A stretch of DNA of 44,360 nucleotides from Synechococcus sp. GTDB taxonomy: Bacteria > Cyanobacteriota > Cyanobacteriia > Thermostichales > PCC-7336. A program made the position numbers and the translations under genes. The notes beneath the pieces are model-generated. The model was not told where the DNA came from. It made no database searches and saw nothing but the letters and a program-made list of their open reading frames with translations. Of the stretch, positions 1 to 44,360 are shown in pieces (the first letter of the stretch is position 1; every line of letters starts with the position of its first letter). The stretch covers positions 1-44,360 of the forward strand of contig JBFRWD010000043.1 of assembly GCA_051439425.1 (NCBI GenBank), in the 5' to 3' direction.

Positions 1-282
1 ACGGATGTGTGTGTGTCGTTTGTAGCTATTTACGCATTGGAAGCAGGATATGAAGTGTTTGTGGTCACCGATGCAACGGGGACGTTCGATGAATCGATTC
101 GGTCCGCCGCTTGGGACCGCATGAGCAAAGCTGGGGTACAGCTGGTGAATTGGTTCGCGGTTGCCTGTGAATTGCATAGGGATTGGCGCAACGATGTAGA
201 GGGTTTAGGCAATCTCCTTTCCAATCACATTCCCCTCTATCGAGGTTTGATGACCAGCTATGCGGCCCTATCGCAGAAATAG
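1..282 (+). CDS. ycaC: YcaC-like isochorismatase/cysteine hydrolase, 5'-truncated by the window edge
   Basis: The frame is open from base 1 (TDVCV...). It contains the catalytic Cys motif TDVC, VVTDATGT, and the YcaC-typical C-terminus WFAVACELHRDWRND. Confidence 0.85.
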   Translation, partial: TDVCVSFVAIYALEAGYEVFVVTDATGTFDESIRSAAWDRMSKAGVQLVNWFAVACELHRDWRNDVEGLGNLLSNHIPLYRGLMTSYAALSQK

Positions 283-367
283 ACTTGGTTCCAATGCGAA
301 CTGCTTTGTTGGCTGAGATTGGTCGATCGCATAGGTTTGGGCTGGATATCCTGTTAGCAATAGCGTG

Positions 368-400
368 AGTGAGCGGCTGAGCATTTCTTCTGCCGCTCAC
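368..400. terminator. Hairpin downstream of ycaC (possible terminator or processing site)
   Basis: 10-bp inverted repeat AGTGAGCGGC...GCCGCTCACT. Confidence 0.4.
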
Positions 401-434
401 TTAAGGGAAGGGAATACGTTCCTCTTAGCAAAAT

Positions 435-1016
435 ATGACTGACCTAATTGACCACCGCGATCACTCAACAGCAGACAAGAGCCAGCACGTCACTGCTGTC
501 ATTACCCACCGCGTGCAACCAGATCGCACCAGCAATTACGAAGAATGGATAAAAGGTATTTCTGCTGATGCTCGCCAGTTTGACGGACATCTGGGTGTCA
601 CAATCTTGCGGCCTCAACCTGGAGCTTCCGCTGACTATGTAATTGTGCTCCAGTTTGACTCGTGCTCTCACTTGACCACTTGGCTCAATTCCGATATTCG
701 CCAAGGTTGGATCGATCGCGTTCAACCGCTTATTCAAGACCAAGAGTCAGTTCAGATATTGACCGGGTTAGAAGGGTGGTTTCAGCTTCCCAAGCAAATT
801 GGCTCCTCGGCCCCCAAGCGTTACAAGCAAGCCATCTTGGTTTGGGTGGCGGTGACGATCGTGGCTATATGCGTACACCCGTTGCTGGCTCCCGCGCTGC
901 AATACCTACCCTGGCTGTTGCGGGTAAAAATCAACGTAGCTATTACGGTCATCCTATTGACCTACGTCATCATGCCTCGTCTGACACGGTGGTTCAAACG
1001 CTGGTTAAGCGCTTGA
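435..1016 (+). CDS. Antibiotic biosynthesis monooxygenase (ABM) family protein with C-terminal membrane helices
   Basis: N-terminal ABM-like segment (VTAVITHRV...YEEW...FDGHLG...WLNSDIR), then GLEGWF, PKRYK and two hydrophobic helices ending MPRLTRWFKRWL. Confidence 0.8.
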   Translation: MTDLIDHRDHSTADKSQHVTAVITHRVQPDRTSNYEEWIKGISADARQFDGHLGVTILRPQPGASADYVIVLQFDSCSHLTTWLNSDIRQGWIDRVQPLIQDQESVQILTGLEGWFQLPKQIGSSAPKRYKQAILVWVAVTIVAICVHPLLAPALQYLPWLLRVKINVAITVILLTYVIMPRLTRWFKRWLSA

Positions 1017-1111
1017 GGAATGTCTGGCCGAGCGCACTCATATCCACGGGCAACTATTCAATAGTCCGTCTCTGTGATGTGACTCGGGTCAAGATTATTT
1101 AGGGCTGTCTA

Positions 1112-1987
1112 ATGAGTTCTGTCATGCAAACGATAATTACGCCGCACGTTCAAGACCTAGGAGGTTTTGTCGCACGCAGACTACTTCCTAATGACAAGTT
1201 TGCTATGGTTGGCCCCTTTATCTTTTTCGATCATTTGGGGCCTGTCGTTTTTCCGGCGGGTAAGGGCATTGACGTGCGTCCCCACCCCCACATCAATTTA
1301 GCGACGGTGACCTACCTATTTGAAGGTGCGTTTCTCCATCGCGATAGCTTGGGAACTGTGCAGGAGATTTGCCCTGGCGAAGTGAACTGGATGACTGCAG
1401 GACGGGGTATTTCGCACTCGGAGCGATCGCCCAATGACGAACGCTCTGTCGAGTCAACGCTTCACGGTATTCAAACCTGGGTCGCTTTACCGGAAGAGGC
1501 CGAAGAAGTAGAACCCAGCTTTCACCATCATGGAGCTACATCCATCCCCACCTGGGAAAGCAACGGCACTATCGTCAAGTTGATTGCAGGAGCCGCCTAC
1601 GATCGCGTCTCTCCCGTGCAAGCCTTTTCTCCCATCTTGTATCTAGATTTGGACTTTCCCGAGGGGGGCTCTTTCACTCTCACTACCCCCTACAGCGAAC
1701 GGGCTGTTTATACTGTCACGCCTGGAATCGCACTGGATGGCTACCCAACGGAACAACACCGTTTGGTGACGCTAGCACCTCAACAGGCTGTAGACATTTC
1801 GTCCTCTGTAGGTGGTCGCTGTGTGGTTATCGGAGGTGAGCCCTTGGGGGTACGTCATAAATGGTGGAATTTTGTGTCCAGCCGCCCCGAGCGGATCGAG
1901 CAGGCTAAGCAAGATTGGCTGGATGGGACGTTTGGCCAAGTGCCGGATGAGAGCGAGTTTATTCCTTTGCCGGACGCAATTGGCTAG
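1112..1987 (+). CDS. Pirin family protein
   Basis: Pirin motifs GPFIFFDH, HPH, VTYLFEG, HRDSLG, VNWMTAGRGISHSE, and C-terminal WWNFVS. Confidence 0.95.
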   Translation: MSSVMQTIITPHVQDLGGFVARRLLPNDKFAMVGPFIFFDHLGPVVFPAGKGIDVRPHPHINLATVTYLFEGAFLHRDSLGTVQEICPGEVNWMTAGRGISHSERSPNDERSVESTLHGIQTWVALPEEAEEVEPSFHHHGATSIPTWESNGTIVKLIAGAAYDRVSPVQAFSPILYLDLDFPEGGSFTLTTPYSERAVYTVTPGIALDGYPTEQHRLVTLAPQQAVDISSSVGGRCVVIGGEPLGVRHKWWNFVSSRPERIEQAKQDWLDGTFGQVPDESEFIPLPDAIG

Positions 1988-2427
1988 ATCTTCACCTTTT
2001 TCGGCTTCGCCACTGTGCGAGCTTAGTAGGCAATCTGAGTTCGATACCTTAATTCCCAATCCTCCTCTGCCAGTCTCTCTTTACTAGGAGGAGAAAGGAG
2101 TAAAAGACTTCAGCCCTAACTTACATTTCGCACCTGGAGCGGAGAGGGTATCTTTGGAGTCTCTGAATGAGCTATAGAAATAGAGACGTAATCCGGAATC
2201 TCGATTAACAGCCAGCTCTCACTCACTTATCTGCTGGTGTTCTCGTTGCTATTACAACTGACAACCTCATAAATTTTCAAGTCATTCGAGAGTGTCAGAT
2301 CTGGGATCTCAGCCGAGAGCAATCAGCCTGATAAGCTGGGCAATCCCTGCCTTGCATATGTATCTCGCACTGAATGATTTCAACGAGCGAACCGGAACTC
2401 CCTTCAATTTCATTGAAGTCCCCACAG

Positions 2428-3492
2428 GGAACTGGCCAGAAATTAGTTTAAGGTCTAGAAATCTTTGAGAGTCAAGCCTGTAGCCCTGATGCAATGCCCC
2501 TACTGCCAAAGCGAAAGCACCAGCAAGCGAGGGTTTAGTCCTCGTCGCCATCAAGAGCACTTGCAGCGCTACATCTGCAAAAGTTGTCAGTGTCTGTTCA
2601 ACGAATGGACTGGCACGCCCCTAGCCTATATCCACAAACCAGTGGAACAAGTGGAGCGAGTGTTGAAGATGCACAGTGAGGGCATGGGAGTCCGCGCCGC
2701 TGCCAGAGTGGAAGGCATTGCTCATGCCACCGTGTCTCTGTGGGAGCAACGCCTAACTCAGAAGGAATCCGAGTGGTCCCCCCAGCCCCTAAGGGGAGTG
2801 GCGTAACTGTGGAAGGAGATGAACTGTATACGCGGGTCGGTGAAAACCGGGCTGCCAGTAAAGCCTCGGTTGGACCTTGACTCTACTGGAGAGAGCAAGC
2901 CGCTACTGGGTAGCCACCATCGCCGGTCGTCGAGATAACGAGTTGTTTCGGCAAGGAATGGCCGTCCTCTGGAATTGGGTGGAAGGAGCTCTGTTTGTGA
3001 GGCTATTCACAGATGGAGAGGGGCGCTATGCCAACTGCTTTTGGAAGCTTGAGCTTGTGTGGCTAACAGGCAAACGGGGCTCCCAGGCTTATACTCACCG
3101 CAAAGTCTGGCGCCAGGGGACTGAGGTCGCCAGCAAAGTCAAGCGCCGCCAGGGTCAACGGAGAGTACGTCGTTGCAAGCCGGAGCTCCCTACATGGCCC
3201 TATCAGCTAAATCGGAGGTTCATGCCAACCACTGCGAGGCCCATAATGCGCGTATCCGTCGCCGCTGTAGCGCCTATCGACGACGGCAGAACCACTACTC
3301 CAAACATCAGGTGGGGTTGAACCGAGCCATTACGGTACTTCACCTCATTCATAATTGGTTCGCATCCATCCCTCTCTACCCAAAGCAACCACGCCAGCCA
3401 TGGCGATTGGGTTCATTGACAGGCCAATTAAGCTCGCGGAAATGCTCTCCTGTCGAGGCTTTTACGACTTACACTAACCTCTGGCCAGTACC
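2428..3492 (+). mobile_element. IS1-family insertion sequence, degenerate
   Basis: 25-bp terminal inverted repeats match at 21/25: GGAACTGGCCAGAAATTAGTTTAAG (2428-2452) against the reverse complement of 3468-3492, GGTACTGGCCAGAGGTTAGTGTAAG. Transposase fragments lie inside. Confidence 0.85.
2489..3470 (+). pseudogene. IS1-family transposase, multiply frameshifted
   Basis: Zinc ribbon CPYC...CKSC and an HTH (GMGVRAAARVEGIAHATV), followed by EGDELYTRV, FTDGE and NHCEAHNARIRRR motifs spread over several frames. Confidence 0.85.
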
Positions 3493-3496
3493 TGGT

Positions 3497-4954
3497 TTAT
3501 CTTTGCGTGAAAATCTTGGAAGTAAAAGTTCCGTGCAATCCATAGGGGACGTGGTGCTTGAGATGGAGCACAGCTTCTGGCTCTCCATTTATAGTTTGGG
3601 CATCCAAGATAACGATGTCGGTGCGATTGCGTTCCGCATCAAACACTAAAAGCAATAACCAGCCATCATCTTCAGCCGTGCCATCAGGACGCGGCACAAA
3701 CACAGGATCGCCGCCTAGATAACCGACAGGAGCAAAACTACGGATTTCCTGCTGCCCGGTCTCCATATCCACCTTCATCACACCTTGCAGTGGAGCGTTA
3801 GAGCCGGAGTCGTGGCTGCAACCGACATAGGTAAATTGCTGCTGTTTGCCCACATATGCCGGGTGTTGGGTCGGAAATTCGCAGGGGCGATCGACGATGA
3901 CACGACTGCTGACAAACCCCGTTTTCAGGTCAATGGTGTAGCGCACTAGGCGGGCAAAGGGAACAGACTCAAAGTCCACTTGGCGGAAATCGTCGTCGGC
4001 GTCAAGGGTGAGGTAGTCCTCGTAGCAAAGGGAATCGACGATGAGAAGATCGCCGTCTTCCCAAGCGTTGGCGTGATGGAAGATGAATCCGGGGTCGGTG
4101 GTAAAGGTGCGGGACTTCCCCTGGCGATCGAACACCACAATGCGGGTATTGGCTTTGGGGTCTAGCTCGATACAGGCGGCGGCGGGCTTGAGACCGAGAG
4201 CGACTGGGACGGGATTGAAGGAGACGGGATTTTGGAAAAAGATGCGGTAGTTGGGGGTGATCGCAAAATCGTGCAGAAAGCAGAAGCCAGGAACGGTGGC
4301 GGTAGTGTGCTCGGCTAGATTTCCGCTGGTATCGAGGCGATAGAAATGAATGGTGGACACTGGACCGGTGGTGACCCCGAAGGCAATCAGGTCGCCCGTA
4401 TCGGGATCGACATGAGGATGGGCAGTGAAGGCTTGCCCCTGCTTCAGCGCCCCTTCAAAGTATTCTTGCCCCAAGGTTTCCAGAGTGGCGGGATCGAGAC
4501 GGTAGGGGGAATCGGCTTCCCACAGGGCCAACAGCTTATCCCCTTGGTAGACCACATTGGTATTGGCGGGATTTTTGAACTTGAAGTCAAACCAGTTATT
4601 CCAAAAGCCACCCTCCCGCTGGGTGCCAAACACGCTGCGATAGAGAATTTTGCCTGCCTTCTGTTCGGCTAGGTATTCGGGGGTTTTGACAAAGCGATTG
4701 CGGAAATGAACGCGATCGCCACAAAACGAGATGGCACAGATCATGCCGTCCCCATCAAACGGGTGGCCGTAATCATTGCCGTTAACGTCTAGCGCCCCCG
4801 GCCCGTTACGGAATAACGTGCCCTCCAGTCCGGCAGGGAGCGTGCCCTCAATATCGTCAATCCAATAGTCGTGCTCGGTGTGGAGCGATCGGTACCCTCG
4901 GCTCCATGCTTCCGTGGTGTAAGCGGGCGAGGTAGACAGAGGGGAGGCAACCAT
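3497..4954 (-). CDS. Carotenoid oxygenase family protein (apocarotenoid cleavage dioxygenase)
   Basis: GTLFRNGPG, HPFDGDG, TAHPH, HDFAIT, FHHANAWE, EDDGWL and HHVPYGLHGTF; the four Fe-binding His are present. Confidence 0.95.
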   Translation of the reverse strand: MVASPLSTSPAYTTEAWSRGYRSLHTEHDYWIDDIEGTLPAGLEGTLFRNGPGALDVNGNDYGHPFDGDGMICAISFCGDRVHFRNRFVKTPEYLAEQKAGKILYRSVFGTQREGGFWNNWFDFKFKNPANTNVVYQGDKLLALWEADSPYRLDPATLETLGQEYFEGALKQGQAFTAHPHVDPDTGDLIAFGVTTGPVSTIHFYRLDTSGNLAEHTTATVPGFCFLHDFAITPNYRIFFQNPVSFNPVPVALGLKPAAACIELDPKANTRIVVFDRQGKSRTFTTDPGFIFHHANAWEDGDLLIVDSLCYEDYLTLDADDDFRQVDFESVPFARLVRYTIDLKTGFVSSRVIVDRPCEFPTQHPAYVGKQQQFTYVGCSHDSGSNAPLQGVMKVDMETGQQEIRSFAPVGYLGGDPVFVPRPDGTAEDDGWLLLLVFDAERNRTDIVILDAQTINGEPEAVLHLKHHVPYGLHGTFTSKIFTQR

Positions 4955-5031
4955 GCGATTCCAACAAGCGAGTCACTGCCCGTTATTGTCTCTAAAGTTA
5001 TGTTAAGTGTCTACGTTGAAACTACAACCCG

Positions 5032-6294
5032 CTAGGACTTGAGGGCAAAGATACGCTCGATCGCGTCGGACACCATGCGATCGGGGGTGGAGGCACCAGA
5101 GGTGATGCCCACGGTGATGGGGCCGGATGGTAACCAGTCATAGTCAACGAGGACACCACCGTCTAGTGGTTGGTGACGAATGCCGCCATCATCACGAATG
5201 CAAGCAGGACTATCGATGTGGAAGGATTTGTGTCCCTTCTCAATCGCAATTTCTTGCAGGTGGGTGGTGTTGGAGGAGTTAAACCCGCCGATGACTACCA
5301 TGACGTCTAGCTGCTCTTCAATCAGCGTGAACATGGCATCTTGACGCTCTTGGGTGGCGTTGCAGATGGTGTTGAAACTGATGAAATGCTCGTCCAACTT
5401 TTGGGGGCCATACTTGCGCAGCATGGTGGTTTCGAACAGCTTGGCGATCGCCTTGGTCTCCCCTTCCAGCATGGTGGTTTGGTTGGCGATGCCGACTCGC
5501 AGCAAGTCTTTGTCGGGGTCAAAGCCGGGGGACATAGCGTTAGAAAACTTGGCCAGAAACTCTTGCTTGAGTGCGTCGTGCTCGGCTTCGTTATCGTCTG
5601 CATGGAGGATGTAATTGGCCACGTAGCGGGCCTGCTCCATGTCCAGCACCACTAAATAGGTATCGGCAAACGAGCTGGTGGCAATGGTTTCTTCGTGAGT
5701 GTATTTCCCGTGGATGACGGAGGTAAAGTCTCGCTGGCGATGCTTGTCGAGCTGATTCCACACTCGCGAGACCCAGGGGCAGGTGGTATCGACAATTTCG
5801 TTGCCGTTCTCCTTAAAGAACTCCATCTCTTGCAGGCTGGCACCAAAGGCTGGCCACAGCACCACATCATTGGGGGCAATTTTGGTAAAGTCCTTCACCC
5901 CGTCCTGTTGCTGCACAAACTGAATGCCCATATTCCCCAACTGATCGTTAACTTTGGGGTTGTGAATGATTTCGTTCGTAATCCAGAGATTGCGTTCAGG
6001 AAAGCGGCGACGAGCTTCGTAGGCGTATTCGACAGCCCGCTCTACCCCCCAGCAAAAGCCGAAGGATTCCGCCAGCTTGATGGTGACATCCCCTTGGGTA
6101 TAGGTATTTTCATTGGCGCGAATCGTCTCGACTAATTCGCTTTTGTATTCGGTTTGCAGCTCGTCACGAATTTCGTCCTGCAGTTCTGGAAACCCTTTGG
6201 CGTAATAGGTATCGGAACGACGCAGGGATTGGCGTAGGGCTCTGGGGCGATCGGACGGAGACATAGAAGAGGGGGAGGAGGTGGATTGGGTCAT
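5032..6294 (-). CDS. ispH: 4-hydroxy-3-methylbut-2-enyl diphosphate reductase
   Basis: FGFCWGVERA, IIHNP, VDTTCPWV, NQTT, TICNATQERQ, SSNT and GITSGASTP; cyanobacterial/plant-type N-terminal extension. Confidence 0.97.
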   Translation of the reverse strand: MTQSTSSPSSMSPSDRPRALRQSLRRSDTYYAKGFPELQDEIRDELQTEYKSELVETIRANENTYTQGDVTIKLAESFGFCWGVERAVEYAYEARRRFPERNLWITNEIIHNPKVNDQLGNMGIQFVQQQDGVKDFTKIAPNDVVLWPAFGASLQEMEFFKENGNEIVDTTCPWVSRVWNQLDKHRQRDFTSVIHGKYTHEETIATSSFADTYLVVLDMEQARYVANYILHADDNEAEHDALKQEFLAKFSNAMSPGFDPDKDLLRVGIANQTTMLEGETKAIAKLFETTMLRKYGPQKLDEHFISFNTICNATQERQDAMFTLIEEQLDVMVVIGGFNSSNTTHLQEIAIEKGHKSFHIDSPACIRDDGGIRHQPLDGGVLVDYDWLPSGPITVGITSGASTPDRMVSDAIERIFALKS

Positions 6295-6589
6295 TGAGAG
6301 GAATTAGCCAACGCTAGTCTCAGCTTACGCTATGATTCTGCTCCCTCTGGGTGCTCTATATATCAATCCCGGTTATGTCAGTCTTGGCCATCTCAACCAT
6401 GACTGCGAAGTCCCAACCTGGGATGCCTACAGCGATCGGCAATCCACTATGGAGAGGTTCCTAGGTGCTTTTCCATGCCAATAAAGGACTCTAGCTGTCT
6501 CAACACTCCAGACCTTAGAGCGGATTGCTACACCACGAACATTCCAAATTTTTGACCTGTCAGAGGTTTGAACTATTGGAGTTGTTGCC

Positions 6590-7468
6590 TCAGTGTTTGA
6601 TGGCGGCGAGCAGACCGAAGCGAACTAGGCCGCTGGCATATCCTCGGGACATTAAGGGCAATGCCAGAGCCGCTCGCACCGTACCCCAGCCGCTCCCCAA
6701 TAGTTTGGGTAACACCGATAAATCTTTGGCTGAGTCAATGACGATATCCCAGAAGGGGGCGACTCGTTCCGACCAGTCATCGACCCGAATGTCTTTCAGT
6801 GAAAGGTTGCGGGCGATCGCCTCGTAATCCTGCAGGCTAATCACGTAGGGCAAGCAATAGACGTCATATATCTTCTGGAGGTGTTGCCGATCGCGCTGGG
6901 AGAGTTCTCCTTCGCGGTGACACCAGGTGGCCATCAACAGCGTTCCCCCCGGTTTCAGCACCCGACAGCATTCCGTTAAAAATTGCCGTTTGTCGGGCAT
7001 GTGCTCCCCGCTCTCCAGACTCCACACCAAATCGAAGCTGTTGCTGTCAAACGGCATGTTGAGGGCGTCGGCGACTTGGAAGCTGGCGCGATCGCCTAAC
7101 CCAAATTCAGAGGCTCGCTGGTTGGCCCGCTCGGCTTGGACGGGGCTGAGGGTAATGCCGGTGGCGGTGGCGTTGTAACGCTCGGCCAGATAGAGGCTGC
7201 TACCTCCAATACCGCAGCCAACATCCAGTATGGTCTTGGGGGCAGCAAGGGGGTCAGTTTCAGAAACTTGGCCCCAGTCTAAGAGGCGATCGATCAGGTC
7301 GATTTGAGCTTGGCGGCGGTTGGGTCGGGGGCCATCGACGGGGTAGTAGCCGTGATGCATGTGCTCTCCCCAGACGTCTTCCCACAGGCCGGAGGAGGCA
7401 TCGTAAAAGCGACGAATGCGATCGTTAAGTTGGGTGTCAGCGTTGGCGATCGCGTTGGGGTTATCCAT
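6590..7468 (-). CDS. Gamma-tocopherol methyltransferase-like class I SAM methyltransferase
   Basis: FYDASSGLWEDVWGEHMHHGYY, LDVGCGIGGSS, WSLESGEHMPDK and ATWCHR match the VTE4/Slr0089 family. Confidence 0.9.
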   Translation of the reverse strand: MDNPNAIANADTQLNDRIRRFYDASSGLWEDVWGEHMHHGYYPVDGPRPNRRQAQIDLIDRLLDWGQVSETDPLAAPKTILDVGCGIGGSSLYLAERYNATATGITLSPVQAERANQRASEFGLGDRASFQVADALNMPFDSNSFDLVWSLESGEHMPDKRQFLTECCRVLKPGGTLLMATWCHREGELSQRDRQHLQKIYDVYCLPYVISLQDYEAIARNLSLKDIRVDDWSERVAPFWDIVIDSAKDLSVLPKLLGSGWGTVRAALALPLMSRGYASGLVRFGLLAAIKH

Positions 7469-7597
7469 GGTGATCGATCGGTAGACTCGTACTCTGTTAA
7501 AGCCTAGAAGAAGACCGAACGCTCGCCTTCAGGCTTAAAGCCTGGCAACCACTGCATTCATGACTCCTTTTATCGCAATCCTGTCAGACAAAAAACT

Positions 7598-7646
7598 GGC
7601 TTGCTGCAATGCACAAACTGCTCGATGGCTCCTTTCTCAGCAAGCC
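7598..7646. repeat. Intergenic inverted-repeat element, copy 1
   Basis: GGCTTGCTG (7598-7606) ... CAGCAAGCC (7638-7646). Confidence 0.6.
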
Positions 7647-7654
7647 GGACAGAT

Positions 7655-9469
7655 TTATGTGGTCTGAGTGTGCAGGTTAAATGCCTGGTGAATGGTTTGC
7701 AACGCTTCTAGGCCGCTGTCTGCTCGTACGACGCAACTGACTTTGATTTCGGAGGTGGAAATCATTTCGACGTTAATGTCATTGGCCGCCAGAGCTTGGA
7801 AGAGTTGAGCGGCAGTGCCGGGATGAGCCTCCATCGATGCCCCCACGATGCTGACTTTGGCGACGTCCGTGTCCACTTCTACGCCGCCACAGTCGAGTTC
7901 GGAGGAGATTTGCTCTAAGAGTCCTTTTGCGGTGCGGGCTTGTTCTTGTTTGGTGGTAAAGGCGATGTGGTTGGTGGGAATGCCACTGGCGTTGGTTTGG
8001 TTGCGCTGGCTTTGGACGATGGTATCGACCACAATGCCTGCGTCGGCTAGGCGTCTGAAGATCTTGGCGGCGTGACCGGGGCGATCGGGAACATCCAAAA
8101 TGGCGAGGCGGGCTTGGTCGAAGTCGAGGGCAACACCGCTGACGGGAGAGGTGGTTGAGGAGCGATCGACGGGGGCCGGGTCGGCGACGGCATGAGGGAC
8201 GACTTGGAAGTATTGGCTCAGTTGTAGGGCTGCATCTCCAGCGCGAGCCGAATCAATTGCACAGCTGACCTTAATCTCCGACATGGAAATCAGCTGTAAA
8301 TTAATGTCGGCTGCAGCCAAGACTTCGAACATTTCGGCGGCGATGCCGGGGCGACCGATCATGCCAGCTCCGGCGATGCTGACTTTCGCGATGTTGTTGT
8401 CTACTAACACTTCACGGCAGCCCAGATCTTTGGCCACTTGTTTAACGATTTCAGCGGCTTCAATGACGGAGCCGTGCTCTAGGGTAAATGAAATGTCATT
8501 GGTAACTTCCTCATCTTTATCAAGATTGGGGTGGACGGATTGCAGAATAAGGTCGACGTTGATGCCCGCAGCAGCGATCGCCTGGAATAGTTTGGCAGCC
8601 ACACCGGGGCGATCGGGCACTTGTAATAGGACGATTTTGGCTTGGTTACGATCGGCGGTTACTGCGGTTACGGCCTGAGAAGTCTCCAGACCGGAGAGGG
8701 TGGGGCGGCGGCTGGGTTGGGGGGAGAGGACAGCGGTGCCGGGGTCTTCAGTCCAACTGGAGCGGACTGCTAGTTTGAGGCCGTAGTTGCGAGCCAGTTC
8801 GACGGCACGGGGGTGGAGGACGTTGGCACCCAGGCTGGCGAGCTCCAGCATTTCGTCGCTGGTGATGTGGGGTAACAGTTGGGCTTCGGGGACTTTGCGG
8901 GGGTCGGTGGTGAGGACGCCGGGAACATCCGTATATATCTCGCAGACTTCGGCATTGAGGGCGACTGCCAGGGCGACGGCGGTGGTGTCGGAACCGCCGC
9001 GACCGAGGGTGGTGATTTCTAGGTCGATGGGGCTGGAGATGCCTTGGAATCCGGCGACGATGACGACTTTTCCGGCATCGAGGTGGCGGCGAATGCGATC
9101 GGGACTGATTTCGTAGATGCGGGCGCGGGAATGTTCCCGTTCGGTCAGGATTCCGGCTTGGGCTCCGGTGAGGGAGGTGGCGGGGCAACCGATTTGCTGC
9201 AGGGCCATAGAGAGTAGGGAGATGCTGACTTGCTCGCCGGTGGAGAGCAACATGTCCATTTCGCGACGGTATTCTACGCTGTCGTCGGGGTCGGGGACGA
9301 TGTCGTTGGCGAGGGAGACGAGGGTGTCAGTTTGTTTGCCCATGGCGGATACAACCGCCACTACTTGATGGCCCTGGGCGACGGTGCGGGAGATGCGATC
9401 GGCGACGGCTTGAATGCGTTCGACGGTGCCGACGGAGGTACCTCCATATTTATGAACGATTAGGGCCAT
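7655..9469 (-). CDS. lysC: Aspartate kinase, cyanobacterial type with four ACT domains
   Basis: KYGGTSVG, VVSAMG, TTLGRGGSDTTA, YTDVPGV and VLHPRAVE, followed by repeated VPDRPG / AKVSI / SEIKVSC ACT modules. Confidence 0.97.
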   Translation of the reverse strand: MALIVHKYGGTSVGTVERIQAVADRISRTVAQGHQVVAVVSAMGKQTDTLVSLANDIVPDPDDSVEYRREMDMLLSTGEQVSISLLSMALQQIGCPATSLTGAQAGILTEREHSRARIYEISPDRIRRHLDAGKVVIVAGFQGISSPIDLEITTLGRGGSDTTAVALAVALNAEVCEIYTDVPGVLTTDPRKVPEAQLLPHITSDEMLELASLGANVLHPRAVELARNYGLKLAVRSSWTEDPGTAVLSPQPSRRPTLSGLETSQAVTAVTADRNQAKIVLLQVPDRPGVAAKLFQAIAAAGINVDLILQSVHPNLDKDEEVTNDISFTLEHGSVIEAAEIVKQVAKDLGCREVLVDNNIAKVSIAGAGMIGRPGIAAEMFEVLAAADINLQLISMSEIKVSCAIDSARAGDAALQLSQYFQVVPHAVADPAPVDRSSTTSPVSGVALDFDQARLAILDVPDRPGHAAKIFRRLADAGIVVDTIVQSQRNQTNASGIPTNHIAFTTKQEQARTAKGLLEQISSELDCGGVEVDTDVAKVSIVGASMEAHPGTAAQLFQALAANDINVEMISTSEIKVSCVVRADSGLEALQTIHQAFNLHTQTT

Positions 9470-9617
9470 GTACTTGTGGTGAACGGTGCATCCGCGATTG
9501 TATTACGTGACCTATCGCGGTGGCACGGCTGGATATGGGATTGTGGTGCTTCCTTGGTTTGTCTGAGGTATGACAGGTTTGCTGGTATAGGCGCGGTGGG
9601 CGTCAGGATGTGGAGCG

Positions 9618-9809
9618 ATGGCGGAAGGTGGTCAAGAAGGAGCGGTGACTGAGGAATGGTATGTGGTGCAGCGGCCTGAGGGGCATTGCGAGATTGTCGA
9701 TGCGGTTCCAGAAGAGGATGCGACCAATTGGGGGCCATTTGCGTCGCAGGGGGATGCCATTGCTCGCCGAATTGGGTTGATTCGGTCTGGGAAGTGTCAG
9801 CCAGTGTGA
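9618..9809 (+). CDS. Conserved small cyanobacterial hypothetical protein (63 aa)
   Basis: WYVVQRPEGHCEI...WGPFASQGDAIARRIGLIRSGKCQP resembles a widespread small cyanobacterial family (recalled, not searched). GGAG lies upstream of the ATG. Confidence 0.75.
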   Translation: MAEGGQEGAVTEEWYVVQRPEGHCEIVDAVPEEDATNWGPFASQGDAIARRIGLIRSGKCQPV

Positions 9810-9823
9810 TGTGAGGCATAAGA

Positions 9824-9925
9824 TTAGCGGTTGTCGAATAGGATTTTGGCCAGGATGACAAAAACCAGGATGATGGCTAGTTCGGTGGTTCCGACTTGTG
9901 GAGCGCTAAGGACTTTGGCACTCAT
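9824..9925 (-). CDS. Putative 33-aa single-pass membrane peptide, divergent from the NACHT gene
   Basis: Manual translation gives MSAKVLSAPQVGTTELAIILVFVILAKILFDNR*, with one hydrophobic helix. It is below the ORF track cutoff. Confidence 0.5.
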   Translation of the reverse strand: MSAKVLSAPQVGTTELAIILVFVILAKILFDNR

Positions 9926-10088
9926 CTGTTTCGCTTCCAAATTGCATCCCAAGTAGCGTCTGCCAGTTTTCCAACAGCCCAAGAGATTAGGGCTGACAAG
10001 ATGAACAGAAGAAGGGCTTTCATTGCGAACTCCATCACGACAGCCTAACTATGCCGGAAGATAAATGTGGGCAGATCGGCAGGAGATT

Positions 10089-10121
10089 GGGACTTTTTTG
10101 TGACTTTGGTGTGACTTTGTG
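10089..10121. promoter_or_regulatory. Three tandem direct repeats with 11-bp period (candidate operator)
   Basis: GGGACTTTTTT / GTGACTTTGGT / GTGACTTTGTG, about 55 bp upstream of the NACHT ATG. Confidence 0.5.
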
Positions 10122-10174
10122 GGTTTTGCCATTACGGCCGCTAGAGTGAGGCATGTCGAATTCTGCTGCAGCAC

Positions 10175-12530
10175 ATGTCGGGGCAAACGCTACAGCTCTC
10201 AGAGCGAGGAAAGAAACTTGCAAGAGAAGCTCTTAAAAAGCTTGGTATGTCCCAGAAGAAACTAGCAGTGCGCCTGGAACTATCTGAGTGGTCAGTATCA
10301 AATTTTATGAGAGTTAAGCCAGTTAAATCGGAAAATTTTTTGAAACTCTGTGGTCATCTGAAGCTAGATATTGAGCAAGTAGTTGAAAAAATTGAAGAGC
10401 CAACTGACATTTCAGCACTGATCAAAGAAGTTCGAGCCAAAGTCTACGACGACATCAATTACCGCTGCGGCGCGATGCGTGTGTTAGATATGACGCAGCC
10501 TGTTGGAATGGGACAGATTTACACCCAAGTCAATATTTTGGAGAAGATCACTGGAGCAAGACGATTGGGCATCAGCGAGCTGATGGAGGCTTGCGAAGTG
10601 GAGAATTTCGAAAGAGTTGGCCTCGGAGATATTAAACAGAAAAAAGTACCGGGGTTAAAAGCGGTACAAGTTCACAATCGTCTGATGGTGCTAGGAAAAC
10701 CCGGAGCCGGAAAAACAACATTTCTAAAGTACTTGGCAACTCAATGCAATCAGGGTAGTGAGTTTCAAGAATTAGTCCCTATTTTTGTAACGCTCAAAGA
10801 GTTTGCTGAGGCAGAAGAATCACCCTCGTTACTGGAATACTTAAATGGCTATTTTCATAAAACTAAAGTACCTAATCCTAAGGAAACGCTGGAGAAGCTA
10901 CTCGAAGGAGATTCAACACTTATTCTTCTGGACGGCCTTGATGAAGTTAGGCAAGAGGATACAGGACGAATCTATAAGCAGATAGAAGACTTGGCCGCTC
11001 AGGCAGGAAATAGCTTTGTAGTTGTGACCTGTCGGATTGCTGCGAAAGAATATACTTTCGAGCACTTTACCGAAGTCGAGGTTGCTGACTTCGACAAAAG
11101 GCAGATAGTAGAGTTCTCTTCCAATTGGTATGGAAAGAGGAATCTTCCTAAAGCTCAGAAATTCACAGAAAAAATCAACAACAGTGTCCGAGTAAAAGAA
11201 TTGGCAACCAATCCACTTCTACTAACTATGTTGTGTTTACTCTTTGAAGAAAATACTGATTTTCCTGTCAATCGTTACGAACTATATCAAGAAGGAGTTA
11301 AGGTTTTACTCAAAAAGTGGGATGCCAATCGGAATATTGAACGGCAAGACGTATATAACAAGCTTTCTCCAAGACGAAAGGAAGATCTACTTAGCCACGT
11401 AGCTCTATCTGCTTTCGAAGAAGCAGAATATTTTTTTCAAGCAGAAGCGACTGGAAGAGCGAATCTGTGAATATGTTAGACATTTGCCTGAAGCCGAGTC
11501 AGATCCAGAAGCATTAGCTTTAGACGGAGAGGCTGTCCTTAAGGCAATTGAGGCTCATCATGGTTTACTCGTTGAACGTGCAAGAGGAATTTATTCTTTT
11601 TCTCACTTAACATTACAGGAATATTTTGCAGCCCGACAAATTATCGAAAATAGACCCACCTCTTTTGAAGCTTTAGTCGCCAGAGAAACTGATAAATCTT
11701 GGCGGGAAATTGTTCTGCTTACAGTTAATGGCCTATCTAGAGCAGATGATTTTATTCTATTGTTTAAGCAACATATAGATTCTCTTGTCTACGAAGAACT
11801 TGAAATTCAAAATATCCTAGTTTGGTTGCATAAAAAAACTGTACCTATAGACAGCTCGTATAAACCCGCAGCAGTCAGAGCCTACTACTTTTCCCGTGCC
11901 CTCAACCTTGCCTGTGCTCGTGCTCATGATCTTGAACTTGCCCGCACCTTTGAGCTTGCCCGTGATCTTGAGCTTTCGCATGACCTTGCCCGTGACTTTG
12001 CTCGAGAGCTTGAGCTTGAGCTGGACATTATTGACATTGACCCTAATCTTGCCCTTGACCTTGCCCTTGACCTTGCCCTTGACCGTGCTCGTGCTCTTGA
12101 TCGTGCTCGTACCTATGCCCTTGATCGTGCCTATACCTTTGACCGTGCCCGTGCCCTTGAACGTGCCCTTGACCGTGCCATTGATCGTGCTCAAAAAATA
12201 GATAAGCCAATGGCAGAACTTCTTGAAAATCTAAACAGTCAACTCCCTAAGAATTCAGATGAATGCGTCGAATGCTTTAAACAGGGCAACCGGAAATTCA
12301 CTAACAAGTTAACTTCCCTGATGCAAGAGCTTAGAAATTTTGGCCACGATTGGCAATTCAACACTAAACAAATAGAGATTTTGAAACATTATCTTGAATC
12401 AAATAAGTTCTTAGTCGAATGCCTCAACACCGACTGTTACGTCAATCTAGAAGTCCGCCAAGAAGTCGAAGGCACCCTTCTCCTCCCCATGTCCGAAATC
12501 GAAGCCTACAAAAAAGCTCATCCCAGATAG
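10175..12530 (+). pseudogene. HTH-NACHT (STAND NTPase) with helical C-terminal domain, interrupted by a 1-nt frameshift in a T7 tract at 11431-11437
   Basis: N-terminal XRE-like HTH (MSQKKLAVRLELSEWSVSNF), Walker A GKPGAGKTT, Walker B LILLDGLDE, TCR and NPLLL, then FSHLTLQEYFAA in the second ORF. Removing one T joins the ORFs as EYFFKQKRLEERICEYVRHLPE. Confidence 0.9.
11890..12190 (+). repeat. Low-complexity coding repeats (D/E-L-A-R/L units) in the NACHT C-terminal region
   Basis: CTTGCCCTTGAC x3 near 12048-12083 plus many degenerate GACCGTGCC/CTTGAT units, encoding LALDLALDLALDRARALDRAR. Confidence 0.85.
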
Positions 12531-12535
12531 AACTC

Positions 12536-12627
12536 TTACCGAACATTCAAAGACGGCGGCAGCTGATAATCCAATGACAATCCAAACGCCTGCAACAACT
12601 CCGATTCCTCCACCGTCACTCGCCCAT
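12536..12627 (-). repeat. Degenerate duplicate of the last 92 bp of the large M48 gene (13811-13902)
   Basis: Manual ungapped alignment gives 80/92 identity. It translates as GRVTVEESELLQAFGLSLDYQLPPSLNVR* against GRVTVKESELLRAFVLSLDCPLPPFLNIR*. Confidence 0.92.
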
Positions 12628-13731
12628 GTCTTTCGCCTCAGGAAAATAACTCACGATCGCTCGAATCCTAGCCACAATAGGCGGATGAGTCGCAAACAAC
12701 TTGCTGTCATCATCCAAACTCGAACAGAAAAACATGTGACACACCGCTTCCGCCTGAGGCGCAAGCATCTGCAATCCTCCTTCCAGCTTTGAAATCTTCC
12801 ACAACACAGAACACAAACTGCGAGGATTGCGAGTTAAGCGCACCGCAGCCACATCAGCCAAAAACTCGCTCTGTCGGGCAACCGCCGCTTGAATCAACCG
12901 ACTGAAAAGCAGCCCAACATACCCCGACACCTGGGCAAACACGTTCAATATCAATGCGAGGAAAGTAGTCAAAAAGAACATCGAGCCCTCATTGGAATCA
13001 ATCTCTGATTTATTTAATCGCCTAGATACAAACTTCCGAATACCGATATAAACCACAAGCAGGCTGTTCAAGAAAATGTAGAGCCAGGAATTAAAACCAG
13101 TATCTCCATTTAAAATATGGCCGAATTCGTGGGCAACCACCGCCTGAAGTTCGCTGCGGTTGAGCTTTTCAAGACATCCCTGAGTTACGCATATCGCTGA
13201 TGTTTGAATGGTAAAGCCGCTAGCAAACGCATTGATTCCAGATTCTTGCTCCAACACAAATATCCTTGGAGACGGGACCCCAGCCGCGATCGCCATTTCA
13301 TCCACAACATTACTCACCACAAGAAAGCCTGGATTCGTATCGCCATCCAGAATCTCGGTAGCACCCAAACTATAAGCAACCGCTGCTCCTCCCCGTCGCT
13401 TTAGTGCTCTAAATTTTGCAATAGCCGTAAAACAGACCATCGCCACAATACAAACCGTTAAACCAAGCAGAACATTCGGAAACCAAAAGTCCAACCGACT
13501 AACAAATGCCTGCCCGTACTCCTCAATCTCTAGGGTATCTAGCACGTCGAGACTGGCCTTGTATTGGAGGAAGAAATACTTGATGGGCGCAGCAACGATC
13601 AGAAATACGCAGTAGAAACTTAGAATCAGCGTGGACACGGTCGAGATGTAGGCGATCGCAAACAACAGAGACAACCGCTTCGTTATCCGCTTCGATTTTG
13701 CTCGGCGTTTATCTACATCAACGATGCTCAT
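12616..13731 (-). CDS. M48 (HtpX-like) membrane zinc metallopeptidase, short paralogue
   Basis: NVVDEMAIAAG, INAFA, AHEFGH (HExxH), EFLAD and ATHPP, with several transmembrane segments. Confidence 0.9.
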   Translation of the reverse strand: MSIVDVDKRRAKSKRITKRLSLLFAIAYISTVSTLILSFYCVFLIVAAPIKYFFLQYKASLDVLDTLEIEEYGQAFVSRLDFWFPNVLLGLTVCIVAMVCFTAIAKFRALKRRGGAAVAYSLGATEILDGDTNPGFLVVSNVVDEMAIAAGVPSPRIFVLEQESGINAFASGFTIQTSAICVTQGCLEKLNRSELQAVVAHEFGHILNGDTGFNSWLYIFLNSLLVVYIGIRKFVSRRLNKSEIDSNEGSMFFLTTFLALILNVFAQVSGYVGLLFSRLIQAAVARQSEFLADVAAVRLTRNPRSLCSVLWKISKLEGGLQMLAPQAEAVCHMFFCSSLDDDSKLFATHPPIVARIRAIVSYFPEAKDMGE

Positions 13732-13810
13732 ACATTTTTGTCAGCAACTACTCTGGCCATCTCTGCCTTGAAGTATTCGTTGGTAAGTCTCCCCAACATC
13801 CGAGCCTTGA

Positions 13811-15766
13811 TTACCGAATATTCAAAAACGGCGGTAGCGGACAATCCAACGACAGTACAAACGCCCGCAACAACTCCGATTCTTTTACCGTCACTCGCCC
13901 ATCCAACAACACCGTCCGCGCACAAGCCTCCACTACCGCCTGCTTCCCCTTCGGAGCCAACCGCCGCAAATTCTCCAATCCCGCATCCAAACTCTGCGTC
14001 GTAAACAGCGGCAAGCGATCGCCATTCTTCACCCGATCCGACACCGTCACATCCGCAGACCGCACCAACCGATCCACACCCGCCTGAAACGCAAAAACGC
14101 GATCGCCCTCCGAATCGTGCCCCGCCTTCGCCAGCGCCGCCACCAACGTCAAACAATCTCCAAGCACATCCGCAACGCTCTCGTACTTCACCGCCGGATT
14201 CAGCTCGCCCCCCAACGCCACCGTCAATCGACTGCGCAACACCGCCATCAAGGCAAACTCCGACAGCGACACCTCTCCATCCGCCATCACCAACTGATGC
14301 ACGTTATTGGCAAACATCTGACAGCCATCTGTCTCCATCCGCCGCAGTGCAGGCACGGCCAAATCCAACACCGGCAAGCACAATCGTAGATCTAGATTCT
14401 TCAGCGAGGCACCCACCTCAACTACTGCCGTCATCACCTCCTCTGGTTCCGTTTCCCTCAGCTTGCTCAACTGGTGATCGCGCATCTCCCCATCGTCATC
14501 CAACAACAACGCATACACGCACCCCTTCGCTCCCGGCAGAGTGTGTAGCTGCGCTCTCAACCTCTGCGGTAACTTCTGTAATAGAGCGTGAACCTGAGCG
14601 ATCCCCTTCTCATCTGCAATCCCAATCCGCTCTGCAATATCTTCAACCGCCATCGGAGCAGTACTTTCAGACACAACAGTCGCTGCCCGCTGCCCGCCCA
14701 CAGGAGCACTACCCACCAAACCACTGGCCAATCCAGCTGCTCCAGCAGGAGCCATACCAACAGTCGCTACCTGCGGTGCCGGATCGTGAAATTGAACGGC
14801 TCCACCCAATCTCCGAATGCGCTCAGCCAGCGGAGGATGGGACGCAAACGCTCTGCCTCCAAAGGACGACACCGCCGACCCAAAAAACAAATGACTGGCC
14901 GCTTCTGCCTGAGGTGCCAACACCGACGACCCCTGCGAATATCCAGCGATCTTCTGCAACGCACTGGCAATCCCGCTGGGGTTACGCGTAAACTGCACCG
15001 CCGATGCATCTGCCAAAAACTCCCGCTGACGGGATACGGCTGCCTTAATGGCTCGACTACACAACCAACCAATTCCCCCCACCGCAAACATCGCAAATCC
15101 CAATACCAAGGCCGGATTCCCTTTAGAATTTCGCGAACGATATCGAGGAGTGCTCATGCGCATCAGCAATCGTCCAGCCAAGTGGATCAGCAAAATCCCT
15201 TGCAAAACCCCAATCAACTTCAGATTGAGATTCATATCCCCATTCAGAATGTGGCTGAATTCATGAGCAATCACCCCCTGCAGCTCATCCCGATCGAGCT
15301 GCTCCAAACATCCCTGAGTCACCGCCACAGCAGCATCATTCGTGGTGAAACCCGCCGCAAATGCATTAATACCGTGCTCGTTAGCCAACACAAACATCCT
15401 GGGCACCGGCACCCCGGAGGCGATCGCCATCTCCTCCACCACATTCACAAATACCAACTGCTCGTCAGTCGCCATTTCCGCATACACTTCGCTCCCCCCC
15501 AAGCTCAAGGCCACCTGTGCCCCTCCCCCTTTCTTCAGTGCCAAATACTTCCACAAACTGCCGCTTCCCACCAGCAGTAACGTCCAAACAGTCACCCCAA
15601 AAAACGCCTCTGGGTACCAGAGAGTGGCGGTACTCGACCCCTGAGAAATCGTCACGGCAACCGCTAAATACAATCCAGTGATCGTGAAGGCGATCGCGGC
15701 AACAAACAGTCCCAACAACTGAGTCGTGTTGTGGCGGGCTTTGTCTTGGGATTCGAAAAAATTCAT
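13811..15766 (-). CDS. M48 (HtpX-like) zinc metallopeptidase with long C-terminal TerB-like helical region
   Basis: MNFFESQ start, AHEFSH, REFLADA and ASHPP. The C-terminus has ADGEVSLSE and LDGRVTVKE motifs and ends CPLPP. Confidence 0.93.
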   Translation of the reverse strand: MNFFESQDKARHNTTQLLGLFVAAIAFTITGLYLAVAVTISQGSSTATLWYPEAFFGVTVWTLLLVGSGSLWKYLALKKGGGAQVALSLGGSEVYAEMATDEQLVFVNVVEEMAIASGVPVPRMFVLANEHGINAFAAGFTTNDAAVAVTQGCLEQLDRDELQGVIAHEFSHILNGDMNLNLKLIGVLQGILLIHLAGRLLMRMSTPRYRSRNSKGNPALVLGFAMFAVGGIGWLCSRAIKAAVSRQREFLADASAVQFTRNPSGIASALQKIAGYSQGSSVLAPQAEAASHLFFGSAVSSFGGRAFASHPPLAERIRRLGGAVQFHDPAPQVATVGMAPAGAAGLASGLVGSAPVGGQRAATVVSESTAPMAVEDIAERIGIADEKGIAQVHALLQKLPQRLRAQLHTLPGAKGCVYALLLDDDGEMRDHQLSKLRETEPEEVMTAVVEVGASLKNLDLRLCLPVLDLAVPALRRMETDGCQMFANNVHQLVMADGEVSLSEFALMAVLRSRLTVALGGELNPAVKYESVADVLGDCLTLVAALAKAGHDSEGDRVFAFQAGVDRLVRSADVTVSDRVKNGDRLPLFTTQSLDAGLENLRRLAPKGKQAVVEACARTVLLDGRVTVKESELLRAFVLSLDCPLPPFLNIR

Positions 15767-15878
15767 GGCGGGAATGTCAACAGATGAGCTGTTCTGTTCG
15801 AAGCAAAATAATTGCGAGGGGAATCAGCGATCGAACTAATGCGAAGTCAATTTAGGAGCACTGGGTACTTGCTCTCCT

Positions 15879-15989
15879 TCAGGCTTGCTGCAGCAAACTC
15901 ACAGTCGGATAACACTGCCTGACAAACCACTAACTTCAGGTTTGCTGCAGCACCTCGTAATTAGATGAAACTCTTCATAGCAAGCCTGA
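15879..15989. repeat. Intergenic inverted-repeat element, copy 2
   Basis: TCAGGCTTGCT (15879-15889) ... AGCAAGCCTGA (15979-15989), with an internal second copy TTCAGGTTTGCTGCAGCA. Confidence 0.65.
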
Positions 15990-15996
15990 CAAATCA

Positions 15997-16590
15997 CTAA
16001 AAAGAAACCTGAGGAACGGCTTTCACTTCAGGAGCAGATTCTTCAAGAAGTTGTGCTTTAGCAAAGTTGAACATCCCAGACACAATATTGCTAGGAAAGA
16101 CTTCACGCTGAGTGTTGTAGACCGTCACAGAATCGTTGAACGATTGGCGGGCAAATGCGATCCGGTTCTCAGTCGATCGCAGTTCTTCCGACAGTTGTTC
16201 CATCGACGCATCAGCCTTCAAATCGGGATAAGACTCTGCTAGAGCAAATAATCGGCCCAGCGACCCTGTCAGCGCCGCTTCCGCTGCCCCCAATTGCTGA
16301 ATCGCAGCGGCATCGCTCGGGGCTTGAGCCGCTCTGGCACCTGCGTTCACCGCCATATTGCGGGCATTGATTACGGCTTCCAGCGTTTCCCGCTCGTGTT
16401 TCATATATCCCTTCACGGTCTCCATGAGGTTGGGAATGAGATCGTGACGGCGACGGAGTTGCACGTCAATTTGGGAATAGGCATTTTCGTAACGGTTGCG
16501 GGAGGTTACTAAGTTGTTGTAAGACCCAATCGCGATAACAATCGGGGTGACAATTAATGCCAAAAGAACGATTAGCACAATCCATATCAT
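15997..16590 (-). CDS. lemA: LemA family protein
   Basis: N-terminal TM helix, [38 protein letters not shown] and FPSN. The start is taken at MIWIV (16590). Confidence 0.95.
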
Positions 16591-16816
16591 GGGCGAACTC
16601 GCAGTTGAGAACGATAAAAGTTCTAGCTGTCCAGAACCACCCGTTAACTTACCCATTCTGAGAGGTGTGTATTTTGGGTACGCGCGTTGTCTAAAAAAGG
16701 AGTGGGGATTCTCGGGGGACCTCAGATCGGGATGCTAGTTTGGGGGCGCACTTGACGATCGTCTACGAATTCTTGACTCGTCATTTGTCCTTGGTCATTC
16801 GTCATTGGTAGCTAGC

Positions 16817-16951
16817 ATGGTTGAATCCCACGATCCGAATACCGGTATTTCCGCTTGGATTCGAAGAAATCCTGGCGTCACGCTGTCGTTTGTTGTCATT
16901 ACGATTGTGTCTCTGAGCGCGTTTCTGTATTTCTTCACTACGGCTCGATAA
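16817..16951 (+). CDS. Putative 44-aa single-pass membrane protein
   Basis: Manual translation gives MVESHDPNTGISAWIRRNPGVTLSFVVITIVSLSAFLYFFTTAR*. It fills the gap ahead of the aldo/keto reductase. Confidence 0.55.
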   Translation: MVESHDPNTGISAWIRRNPGVTLSFVVITIVSLSAFLYFFTTAR

Positions 16952-16992
16952 CACTGCCGTTGTTGTTGTTCTGATTCGTCAGTTTGTCGTCC

Positions 16993-18126
16993 ATGTCCGC
17001 TCTCTCCCGTCGTTTTGGCAAAACCGAGCAACAGCTATCGGCGTTCTCGCTAGGAACGATGCGGTTGGTTAATTGTCCGGAATCTGTGGCCCGCAACACG
17101 GTTGTTTCGGCGGTGGAAAGAGGAATCGATCACATCGAAACGGCTCAAGCATACGGCATTAGCGAAGTTCGCCTGGGCAACATCCTGTCTCAAGACCTTT
17201 CCGGCTATCGAGATCGCCTCACCATCACCACCAAACTCGTTCCCAGCCTGCCGCCTAACAAGTTGAGAGAGGCGCTGGAGCGATCGCTAGATCGCCTGCA
17301 ACTGGATTACATCGACAACTTCGCCTTCCACGGCATCAACCTGCCCGAGCATTTAGAACTGGTATTAAACGGCGGTTTACAAACCGTACAAGAGGCCGTT
17401 GCGGAGGGATTAGTTAGGCACATTGGTTTTTCCACCCACGGAGCGCTTGAGTTAATCCAAACGGCAATTTCCACTCAAGCCTTCGATTTCGTCAACCTGC
17501 ACTACTACTATTTCAACCAGCGCAACCAGGCAGCCATTGCTCTGGCGAACCAGCAGGATATGGGAGTGTTCATTATTTCCCCTGCCGATAAAGGCGGAAT
17601 GCTCTACCAACCCCCTCAACTCCTGCAGGAACTGTGTCAGCCGTTCTCCCCCCTCGAATTTGGCTATCGCTGGCTACTCGAGAACCCCGCCATCCACACC
17701 CTCAGCCTCGGAGCAGCCCATCCCACCGATCTCGATGCTGCCTTTGCCGCGCTGGAACCCTCTGCCGACTGGCTGCAGCTCAAACAAGACATCGATCGCC
17801 GCATTCAAGACACCCTGGCCAAAGGGCTAGAGAGCGATCGCTGCTCCCAATGCTTTCAATGTCTCCCCTGTCCGGAAGCCATCAACATTCCTGAGGTGTT
17901 GCGCTTGCGCAACCTAGCTCAGGGGTTGGATATGACCGAGTTCGCCCAATATCGCTACAACATGTTTGAGAAGGCCGGACATTGGTTTCCCGGTCGCAAG
18001 GGCGATCGGTGCACGAAATGCGGAGATTGTTTACCCCGCTGTCCCGAACAGCTGAATATTCCCCACCTGCTTGCAGATTCGCACGAGCGATTAAACGTGC
18101 GCACCATTCGTCGTCTATGGGAGTAG
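16993..18126 (+). CDS. Aldo/keto reductase with C-terminal 4Fe-4S dicluster domain
   Basis: RRFGKT, FSLGTMR, IETAQAYG and HIGFSTHG; C-terminal CSQCFQCLPCP and CTKCGDCLPRCP. Confidence 0.93.
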   Translation: MSALSRRFGKTEQQLSAFSLGTMRLVNCPESVARNTVVSAVERGIDHIETAQAYGISEVRLGNILSQDLSGYRDRLTITTKLVPSLPPNKLREALERSLDRLQLDYIDNFAFHGINLPEHLELVLNGGLQTVQEAVAEGLVRHIGFSTHGALELIQTAISTQAFDFVNLHYYYFNQRNQAAIALANQQDMGVFIISPADKGGMLYQPPQLLQELCQPFSPLEFGYRWLLENPAIHTLSLGAAHPTDLDAAFAALEPSADWLQLKQDIDRRIQDTLAKGLESDRCSQCFQCLPCPEAINIPEVLRLRNLAQGLDMTEFAQYRYNMFEKAGHWFPGRKGDRCTKCGDCLPRCPEQLNIPHLLADSHERLNVRTIRRLWE

Positions 18127-18179
18127 GCTGCTTGCCGGAGTTTCCAAGAGGCAATATTGCTAGAAATTAGCCTGAAAAA

Positions 18180-19172
18180 TCACGCATAATAACCGCGATA
18201 CCACTCCACAAATTTACCGATTCCCTCTTTCAACGTAGTGGCGGGCCGGAAGCCGACATCTGCCATCAAATCATCCACATTGGCATAGGTTTCCAGAACA
18301 TCCCCCGGCTGTACGGGCATCATATTTTTCTCGGCAGTTTTCCCTAATGCCGCTTCGATTTCTTCGATAAATTCGCTCAGTTCAACCGACGTATTGTTAC
18401 CGATGTTGTAAACCTTGTAGCGGGCTTTTGAGGGTAACCCTCCCTCTTGGACTGGGGCTGGCTCGGGCCGTTTCTGCATTACCCGCACGATCCCTTCCAC
18501 AATGTCGTCAATGTAGGTGAAGTCCCGCCGCATTTTGCCGTAGTTGTAGACGTCAATCGGCTTGTCTTCTTCGATCGCTTTCACAAATTTGAAATAGGCC
18601 ATGTCCGGACGACCCATCGGACCGTACACGGTAAAGAAACGCAGCCCGGTAACGGGGATGCCGTAAAGGTGGCTGTAGCTGTGGGCCATCAGCTCGTTGG
18701 CTTTCTTACTGGCTGCATAGAGAGAAACAGGGCGATCGACCGAATCCGTTGTGGAAAAGGGGATTTTGCGATTGCCGCCGTAGACCGAACTGGAAGATGC
18801 GTAGACTAAGTGGCCCACCGACCCCTGACGGCATCCCTCCAAGATATTGGAGAAACCAACCAAGTTGCTATCAATGTAGGCCGCCGGGTTTTCAAGTGAA
18901 TAGCGAACGCCTGCCTGAGCTGCCAAATTCACAACAACGTCAAAAGGTTGGCCGGCAAACAGCGATTCCATCCCCTGCCGATCGCTCAGATCCTGCTTGA
19001 GAAATTCAAATTGAGCTTGCTGCGCCAGCAGATCTAAGCGGGCTTGCTTGAGAGACACATCGTAGTAATCATTGAGGTTATCGAGTCCTAAGACCGTGTG
19101 GCCATCTGCCAACAAGCGCTGACTGAGGTGATATCCGATAAATCCTGCAGCACCGGTAACTAATACCTTCAA
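18180..19172 (-). CDS. NAD-dependent epimerase (UDP-glucuronate 4-epimerase type)
   Basis: TGAAGFIG, NLAAQAGVRYS, YASSSSVYG, YAASKK and RFFTVYGPMGRPDMA. Confidence 0.95.
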   Translation of the reverse strand: MKVLVTGAAGFIGYHLSQRLLADGHTVLGLDNLNDYYDVSLKQARLDLLAQQAQFEFLKQDLSDRQGMESLFAGQPFDVVVNLAAQAGVRYSLENPAAYIDSNLVGFSNILEGCRQGSVGHLVYASSSSVYGGNRKIPFSTTDSVDRPVSLYAASKKANELMAHSYSHLYGIPVTGLRFFTVYGPMGRPDMAYFKFVKAIEEDKPIDVYNYGKMRRDFTYIDDIVEGIVRVMQKRPEPAPVQEGGLPSKARYKVYNIGNNTSVELSEFIEEIEAALGKTAEKNMMPVQPGDVLETYANVDDLMADVGFRPATTLKEGIGKFVEWYRGYYA

Positions 19173-19306
19173 ACCACCCTGTCCCTACACTCAATTGCTG
19201 CCTATATTTTGCCAGGGGACCTGCCAGCTAGAGCCTGTCAGGCTGACTTTTCGGGATGCGCTCACTCGCACAATCCCTTGCAATCAGCCTTATCTTGAGA
19301 CGCGAT

Positions 19307-20863
19307 TTACGGACGGGCATCTCCAACACCAATGCCAGCTTTGCGATCGCGATCGGAGTCCGGTTCCATCCAGGCATAAACAAAATGGCTAATACAGTTC
19401 AGATCTGGCAACTCTGCTTGTAAGACCGACATCTGATCCTCTAGGGCCAAGTGACCGCCAAATTCTTGCCCCCATGTTCCCGCTAAAACTGGGCAGACTC
19501 GCGAGTTGGGGGATTGTTCGACGACTGCTTGGACTTGCTCGGTCACACAAGACCCATCGTCACAGATGGCATAAGACATCGGGTGCCGCTCGAACTGCGG
19601 GGAAAAACGATCCCACGGCTGCATGCGTGCATCAAAGCCACTATCTTCCGAGGCATTCCCTTGTGGGAAGAACACGGTAGATACGGGTAAATCGCGAGCT
19701 TCGACGGGTCGAGCGACTGTATCGGCGAACTCCAACACTCCGCGATAGGCATGGTCGGTGGCAACGGTCCAAAAATACTGGCGATAGCGTTCTAGATCGT
19801 CTGAAGTTAGCGCGTCTAGCCAATCCGGCTGCTCTACATCAAACCATTGTTCCTCAATCGCTAAGACATCATTGGGATTGCCAGCCAAGGTGGTTTGAAT
19901 ATCGTCAGCCGAAACACGTCCACTCTCTAAATACAATTCCATAAGGGCTCGTTCGCGATCGTTCTCAAGCCCCTCCAGCAATGTTTGTCGAGAGGCTGGG
20001 CCATAAATCCATAATTGCTGGGGCTGGGTAATCAGCGTGTCTTGTAAATAAACAGTTGGATAGCGAATGTAGTCAAATAACATGCCATCGGGATCGCGAT
20101 CTAGCAGCGCATCCACAACGGTCACTAAATCCTCTCGGGCAGTGCTGTTATAGGGGTCAGCAAACAGGTGTTCTAATTCGCTAGGATCGCTGTAAAACGC
20201 CCGTCCATCAGATACTTCATCCGCATCCCACTGGGCATTTGCAATGCTAGTGTCTCCCTCTCCATTCAGAGCCAGCGCCTCTTGGCGATCCGATAACTCT
20301 CCGTAGGCCCAGCCAAAATTGAGAGAAAACATCCAGCCGTGTACGTCTAGACCGCGATCTTGCCCCTGGCGAACTGCTTCTGCCCACAGGTCGTATTCGG
20401 CATCAACGTCCCCTGCTTCGACAGCTTCTTTCAAAATGGAGCGCCAGACGGTGGGGTTGTCTGCCACCGGTAACATTACCCGCCCTTCGTAAAACACTTC
20501 GATATAGACCTGGTTGTAGCCTCGATTGACGACGCGATCGAGCACATCCGCCAACACTCCCGGCTGTGCGTCATGCGGATACAGTCGTAACCAGACGGCC
20601 TGTTGCTGAGGCCAGGTTTCGCTGCGACAGTCTTGCAAACGAATGGCATGATCGCGAACCATCTCGCCGTAAGCGATCGCTGCCTCCTCATCTTCAATAC
20701 TGGCTTGACGCAGTTCGCCTTTCCGCAGCCGATCGTTACTGGGGACGGCACAGGTGGGTTGTCCCCAAGAGCGCTCAGGTAATTCAGACGCACTGGATGT
20801 GCAACTTACGACCAATAGCGCCAGTGCAATACCCCCTACCATTTGACTTACGTACGACTTCAT
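19307..20863 (-). CDS. Glycoside hydrolase-like (GHL10-type) putative lipoprotein
   Basis: Lipobox-like LVVSC, AVWLR, GYNQVYIEVFY, VHGWMF and DGMLFDYIRYP. Confidence 0.75.
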   Translation of the reverse strand: MKSYVSQMVGGIALALLVVSCTSSASELPERSWGQPTCAVPSNDRLRKGELRQASIEDEEAAIAYGEMVRDHAIRLQDCRSETWPQQQAVWLRLYPHDAQPGVLADVLDRVVNRGYNQVYIEVFYEGRVMLPVADNPTVWRSILKEAVEAGDVDAEYDLWAEAVRQGQDRGLDVHGWMFSLNFGWAYGELSDRQEALALNGEGDTSIANAQWDADEVSDGRAFYSDPSELEHLFADPYNSTAREDLVTVVDALLDRDPDGMLFDYIRYPTVYLQDTLITQPQQLWIYGPASRQTLLEGLENDRERALMELYLESGRVSADDIQTTLAGNPNDVLAIEEQWFDVEQPDWLDALTSDDLERYRQYFWTVATDHAYRGVLEFADTVARPVEARDLPVSTVFFPQGNASEDSGFDARMQPWDRFSPQFERHPMSYAICDDGSCVTEQVQAVVEQSPNSRVCPVLAGTWGQEFGGHLALEDQMSVLQAELPDLNCISHFVYAWMEPDSDRDRKAGIGVGDARP

Positions 20864-21106
20864 CTCCAGCAAACACAACCGCATTCAGTGCCACCATTCC
20901 GTCAACTAGCCGCCATTAAATCCTCTGATCCGTGCAATCGGTAATGGCAAACGCGCAATTGTTGCATTCCGAAGCAGGTTGTTCAAAGCTAAATTGCAAC
21001 GACAGGCTTTCCTTGCTGGAGTGGGCGCTTAGTTGAAAGCAACAGGCTCAGATCGAACCGAGTGGTTTCGCAGGATACGCACCATCAAGTCCTTCTTACA
21101 CAACAA

Positions 21107-21131
21107 AAGAGCCGATAAAGATCGGCTCTTT
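21107..21131. terminator. Intrinsic terminator downstream of the abrB-like gene (possibly bidirectional)
   Basis: AAAGAGCCGAT-AAAG-ATCGGCTCTTT flanked by A and T runs. Confidence 0.75.
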
Positions 21132-21187
21132 CAATCACATATCAATCGCAGTACCAAATTTAAAATGGCTAGAGATCGATATGACAA

Positions 21188-21577
21188 CTAGTCTTCGTCT
21201 TCGACTTGGCCATCAGTGAGTTGCTTGAGATGAATATGCTTGTAACCCAACTGAATTTCAAATTCATCACCAGGCTGAAGATTCATCTTTTGGGTGTAAG
21301 CAGCACCGATAATAATTTGGCCGTTACGATGAACGCTGACACGATACGTAGGCTCGCGCCCGCGACGATCACGGGACACACCAGGGGAAAGCTCAATCCC
21401 TTTTGCTGCTAAAACAGCATCGTAGAAATCGGTCAGGTTAACGCGCGGCTTATTATCCTTAGCATATGTGATATAGCCACAACGCTTGGCGGTTTCACGC
21501 TTGTTCAAGTGGGAGAGTGATTCCACTTTTTGCAACAAAGCTTTACCGGTCAGGGGAGTTTCTGGAATATCGGACAT
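21188..21577 (-). CDS. Cyanobacterial AbrB-like transcriptional regulator (cyAbrB)
   Basis: PLTGKALL, TAKRCGY, FYDAVLAAKG, RRGREPTYRVSVHRNGQIIIGAAYT and GDEFEIQLGYKHIHL. Confidence 0.95.
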   Translation of the reverse strand: MSDIPETPLTGKALLQKVESLSHLNKRETAKRCGYITYAKDNKPRVNLTDFYDAVLAAKGIELSPGVSRDRRGREPTYRVSVHRNGQIIIGAAYTQKMNLQPGDEFEIQLGYKHIHLKQLTDGQVEDED

Positions 21578-21978
21578 GTCTGTTTGCATTACCTTGCTAT
21601 TTCTACAATAGTCGATCGAAGTTCGGTTTTGGCAAGTTTTTTTGAAGTATTTGGAAATATTCGTTTTGTTTAGATTACTGTGCCCTACAGATTTCAGAAA
21701 GTGGCATCAAAATATTATTGTTTTATGGAAGAGATGATTAAGCAGTAGGAATATTCACCTGCTATCAACCGCACTAGCAATTGGTTGTCGCGATTGGAAA
21801 AGTACATCATCTGCGCTCCTGAGCCTTTCTGGGCAAAGGATTCGACGATTACTGGTATGTGAGGGACACAAATTAATGCTGAAGCATTCAAACTATGGCT
21901 GCGGCGTTCCTCGAATGTTGGGGTAGCTTTTAGCCCCCATCAGATACAATAGTCCAGTTGTTTTACTGGCCATCACCC

Positions 21979-23274
21979 TTGATCGAGCGTTACACCCTCC
22001 CTGAAATGGGGCAGCTTTGGACGGATACCTATAAATTTCAGACCTGGCTGCAGGTGGAAATTGCGGTCTGTGAAGCACAGGCACAGCTTCATTTGATTCC
22101 GGCGGAGGCAGTAGAGGAAATTAAGCAGAAAGCTAATTTTTCCGCTCAACGGGTGTTGGAGATTGAAGCGGAAGTTCAGCATGACATGATTGCGTTCTTA
22201 ACCAACGTAAATGAATACGTTGGCGATGCTGGTCGATACATTCATCTGGGGTTAACCAGCTCTGATGTTCTTGACACCGCACTTTCACTCCAGTTGGTGG
22301 CATCTCTGGACATTTTGCTGGCTCGTCTAGAGGAAGCGATTCAAGCGATTCGCTATCAAGCACAGCAACATCGCTATACCTTAATGGTTGGTCGAACTCA
22401 CGGTATTCATGCAGAACCTATGACGTTCGGATTTAAATTGGCGGGCTGGTTATCCGAATGTCTTCGCCATCGAGATCGCCTTGTTCGTCTGCGCGAATCG
22501 GTTGCTATTGGCAATATTTCTGGGGCCGTAGGAACGTACGCAAATGTGTCCCCAGAAATTGAAGCGTTGACATGTGACCGGTTGGGACTGACCCCCGATC
22601 TTGCTTCCACTCAAGTCATTTCTCGCGATCGCCATGCCGAGTACGTTCAGGCGTTGGCGTTACTCGGGGCGTCCATCGAACGGTTTGCCGTTGAAATCCG
22701 CAATTTGCAACGGACGGATGTATTGGAAGTCGAGGAGTTTTTTGCCAAGGGTCAAAAAGGCTCGTCGGCGATGCCCCATAAGCGCAACCCAATTAAGTCA
22801 GAACAGCTGTCTGGTTTGGCTCGCCTGCTGCGCGGCTATGCAGTGGCCGGTCTGGACAATGTCGCGTTATGGCACGAGCGAGATATCTCTCACAGTTCGG
22901 TGGAGCGCACCATCCTGCCGGATTCATCCATTTTGGCCCACTACATGCTGGTCAAATTCACCAATGTGATTGGTAACTTACAAGTCCATGCGGGCAATAT
23001 GCTGCGCAATCTCAATATTTATGGTGGAGCGATCTTCAGTCAGCAGGTGCTGCTGGCCCTCGTCAAGAAAGGACTGACCCGTGAAGACGCCTATGCAATT
23101 GTGCAGCGAAATGCCCACACTGCCTGGAATCAGCCCGAGGGGAACTTCAAAAACAATCTAATGGCGGACTCTGAAGTTACTCAGCACCTGTCATCGGATG
23201 AGCTGGAGGAATGCTTTAATCCCAAGCGTTGCTTGACTCATTTGGACACCGTTTTTGACCGTTTGGATATTTAA
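21979..23274 (+). CDS. purB: Adenylosuccinate lyase
   Basis: IERY start (TTG), HLGLTSSD, GRTHGIHAEP, GSSAMPHKRNP and HERDISHSSVER. Confidence 0.97.
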   Translation: MIERYTLPEMGQLWTDTYKFQTWLQVEIAVCEAQAQLHLIPAEAVEEIKQKANFSAQRVLEIEAEVQHDMIAFLTNVNEYVGDAGRYIHLGLTSSDVLDTALSLQLVASLDILLARLEEAIQAIRYQAQQHRYTLMVGRTHGIHAEPMTFGFKLAGWLSECLRHRDRLVRLRESVAIGNISGAVGTYANVSPEIEALTCDRLGLTPDLASTQVISRDRHAEYVQALALLGASIERFAVEIRNLQRTDVLEVEEFFAKGQKGSSAMPHKRNPIKSEQLSGLARLLRGYAVAGLDNVALWHERDISHSSVERTILPDSSILAHYMLVKFTNVIGNLQVHAGNMLRNLNIYGGAIFSQQVLLALVKKGLTREDAYAIVQRNAHTAWNQPEGNFKNNLMADSEVTQHLSSDELEECFNPKRCLTHLDTVFDRLDI

Positions 23275-23343
23275 TCGGCGATGGAGACGGTTTTGACCAC
23301 CCACTCTCACAGAAAGCTGCGACTGGCATCCGACCTTCTTTAT

Positions 23344-23433
23344 GTAGCAGAGATTACATTTTGATTCAAATTGCAAATATCCAATCCCTCTGACAAATCG
23401 TTAGAGGGATAATGATTTTGTAGCGTTAGTTAC
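23344..23433. promoter_or_regulatory. Two NtcA-type boxes (GTA-N8-TAC)
   Basis: tGTAGCAGAGATTACa at 23344-23357 and tGTAGCGTTAGTTAC at 23420-23433, with hairpin ATCCCTCT...AGAGGGAT between them. Confidence 0.55.
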
Positions 23434-23437
23434 TGCA

Positions 23438-23533
23438 ATGAAATTAGATTATAACTCCGATACTTCCGGCCCCCTGACTGCTGCGGGCTACGGAATTTTT
23501 ACTATCCTGCTTATTTTGGTCATTCTCCTCTAG
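23438..23533 (+). CDS. Putative 31-aa peptide with hydrophobic C-terminus (or coding overlap of an sRNA)
   Basis: Manual translation gives MKLDYNSDTSGPLTAAGYGIFTILLILVILL*, followed by a terminator. Confidence 0.45.
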   Translation: MKLDYNSDTSGPLTAAGYGIFTILLILVILL

Positions 23534-23577
23534 TTTGCATTTGCGTCTACCGATGCTCTCTACTCTGTGTTACTGCG

Positions 23578-23608
23578 CCGTAGGTGGTCATACACCTACG
23601 GTTTTCTT
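23578..23608 (+). terminator. Rho-independent terminator
   Basis: CCGTAGGTG-GTCATA-CACCTACGG followed by TTTTCTT. Confidence 0.75.
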
Positions 23609-23824
23609 ATGTGGTCTTATGATTCACATTTATAGTCTTTGCCATTTCAGTTAGGACAGAGGTTCCGATCTCCGTCAGGTCTAGGCATAGCTGAAATGTC
23701 CGCAGTGGTATGGTCACTGCTATATCAGCGATAGGCAATCTGCGAAGGAGAGTTCTCCAATCATTTCTCCTTGTAAGATTAAGGCTTTGAGCTGTCTCTC
23801 GTCTCTAGCCCTTACGGAGGGTTT

Positions 23825-24535
23825 CTATAACGATTGACCGAGAAATCGCTCGTATCCCCGCCTAAAGTGTTCTTTTGCATTGCACTCGATGATACTGCCG
23901 TGGGCTACGACAATTCGTTGAAAATCCCAAGCCAAAACGGTCTCCACCGCCGATTTCAGAGGTTGCCGCTCGGTGGTTGCTACCCGTTCGAGAACCGACG
24001 GACTCAAACGGTTAAAGCTACCCAAGATCCGAGCGGCAAATTGTGTTAGTGCTGGAAAGCTGCGATCGAAGTGAAAGGCCGCATCAGTCAGAATTAACGT
24101 TCGACTGGGGGCATGGAAGAAAACATGTTCGTTTAAGCTGTCAATTCCCTTGGGAGTCAACGTTCGAAAACCATCCCAAAACACAGCCTGCAATTCGACC
24201 AGTTGTCGATCGATATCCTCCGAAATAGTGCGATCGATGGGCAGTTCCGGCCGCTTGTCTTTCAGTCCCGGTGCAGCCCAAACTGTGGCGTTTGGATAGG
24301 CTTCCTTACACTGAGACACAAAGAAGTGGTGATAAAGGTTGGGAGCAATGATGTGCGCGACAGCTCCCAAAGAATTGATTTGAGCACAAGACTCAGGATC
24401 GAGCTGAATCGGAGAGATAATCGCCAATTCATCATTCGCAAAATGCAACACCGTCATTCGAGAACGAATGCTTAATCCGAAATAGTTTAGAGGTTGTTCG
24501 GCAACCCAAACATGTTCATCAATTTTTCTGAGCAT
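23825..24535 (-). CDS. DUF4336 family protein (metallo-beta-lactamase-like fold)
   Basis: VWVAEQP, RMTVL, ISPI, IIAPNLYHH, EHVFFHAPSRTLILTD and WDFQRIVVAHG. Confidence 0.85.
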   Translation of the reverse strand: MLRKIDEHVWVAEQPLNYFGLSIRSRMTVLHFANDELAIISPIQLDPESCAQINSLGAVAHIIAPNLYHHFFVSQCKEAYPNATVWAAPGLKDKRPELPIDRTISEDIDRQLVELQAVFWDGFRTLTPKGIDSLNEHVFFHAPSRTLILTDAAFHFDRSFPALTQFAARILGSFNRLSPSVLERVATTERQPLKSAVETVLAWDFQRIVVAHGSIIECNAKEHFRRGYERFLGQSL

Positions 24536-24877
24536 GATGGTTGCACTCTCGTAATAGTTGCGACGGTATGCTTGCGGCCATACAGACAACTTCGACGGTT
24601 AGGCTGGCCTTCACCCCCCCATCGAGAAGAGCGGGCCAACTCCGCTGCCCGAGCAGCACTCAGTACAATTTGCGCCCAAGAAATTTCACTGCAGCTATCT
24701 GCCTTAACTCAAATGATTTGCAGCCCTCAGTGTTTCTAACAACATTCACATATTACGTTGCGTTTCTTCGCCAATGCTGTGTGTTTTTGAAACGATAGGT
24801 TGAAGAAAATCAGCAAACAAACTGGTATCGTCAGGCACTTTTTTAAGCTGAGAGTTAAGTACGCATGGAGTTCACTT

Positions 24878-26182
24878 GTGGGCAATCGCTACATCATTAT
24901 CGGAGCGGGTGTAGCTGGCATCAGCGCAGCCGAGCAAATTCGCCGCCTCAGTCCAGACACCGAAATCCAAGTTATCAATGGCGAAAATCACCCGTTCTAT
25001 CGCCGGCTTTCCCTATCCACATATTTGCAGGGCAGTACCGATCTAGACTCGCTTATTGTTAAACAACCTCAGGAATATGAAACCCTGAATATTGATGTGA
25101 TTCAGGGGCGAGTGGAGCACATCAACTCCCAAGCCAACACGGTTGTGCTCACCAACGGCACCAAACTGTCTTACACCGGTCTCGTCATTGCCACAGGTGG
25201 CCATGCGATCGCCCCTCCCATCGAAGGACTGCATTTAAATGGAGTGCGACTGGGGTATTGGGATATGGAAGATACCCTGTGGTACGAGGAGCAGTTCAAG
25301 ACCGTTAAGCATGCTGTAGTTGTTGGTGCCGGTGTTCTCGGTCTAGAACTTGCTGATTGCTGCAGCCGTAAAGGGCTGAGCGTCACCCTGCTGCAACTGG
25401 GGGATCGCCTGGGTGAGCCTTTGACCGATAAGGATGCTGGAGACATTTTAGGCAAACGCGTTAAAGATACGGGAGTCGATTACCGCCTGCTGACCTCTGC
25501 AACAGAAATCATCGGTGATGAGCATGGCAATGTCGTAGCCGTCCGAGCCAGCAACGGGGAAGAGTTCCCCGCAGAGTTTGTTGGTATTTGCTGCGGTATC
25601 CGTCCCAACGCCGAATTCCTGGAAGGATCGGGAATTTTGATCGAGCGCGGCTGCATAGTGGTCGACGAGTACTTGCGCACCAATATTGACAATATTTATG
25701 CGGCAGGGGACTGCACTTGGGTTCAGGGGGGGATGATGGTAGGCCGCCGCCCCAATCGCACCTGGCAAGTGGCCACCATGCAGGGGATGACGGCGGCGAC
25801 AAACTTATTGGGTGGGCAAACCCTGTACGATGAGGGCTTGTTCTACAACGCTGGAGTTCTATACGACATTCCATACACGTTGTTGGGGGTATTCGATCCG
25901 CCTGAAGGTCAGGGCTACACCAGTCGCACTTATGCGCCAGGGAAGGGAGATTACAACTATTTCAAGCTGACCTTTAAGGATGGCAAGCTGGTGGGTGCGT
26001 TACTAATGGGTCGCCAAAAGCGAACGCAAATCTTGCGCAAGATCATGGAAGGCAAGATGGATGTCTCCGGCCACGAAGAGCAATTGATGGACCCCAAATT
26101 CAAGCCCAAGCATCTGAAAAATGTCTCTACCGCCGGCGATCGCGACGTGGAAGAGAAGTTAGCAACCTACTCAGCCCGATAG
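24878..26182 (+). CDS. FAD/NAD(P)H-dependent oxidoreductase (rubredoxin reductase / NirB N-terminal-like)
   Basis: IIGAGVAG, LVIATG, VVGAGVLGLE and TNIDNIYAAGDC. GTG start preceded by GGAG. Confidence 0.88.
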   Translation: MGNRYIIIGAGVAGISAAEQIRRLSPDTEIQVINGENHPFYRRLSLSTYLQGSTDLDSLIVKQPQEYETLNIDVIQGRVEHINSQANTVVLTNGTKLSYTGLVIATGGHAIAPPIEGLHLNGVRLGYWDMEDTLWYEEQFKTVKHAVVVGAGVLGLELADCCSRKGLSVTLLQLGDRLGEPLTDKDAGDILGKRVKDTGVDYRLLTSATEIIGDEHGNVVAVRASNGEEFPAEFVGICCGIRPNAEFLEGSGILIERGCIVVDEYLRTNIDNIYAAGDCTWVQGGMMVGRRPNRTWQVATMQGMTAATNLLGGQTLYDEGLFYNAGVLYDIPYTLLGVFDPPEGQGYTSRTYAPGKGDYNYFKLTFKDGKLVGALLMGRQKRTQILRKIMEGKMDVSGHEEQLMDPKFKPKHLKNVSTAGDRDVEEKLATYSAR

Positions 26183-26245
26183 CTCATTCCCTCCGTCTTG
26201 AATGGCCTCGTCTGTTGAACGGTCGAGCCAATCTCGTGAACTTAG

Positions 26246-26274
26246 CAGCCGGGATAACCCGGCTGTTTTTTTTT
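26246..26274 (+). terminator. Rho-independent terminator
   Basis: CAGCCGGG-ATAA-CCCGGCTG followed by a T run. Confidence 0.85.
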
Positions 26275-26356
26275 GCAACGGTATCCACAGAAGGAACCGA
26301 CAAGAACCCCTAGCCGATACACCATCGGGTTGAGGTTGTAGTGCAATTGGAAGCAA

Positions 26357-27658
26357 TCAGGATTTGTGGGATGCCGAACTATCTTCTGGATCGATCAATC
26401 GGTAGAGCTTCTGGCGAATTTGGGTTTCAAACACATCCCATTTCTGGCTGGAATATTCAGGATTGTCATTTGACCCTGAGAGGAACCCTAGGGTAATTTC
26501 AAAACCGCCTGCTTGACTGCGCCCTCCCCCAAAGAAACGACCGGTGTCATCTTGGCCAAAGGCTCGTTTGAGGAAATCATCGGGGTCTAAAGTCAGCTTG
26601 TTGGTTCTCAAAGAACCGGTGACTACCTCTTGGCCATCCTCGGAGCGGATAATGCCGTAGACGACCGCCGTGTGCACATCCTCTTCCGAGATTAAAAAAT
26701 CTGCCGCTTGGGGAATGGCATCGCGATCTTCAAACCGCAGATAGCCCACCCCTGAAATAGAGAAATTGTTACGGATGTGACGCTTGCCCAGTGCTTTAGC
26801 AATAATATCCATCACTCGACGCGATCGAGCCGAGCACAGGACAGCAGATAGCAGCTGACCATCTTGAAATCGGCTGATGTAGGCTGCTGCCATCAAATCA
26901 GCTTCTTTGGCTTGGCGAAGCTGGTCGGTTTCAGAGCGCAAGCCGTGCATTAGTGCTGTGGCACATTGAACGTGCCGCCGGTCGTTAGTATCTAACTCCA
27001 ATAAGCCATCCCGCAGGTATTCGGCGAACAGCGTAGCTGTAGCCGCAGCCCCGGTACGGATGTCTTCAAATTCAGCTTGGTAAATATTTTGGAGGGAATG
27101 GTGATCGACCAGAACTGCTAATGGCAGTCCTGCTTCTTTGACTAGCGGAGCAATTTGACTGGTTGTGCCTTGGTGGTCGACAAACACAGCCGCTTGGTAC
27201 TCAAGTAAATCATCGGGCCGAATGGAAGACACATCCATCTTCTGACAAGGCAAATCAGTTAGGCGCACCAGAGCAATATTTTCCTGATGGCTCAGGGTCC
27301 CTGCGTAGACAATCTCCGTAGAGATTGCGAACTGTTCCGCAATTAAGCTGTAAGCCCAGGCGGTCGAGAGGGCATCTGGATCTGGAAAATCTTGCAGAAC
27401 AATGAGCTGGTGGCTGCCTCGATAATCCTCCAGGACATCGCGCAGTTGCTCTACTTTTGACTTAGGAGCAGCTGCTATGGATGGGGCAACATTTTCTTTG
27501 AGGCTGACACCACCATTACCTTTTTGCTTCTGGTTGCCGTTGCCATTACGACCGTTGCCATTACTGGGAACAATCACTGGTGACGCAGAAGAGTCGACGT
27601 TATCGCGGTCATTAGCCATATGTGCAGTCCGGGAACGAGCAGGGGTACGTACCACCAA
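26357..27658 (-). CDS. DHH-family phosphoesterase (NrnA-like)
   Basis: PDPDAL, FVDHQ, VDHH and GGGRSQAGG (DHHA1-like). The start may be at 27619. Confidence 0.9.
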   Translation of the reverse strand: MVVRTPARSRTAHMANDRDNVDSSASPVIVPSNGNGRNGNGNQKQKGNGGVSLKENVAPSIAAAPKSKVEQLRDVLEDYRGSHQLIVLQDFPDPDALSTAWAYSLIAEQFAISTEIVYAGTLSHQENIALVRLTDLPCQKMDVSSIRPDDLLEYQAAVFVDHQGTTSQIAPLVKEAGLPLAVLVDHHSLQNIYQAEFEDIRTGAAATATLFAEYLRDGLLELDTNDRRHVQCATALMHGLRSETDQLRQAKEADLMAAAYISRFQDGQLLSAVLCSARSRRVMDIIAKALGKRHIRNNFSISGVGYLRFEDRDAIPQAADFLISEEDVHTAVVYGIIRSEDGQEVVTGSLRTNKLTLDPDDFLKRAFGQDDTGRFFGGGRSQAGGFEITLGFLSGSNDNPEYSSQKWDVFETQIRQKLYRLIDPEDSSASHKS

Positions 27659-28233
27659 GCAATCGAAGCCTCATCTATGTGAAGTTATTTGAAGTAAAGC
27701 CCCAACCAGAATAACTCCTAGCTTGAAAATTAGATAGGAGTTGATGGTGTTCTCGGGGCCAGCATTCGAAGCTGAACAGGAAAGAACACTCAACATTGAG
27801 TGCTGAAACAATCAGCTGTTCAAAGAAACTATGACAGTTGGGCAAATCGCCAATCGCTTGCGAAATGGAGAAAATGGTCGGTTATTTTCGTCTCGACTCA
27901 ATGGGGGCAAAGCCCACCGTATCGTTAGGACACACCTCACAAGCTTATCGATAGTGCCCAGATCGGGGTGAATTCAGTCGCTAAAGCGAACTGGCAGATA
28001 TCGATAATGCCACCATAATTTTATCGCCTCTTCCATGGGGTTTCATTGCAGCTACATCAATGGTGACATTCAGCTAGTGCGATGTCTCTGAGTCGCGAGA
28101 CAGGCGGGTCAAGGTGCATTCGGCAAGCTAAAGATGCTGCGATGTCGAATTCGTTGCGTGGCAAGTTCCTCTCGAATGTGATGGCTATCCTAATGGCTCT
28201 CGTGGACCAAGTAAGTTGAATCAATCTGAAATT

Positions 28234-29223
28234 TCACAGATTTCTGGCCTGCTGGCCGCAAAGGGTCGCGATCTGAATGCAGGCGGTTTGCAGCGATCGC
28301 GTCGCATCCTGCCCGCGTTTGAGTTGATAGTCCAGATCTAGCAGTCGCTCCATCACTCGATACAGTTGTCTGCTAGACATCGATCTCACGTCCTTTTGCA
28401 AGAAATACACCCGCTTGGGATTGCCCAGTTCGGCCATTTGAGCGATCGCCTTGTTATCCCGCTCTCCCGAATCAAGCGCTACTCGCACCCACAGCCAGGT
28501 GCGAAATTGACCCACCAGAACGGCAACCATCTTGAGGGGGGGCTCGTTGCGGGCTAGGAGACGCATGAGCACCTGCAGCGCTTTTTCCGTATCTCCAGAG
28601 CGCAGGTGGCCGGCCAACTGAAAAGTGTTGTCAGCGGAGGCAGGTACTAGTTCCCTGACGGCCGCGGCTGTCACTTTGCCTGCAGGCACGTACAGCGAGA
28701 GTTTCTCCAGCTCCATCTCCAGTTGGCGGCGATCGTTGCCCACCGCTTCCGCCAGTAATGCAGTGGCTGCACCATTTAGTTCTAATTGCTTATCCCGTGC
28801 AGCTGCTTTGACCGCATCCATCAGGCCGTCCGTGTCCCAGGGCGCAATTTGCTTGAACTCGCGTACTTTGGCAACTTTTTTAAGAAACTTGGTGGATTTC
28901 AATCTCCCGTCCGGTTTCCCAGCGGCTGTCAGCAGCAGGTGAGTCGTGTCTGGCAACGCAGTTAGGGTGCGTTCCAGCTCCTGCATTAAGTCATCGCTAC
29001 ATTGCTGCACGATTTGAGTATTTTCCAGCCACACCAGCCGATCGCCCATACCCAACGGCGGAGTCATCGCCTGATTAAAGCCCGTCTGTGCATCTTCCGC
29101 TCCCGCACCAAGACGATCGAAATTGAATGCGATCCAGGCATCATCCAACACCTTGGTTTGCAGTGCCTGAACTGCTTTTTTGAGGGAATAGCGATCGTCT
29201 CCCCAGTACAGGTAGATGGGCAC
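28234..29223 (-). CDS. holA: DNA polymerase III delta subunit
   Basis: PIYLYWGDD, TPPLGMGDRLV, KPDGRLKSTK, ELEKLSLY and GNPKRVYFL. GTG start with GGAGG upstream. Confidence 0.93.
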   Translation of the reverse strand: MPIYLYWGDDRYSLKKAVQALQTKVLDDAWIAFNFDRLGAGAEDAQTGFNQAMTPPLGMGDRLVWLENTQIVQQCSDDLMQELERTLTALPDTTHLLLTAAGKPDGRLKSTKFLKKVAKVREFKQIAPWDTDGLMDAVKAAARDKQLELNGAATALLAEAVGNDRRQLEMELEKLSLYVPAGKVTAAAVRELVPASADNTFQLAGHLRSGDTEKALQVLMRLLARNEPPLKMVAVLVGQFRTWLWVRVALDSGERDNKAIAQMAELGNPKRVYFLQKDVRSMSSRQLYRVMERLLDLDYQLKRGQDATRSLQTACIQIATLCGQQARNL

Positions 29224-29338
29224 GCTGGCCTCCCAAACCATTTCGGGGTGACTATAGCCTACGGATATGAGAGTGTCAGACGAACAGCCAGATCTCTTAT
29301 GAGTCACTATTGGTTGCGAATTGGCAGAGGAGTAATTG

Positions 29339-30169
29339 ATGCGGTTGTGGTGCATTCACGGCAACTTGCAAACACCCAACGTTTGGCAACAGATTGGCGA
29401 TCGCTGGTGGGAGTCAGTCTGGAGTGGCCAGGTCAAACTTGAATGTGTGGATCTGTGGGCAGAAAAGACCGCAGATTTCCAGTACGCAGATCTCCAACAC
29501 ACAGAACTCCAGCACATAGAACTCCAGCACACAGAACTCCAGCACACAGAACTCCAGCATTGGGCGCAGGAGTTCTGCAGGCGAGTCCAGAGCCACGCCT
29601 TAACTGGGGAATCTCAGTGGTTGCTGGGCTATTCGTTAGGAGGACGACTGGCGTTCCATGCCTTATTGAATTCCCCAGAGGTGTGGGCAGGGGGAATCGC
29701 GATTGCTGCCGATCCTGGCATCAAGTCTGGTCCAGAGAATCAAAGGGTGCGGGAACAGTGCCTGCACCGCGATCGGGAATGGGGGCAACGTTTTTTGCGC
29801 GAACCGTGGGACAGGTTATTGCAAGATTGGGATCGCCAAGCAGTATTTGCGGGGTACAAGTGTGGGATTGAACGTCTGGAAACGGCTTTCGATCGCCATC
29901 GCATTGCCCAACTATTCGACAGCTTCTCAAAAGGACGGCAAGCGGACTTGTGGCCAGCGCTGGCGCAACTCGATCGTCCGCCAATTCTGTACATCTCGGG
30001 ACAGGACGATTTGAAGTACAGCACCATTGGGGCGGAACTGGCCGAGTGCTGTTCTACGGTTACTCACGCAAGTGTTCCTGCGGCTGGCCATCGCGTTCCG
30101 TGGGAAAACTCGGCAGGCTTTGTCCGAGCGATCGCCCAGTTTGTCCGGTCACAGCCCCAGAGCGGCTAA
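29339..30169 (+). CDS. Alpha/beta hydrolase, MenH (SHCHC synthase)-like
   Basis: IHG oxyanion motif, GYSLGGRLA nucleophile elbow, PG, GQDDLKY and AGHRVPWE. Confidence 0.75.
   Translation: MRLWCIHGNLQTPNVWQQIGDRWWESVWSGQVKLECVDLWAEKTADFQYADLQHTELQHIELQHTELQHTELQHWAQEFCRRVQSHALTGESQWLLGYSLGGRLAFHALLNSPEVWAGGIAIAADPGIKSGPENQRVREQCLHRDREWGQRFLREPWDRLLQDWDRQAVFAGYKCGIERLETAFDRHRIAQLFDSFSKGRQADLWPALAQLDRPPILYISGQDDLKYSTIGAELAECCSTVTHASVPAAGHRVPWENSAGFVRAIAQFVRSQPQSG
29471..29560 (+). repeat. In-frame 15-bp tandem repeat, six units
   Basis: GCAGATTTCCAGTAC, GCAGATCTCCAACAC, ACAGAACTCCAGCAC, ATAGAACTCCAGCAC, ACAGAACTCCAGCAC, ACAGAACTCCAGCAT, encoding ADFQY ADLQH TELQH IELQH TELQH TELQH. Confidence 0.95.
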
Positions 30170-31842
30170 GACCTATCAGCCTCTGCGAGTTTGGGCGCTA
30201 CCAATACAAACTCGTCGGTGCGATCCAGCTCTACAGCTCCGGCTTCTTCAAATTGCGGCCACAATCCGCGATCGACCAACACAGGTCCGTCAGCCCATTG
30301 CCGTTGTAGCTGGGTTGGGCTGGCCGGTAACACTCGGCAGTGACAGTAGAAATTTAAGGAGGGACGTCCGTACCCAAAAGATGTGTAAATCGTGGCATTG
30401 GGGGAAACATGCGATCTCAGCATGTCGGCAACCGGTATGACCTCGAAGGTTTCGTTCAACTCCCACAGCCATTCCCCCGAAAGCATGAGTAAGAGCAGAC
30501 TGATATACGTCCCAAGGAGAAAGACAGAGACAAAGCTGCGTCGTCGCTGCCACAGTAGTCGGGCCGTCATTGCCAACGTCAGACATAGTGCCACTCCCAT
30601 CAGTGGTAACCACGGCTGACCTCCACCATCGACGGTCAGATACACCGTTCCCGCTGCGGCTGCAGCCCCAACCACGGCAAACGCGATCGGCCATCCTCGC
30701 CCCAGCTTGGCTGAATTCCGCCACATCCAATCCAAGCCCCGGCCCACAGCCAGAGCGATAAACGGATAGGCAGGCATGATGTACCAAGGCAGCTTGGTTC
30801 CCATCATTGAAATCAACCCCAGATATCCAATGGTTCCTAACCAAACCAGCGACCCCCAAGCAGACCGCCACTCTTGCCAAGCCAATCGCAACCCCAACGG
30901 CCACACCACCAGCAACGGCCATCCATACTTCAACAGCTCCAGCAGGTAGTACCAAGGAGGGCCAGCATGCTGCTCCACCGAGTCGGAAACGCGATTGAGC
31001 CCCTGAGATAAAAAGTGGGTGCGCCAAAACTGGCCACCATATCGGTAAAACTGGGCGCCGTACCAAGCAGATAGCACCCCAAGGCCCAATCCCAACCCCA
31101 CGTACAGCCAGGAATTACGCAGATACGGAATCAGCCTAGAAATAACGAATCGGTTTTCTCGCAGCAGCAACCACACCATCCAAGCAACAGCGATCGCCCC
31201 CAACGGTACAGCCAATAGCCCTTTGGTTAGTCCCAACCAACCCAAACCCAGTCCGATGCCGACCGCCCAGTGTTCACCCCCTGTCCGAGTGCTGCGCGCA
31301 ACACACAGCAGTACCAGCAGAAACGCGGTGACAGACATCCCATCCAGCATGAGTAAACGTCCGTGGCGGGCAACGGGCAACAGAATGAGAAACGCACTAG
31401 CGGAGAGCAGGGCTGTCAAGCGGCGAGCAAACAGCGATCGCCCCAGAGCAAACAGCAGGGGAATACCTAGAGAAGAGGCAATTGCTCCCGGTAGTCGAGC
31501 CACCCACTCATTAACGCCAAACGTACGAAACCCCAGTGCCACCAACCAATCCATTAGCGGTGGTTTGAGCATGTAGGGGTGTCCGAATGCTGTTGGGTGC
31601 AGCCAGTGGTTCGTTTCCGCAATTTCTCGCGCCACCAAGGCCCGCGTTCCTTCATCCCAATCTCGTAAGGGCACATCCCCCAGAGCTAGGCAATATAGCA
31701 AGCCTGCCGCCAACGCCAAGCCCAATACCCACAGCCAATCGCGTTCCGAAAACTCATCTCGACCAGAAACTTTAGCACCGGAAAGCCACCCATTGGAAGC
31801 ATTTGCTCCGCCCGTTTTAGCCGAGGGATCGCTCTTTGACAT
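30166..31842 (-). CDS. ArnT/PMT-like GT-C glycosyltransferase (family 39/83)
   Basis: LRDWDEG, KPPL, ARLP, LTKG, HAGPPWYY and TKLPWYIMP, with many TM helices. Confidence 0.9.
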   Translation of the reverse strand: MSKSDPSAKTGGANASNGWLSGAKVSGRDEFSERDWLWVLGLALAAGLLYCLALGDVPLRDWDEGTRALVAREIAETNHWLHPTAFGHPYMLKPPLMDWLVALGFRTFGVNEWVARLPGAIASSLGIPLLFALGRSLFARRLTALLSASAFLILLPVARHGRLLMLDGMSVTAFLLVLLCVARSTRTGGEHWAVGIGLGLGWLGLTKGLLAVPLGAIAVAWMVWLLLRENRFVISRLIPYLRNSWLYVGLGLGLGVLSAWYGAQFYRYGGQFWRTHFLSQGLNRVSDSVEQHAGPPWYYLLELLKYGWPLLVVWPLGLRLAWQEWRSAWGSLVWLGTIGYLGLISMMGTKLPWYIMPAYPFIALAVGRGLDWMWRNSAKLGRGWPIAFAVVGAAAAAGTVYLTVDGGGQPWLPLMGVALCLTLAMTARLLWQRRRSFVSVFLLGTYISLLLLMLSGEWLWELNETFEVIPVADMLRSHVSPNATIYTSFGYGRPSLNFYCHCRVLPASPTQLQRQWADGPVLVDRGLWPQFEEAGAVELDRTDEFVLVAPKLAEADRS

Positions 31843-32058
31843 GCTGTTGAGACCGGGCGGGTTAGAAGCCACGCAATACCTCACATACTTATATCGATGA
31901 ATTAGGGTACTGAAGTCCCGAAGCCTCCTTTTTCTCAGTGTTATAGCAGTGGCCATACCACTGCGGACATAACAGCTATGTCAAACCCTAACTGTGATTG
32001 AAAACTATTGTCATAACTGAAATGGCAAACACTGTATTCGCGGCAATCGCATACGCCA

Positions 32059-32092
32059 AATCCGCCGCGACCATGCCAGTCAGCGGCGGATT
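32059..32092 (-). terminator. Hairpin downstream of rpmB
   Basis: AATCCGCCGC...GCGGCGGATT. Confidence 0.55.
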
Positions 32093-32117
32093 AAAAAGCT
32101 TGTTGCTGCAGGGACGT

Positions 32118-32354
32118 TTAGTATGCGTTCAGATCGATACCGGCTTCGCGAGCCATCGCAGCCAGACCTTTCTTTTTCAGGGTCTTGATGGCTTTGGTAG
32201 ACAGGCGCAACCGAACAAACCGCTTACCTTCTTCCCACCACACGCGCTTATTCTGCAGGTTGGCTTCCTGCATCTTCTTGGTGCGACGGTGCGAGTGAGA
32301 TACCGCGAAGGCGTTGTTGCCCTTTTTGTTGGTGAGATCGCAATGGCGCGGCAT
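32118..32354 (-). CDS. rpmB: 50S ribosomal protein L28
   Basis: [30 protein letters not shown]...[11 protein letters not shown]. Confidence 0.97.
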
Positions 32355-32445
32355 GGTTTCGACGGTCTTCGTAACAGCCCAACTAGTCTAAACGATGACT
32401 CGGATTTACAGCAACTACTTTTTTGGGAAAACGTGCGGAGTAGCT

Positions 32446-32787
32446 CTACTTCACGAGTAAAGAGTCCAGCACGTTCGCTTGAAATTCGTGCAGTGCAGTC
32501 TTCATGCTCTCGAATACCTGCTGGCAATGATTGACTTCTTGCAGGGGCAGCTCTTGGTTTTTGACCACGCAGGTGAGTTCCATTTCCCCACTCGCTTTCG
32601 CGTCCAGATACATCTCAACTGTCACTAATTGGGACAGGGGAACATTGCCAGTCTGCTCTCGTGCCACCCAATAGACAGGGCTGTCGTACAGCATGTCGAA
32701 CTGGCGACGACCGAGCAAGTCTTGAAGGTCGTGTTTCACCTCGTAACGCTCTGTTGGTAACGTTATGACGCAAGAATAGTGGCTCAT
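32446..32787 (-). CDS. Conserved cyanobacterial hypothetical protein
   Basis: MSHYSC..., VAREQTGNVPLSQLVTVE and VVKNQELPLQEVNHCQQVF resemble a cyanobacteria-specific family (recalled, not searched). Confidence 0.75.
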   Translation of the reverse strand: MSHYSCVITLPTERYEVKHDLQDLLGRRQFDMLYDSPVYWVAREQTGNVPLSQLVTVEMYLDAKASGEMELTCVVKNQELPLQEVNHCQQVFESMKTALHEFQANVLDSLLVK

Positions 32788-33151
32788 TTTAATACCCCGA
32801 CGCTCAATGGATATCAAGATGCTCAACTCACCACATGCAGCATGCTTCGATCGCGATCGCGGTTCGTGCTGGCTACCAGTGGATGCAGGTTCAAGCAATC
32901 CAATGGTTCCCGCAGGGTAGACAAATTTTTAAGCGAAATCCTCGTGGAAAATAACAGCTTTGTAGCAATAGCGAATCGCTACGAAGCTTCTTAGCTAGAT
33001 AAGAGTGTTCGGCAAGTAAGCCCCAGCAACGAGCCAAGAGCAGTCACTGCCTGTAGTTACGCCGTTCGCGGAGCGATTGATAATGCGGTACTTTCTGACC
33101 GAGTGAACGGAGGTATCAACTCGTTAATTTTTCCGAAGCTCCGCAGGGCTG

Positions 33152-35539
33152 TTACATGTCGTCAAGTCGAGCGGTTCGCAACGTTAACGAATTCCAAATC
33201 ACATTTAGAGAGCTGAAGGCCATGGCAATTTCCGCCATGATGGGATGGAGCAAACCACAAGCGGCGATCGGCAATGCAATCAGGTTGTAGATCGAAGCCC
33301 ATCCCAGATTCTGCTTGATTTTGCGGAAGGTGAATCGAGCCAACGTCATCGCTTCTGCAACCGCGACCAAATCTCCACGGACTAACGCCAGATCGGCGGC
33401 CTCGATTGCAATATCGGTCCCTGTGCCCAGGGCAATTCCAACATCCGCTTGCTTGAGCGCCGGGGCATCGTTGATGCCATCTCCCACCATTGCGACGACT
33501 TCGCCGCTAGCTTGCAGTTCCTGAACCCAAGCAATTTTGTCGGCGGGCAGCATTCCAGCTTTGACCCGATCGATACCGGCTCGCTGCGCGATCGCCTCTG
33601 CCGCCCGTGGGTTATCCCCCGTTAGCATCGCCACCTGGAGTCCGCGCCGTTTGAGCTGCGCGATCGCTTGTGCGGACTCTGGTTTGAGCGGATCGGCGAT
33701 TGCAATTGCCCCCAAGCAAGCTCCATCCAATCCCACGATCGCTACCGTTTGACCTTGTTCTTCCCACCCAGCAATCGTTTCGGCGAGATGAGGCATTTCG
33801 ACACCAGTCAAATGCTCGGCAGCATATCTAGGATTGGCCACTAAGATGTCACGATCGCCAACAGTTGCTCGAATTCCACACCCGGCGATCGCCTGCATTC
33901 CCTGGACTTCAGGCAACTCTATCTGTTGCTGGCTGGAGTATTCGACAATCGCTTGCGCCAAGGGATGTTCCGACAATCGCTCTGCCGCTGCCGCCCACTT
34001 GAGCACATCGGCTTGCTGCTCTACAGGCCAAATCTGTTGAACGCTAGGCTTGGCTTGCGTCAGCGTACCAGTTTTATCGAACACCACAGTGGTGACGGAC
34101 TGCAGAGTTTGCAAGGCTTCGCCATTGCGAATCAAGATGCCACGCTCTGCCCCTTTTCCGGCACCCACCATCAGAGCCATCGGTGTCGCCAACCCCAAGG
34201 CACAAGGGCATGCCACCACCAACACCGCGATCGTGTTGAATGCTGCCAATGACAATGGAGATAAATCGGCATTGACCCAGGGCAGCACAGTTGCAGCCGA
34301 TCGCGCGAATTGCCCCAACGGTTCAGCGGCCACCGTCCAAACAGAAAAGGTGGTCAGTGCCAGTGCTAGAACGACCGGGACAAAATATCCCGTCACACGA
34401 TCGGCTAGCTGCTGCACCGGCACCTTACTGCCCTGGGCTTCTTGCACCAATCGAATCATCTGGGCCAAAAATGTATTGCGTCCAGTACGTGTCACTGCGA
34501 CAACTAGCGTCCCCTGCTGATTGACTGTGGCTCCGATCGCTCGATCGCCCATCGATTTCTCCACCGGCATCGATTCACCGGTGGCGATCGCCTCGTTTAC
34601 GCTGGAACGACCGGCCACAACGCGACCGTCTGCAGGAATCACCTCTCCGGGTTTAACCAGTAAGCGATCGCCCACTTGCACCACCTGAATGGGCACATCT
34701 ACGGCATCTGCGATCGCCCAATCGCTTAATTCATCAAACTCTTCGCCATCTCCACTCGCACCTGCGCCAGCCTCTTGCTCGTTGTCCCGCTCGGGCAAGG
34801 TTGGCAATAAGTGGGCCTGCTTGACCTGCAATCCTGCCAGACGTTCGATCGCCTGCGATGCCTTGCCTCTAGCTCGTTTATCCAAATAGCGACTGAGGAG
34901 GTGAAACGCCATCACCATTGCCGCCACTTCCACAAACACGGTCACTTCGGGAACCGCCAGCAAGCCGATGAGGTACGTGGGGATAGTGCCCAAGCTAATG
35001 AGGACATCCATGTTGGGAGCTTTGCGACGGATAGCTGCCCAGCTTTGTCGATGGGTGAACCAACCCGCGACAAACACAACGGGAAATGCCAGCACTAACG
35101 CCAGGACGTGATGGTGAATGTTGTGGGGCATGTCGCGGCTCATGCAGTACAGCATCACCCCCATGAGGATTGCCGAGGGGACTGCTGCTAACAGGAAGCG
35201 ATTTCGAGCCTCTCGAATTCCCTGTTGGTGGTTGTCTTGCAAAATCTGTATTGCTGTTTCAGCGTCGGTTGGAGTGGCTGAAAATCCGCTGTCGTTGACA
35301 GCTTGTACCAATCCCTCCACCGTAGTTTTCTGAGGATCGAACACTACCCTAGCCTGCTCTGCAGCAAGGTTAACTTCAGCTAGAGAAACCCCCGGAATTT
35401 GGCTCAAAGTTTGGCTAACACTGGACGAGCAGCCCGCGCAGCTCATCCCACCAATCTGCAATTGCACTGCCTCACTCCTCGCGTCCTTCGAAGGTGGCAC
35501 TGGCTGCTCGGTGGATGAGTAAGAAAGGGTAGTGGTCAT
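33152..35539 (-). CDS. Cu(I)-translocating P1B-type ATPase (CopA/PacS-like)
   Basis: [41 protein letters not shown], and TM YN and MAFSS copper ligands. Confidence 0.95.
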
Positions 35540-35590
35540 GGCAAGGGTTGAAACGGGGATTGTAATTGAGCAATATGCACGAATGGCTCG

Positions 35591-35643
35591 TCAGGCTTGC
35601 TATGAGGGAGTCACTAGGCTGCCAATGACGACAGCAAGTCTGA
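35591..35643. repeat. Intergenic inverted-repeat element, copy 3
   Basis: TCAGGCTTGCT (35591-35601) ... AGCAAGTCTGA (35633-35643). Confidence 0.6.
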
Positions 35644-36061
35644 GCACGAGCAAGTACCCATCACTTCGTTACTGACAGAACATTAGTGCAGGGAAAACGC
35701 ACATGCCTTTGTAATGAAACCAGCAGGATGTGCCAATCCTAGCTGCGTCGATGACTTCGAGTCGATAGGGGCAACGTTGTTGCTGCCTCAGCATAGTTCA
35801 GGGTGCCGCAACAATCGGGCAGCTGCTGGAGAGTTGCGAAGTCGGCTGCTGTTTGAAACAGGTGGGGAGCGGGCATCTTGGGAGGCAGATATCTTCCAAA
35901 CTTAATCTTCCAAATTACTTATTCATCTCTCCAGTTCGTTCACTAGACTTGCAGTAATCTCGTGGCGGGCAACCTGCAAGCAAAACTGCGTTCCCCCTCC
36001 ACCCGCTCCCCATTGACCGCCGATATAGTTGGCTTGGCTAGTTTCCCTATAGGAGTCATTC

Positions 36062-36763
36062 ATGCGTTGCAATCGTTCCGCCTTTGCCCTCATAGCCGCT
36101 GCGATCGCCAGTTTGACCGCTGGCAGCGCTCAGGCCGCCGAGGAACTCATTATCACGGCGGGGCCAGCCACGCGTTCCGTGCAAATTGACGAGTTGGCTG
36201 CCTATGCGGCAACTGGAGAAACTAGCCGTCAACTGCAAGTGTATTTTGACGAGTACGTGGGGGAAGAGGGAGCCAAAGGCATTCGCAAGGCGCTGAATCT
36301 CACACTGCAGGTGGACTTTGTGCCGTTTACTCGCTACCTGCGTTCGGAGGGGGGCTCTTGCTTCTTGGGCCAAGTCAGCCGCATGTTGAGACCGGCGACC
36401 AGCAATATTGACGCCACTCAGGCATTGAGAGCGGGGTTGATTAACTCTGCAGCTCCTGACGGTAATTTGACTCTGATCGAATTTTTCCAGACCTATCCCA
36501 ACCGCCAAATTTACATCGACCAAGAACAGCTATCCGGGAGCGGCGAAGAGTCGGAAGCGCTCCGCACCATGTTCAGAGAAGTACTGGTGGCATCTGGCCT
36601 GCCTTTGGATGAAGGTGGTGAAGGGTTCGAGGTATTCGACACCAATACAGAGGATGAATTTTCCGGAGTCGTGATACCACTGGTGGATGTTGATTACGAG
36701 CTGCTGGCGGACAATTCTGTCGAGATGATTTGCGGAGCGCGGTTTCAGCAAGAGGAATCGTAA
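36062..36763 (+). CDS. Secreted DUF1400-like protein with acidic tail
   Basis: Signal peptide ending AQA-AEEL, SVQIDELAAYAATG, and ALRAGLINSA...LTLIEFFQTYP...IYID. Confidence 0.75.
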   Translation: MRCNRSAFALIAAAIASLTAGSAQAAEELIITAGPATRSVQIDELAAYAATGETSRQLQVYFDEYVGEEGAKGIRKALNLTLQVDFVPFTRYLRSEGGSCFLGQVSRMLRPATSNIDATQALRAGLINSAAPDGNLTLIEFFQTYPNRQIYIDQEQLSGSGEESEALRTMFREVLVASGLPLDEGGEGFEVFDTNTEDEFSGVVIPLVDVDYELLADNSVEMICGARFQQEES

Positions 36764-36824
36764 CCGGAACAATCTTTGGCAACTGTCGCCCCGTTAAGTT
36801 CAGTCGTACTTAGTCCAGTAGCAC

Positions 36825-37640
36825 TCAGGCATAAAAGTGACCGATCGGCCCCTGACCCTGACCGATCGCCAGAGCATTGGCGATTGCTCGAGTGACAAAT
36901 CGTTTGGAACGCTGGACGGCATCAAATGGGGGGAAATCTTGAGCGAGGTGAGCGGCGATCGCCGCCGATAGCGTACAACCGGTGCCGTGTGTGTTGGGGG
37001 TATCGATTGGGGTGGTGACAACGACCTCTAGGCGATCGCCGTCAAACCAGACATCAGTCCCCCTCACGTCACCGTACATCCCTCCCCCTTTGACCAAGAC
37101 AGCTTTGGGGCCCAGCTTGTGAATGCGAGCAGCAGCGTTTTTCATGTCATCGAGGGTGACAATTTCCATGTCCGCCAGAATTTGGGCCTCGTATCGATTC
37201 GGGGTCACCACATCGGCTAGCGGAACAATACGTTCGCGCATCGCGTTAATGGCATTATCTGCCAGTAGCTTTGCCCCCGCTCGAGATACCATCACGGGGT
37301 CGACAACAATATTGGCGAGACCGCGCTGTTCCATTGCAGTGGCAACAGCCTCGATGATGGCGAGCTCGAACAACATACCGGTTTTGAGCGACTGAATCCC
37401 CATATCATCGACAACTGCTGCGATCTGGGCGATAACAGCCTCGGGTGGCAACGCATCCACTCGGGTGACCCCCAACGTATTTTGGGCGGTGACACAAGTG
37501 ATGGCACTGGTGCCATGGACGCGATGGAGGGCAAAAGTGCGCAAGTCTGCTTGAATGCCAGCACCACCGCCGCTATCTGAGCCTGCAATGGTGAGAGCAA
37601 TGGGAGGTGTGCGATCGGTAGCAGGAAGTCCGGCAGCCAT
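36825..37640 (-). CDS. thiD: Hydroxymethylpyrimidine/phosphomethylpyrimidine kinase
   Basis: LTIAGSDSGGGAGIQADL, TAQNT, KTGML, VVDPVM, TPNRYEA and NTHGTGCT. Confidence 0.97.
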   Translation of the reverse strand: MAAGLPATDRTPPIALTIAGSDSGGGAGIQADLRTFALHRVHGTSAITCVTAQNTLGVTRVDALPPEAVIAQIAAVVDDMGIQSLKTGMLFELAIIEAVATAMEQRGLANIVVDPVMVSRAGAKLLADNAINAMRERIVPLADVVTPNRYEAQILADMEIVTLDDMKNAAARIHKLGPKAVLVKGGGMYGDVRGTDVWFDGDRLEVVVTTPIDTPNTHGTGCTLSAAIAAHLAQDFPPFDAVQRSKRFVTRAIANALAIGQGQGPIGHFYA

Positions 37641-37875
37641 ACAGTGTTTCGAAGAACGCGAGCCTGTCATTAACTGTAGTCGGTTGCCGAGAAGCAGCAA
37701 TCCCCAGATGGGAACCGGTTAGCTGATACCCCCGCCTACTTCCATGTGAACCGACGAATGAATCGATTCTCCACCAAACGCTCCAGAAAAAAAAGAGCGA
37801 TTCTAGATCGAGCCCCTATCTCCATTAACCTGGATGGTAGTAGGTACAAATATGTCTTGGAGCTAGGCAACAACA

Positions 37876-38064
37876 ATGGATCGATCGAAGTTGGTGGCGG
37901 TTTTTACCGGTGCGATTGCGTTACTGCTGAGTGTTGGGTATCTATTGCTGGTCCAATTGCTCGATTTTCGAGGAGAATTCAAACCCGCCCCGATCGATAT
38001 CTCCACCCTTTCCGTTGATGTCGTTAGCACTTTGGGTCAGCTGCTAAACCATTGGCATCTGTAG
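37876..38064 (+). CDS. Conserved small cyanobacterial membrane protein
   Basis: MDRSKLVAVFTGAIALLLSVGYLLLVQLLDFRGEFKPAP, one TM helix. Confidence 0.75.
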   Translation: MDRSKLVAVFTGAIALLLSVGYLLLVQLLDFRGEFKPAPIDISTLSVDVVSTLGQLLNHWHL

Positions 38065-38127
38065 TGAAATCTAGGGAGATTTCAACAACTTGTCCTGACA
38101 GATCCGAAGCCTACCAACAACTCACGG

Positions 38128-38349
38128 CTAGTCAGCGTCATGATTGGCACCACCAGTCCGAAGGATAAATAGTCGAATAACGACAATTGTCGCAGGGAGC
38201 AACACAAGTGCAAGCGCGATCGCCGAGTTATTCGGTACGTGCAGATAAGGGCCGCCATACTTAATTGCGACTGAAATGACCAGTGTCAGTACCGCCAACT
38301 TCAACACGTAGGTTGCTGCTTGCTGGAAGGCCGTAGATTCCGTCACCAT
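38128..38349 (-). CDS. Small two-TM hypothetical protein
   Basis: LKLAVLTLVISVAIKYGGP...ALALVLLP. Confidence 0.7.
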   Translation of the reverse strand: MVTESTAFQQAATYVLKLAVLTLVISVAIKYGGPYLHVPNNSAIALALVLLPATIVVIRLFILRTGGANHDAD

Positions 38350-38520
38350 AAGTTCAAATTCGACATAGCGCTTACTATAGCCTTTGGCAATCAGCTATGA
38401 AGAACTCTCTCGCGATGTTTCCTGGGAAATCTAAGGATTTGAGCGGTCTCTGCACTCCAGTCCCTACAGCGGATTGCTATATATTAATGTCGCTGGAAAC
38501 GGGACATCTACATCGATTCG

Positions 38521-39399
38521 CTACCCCACGGAAGATGGCGCTTCTTTCGAGGCCACAGGAGGGGAAGAAGCATCGGAACGCGCGGGCAGTAAGGCATTGC
38601 TAAATGCAACCCAATCAGAAACGGTCAGTGCTTCTGCGCGACTGAGAGGGTCTCGCCCGATCGCCTCTAGAGCCGCATATACTGCTTGCTTGTCAACCAG
38701 AGACTGTAGGGCATTTCCCAACGTTTTTCGGCGAGTGGCAAATCCTTGGCGAATTAACACCGACAGCCACCGTGCATCTTTAGGCACCGCTTCGTGCTGG
38801 TGTGGAGTCAATCGAATGATGGCCGATTCTACTTTGGGCGGCGGTTGAAATGCAGTTCTAGGCACTGTCCGCAGGACTTCGCACTTTGCCAAAAACTGCG
38901 TGCGCACTGACATTGCTCCGTATGCCTTCGTTCCCACTTCTGCACAAAGGCGATCGCCAATCTCCTTCTGTACCAAAAGAACAATGGTGGAAAACTGGCG
39001 CACAGGTGACTCAGGCGAGCCCAAGACTTTTTCCAAGATCGGGCTCGTGATGTTGTACGGAATATTGGCCACAACCATTTGCCCTTCCTTTGGCAACGGC
39101 TGCCGAAGAAAATCCCCCTCAACAAGCGTAAATCGGTCTTCGGAGCCGAAATTTTTGCGCAGGACGGTGCACAAATCGCGATCGAGCTCGTACGCTAATA
39201 CTCGCGCTCCTGCAGCCAGTAAGCGACGACTCAATTTCCCCGTCCCAGGACCAATTTCCACTACACAAGGGCTGTCTTCTGGTAGCGCGGCTCTCCCCGC
39301 CATTGCTTCCAAACTTAATCCCGATGCTCCCACCATGGCTCGATGCACGCTACTGTCTTTCAGCCAATGCTGGCCAAAGCGCTTACGAGGGCGAGGCAT
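38521..39399 (-). CDS. rsmA: 16S rRNA m6,2A dimethyltransferase
   Basis: PRKRFGQHWL, EIGPGTG, VANIPYNIT, QKE, FQPPPKVES and RRKTL. Confidence 0.97.
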   Translation of the reverse strand: MPRPRKRFGQHWLKDSSVHRAMVGASGLSLEAMAGRAALPEDSPCVVEIGPGTGKLSRRLLAAGARVLAYELDRDLCTVLRKNFGSEDRFTLVEGDFLRQPLPKEGQMVVANIPYNITSPILEKVLGSPESPVRQFSTIVLLVQKEIGDRLCAEVGTKAYGAMSVRTQFLAKCEVLRTVPRTAFQPPPKVESAIIRLTPHQHEAVPKDARWLSVLIRQGFATRRKTLGNALQSLVDKQAVYAALEAIGRDPLSRAEALTVSDWVAFSNALLPARSDASSPPVASKEAPSSVG

Positions 39400-39606
39400 A
39401 ACCAAAACTCCAGAGGACGGAATTTAAGACTAGCCTGTAGGGGAGCAGGGATGCTCGCTCGGCAGAATTTGTCGACGATCTCGCCGGCAAACACTCGTAC
39501 ACAGAATCACTACCTGGGACTTGAAGTCAGGGTGAACGAGTTCGGAGATTGCCCGCATGACTGGCACCCCCCCATTTTGTGGTCCTAGCAGGTGCTAACT
39601 GGAACC

Positions 39607-40371
39607 TTAACCAAGGTCGCTGATGGCAGGCTCCATTAATTCTGGAGCCAAGGGGGAATTCGAAGATGGGTGTAAATGCATCCCCGCGATCTGAATAAAT
39701 GGCTTTGAGTGGCCTAAGAGCTCTGCATTACCACCAAATTCGGCCATCCACCTTTCCGCCACCATTTGCTCGGGTTCTCTGCCTGCATCGTCAAGCAAAA
39801 CGACAGTATCTGCAGAGAGGCGATCGCTCATAACTGGAAGCAACCCAAAGCGACCTCCTTGGGGACGAGCTGAAGGACCATCGCAGATGACGAGATCGAA
39901 GGTTGGCATGACCTCGATCGGTGGAGCATACCAATCAAACTCCCCATAACACTTCAAGGGGGCGGTGAATAGTGTGACGGAGTCAACTGCGTACCGCTCC
40001 AAACAGAACTGGACTCGATTCCCCCAGGTGGGAACATGCTCTAATGACCAGTGTGCAAGCCCTCTCTGTTTGGCAATTGCCCCCACCAATATGGTTGACA
40101 ACCCAGAACCACATTCTAGGATGGGGCCATTCATAGCTAGTGCATGCTCCATGCAAGCGACCAAGTACTCATCTGAAGCACTCCAATGTTCATTCCCCCA
40201 GCCGTAAATCAAATCAGCAATAATTGGATCGCCAATTCGGATATGGCGTTCGGGCGCACTCAAAAAAGCTTTCATAGCGCATTGAAATATGTAAGCGCGA
40301 TGAATTTGCTTTGGAAAGCGACGAACTGATTTGGGCATTACCCGTTTCGCTACGTTGAGCAGTTGATTCAC
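39607..40371 (-). CDS. Class I SAM-dependent methyltransferase-like protein
   Basis: ILECGSGLST, SLEH, FDLVICDGP and VVLLDD. Confidence 0.75.
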   Translation of the reverse strand: MNQLLNVAKRVMPKSVRRFPKQIHRAYIFQCAMKAFLSAPERHIRIGDPIIADLIYGWGNEHWSASDEYLVACMEHALAMNGPILECGSGLSTILVGAIAKQRGLAHWSLEHVPTWGNRVQFCLERYAVDSVTLFTAPLKCYGEFDWYAPPIEVMPTFDLVICDGPSARPQGGRFGLLPVMSDRLSADTVVLLDDAGREPEQMVAERWMAEFGGNAELLGHSKPFIQIAGMHLHPSSNSPLAPELMEPAISDLG

Positions 40372-40693
40372 AAAACACCTCAGCTACGTAAAGTTTTTTT
40401 CCTCTTATGCTCAAACTCTAGAAAATCTCACGATGAGCAATAGCTACATCCAGTACATAGAACACCGTTCCGTACGTACTGTGAAAAATGCAGCATGACA
40501 AAGTCTTCGAAAATGTATCTTCTAAGACAATATGCGCAATCTCACGAGTTCCTAATGTGATTCGAAGTATGAGGAAAAAGGAGCAGTATTAGCTCACAGA
40601 TATCTAAATGAAGTCAGTTTGTCGCAAAGGAGCTGAGAACAGAATTATCGACCCCCATTCCTAGATAGAAACAACATTCGAAAGGAGTTATTT

Positions 40694-40876
40694 GTGGCCG
40701 TTAAACCTGAAGTTGAGATGATTCAGGCTGCACTTGCCAGAATTTTTCAATACCAAACTGTAAAAAATCTCATGAGATATTCTGAACAGATGTTCGGCAT
40801 GTTTGTGCGAGAATGTTTCACGCACTGGGTGAGAATATTCATACAAGCCAATAATGCTTACAAGGCTTGTGAATAG
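40694..40876 (+). CDS. Putative 60-aa hypothetical protein
   Basis: Strong AAAGGAG 6 nt upstream of a GTG start; no recognisable motif. Confidence 0.4.
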   Translation: MAVKPEVEMIQAALARIFQYQTVKNLMRYSEQMFGMFVRECFTHWVRIFIQANNAYKACE

Positions 40877-41265
40877 TCGCAGTAACCCCAAGACTCGCTC
40901 AACTTCTGGATATAAGTCGATCTGAAGGGAGATCGATGTGAAACCAGTGAAGTATTTAGTTCGAGCCGCCGCATTTTCGCAGTTAGTCTTCAAGATTTTT
41001 TGAATTCGGTTGAAGCACCCATCGATCGCAACCAAGACCTGAGCCGGTGGTGTTCTTGTTGGATAAGCTATTCTTTTGAGTACACTGATGGATAAAACTG
41101 TTTTTGAATAGATGGGATACCGTAGTCGTGGTTGGGCAAGGCAATCTGCGGCATTTCTTCAGCAGTCTTGATGCTGTAGGTGCTCCGATTAACGTTTACC
41201 TCGCTCGTCGGAGGCTCTTAGGGATTCAGTTAGGGATTAACAACTGATTGAACGGGACAACACGT

Positions 41266-41889
41266 ATGAATCGCTCGGCTTCTTTCTGGGACAGGATTGC
41301 AGATCGCTATTCAAAACAACCGATAGCAGACGAAGCTTCTTATCAGAAAAAATTGCAGGTAACGCGCGAATACCTCGAGCCAGACATGGAAGTGCTGGAA
41401 TTTGGTTGCGGAACGGGTTCGACTGCCATTATCCATGCTCCATTTGTGCGCAACATCCGAGCCATAGACGTCTCGTCTAAAATGCTGGACATTGCCCGCG
41501 AGAAAGCTCGGGCCCAAGGGATTGAGAATGTATCGTTCGAGCAAATGATGATTGAGGATATTGAGATTCCGGATGGCAGCTTAGATGTTGTGCTGGGGCT
41601 CAGTATTCTGCATCTTCTAGACGAGCGGGAAACCGCGATCGCCAAAGTCTTCAATATGCTTAAACCCGGCGGCATATTCGTTAGCAGTACGACCTGCCTT
41701 GGGGATTTTATGAGCTGGTTTAAGCTAGTCGCCCCAATCATCGGCGTCTTTGGCTTGATTCCAAAAGTTAGCGTTATTACTGAAAAAGAATTGTCTGAGA
41801 ATTTGACTGATTCTAGTTTTGAGATTGATTATCAGTGGACACCCGGCAAGGGGAAAGCAACATTTATTGTGGCGAAAAAGCCTGAGTAA
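41266..41889 (+). CDS. Class I SAM-dependent methyltransferase
   Basis: FWDRIADRY, VLEFGCGTG, IDVSSKML, LHLL and LKPGG. Confidence 0.92.
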   Translation: MNRSASFWDRIADRYSKQPIADEASYQKKLQVTREYLEPDMEVLEFGCGTGSTAIIHAPFVRNIRAIDVSSKMLDIAREKARAQGIENVSFEQMMIEDIEIPDGSLDVVLGLSILHLLDERETAIAKVFNMLKPGGIFVSSTTCLGDFMSWFKLVAPIIGVFGLIPKVSVITEKELSENLTDSSFEIDYQWTPGKGKATFIVAKKPE

Positions 41890-42134
41890 TGATTGTAGGA
41901 ACAGTTGTGCGATCGGTTGAAGAATAAAGACCTCAGCTACTTGGAGAAAAGCTATCGAACAACGCGGTCAACGCATGCCCACAACTATTGAGAGTTTGTT
42001 GAGCACCCCAGAAGCTCTTGAAATGCTCGCTAGCTTTGACTGTCCAGCGAACAAATCGGCGATCTTTCTCCACTATATTTTGAAGGTAATTTATGGGGTG
42101 ATGCTTGCAGCCCTCTAGAATTCACCCGAATGTT

Positions 42135-42419
42135 TTAGTTCTGCGATCTCCTTAGCTGCCAGCGAGACCGGCATCTTTCATCCATTTCCGCAGCATACCG
42201 TCGCGCCCGGCGGTAGATCGTCAAACAGTCAACATTGACTCCCCATTCAGCCAACATCTCCTGAACATCCCGGTAACTCAGTCGATATTTTAAGTCCCAT
42301 CTAACTGCCATGGTGAAGCTCGACGGGGGGAAGTGACGGCATTTGAATGGAGGATCTACAGGCATTAGTCCGCGAACCAGAGGTATCAAAAGAGCTCAGA
42401 CCACCATCTTGCCTGAGCC
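42135..42419 (-). pseudogene. IS6-family transposase N-terminal remnant
   Basis: FKCRHF...AVRW..KYRLSYRDVQEMLAEWGVNVD..TIYR matches the IS6 N-terminus and is truncated. A possible end GGCTCAGGCAAGA lies at 42419. Confidence 0.85.
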
Positions 42420-42447
42420 ACCTTGAGTTTGGAATTGAACCCTAGAG

Positions 42448-43224
42448 CTACGCACCCAAAATGCTGAAGCCGCTATCGACATAGATCACCTGGCCAGTAA
42501 TACCGCTCGCCAAATCGCTGCACAAGAATGCAGCCGTATTGCCCACTTCCATTTGAGTCACATTGCGACGCAACGGAGCCTTCTCTTCCACCATGTTTAA
42601 CATCGAGTGGAAATCGCCGATCGCCGCAGAAGCCAGCGTCCGAATAGGGCCAGCCGAAATCGCATTGACGCGGACACCCTGTCCACCCAACTCGCTAGCC
42701 AAATAGCGCACGTTCATCTCTAACGCCGCCTTGGTAATGCCCGCCATGTTGTAGTTGGGCACCACACGTACCCCACCCAGATAGGTCAGGGTCACCACGC
42801 TAGACCCTTCACCCATCAGCGGTTTAGCCGCCTTGCAAAGCGCCACTAACGAATAGCTACTGATATCCATTGCTAACGAGAAACCATCCCGAGAGACATT
42901 CGTAAAATCTCCCGACAGCTCCTCTTTTTTCACAAATGCCAAACAGTGGATGAGGATATCTAACCCTCCCCAATGCTCGTCGATCGCCTTAAACACTCCA
43001 TCGATCTGCGCATCGTCCGACACGTTGCAGGGCAACATCAACTCGGGAGCCAGAGGCGCTGTCAGCTTCTCCACCTTGCCCTTAATCTTGTCGCGATCGT
43101 CCGGTAAGTACGTCACCGCCAGCTTGGCACCTGCCGCATGCAACTGTTGGGCAATTCCCCAGGCGATCGAGCGATTGTTGGCAATCCCCGTAACCAGGGC
43201 ACGTTTTCCAGTCAGATCTAGCAT
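42448..43224 (-). CDS. fabI: Enoyl-ACP reductase
   Basis: GIANNRSIAWGIA, ISSYSL, NYNMAGITKAALE and NAISAGPIRTLA. Confidence 0.97.
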   Translation of the reverse strand: MLDLTGKRALVTGIANNRSIAWGIAQQLHAAGAKLAVTYLPDDRDKIKGKVEKLTAPLAPELMLPCNVSDDAQIDGVFKAIDEHWGGLDILIHCLAFVKKEELSGDFTNVSRDGFSLAMDISSYSLVALCKAAKPLMGEGSSVVTLTYLGGVRVVPNYNMAGITKAALEMNVRYLASELGGQGVRVNAISAGPIRTLASAAIGDFHSMLNMVEEKAPLRRNVTQMEVGNTAAFLCSDLASGITGQVIYVDSGFSILGA

Positions 43225-43333
43225 GAGTGATTCTTTGGCGGCTTGTGTGATAGGACGGATTAAACAGGTCGCACTCTAGTGCTCTGTCGAATCCAAGGAG
43301 ATCGAATTAAAGGGCGATCTCGAGCGAGTTCAA

Positions 43334-43384
43334 AGGCTTACTGCAAAGTATTTTCTAAGAGACGATATCTCTGACAGTAAGCCT
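43334..43384. repeat. Intergenic inverted-repeat element, copy 4
   Basis: AGGCTTACTG (43334-43343) ... CAGTAAGCCT (43375-43384). Confidence 0.6.
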
Positions 43385-43401
43385 GAAAGTGTATGGGCCG
43401 A

Positions 43402-44360
<959 letters not shown>

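Follow-up and report, generated by a model that had tools for sequence, protein, structure and literature searches.

Mirror-image G-versus-C bias at silent sites beside a variable immune-type insertion in a Synechococcus genome

Two domains of opposite silent-site composition meet at a variable, immune-type insertion in Synechococcus sp. (assembly GCA_051439425.1), where the strand running 5' to 3' into the insertion has more G and less C in every class of silent site and in the spacers, whichever way the genes point. This mirror-image bias of G versus C is real, and the locus is the strongest of about 15 such "convergent G-skew" domains in the genome under study (G000; 4.8 Mb). The window is the whole stretch that was analyzed, 44,360 nt of contig JBFRWD010000043.1, and G001 (a sister species), G002 (a complete genome) and G003, from the same genus, were used for comparison. 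The features of the window are the following, with coding GC3 skew for single genes.

3497..4954, minus strand: carotenoid cleavage oxygenase, RPE65 family (PF03055, E 1.8e-145); skew -0.35
3600..10000: left skew domain, rich in G and poor in C at silent sites of the plus strand; contains four housekeeping genes on the minus strand and one small ORF on the plus strand
5032..6294, minus strand: ispH/LytB (PF02401, E 2.4e-73); skew -0.29
6590..7468, minus strand: SAM-dependent methyltransferase (PF08241 and related families); skew -0.33
7655..9469, minus strand: lysC aspartokinase with four ACT domains (PF00696, PF22468); skew -0.65
9618..9809, plus strand: small conserved ORF, 63 aa; skew +0.71
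10175..11470, plus strand: N-terminal ORF of a NACHT NTPase, HTH and NACHT (PF05729, E 3.9e-16; PADLOC PDC-S60, E 1.8e-12)
11484..12530, plus strand: C-terminal ORF of the NACHT NTPase, NCH2 domain (PF22727, E 7.9e-25)
11500..16000: right skew domain, plus strand C-rich and G-poor at silent sites, weakening to 18 kb
11908..12207, plus strand: 12-nt periodic coding repeat inside the NACHT C-terminal ORF; 13 copies, 12 to 63 nt apart (in most cases 12 or 18)
12536..12627, no strand assigned: direct repeat copy A, 92 nt, 87% identical to copy B
12616..13731, minus strand: small M48 peptidase paralogue, 371 aa, GC 0.48 (PF01435, E 1.6e-27); skew +0.26
13811..13902, no strand assigned: direct repeat copy B, 92 nt, the final 92 nt of the large M48 coding sequence
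13811..15766, minus strand: large M48 peptidase, 651 aa (PF01435, E 1.1e-28); skew +0.60
15997..16656, minus strand: LemA family gene (PF04011, E 3.5e-55); skew about zero
16984..18126, plus strand: aldo/keto reductase with a 4Fe-4S domain (PF00248, PF13187); skew -0.22

In 1-kb windows the all-site GC skew of the plus strand is +0.20 to +0.29 over 8001-10500 and -0.22 to -0.32 over 12001-16000, with the change of sign at about 11-12 kb; the flip lies near 11.4 kb. Sliding third-position skew ranges from +0.12 to +0.78 in the left domain, with its peak in lysC, and from -0.14 to -0.76 in the right domain. Gene by gene, plus-strand GC3 skew is +0.35 in the carotenoid oxygenase, +0.29 in ispH, +0.33 in the methyltransferase, +0.64 in lysC and +0.71 in the small ORF, then +0.15 and -0.42 in the N and C parts of the NACHT gene, -0.26 and -0.60 in the small and large M48 genes, -0.10 in LemA and -0.22 in the aldo/keto reductase, and about zero in genes further right. 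The bias was said in an earlier note on this DNA to fade with distance, and it does, reaching 4-7 kb per side and about zero within 5-8 kb. The same note had singled out lysC and the large M48 gene, both on the minus strand, for their opposite third-position bias, and rightly so: their coding GC3 skews (-0.65 vs. +0.60) lie outside the opposite 0.5% and 99.5% quantiles (-0.54 and +0.52) of 2154 ORFs of at least 250 aa across the genome (SD 0.185). At four-fold sites lysC has 65% C and 10% G, against 53% G and 13% C in the large M48 gene; at two-fold sites the figures are 67% NNC and 75% NNA for lysC, and 74% NNT and 83% NNG for the large M48 gene. Plus-strand genes had been said to agree, which holds for the small ORF and for the NACHT tail, where the 12-nt repeat contributes part of the bias as a gene-intrinsic share, but hardly for the aldo/keto reductase, whose -0.22 is within about 1.2 SD and forms a weak tail of the right domain.

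To score flips we used D, the mean plus-strand GC3 skew of the k genes to the left minus that of the k genes to the right. D is 0.81 at k=3 (rank 1 of 2264 windows) and 0.70 at k=4 (rank 1 of 2002), values reached in none of 300 permutations; a non-significant skew had been named beforehand as refuting the proposal.

The bias acts on DNA, by about two-fold for G and two-fold against C. At four-fold sites the same shift appears in all eight codon families and in every neighbor context, and on the G-rich strand G rises from 0.27 to 0.52 and C falls from 0.30 to 0.14, with smaller drops in T (0.22 to 0.16) and A (0.21 to 0.17). The plus strand had been described as G/T-rich on the left and C/A-rich on the right; G versus C indeed flips, but raw T versus A does not, with A and T falling about equally, and the absence of T enrichment at these sites is unlike what plain cytosine deamination predicts. 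Skewed genes are G-rich-coding in 51 cases and C-rich-coding in 48, each set the mirror image of the other. Plus-strand skew is correlated between oppositely oriented neighbors (r=0.17, n=1107), and intergenic skew tracks that of the adjacent genes whatever their relative orientation (all four classes; r=0.28, n=1515, p=1.5e-29), so that independence of gene orientation, as originally claimed, extends to intergenic DNA. Expression-linked or translational codon bias, or transcription-coupled mutation, might be considered because highly expressed genes also prefer C-ending codons at two-fold pyrimidine sites. However, in 11 reference genes (EF-Tu, eight phycobiliprotein genes and the two most biased of four psbA/psbD-family genes) four-fold T is 0.19-0.52, at least 0.29 in 10 of them, and NNG is 0.38-0.78, whereas lysC has T at 0.13 and NNG at 0.25. 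Of the 38 most skewed genes that were scanned, about one third had no family match and the others matched families of ordinary enzymes, transporters and repeat proteins. With the sign independent of coding strand, the same skew in spacers and different skews in orthologues, this explanation, which the earlier note had raised against itself, is rejected and retains almost no credibility. Transcription- or R-loop-associated GC skew is likewise local, kilobase-scale and G-rich on a strand of defined direction; here, by contrast, the G-rich strand is coding in about half of the skewed genes and template in the other half.

The polarity of the flip is fixed across about 15 loci of the genome. At k=4, D exceeds 0.5 in 14 windows and falls below -0.5 in none (permutation expectation 0.3 per side); counted as distinct loci, 15 lie above 0.5 against four below -0.5, all weak, and beyond 0.55 the count is 13 vs. 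0. A process focused at this locus had been suggested; the locus is the strongest flip but not a unique one. A 400-kb stretch of G002 has three windows with D>0.5, at two loci about 15 kb apart, and none with D<-0.5, and a 440-kb sample of G003 has no convergent flip and one divergent flip (-0.53). A chromosome replication terminus, or a fixed point of fork convergence with ordinary replication skew, would show the same change from plus to minus, and it would suit the strongest flip of the genome, one that adjoins the large M48 gene in each of G000, G003, and G001 but differs among them in its other flank, as well as the slight downward drift of cumulative all-site skew right of 16 kb. Replication-associated skew also favors G over C by strand regardless of gene direction. 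Yet plus-strand skew is correlated at only 0.04-0.07 at lags of 4-15 genes and averages between -0.12 and +0.05 on contigs longer than 65 kb, so that the local skew of +/-0.6 is about ten times stronger than replication skew. The skew here is confined to a few kilobases per side at each of many places (two of them close together in the complete G002), has no T-over-A partner at four-fold sites and sits on variable low-GC genes. Because 15 loci share one polarity against four weak opposite ones and long-range skew is tiny, a terminus is highly improbable, and a single terminus of invariant gene content, the other alternative named at the outset, conflicts further with the variable center.

Gene content between lysC and the large M48 gene differs among relatives, as had been anticipated, in the NACHT and small M48 genes. 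The central insertion comprises about 4 kb of low-GC DNA, which holds the frameshifted NACHT gene and, between the 92-nt direct repeats, the small M48 cassette. The NACHT gene is regarded as split in G000 because its two ORFs start in different reading frames; its N-terminal ORF has a GC of 0.42, and the skew changes sign at the 3' end of this ORF. Neither G002 nor G003 has a close NACHT orthologue, and in G001 it lies on another contig (C89) as a single 770-aa ORF with 71% identity. A contig of run X3 joins 12531 to 13812, leaving out the small M48 segment between the repeats. The small M48 protein is about 46% identical to the large M48 of G003 and 44% to that of G001. LemA adjoins the large M48 gene in G000, G003, and G001. 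The 63-aa ORF, which matched no Pfam family, adjoins lysC in G003 and G001 (tblastn, 81 and 71% identity, respectively).

Comparison of orthologues shows that the skew goes with position and not with gene identity. For lysC it is -0.64 in G003, -0.04 in G001 and -0.31 in G002, and ranges from -0.16 to +0.31 in 21 others from the same family, order and class, none with such skew; the large M48 orthologue has +0.55 in G003 and +0.36 in G001. As the skews of lysC, mdh, pepP, and ggt are lineage-specific, they are not intrinsic to these genes. In G001, where D is also 0.81, three genes beside the large M48 orthologue are skewed by -0.56, -0.48, and +0.39, and their G000 orthologues (81-83% amino acid identity) are located elsewhere with skews of +0.17, +0.09, and -0.12. 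The bias arose within the genus, and its maintenance has been active through more than one substitution per silent site, as ggt retains skews of +0.70 and +0.63 over a four-fold silent divergence (d4, F81 correction) of 1.2, and pepP -0.66 and -0.59 over 0.78. We consider it very doubtful, marginally more so than a terminus, that the flip is a relic of flanks imported or inverted from a strongly skewed source, or of inherited gene-specific biases adjoining by chance. The GC content of the genome is a mosaic, and one adjacent pair from opposite 0.5% tails is not very improbable (at k=2 the flip ranks 9 of 2567, and 25% of permutations reach the same value). The k=3 and k=4 flips, however, were never matched by permutation, flips are of one polarity only, lysC identity declines in step with taxonomy (genus, 97, 86, and 77%; family, 68-69%; order, 61-65%), and none of the 21 lysC orthologues measured beyond G001-G003 is so skewed. 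By an exponential-decay argument, a decaying relic could not have kept skews of 0.6-0.7 over d4 of 0.8-1.2.

No excess of silent-site divergence was found in skewed genes among 157 G000-G003 pairs: d4 is 0.53 for lysC, 0.53 for the large M48 gene, 0.48 for mdh and 0.45 for ggt against a median of 0.75, and the seven pairs with |skew| of at least 0.35 have a median of 0.53, a comparison that rests on few genes. By our calculation, added mutational input should raise the rate about 1.2-fold. The local mutational or recombinational process of the earlier note is sustained as regards strand specificity and a variable center, but simple local hypermutation is disfavored. A strand-specific fixation bias unrelated to breaks, in which selection or biased gene conversion among many chromosome copies favors G on one strand, for example to serve a polar DNA signal or a structural property of foreign-gene flanks, is an unlikely but serious possibility. 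It would fit the silent divergence of skewed genes at about 0.65 of the genome median, the skew kept at d4>1, and our calculation that one parameter (G favored and C disfavored about two-fold, A and T untouched) reproduces both four- and two-fold composition. The divergence evidence, though, consists of few genes and an F81 correction, and no over-represented polar word accounts for the skew: the leading k-mers belong to the palindromic GCGATCGC family, apart from a few words carried by repeats. The search for a reader of such a signal gave no Rho, RecC, true RecB or alpha-type AddB (for the last three, none in the 96%-complete assembly of G000), and per-site selection on hundreds of silent sites would be implausibly strong, unless conversion provides the drive.

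Our tentative preference, which we rate as somewhat less probable than not, is that the locus is a putative long-lived site of recurrent DNA breakage or fork arrest, whose fragility would also let cassettes come and go. During end processing, the strand ending 3' at the site would always remain as the single-stranded survivor and sole template, and damage to it, or biased re-synthesis or correction against it, would affect opposite strands on the two sides. Since this surviving strand switches between sides, a single flip polarity would be explained, and the observed polarity is the one expected of strands with their 3' ends at a break or an arrested fork. The bias may enter through biased repair or gene conversion more probably than through mutation, because silent divergence shows no excess; for the same reason the mechanism can only be inferred, and single-stranded flanks, cassette replacement as a cause and fork convergence are conjectural. 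The roughly 15 places may be persistent points at which DNA breaks or its copying stalls. In yeast, 5' to 3' resection on both sides of a double-strand break yields single-switch, strand-coordinated clusters of kilobase scale, in which the top strand is mutated at C left of the break and at G right of it; clusters of reverse order are rare there (PMC6786661). Such a pattern depletes C on the left, where top-strand cytosines are lost, and G on the right, where bottom-strand cytosines are lost, giving the polarity seen at this locus. However, the yeast clusters are single events in one cell under a mutagen (PMC6786661). Here the composition is fixed and at equilibrium, has lasted through more than one substitution at each silent site, shows no excess divergence, and gains G as much as it loses C. 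Points against breakage or arrest are also the lack of T enrichment at four-fold sites, the failure to find RecC, true RecB or alpha-type AddB in G000, the many low-GC islands that have no flip, the G001 flip with no island at its center, and the G003 sample with its single divergent flip.

We found no description in the literature of convergent silent-site skew around variable loci. Animal mitochondrial strand asymmetry is graded by single-stranded time, and the heavy strand gains G and T. The silent-site skew there is comparable (0.6-0.8), with single-strandedness as the proposed cause, but at four-fold sites of this genome nothing but the balance of G and C moves. Hotspots of horizontal gene transfer carry variable cargo flanked by core genes. 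Our locus resembles them in its low-GC variable cargo, including defense-type genes, amid housekeeping genes, and in the differences between close relatives; to our knowledge no compositional strand polarity has been reported in hotspot flanks, and none was found in the literature.

The earlier note had asked whether flips coincide with variable loci. Low-GC DNA is over-represented at flip centers: the lowest 1-kb GC in their vicinity has a median of 0.43 vs. 0.485 at random boundaries (p=0.002). Flank D exceeds 0.4 in 6 of 86 low-GC islands and is below -0.4 in none, against 27 and 33, respectively, of 1372 control genes; 80 of the 86 islands, however, have no flip, and the G001 flip has no low-GC island at its center. 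Several of the low-GC genes enriched at flip centers are STAND-type or TIR (NACHT, NACHT-WD40, TPR, Roc-COR-TIR, and PIN genes occur there). The STAND-type association is partly post hoc, as it was first noticed at flip centers; of five further loci, two agree with it well (C60, C17), two weakly (C97, C156), and one does not (C57).

Between lysC and the large M48 peptidase gene, on either side of the NACHT locus, the G-versus-C skew of the + strand changes sign, bearing out the strand-composition flip that the earlier note had seen by eye. The window takes up the entire contig C43 of a 4.8-Mb genome in 182 unordered contigs (G000), which was assembled from a marine-sediment metagenome at a completeness of 96%, and 99% of sampled words are present in metagenome run X1. 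The genes around the locus are as follows.

3497-4954, minus strand: carotenoid oxygenase
5032-6294, minus strand: ispH
6590-7468, minus strand: methyltransferase
7655-9469, minus strand: lysC
9618-9809, plus strand: conserved ORF of 63 aa
10175-11470 and 11484-12530, plus strand: NACHT NTPase, split in two frames, GC 0.42-0.44
12616-13731, minus strand: small M48 peptidase
13811-15766, minus strand: large M48 peptidase
15997-16656, minus strand: LemA
16984-18126, plus strand: aldo/keto reductase
after the aldo/keto reductase: epimerase, the rightmost gene listed

Over all sites, the GC skew of the + strand is positive from 8 to 10.5 kb (+0.20 to +0.29) and negative from 12 to 16 kb (-0.22 to -0.32). 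At third codon positions (GC3 skew, written on the + strand) the left genes give, in order, +0.35, +0.29, +0.33, +0.64, and +0.71, the NACHT gene passes from +0.15 to -0.42, and the values to its right are -0.26, -0.60, -0.10, and -0.22, with skew near 0 farther on; part of the bias in the NACHT tail comes from a 12-nt periodic coding repeat. Around the locus as a whole, skew returns to about 0 within 5-8 kb. Read on their coding strand, lysC (-0.65) and the large M48 gene (+0.60) lie beyond the 0.5% and 99.5% quantiles, on opposite sides, of the 2154 ORFs of at least 250 aa that served as reference (SD of GC3 skew 0.185), and their four-fold and two-fold sites are concordant. We measured flips by D, the mean + strand GC3 skew of k genes on the left minus that of k genes on the right, so that positive values are convergent. 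At 3 or 4 genes per side the flip near NACHT is the largest in the genome and was reached by 0 of 300 permutations; at 2 genes per side it ranks only ninth. The flip had been described as one from G/T to C/A, of which the G-versus-C part stands and the raw T/A part does not, T/A skew showing no flip; at four-fold sites of skewed genes G rises and C falls, while A and T drop about equally.

A chimeric contig was ruled out as the source of this pattern, since a single X1 contig covers 9478-14302 and depth is even across the pieces. The 63-aa ORF at 9618-9809, which has no Pfam family, also adjoins lysC in the same-genus relatives G003 (81% identity) and G001 (71%), and is probably a real small gene. 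The left skew domain starts directly to the right of a group of overlapping ORFs at 2465-3650, possibly an IS remnant, in which ORF 2465-2806 weakly matches an InsA-like zinc ribbon, at E 1.6e-4 and short of the cut-off. In the spacer between ispH and the methyltransferase (~6430-6530), depth is raised 4-7-fold in runs X1-X3 and ~1.2-fold in X5, and many X1-X3 contigs end or diverge at 6432, 6493, 6528, and 6530, which suggests a short repeated element widespread in the sampled metagenomes; no tRNA gene was found at this spacer.

The centre of the locus (10-13.7 kb) has an atypical GC of 0.41-0.48, the flanks having 0.55-0.60, and it is variable. The NACHT gene carries the NACHT domain PF05729 (59.8 bits, cut-off 26.7) and the C-terminal helical domain PF22727 (87.3 bits, cut-off 27), yet it is broken into two ORFs whose frames differ, the first closing with a stop at 11468-11470 and the second starting at 11484, and there is no single intact frame. 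Its orthologue in G001 (71% identity, on a separate 4.2-kb contig) is an intact single ORF of 770 aa, and by this comparison the window copy looks frameshifted. Relatives carry different genes between these flanks, the mark of an insertion hotspot: G003 has both flanks, on contigs ending at the locus, and no close NACHT match (the best is 33% identical), G001 has different genes beside its large M48, and G002, a further same-genus relative, has no large M48 gene. The small M48 gene is bracketed by a direct repeat of 92 nt (87% identity; 12536-12627 and 13811-13902), copy B of which (13811-13902) is the 3' end of the large M48 coding sequence, and a contig of run X3 (depth 3.65) joins 12531 to 13812 exactly and so is without that gene. 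In run X2, which samples a related strain of roughly 95% identity, both flanks are covered, 10163-12366 is uncovered and no contig bridges it. A second X3 joint links 7613 to 15978 through 25 letters; it was set aside as being like other short replaced spacers. No tRNA gene was found in 1-22000 of the window and no integrase among the ORFs scanned, the weak InsA-like ORF 2465-2806 being the sole trace of a mobile element.

The skew is not a property of the genes themselves. That of lysC is about -0.65 in G000 and -0.64 in G003 (97% aa identity) but -0.04 in G001 (86%) and -0.31 in G002 (77%), and it ranges from -0.16 to +0.31 in 21 further relatives (computed for 25 of 30 loci). Likewise, mdh is at +0.76 in G000 and +0.72 in G003 against +0.16 in G001, -0.13 in G002, and -0.02 in the further relative G004; ggt is at +0.70, +0.78, and +0.63 in G000, G003, and G001 against -0.07 in G002; and pepP is at -0.66 in G000 and -0.59 in G001 against -0.03 in G002. 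Across orthologues, skew correlates with that of G000 at r=0.84 for G003 (173 pairs) and r=0.49 for G001 (127 pairs). In G001, three other genes adjoin the large M48 orthologue and LemA, with skews of -0.56, -0.48, and +0.39 and a flip of D=0.81. The G000 orthologues of these three genes (81-83% aa identity, internal order kept) lie on contig C98 with skews of +0.17, +0.09, and -0.12. Therefore, the flip is anchored beside the large M48 gene in three species, and the differing DNA opposite acquires skew. The G001 flip runs from + to - at ~7.0 kb of the stretch L077 (G001:C8, 2995-11127), between two divergent genes; the large M48 orthologue has its 3' end 2.2 kb away, and the flip centre holds no low-GC insertion. 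The skew is actively maintained: ggt retains it across a four-fold-site divergence (d4) of 1.2 and pepP across 0.78, and on a simple decay argument a relic would have faded over such divergence. In G001 the mean absolute change in skew is 0.085 where both neighbours are conserved (n=26); the other two classes give 0.155 (n=46) and 0.128 (n=42), and the 12 largest changes all lie outside the conserved class. The association of synteny breaks with skew change is not significant there (Mann-Whitney p=0.20), and no difference was found in G003 (p=0.89).

Nor is the skew a matter of codon selection or expression. Translational codon bias was ruled out because the preferences differ from those of highly expressed genes, the coding strand is not followed and spacers are skewed as well. 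Four-fold sites are rich in T in EF-Tu, in eight phycobiliprotein genes and, among four psbA/psbD-family genes, in the two with the strongest bias; NNC in these genes is at 0.57-0.92 and NNG at 0.38-0.78. Unlike them, lysC has four-fold C of 0.65 and T of 0.13, with NNG at 0.25. The 51 genes with G-rich and the 48 with C-rich coding strands are mirror images in all codon families and neighbour contexts. Intergenic skew tracks the flanking genes, alike in the four orientation classes (r=0.28, n=1515), and + strand skew is common to neighbours of opposite orientation (r=0.17), decaying by the third gene. The 38 most skewed genes scanned are ordinary wherever a family was found (about one third had no match) and include pdxJ, nei, carA, pepP, RtcB, mdh, ggt, hypB, a SelD fusion, a MATE transporter and some repeat proteins. 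The codon usage of core genes such as lysC, mdh, ggt, and pepP is biased enough that expression or horizontal transfer deduced from codons could be wrong.

Genome-wide, 71 patches with absolute skew above 0.4 make up 167.5 kb, or 3.5% of the genome, and the flips are mainly of one polarity, a measure unaffected by reverse-complementing a contig. Distinct loci number 15 with D>0.5 against four with D between -0.51 and -0.54, and 13 against 0 beyond 0.55; counted as windows, D>0.5 and D<-0.5 occur 21 and 5 times at k=3 and 14 and 0 times at k=4, permutation giving equally few on each side. Among the relatives, 400 kb of the complete genome G002 hold two convergent loci ~15 kb apart and no divergent one, a 440-kb sample of G003 holds no convergent and one divergent flip, and 400 kb of the distant cyanobacterium G037 show no |D|>0.5 and a symmetric distribution. 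These counts bear on the replication terminus as an explanation. A terminus allows one shift per replicon, which fails with 15 convergent loci in G000 and two ~15 kb apart in G002, and it implies a constant sign along the replichore, which fails as the skew near the window locus is spent within 5-8 kb. Long-range skew is ~10 times weaker than local skew, with a lag correlation of 0.04-0.07 by 3-4 genes. The unordered contigs yield no cumulative skew curve, but the many loci of one polarity together with the weak long-range skew make a terminus unlikely.

Flip centres tend to be low in GC: near the 15 flips the minimum 1-kb GC has a median of 0.43, whereas random gene boundaries give 0.485 (p=0.002). 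Most low-GC islands, however, are without a flip: flank D exceeds 0.4 in 6 of 86 islands and lies below -0.4 in none (27 and 33 of 1372 controls), and as a class the islands have a mean flank D of just +0.04 to +0.06 (p=0.06-0.10), the asymmetry being confined to the tail. Genes at the centres include the window NACHT, a NACHT-WD40, a TPR gene with a stop, an LRR-Roc-COR-TIR and a PIN gene, with flank D of 0.61-0.74. This association of flips with immune-type NTPase families was noticed after the fact; among five further loci of these families, two fit well (C60 and C17), two weakly (C97 and C156) and one not at all (C57), and WD40-only genes have flanks without a flip. The TPR gene, of TPR_12 / NPHP3 type (G000:C80:22654-24723), is broken by a TAA stop.

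The polarity of the flips is that of strands ending 3' at the flip centre. These are the very strands that stay single-stranded, or serve as the only template, when a break is resected 5'->3' or when forks are arrested to its left and right. Breaks in yeast lose C on the left and G on the right of the top strand and almost never in the reverse order (PMC6786661). The flips here follow the 5'C-3'G order of those break-resection clusters, with 15 loci of this polarity and 4 of the other, or 13 and 0 beyond 0.55. Break resection also leads one to expect raised mutation density, whereas skewed genes here have d4 of 0.45-0.53 against a median of 0.75 (G000-G003 orthologues; ~9 strongly skewed genes). 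With d4 not raised and T not enriched at four-fold sites, a simple mutagenic process is disfavoured. The preferred explanation, though somewhat short of an even chance, is that a long-lived fragile and insertion site undergoes repeated breakage or fork arrest, followed by strand-asymmetric repair. A fixation bias independent of breaks would be rather unlikely; in its favour, our calculation with a single parameter, favouring G and disfavouring C about two-fold, fits both four-fold and two-fold compositions and predicts a modestly lower substitution rate. The fuller proposal is doubtful: that a site-anchored, strictly polar process, biased repair or gene conversion after recurrent breaks or fork arrest, would write a mirror G/C signature several kb into the flanks at the same points where NACHT, TPR-STAND and Roc-COR-TIR genes are inserted and exchanged. 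Resection of an incoming linear fragment, starting at the fragment's ends, would be expected to give the opposite polarity. Polar words were rejected: among 6-8-mers on the G-rich strands of the 71 patches, only the palindromic GCGATCGC family and a few words carried by repeats are over-represented. Queries for Rho, RecC, true RecB and alpha-type AddB, which did not extend to Firmicute-type AddAB, gave no match in the 96%-complete genome.

Strand compositional asymmetry is itself a known kind of phenomenon, of which local convergent skew is an instance, and in bacteria it is usually taken to reflect transcription or the direction of replication. The asymmetry here is far stronger, local, strictly polar, tied to position, long kept and centred on variable defence-type loci; among the titles and abstract openings that full-text searches listed, none describes local convergent skew around variable loci. 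If the fuller proposal is true, strong strand asymmetry would have a new source besides replication and transcription, and skew flips would give a single-genome read-out of fragile or recombination sites. Should recurrent breakage or arrest with biased repair be at work, fragile sites and insertion hotspots could be located from sequence alone, caution would be due wherever inversions or the direction of replication are deduced from the GC skew of genes in such genomes, and polyploid cyanobacteria would offer a natural system in which to study strand-biased repair.

A contig end is found within 5 kb of 42% of the extreme genes and of 35% of all genes, a difference that is not clear. One patch is one-sided: at G000:C122:4834-7060 three adjacent genes of mixed orientation all have + strand GC3 skew of about -0.7, and the patch borders low-GC genes (GUN4-like, Usp). 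In G037, despite the lack of strong flips, neighbours of opposite orientation share + strand GC3 skew (loci L139-L158; lag-1 r=0.19), and weak local strand domains may be common in cyanobacteria.

Follow-up and report, generated by a model that had tools for sequence, protein, structure and literature searches.

An XssQ-type HTH-NACHT-NCH2 gene with phased upstream boxes and a divergent pair of putative small membrane-peptide genes in Synechococcus sp.

The window, i.e., the whole analysed stretch of 44,360 nucleotides, contains a regulator gene (10175-12530) which lies back-to-back with two micro-ORFs, with three short boxes in between. This locus is probably an XssQ-type cassette, in which a ligand-gated STAND transcription factor would drive a swappable, divergently oriented gene for a small effector. 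The proposed regulator is a NACHT ATPase with an XRE-like DNA-binding head, whose dipeptide-repeat arm and NCH2 domain form the presumed signal-receiving end. Once the NTPase is switched on, several copies would bind head-to-tail to boxes phased at 11 bp, each on the same face of the helix; the bound regulator, centred near -41, would activate the divergent promoter of two translationally coupled membrane peptides of 33 amino acids each. The box array appears to overlap the -35 region of the promoter of the regulator gene itself, and therefore autoregulation is probable as well. The small membrane proteins would be the output. In relatives, this slot holds unrelated small proteins with one or two transmembrane segments (1-2TM) or a PD-(D/E)XK nuclease, and the partner position looks like a swappable effector slot.

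The regulator gene encodes an HTH, a NACHT domain, a dipeptide-repeat arm and NCH2 on the forward strand, in two ORFs which were assigned with Pfam and by alignment with XssQ. The 5' part (10175-11470, 431 aa) comprises the HTH head (approximately residues 1-70), a linker and the NACHT NTPase (PF05729, E = 3.9e-16) with the motifs GKPGAGKTT (Walker A) and LILLDGLDE (Walker B). The N-terminal match to HTH_3 is weak (19.9 bits, under the Pfam cut-off of 23 bits); the same-genus orthologue from genome G001 scores 24.1 bits, above the cut-off, and residues 1-70 of the window protein align with the HTH head of XssQ. The 3' part (11484-12530, 348 aa) contains a helical/winged-helix part, the dipeptide-repeat arm and NCH2, the NACHT C-terminal helical domain 2 (12216-12488; PF22727, E = 7.9e-25). 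The arm stems from hexanucleotide-based repeats (11921-12190, Tandem Repeats Finder), which are translated into x-Leu/Arg dipeptides, e.g., LALDLALDLALDRARALDRA; it is missing in the G001 orthologue and was found in L168, as well as in a further (second) paralogue located at the edge of a contig. No enzymatic domain was detected in the regulator ORFs with Pfam, NCBIfam or PADLOC.

The two ORFs are a single gene, split by one extra T (+1) in a T7 homopolymer at 11431-11437; the intact orthologue has one T fewer and reads EYFFKQKRLE across this point. A contig of a second assembler, from the probable source run, showed 0 differences and 0 indels in this stretch. Programmed frameshifting or transcriptional slippage at the T7 run was rejected as unsupported, since a shift of +1 would be needed, no slow codon or stop follows the run, and the run is short. 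Because of the frameshift in the regulator, the cassette is in this genome probably silent or in decay, and it may be that nothing at this locus operates here. The initial annotation had already described a frameshifted gene with an XRE-like HTH, NACHT and a repeat-rich C-terminus lacking an enzymatic domain, preceded by three repeats with a period of 11 bp, and all of this was borne out.

Micro-ORF 1 (9922-10023, minus strand; ATG at 10023, alternative GTG at 10038) encodes 33 aa, MKALLLFILSALISWAVGKLADATWDAIWKRNR, with a hydrophobic N-terminal helix and an amphipathic tail. A GGAG sequence is present 6 nt upstream of the ATG. Alignment of the peptide with the divergent ORFs of G001, L020 and L040 showed M1, L9, A11, L12, W15, K19 and K30 to be invariant. 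Micro-ORF 2 (9824-9925, minus strand) also encodes 33 aa, MSAKVLSAPQVGTTELAIILVFVILAKILFDNR, with a single hydrophobic helix and a basic end, and has a homologue divergent to the G001 orthologue; its start overlaps the stop of micro-ORF 1 (ATGA). The initial annotation had recognized micro-ORF 2, which exists as described, and had overlooked micro-ORF 1. Differences from G001 by codon position were 12/5/15 for micro-ORF 1 and 7/3/11 for micro-ORF 2, which suggests a coding-like pattern with second positions least changed. The G001 homologue of micro-ORF 2 has 46 aa and is annotated by NCBI as a hypothetical protein; the expectation that gene callers miss such effectors does therefore not always hold. 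Two database proteins matched this homologue. Proteins of similar build (P/T/Q-rich N-terminus, transmembrane segment and basic tail) were found at L046, L086, L090, L145, L148, L152, L106 and L114. The micro-peptide family had no match in Pfam, NCBIfam or PADLOC, and in the atlas it reached scores of at most 0.80, to unnamed clusters only. As to a comparison with type I and other small membrane toxins, the micro-peptides showed hydrophobic helices and conservation.

The three boxes were located by Tandem Repeats Finder at 10087-10120 (period 11, 3.1 copies, consensus TTGTGACTTTG). On the forward strand they read GGACTT (10090-10095), TGACTT (10101-10106) and TGACTT (10112-10117); on the strand of the micro-ORFs they are AAGTCCCAA, AAGTCACAA and AAGTCACAC, or AAGTC(A/C)CA(C/A), 94, 83 and 72 nt ahead of the ATG at 10023. 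The arrangement TGACTT-N5-TGACTT occurs a single time in the 4.8-Mb genome, and G001 carries the same boxes (GTGTGACTT, twice). In 35 loci (the window and 34 others), exact TGACTT was present in the 400 bp upstream at 50 positions of the NACHT-sense strand and at none of the opposite strand, at a background of 0.33 per kb and strand. By eye, a candidate -10 hexamer for the micro-ORFs is TATCTT on the minus strand (10058-10063), 26 nt from the nearest box; the equivalent spacing in relatives is box core-N26-GACAGT, with N26 as the gap between the AAGTCA core and the hexamer (also AAGTCA-N23-TGCGACAGT). For the NACHT gene, the hexamer TAGAGT (10142-10147, plus strand), 24 nt past the last box, could likewise be the -10 element. 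Neither candidate promoter shows a recognizable -35 element, and a scan of 9700-10300 for consensus sigma-70 promoters and terminators yielded 0 promoters and 0 terminators on either side.

The closest characterized counterpart is XssQ of Synechocystis. In the available text of Maeda et al. (2021, eLife, PMC8205485), XssQ, encoded on plasmid pSYSM of Synechocystis sp. PCC 6803, is a STAND transcription activator with an N-terminal HTH, which activates the synechan biosynthesis genes and in EMSA binds single or tandem AAGTTnnAC; the available portion of PMC12267927 equates it with slr5058. In BLASTP comparisons with XssQ (NC_005229.1, 57972-60323), the first window ORF showed 30% identity (E = 6e-63) and the second 31% (E = 3e-40). 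The homology is full-length and collinear, covering both halves, and a domain scan of XssQ gave NACHT and NCH2 as in the window protein. The likeness extends over the whole architecture (N-terminal HTH, NACHT, helical region, short D/L-rich stretch, NCH2). At both loci, the boxes lie in the intergenic region next to a divergent target gene, which in the window is a proposed one, and the box motifs are related (AAGTTnnAC in XssQ, AAGTCAnnAC in the window), with 6 of the 7 specified positions of the XssQ box matched by the window boxes. On pSYSM, AAGTTNNAC has nine matches, seven of which precede the start codon of an xss gene (five genes in all) by 73-125 nt, all seven in the sense of the gene; xssP, one of the five, is divergent from xssQ. 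Since the window boxes share orientation and distance with the XssQ boxes before activated genes, the comparison points to the micro-ORFs as the target of the window regulator.

There are also differences. The window gene belongs to another clade (see below) and has no adjacent XssS/XssR two-component genes (histidine kinase, response regulator); its proposed target is a pair of 33-aa membrane peptides, whereas XssQ targets are glycosyl- and sulfotransferases; its boxes are three copies phased at 11 bp, its dipeptide arm is far longer, and the gene is frameshifted. Judged from its sequence, the window gene has the features of the XssQ type (head, domains and predicted boxes) except for the intact reading frame, and lies outside the XssQ orthologue group, i.e., the XssS/XssR/XssQ module of clusters for sulfated EPS. 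XssQ is a physiological regulator from a different clade, and therefore its function cannot safely be transferred to the window. The core of the initial annotation, in which a STAND sensor acts by having a tiny membrane peptide transcribed from phased direct repeats, is supported by XssQ and by the comparison of relatives, with two micro-ORFs in place of one and XssQ, not MalT, as the nearest precedent.

A tree of 108 rows (107 homologues and XssQ), calculated with FastTree and limited to the N-terminal 470 residues, places the window in clade B (65 rows), which is separated from clade A (43 rows including XssQ) with a support of 100. A divergent partner was seen by eye at 59 of the 65 clade-B genes; with one fixed criterion, a divergent small hydrophobic ORF was present at 41/65 clade-B loci (sequence controls 4/65 and 8/65) and at 3/42 clade-A loci (controls 6 and 2), although these counts overstate independence, as many sampled loci are close kin (Nostoc, Lyngbya). 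Phased TGACTT-like chains were found at 20/65 clade-B loci versus 3/42 in clade A; the remaining clade-B loci have different or single motifs. The scan of cyanobacterial homologues suggested in the initial annotation thus showed that divergent micro-ORFs and boxes recur in relatives. In clade B, the partner is either a small 1-2TM protein, from one of at least five unrelated families, or a PD-(D/E)XK nuclease; the partner family changes 25 times on the tree, and several families are kept across orders with their frames preserved. G001, of the same genus, has an intact orthologue of 769 aa and both micro-ORFs in another neighbourhood. One kind of partner is an MGME1-like PD-(D/E)XK protein (profile E = 1.1e-6), assigned as a nuclease on the basis of this match and a D...ExK motif; the AlphaFold2 model of the 226-aa partner had a pLDDT of 38.7. 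The loci L045 and L050 have approximately 95% identical NACHT cores and 93% identical divergent nucleases, but their heads are unalignable and their boxes differ (CTGACTT, five copies, versus GTATAACTT/GTGTAACTT); this is a natural swap of the DNA-binding head, along with which the boxes change. NCH2 genes, with approximately 540 hits in all, occur in 185 of 301 sampled cyanobacterial genomes, and some homologues are on mobilisable plasmids. In the literature searches and the passages of text covered, no XssQ-like NACHT gene paired with a divergent small membrane gene was found.

The linkage of both genes is tight and persistent, and the small membrane proteins could also be partners instead of outputs, which anchor, inhibit or signal to the NACHT protein at the membrane, e.g., via the repeat arm or NCH2, or which act as co-sensors or anti-activators and are simply co-expressed through a common control region. 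The repeat arm and NCH2 are the only recognized candidates for ligand binding in the NACHT protein, and membrane-linked sensing by other bacterial NACHT proteins is mentioned in the accessible part of Kibby et al. (bioRxiv 10.1101/2022.07.19.500537). This interpretation is nevertheless rather unlikely: close relatives with similar NACHT and NCH2 differ in their partner family, and the same slot can hold a soluble nuclease, both of which agree more readily with an exchangeable output than with a binding partner that co-evolves; moreover, the orientation of the boxes is that of the activated XssQ targets. The mobile-looking composition, the presence of homologues on mobilisable plasmids, the divergent arrangement of a regulator and small hydrophobic peptides, and boxes which overlap both putative promoters would suit a repressor-toxin pair as well, in which the HTH-NACHT protein silences toxic membrane peptides and a signal or loss of the protein frees them, as in a toxin-antitoxin or addiction module. 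We consider this improbable, since the characterized relative XssQ is an activator and the missing -35 elements are typical of activator-dependent promoters; in addition, the regulator is frameshifted and both peptide genes are intact, which is hard to reconcile with the loss of a toxin repressor unless the 431-aa fragment has retained this activity.

The last box lies at a constant distance (approximately 55-75 nt) from the NACHT start codon, and since this distance is as constant as that to the partner, the array could mainly serve the regulator's own promoter. On the NACHT strand, the boxes look like a -35 hexamer, the atlas contained nothing similar to the peptides, and the G001 peptide had only the two database matches. 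The boxes would then be an operator for autoregulation only, and the micro-ORFs unrelated small genes or non-functional frames which persist by linkage. This explanation has an equally small probability, as divergent small hydrophobic ORFs are far above the sequence controls, and in clade B alone; their substitutions look coding-like, several partner families are conserved across orders, and the box orientation follows the rule of activated XssQ targets. An activated divergent output gene is thus the preferred interpretation for the window.

NLR-type STAND proteins are usually thought to act via protein effectors. XssQ showed that a cyanobacterial NLR-type protein can be a plain transcription activator, and from the present locus and its relatives it would appear that a large sister clade, rich in paralogues, is hard-wired, with one regulator for one divergent gene, which codes for a very small membrane protein or a nuclease. 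If true, several overlooked micro-protein families would gain a regulator and a testable function, a defined operator code with head type matched to box type would be at hand, and the clade would possibly be an example of immune-like sensors with transcription as output. Experiments could start from the intact orthologue of the same genus and from the natural head swap.

The mode of action proposed here resembles that of MalT from E. coli and of STAND activators of the AfsR/SARP type, which are NTP-gated, multimerise, bind asymmetric direct repeats, an integral number of helical turns apart, close to -35, and activate transcription. In MalT, a LuxR-type HTH at the C-terminus is combined with a MalT-type NTPase, and in AfsR an OmpR-like/BTAD head with NB-ARC and TPR; neither contains NACHT or NCH2, nor is either known to act on small membrane peptides. 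Membership in the MalT family was rejected, since the window protein has an XRE-like HTH at its N-terminus and a NACHT-type NTPase. In CBASS, Pycsar, retrons and similar systems one sensor chassis is also combined with exchangeable small transmembrane or nuclease effectors, but these are activated post-translationally by a nucleotide signal or the sensor protein, whereas the link proposed for the window is transcriptional.

A role of the cassette in defence or abortive infection is plausible and putative. Assignment to a named anti-phage NACHT family was rejected, as matches were at the level of domains and not full-length: EruA reached 52.9 bits (cut-off 1000), HyoA 17.6 bits (cut-off 1200), and PADLOC PDC-S60 matched the NACHT region only. 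The flanks of 21 homologous loci gave no signal of a defence island; most of the flanking genes were housekeeping genes, besides which Uma2 occurred in 4 loci and a methylase and a SocA-like gene once each. According to the accessible part of Kibby et al. (bioRxiv 10.1101/2022.07.19.500537), NACHT paralogues are abundant in cyanobacteria, bNACHT architectures include HTH and NCH domains, and "adaptor" heads were suggested to activate a transcriptional response; the tested bNACHT proteins share the NACHT module with the window but have enzymatic or other effector heads and are mostly single genes, and a divergent small-gene partner or phased boxes are not described there, outside the supplementary tables, which perhaps list this clade. 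It is possible, if doubtful, that clade B as a whole represents an NLR-type module for immunity or self-destruction, widespread in cyanobacteria, with the activated NACHT oligomer itself serving as transcription factor. Sensing by the hypervariable dipeptide arm and NCH2 would lead to cooperative binding of the phased boxes and to expression of a cassette-like killer gene (mostly tiny membrane-perforating peptides, elsewhere a nuclease), i.e., to transcription-coupled abortive infection with swappable and mostly unannotated effectors.

The NACHT gene had been noted as AT-richer than its neighbours and free of HIP1 sites, and both observations are correct. The GC content of the module is 0.435 versus 0.525 in the remaining window; because of this difference of 9 points, the cassette looks horizontally acquired. 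Of 40 HIP1 sites across the window, none lies between 8582 and 13285. This gap was rejected as evidence for foreign origin, since 4.7 kb among 40 sites is not significant by itself, and the GC difference is the better evidence. No empty site matching the module was recovered in the comparison with genomes G003 and G001. Upstream of the module are an ORF of 604 aa, which from its sequence looks aspartokinase-like, and one of 63 aa; M48 peptidases follow downstream. Synteny with G003 and G001 ends at 9811, and in G003 the M48 genes are located on a different contig.

The module coincides with a 2.7-kb low-GC stretch (GC 0.435, compared with 0.525 elsewhere in the window), which bears out the AT-richness relative to neighbouring genes remarked on in the initial annotation. 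One large regulator gene is spread over two frames of this stretch: the 5' ORF at 10175-11470 (+; 431 aa) contains a weak HTH_3 match (19.9 bits, cut-off 23) and a NACHT domain (E 3.9e-16), and the 3' ORF at 11484-12530 (+; 348 aa) contains NCH2 (PF22727, E 7.9e-25). Pfam, NCBIfam and PADLOC detected no enzymatic domain in either ORF, in agreement with the earlier description as an HTH-NACHT fusion without enzymatic effector; matches to EruA (52.9 bits, cut-off 1000) and PDC-S60 (restricted to the NACHT region) are at domain level only. The dipeptide arm of the regulator changes fast. The break is a +1 shift within a T7 run at 11431-11437, across which the intact orthologue in G001, a genome of the same genus, encodes EYFFKQKRLE. 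It is not an artefact of the assembler, since the contig that a different assembler produced from what is probably the source run showed zero differences and zero indels over 9600-12600, although the reads are the same and this is therefore not independent proof.

Upstream, Tandem Repeats Finder located the repeats, whose 11-bp period had been seen by eye, at 10087-10120 (period 11, 3.1 copies, consensus TTGTGACTTTG); the pair TGACTT-N5-TGACTT occurs a single time in the 4.8-Mb genome. The initial annotation had reported a divergent 33-aa ORF at 9925-9824 (-). This ORF is present (micro-ORF 2), yet it is not the sole one, since a further 33-aa ORF at 10023-9922 (-; micro-ORF 1), with GGAG 6 bases before its ATG, had been overlooked. 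Both encode one hydrophobic helix, and the stop of micro-ORF 1 overlaps the start of micro-ORF 2 (ATGA), a sign of translational coupling. Read on the micro-ORF strand, the boxes are AAGTCACAC, AAGTCACAA and AAGTCCCAA, located 94, 83 and 72 nt before the ATG at 10023.

The orthologue in G001 (769 aa, DNA identity 71%) lies in a different neighbourhood, adjoining genes for a universal stress protein and PRPP synthetase; both micro-ORFs are likewise present there, divergent and upstream, together with two boxes GTGTGACTT, 11 bp apart. Between the window and G001, the coding sequence of peptide 1 showed 12/5/15 differences at first, second and third codon positions and that of the peptide 2 helix 7/3/11, fewest at second positions in both cases. 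Peptide 1 is alignable with divergent ORFs at one Sphaerospermopsis and one Anabaena locus. Peptide 2 can be grouped loosely with other proteins that combine an N-terminus rich in Pro/Thr/Gln, a single helix and a basic tail; its 46-aa homologue in G001 is annotated as "hypothetical protein".

The STAND protein XssQ of Synechocystis carries its HTH at the N-terminus; it is required for expression of five xss genes and shifts DNA with AAGTTxxAC boxes, whether single or in tandem (Maeda et al. 2021, PMC8205485); it is encoded by slr5058 and has four uncharacterised homologues in Anabaena (PMC12267927). In our analysis xssQ was found at 57972-60323 of plasmid pSYSM, adjoining a response regulator and a hybrid kinase; its product contains NACHT and NCH2 and can be aligned end to end with the two ORFs of the window (30%, E 6e-63, and 31%, E 3e-40). 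Of the nine AAGTTNNAC matches in the xss cluster, seven are found upstream of five genes, at 73-125 nt from the start codon, and all seven are in the sense of the gene that follows; one such gene is divergent from xssQ. Order and products suggest that the five are xssA, E, L, N and P. The boxes of the window agree with this pattern of activated targets in motif (6 of 7 specified positions), orientation and distance, which points to the micro-ORFs as the genes that would be regulated through them.

Toward the partner gene, several loci that differ in this gene have AAGTCA-N23-TGCGACAGT in common, with an extended -10-like element and 26 nt from the end of the box core to the GACAGT hexamer; the window has the same 26-nt distance in AAGTCC-N26-TATCTT. 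The nearest box would thus be situated around -41 of a putative micro-ORF promoter. On the regulator side, TAGAGT follows the last box after 24 nt, and a degenerate fourth unit occupies the -35 position, so that autoregulation would likely occur in addition. A consensus promoter scan gave nothing on either side, which agrees weakly with activator dependence.

For comparison, a scan for relatives yielded 34 cyanobacterial loci. NCH2 was present in 185 of 301 cyanobacterial genomes sampled, and from 80 of the 185 the best-scoring NCH2 gene was taken; inspected by eye, 75 started with XRE-like or LuxR/sigma-like heads, two had TIR-like heads and three ORF calls began too far downstream to be classified. 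A FastTree phylogeny of the first 470 residues of 108 proteins, from which L030, L052 and L037 (partial), L088 and L155 (TIR-like heads) and L098, L121 and L132 (truncated calls) were left out, split with support of 100 into clade A (43 rows: XssQ and a conserved "MVKRSLQ..." subfamily) and clade B (65 rows, including the window and G001). With a fixed criterion (ATG-start ORF of 24-130 aa on the opposite strand, 15-residue hydropathy ≥1.9, start 40-330 nt upstream), divergent small hydrophobic ORFs were found at 41 of 65 clade-B and 3 of 42 clade-A loci; reversed and complement-only control sequences gave 4 and 8 of 65, and 6 and 2 of 42, respectively. Phased TGACTT-like chains on the NACHT-sense strand occurred at 20 of 65 clade-B loci (18 with at least three boxes) and 3 of 42 clade-A loci (none with three); opposite-strand chains of at least two boxes were seen at two of the 65. 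In the regions upstream of 35 genes, exact TGACTT occurred 50 times on the sense and never on the antisense strand (background 0.33 per kb per strand). Both features, whose absence from homologous loci the initial annotation would have taken as a refutation, recur among clade-B loci. Since many of the loci are close kin, neither these counts nor the partner counts below represent independent events.

When loci were inspected by eye with distances relaxed, a divergent partner was seen for 59 of the 65 clade-B genes; the tree implies 25 changes of partner family. The partners include at least five unrelated small families with 1-2 TM helices, one of which weakly matches Pfam CyanoTRADDas_TM (21.8 versus 24.3 bits). 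At six Lyngbya-group loci the partner is instead a 226-240-aa protein with a D...ExK motif (L045:1856-2536; L050:2145-2867; L047:21-743; also L048 and L051; broken into two ORFs at L049), which lacks Pfam matches and fits the PD-(D/E)XK nuclease profile of MGME1, a mitochondrial exonuclease (E 1.1e-6). On pNPM4, a mobilisable plasmid of Nostoc sp. N6, a 70-aa ORF encoding a single hydrophobic helix (L168:1161-1373, -) is divergent from, and 118 nt upstream of, an 867-aa HTH-NACHT-NCH2 gene; the PLSDB gene table, incomplete by design, lists no gene in the region of this ORF.

Two of the Lyngbya-group loci, L045 and L050, bear on the question whether the head reads the boxes. Their NACHT cores are roughly 95% and their nuclease genes 93% identical, whereas the first ~80 residues cannot be aligned, one head being LuxR-like and the other XRE-like. 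The boxes differ correspondingly: L045 has five CTGACTT at a spacing of ~10 bp, and L050 has GTATAACTT and GTGTAACTT at a distance of 22 bp, each of which is exactly the XssQ box in reverse complement. This is a natural head swap with a matching change of boxes.

We consider it fairly probable that the cassette acts by a transcription-factor mechanism. The regulator could also be a repressor of toxic peptides; this reading fits less well than an activator, since this genome has a frameshifted regulator alongside two intact peptide genes, unless DNA binding is retained by the 431-aa fragment. A role in defence or abortive infection is possible, if rather doubtful. Several features resemble those of conflict systems: the partner can be exchanged (small membrane proteins or a nuclease), paralogues are numerous, the dipeptide arm changes quickly, GC is low in two hosts of higher GC, and homologues occur on mobilisable plasmids. 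Against such a role, housekeeping genes make up most of the flanks of 21 loci, and XssQ, which is the characterised relative, acts as a physiological regulator. Both the protein type and its function in activating transcription are already known from XssQ, and for bacterial NACHT proteins HTH and NCH domains have been listed and a "transcriptional response" suggested (Kibby et al., bioRxiv 10.1101/2022.07.19.500537). Neither a pairing with divergent small membrane genes or a nuclease across a whole clade nor phased, head-specific boxes were found in the literature searches or in the parts of the published texts covered.

The sequence of the window is cyanobacterial, as its 40 HIP1 sites per 44 kb indicate. 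The module is flanked by a 604-aa ORF at 7655-9469 (-), presumably aspartokinase-like from its sequence. Adjoining it, a 63-aa ORF at 9618-9809 (+), with the sequence …WYVVQRPEGHCEIVDA…GLIRSGKCQPV, is conserved in the DNA of five relatives' genomes, with intact frames of 63-65 aa in G001 and another relative, G003; it has no Pfam or NCBIfam matches and appears to be a genuine small gene of cyanobacteria that has no name yet. DNA matches to 9470-10174 were confined to this ORF (6 of 41 genomes, the window's own included) and none extended beyond 9812, so synteny breaks directly before the micro-ORFs.

Several minor observations were made. A second NACHT-NCH2 paralogue of the window's genome lies at a contig edge (L055; G000:C126:1-600), the assembly break falling within its dipeptide-repeat arm (SL/SR/DL units). 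Clade-A "MVKRSLQ" loci (e.g., L126, L127, L110, L129, L142) lack a divergent small ORF; their upstream 200 bp are AT-rich with TGTTTGATTT-type motifs, arranged as a 10-bp tandem in L126 and L127, which may be the subfamily's own operator. In Nostocales loci, a 225-237-aa protein without Pfam matches recurs ~400 nt downstream of the NACHT gene (L021:5781-6485; L023:5044-5754; L025:5604-6314; L035:5765-6475; L037:5708-6403; L041:5945-6619; L044:5600-6274), followed at three loci by an SLH-domain protein; it could reflect shared ancestry or be a third gene of the module. A two-copy 11-bp tandem, TGACAATCCAA, immediately past the regulator stop codon (12564-12585) may be due to chance. Beyond it, two M48 peptidase genes (12616-13731, -, from Pfam, and 13811-15766, -) are tandem paralogues with multi-helix N-termini; the first has a lower GC (~0.47), and G003 keeps just its 3' part, adjoining an HNH-like gene.
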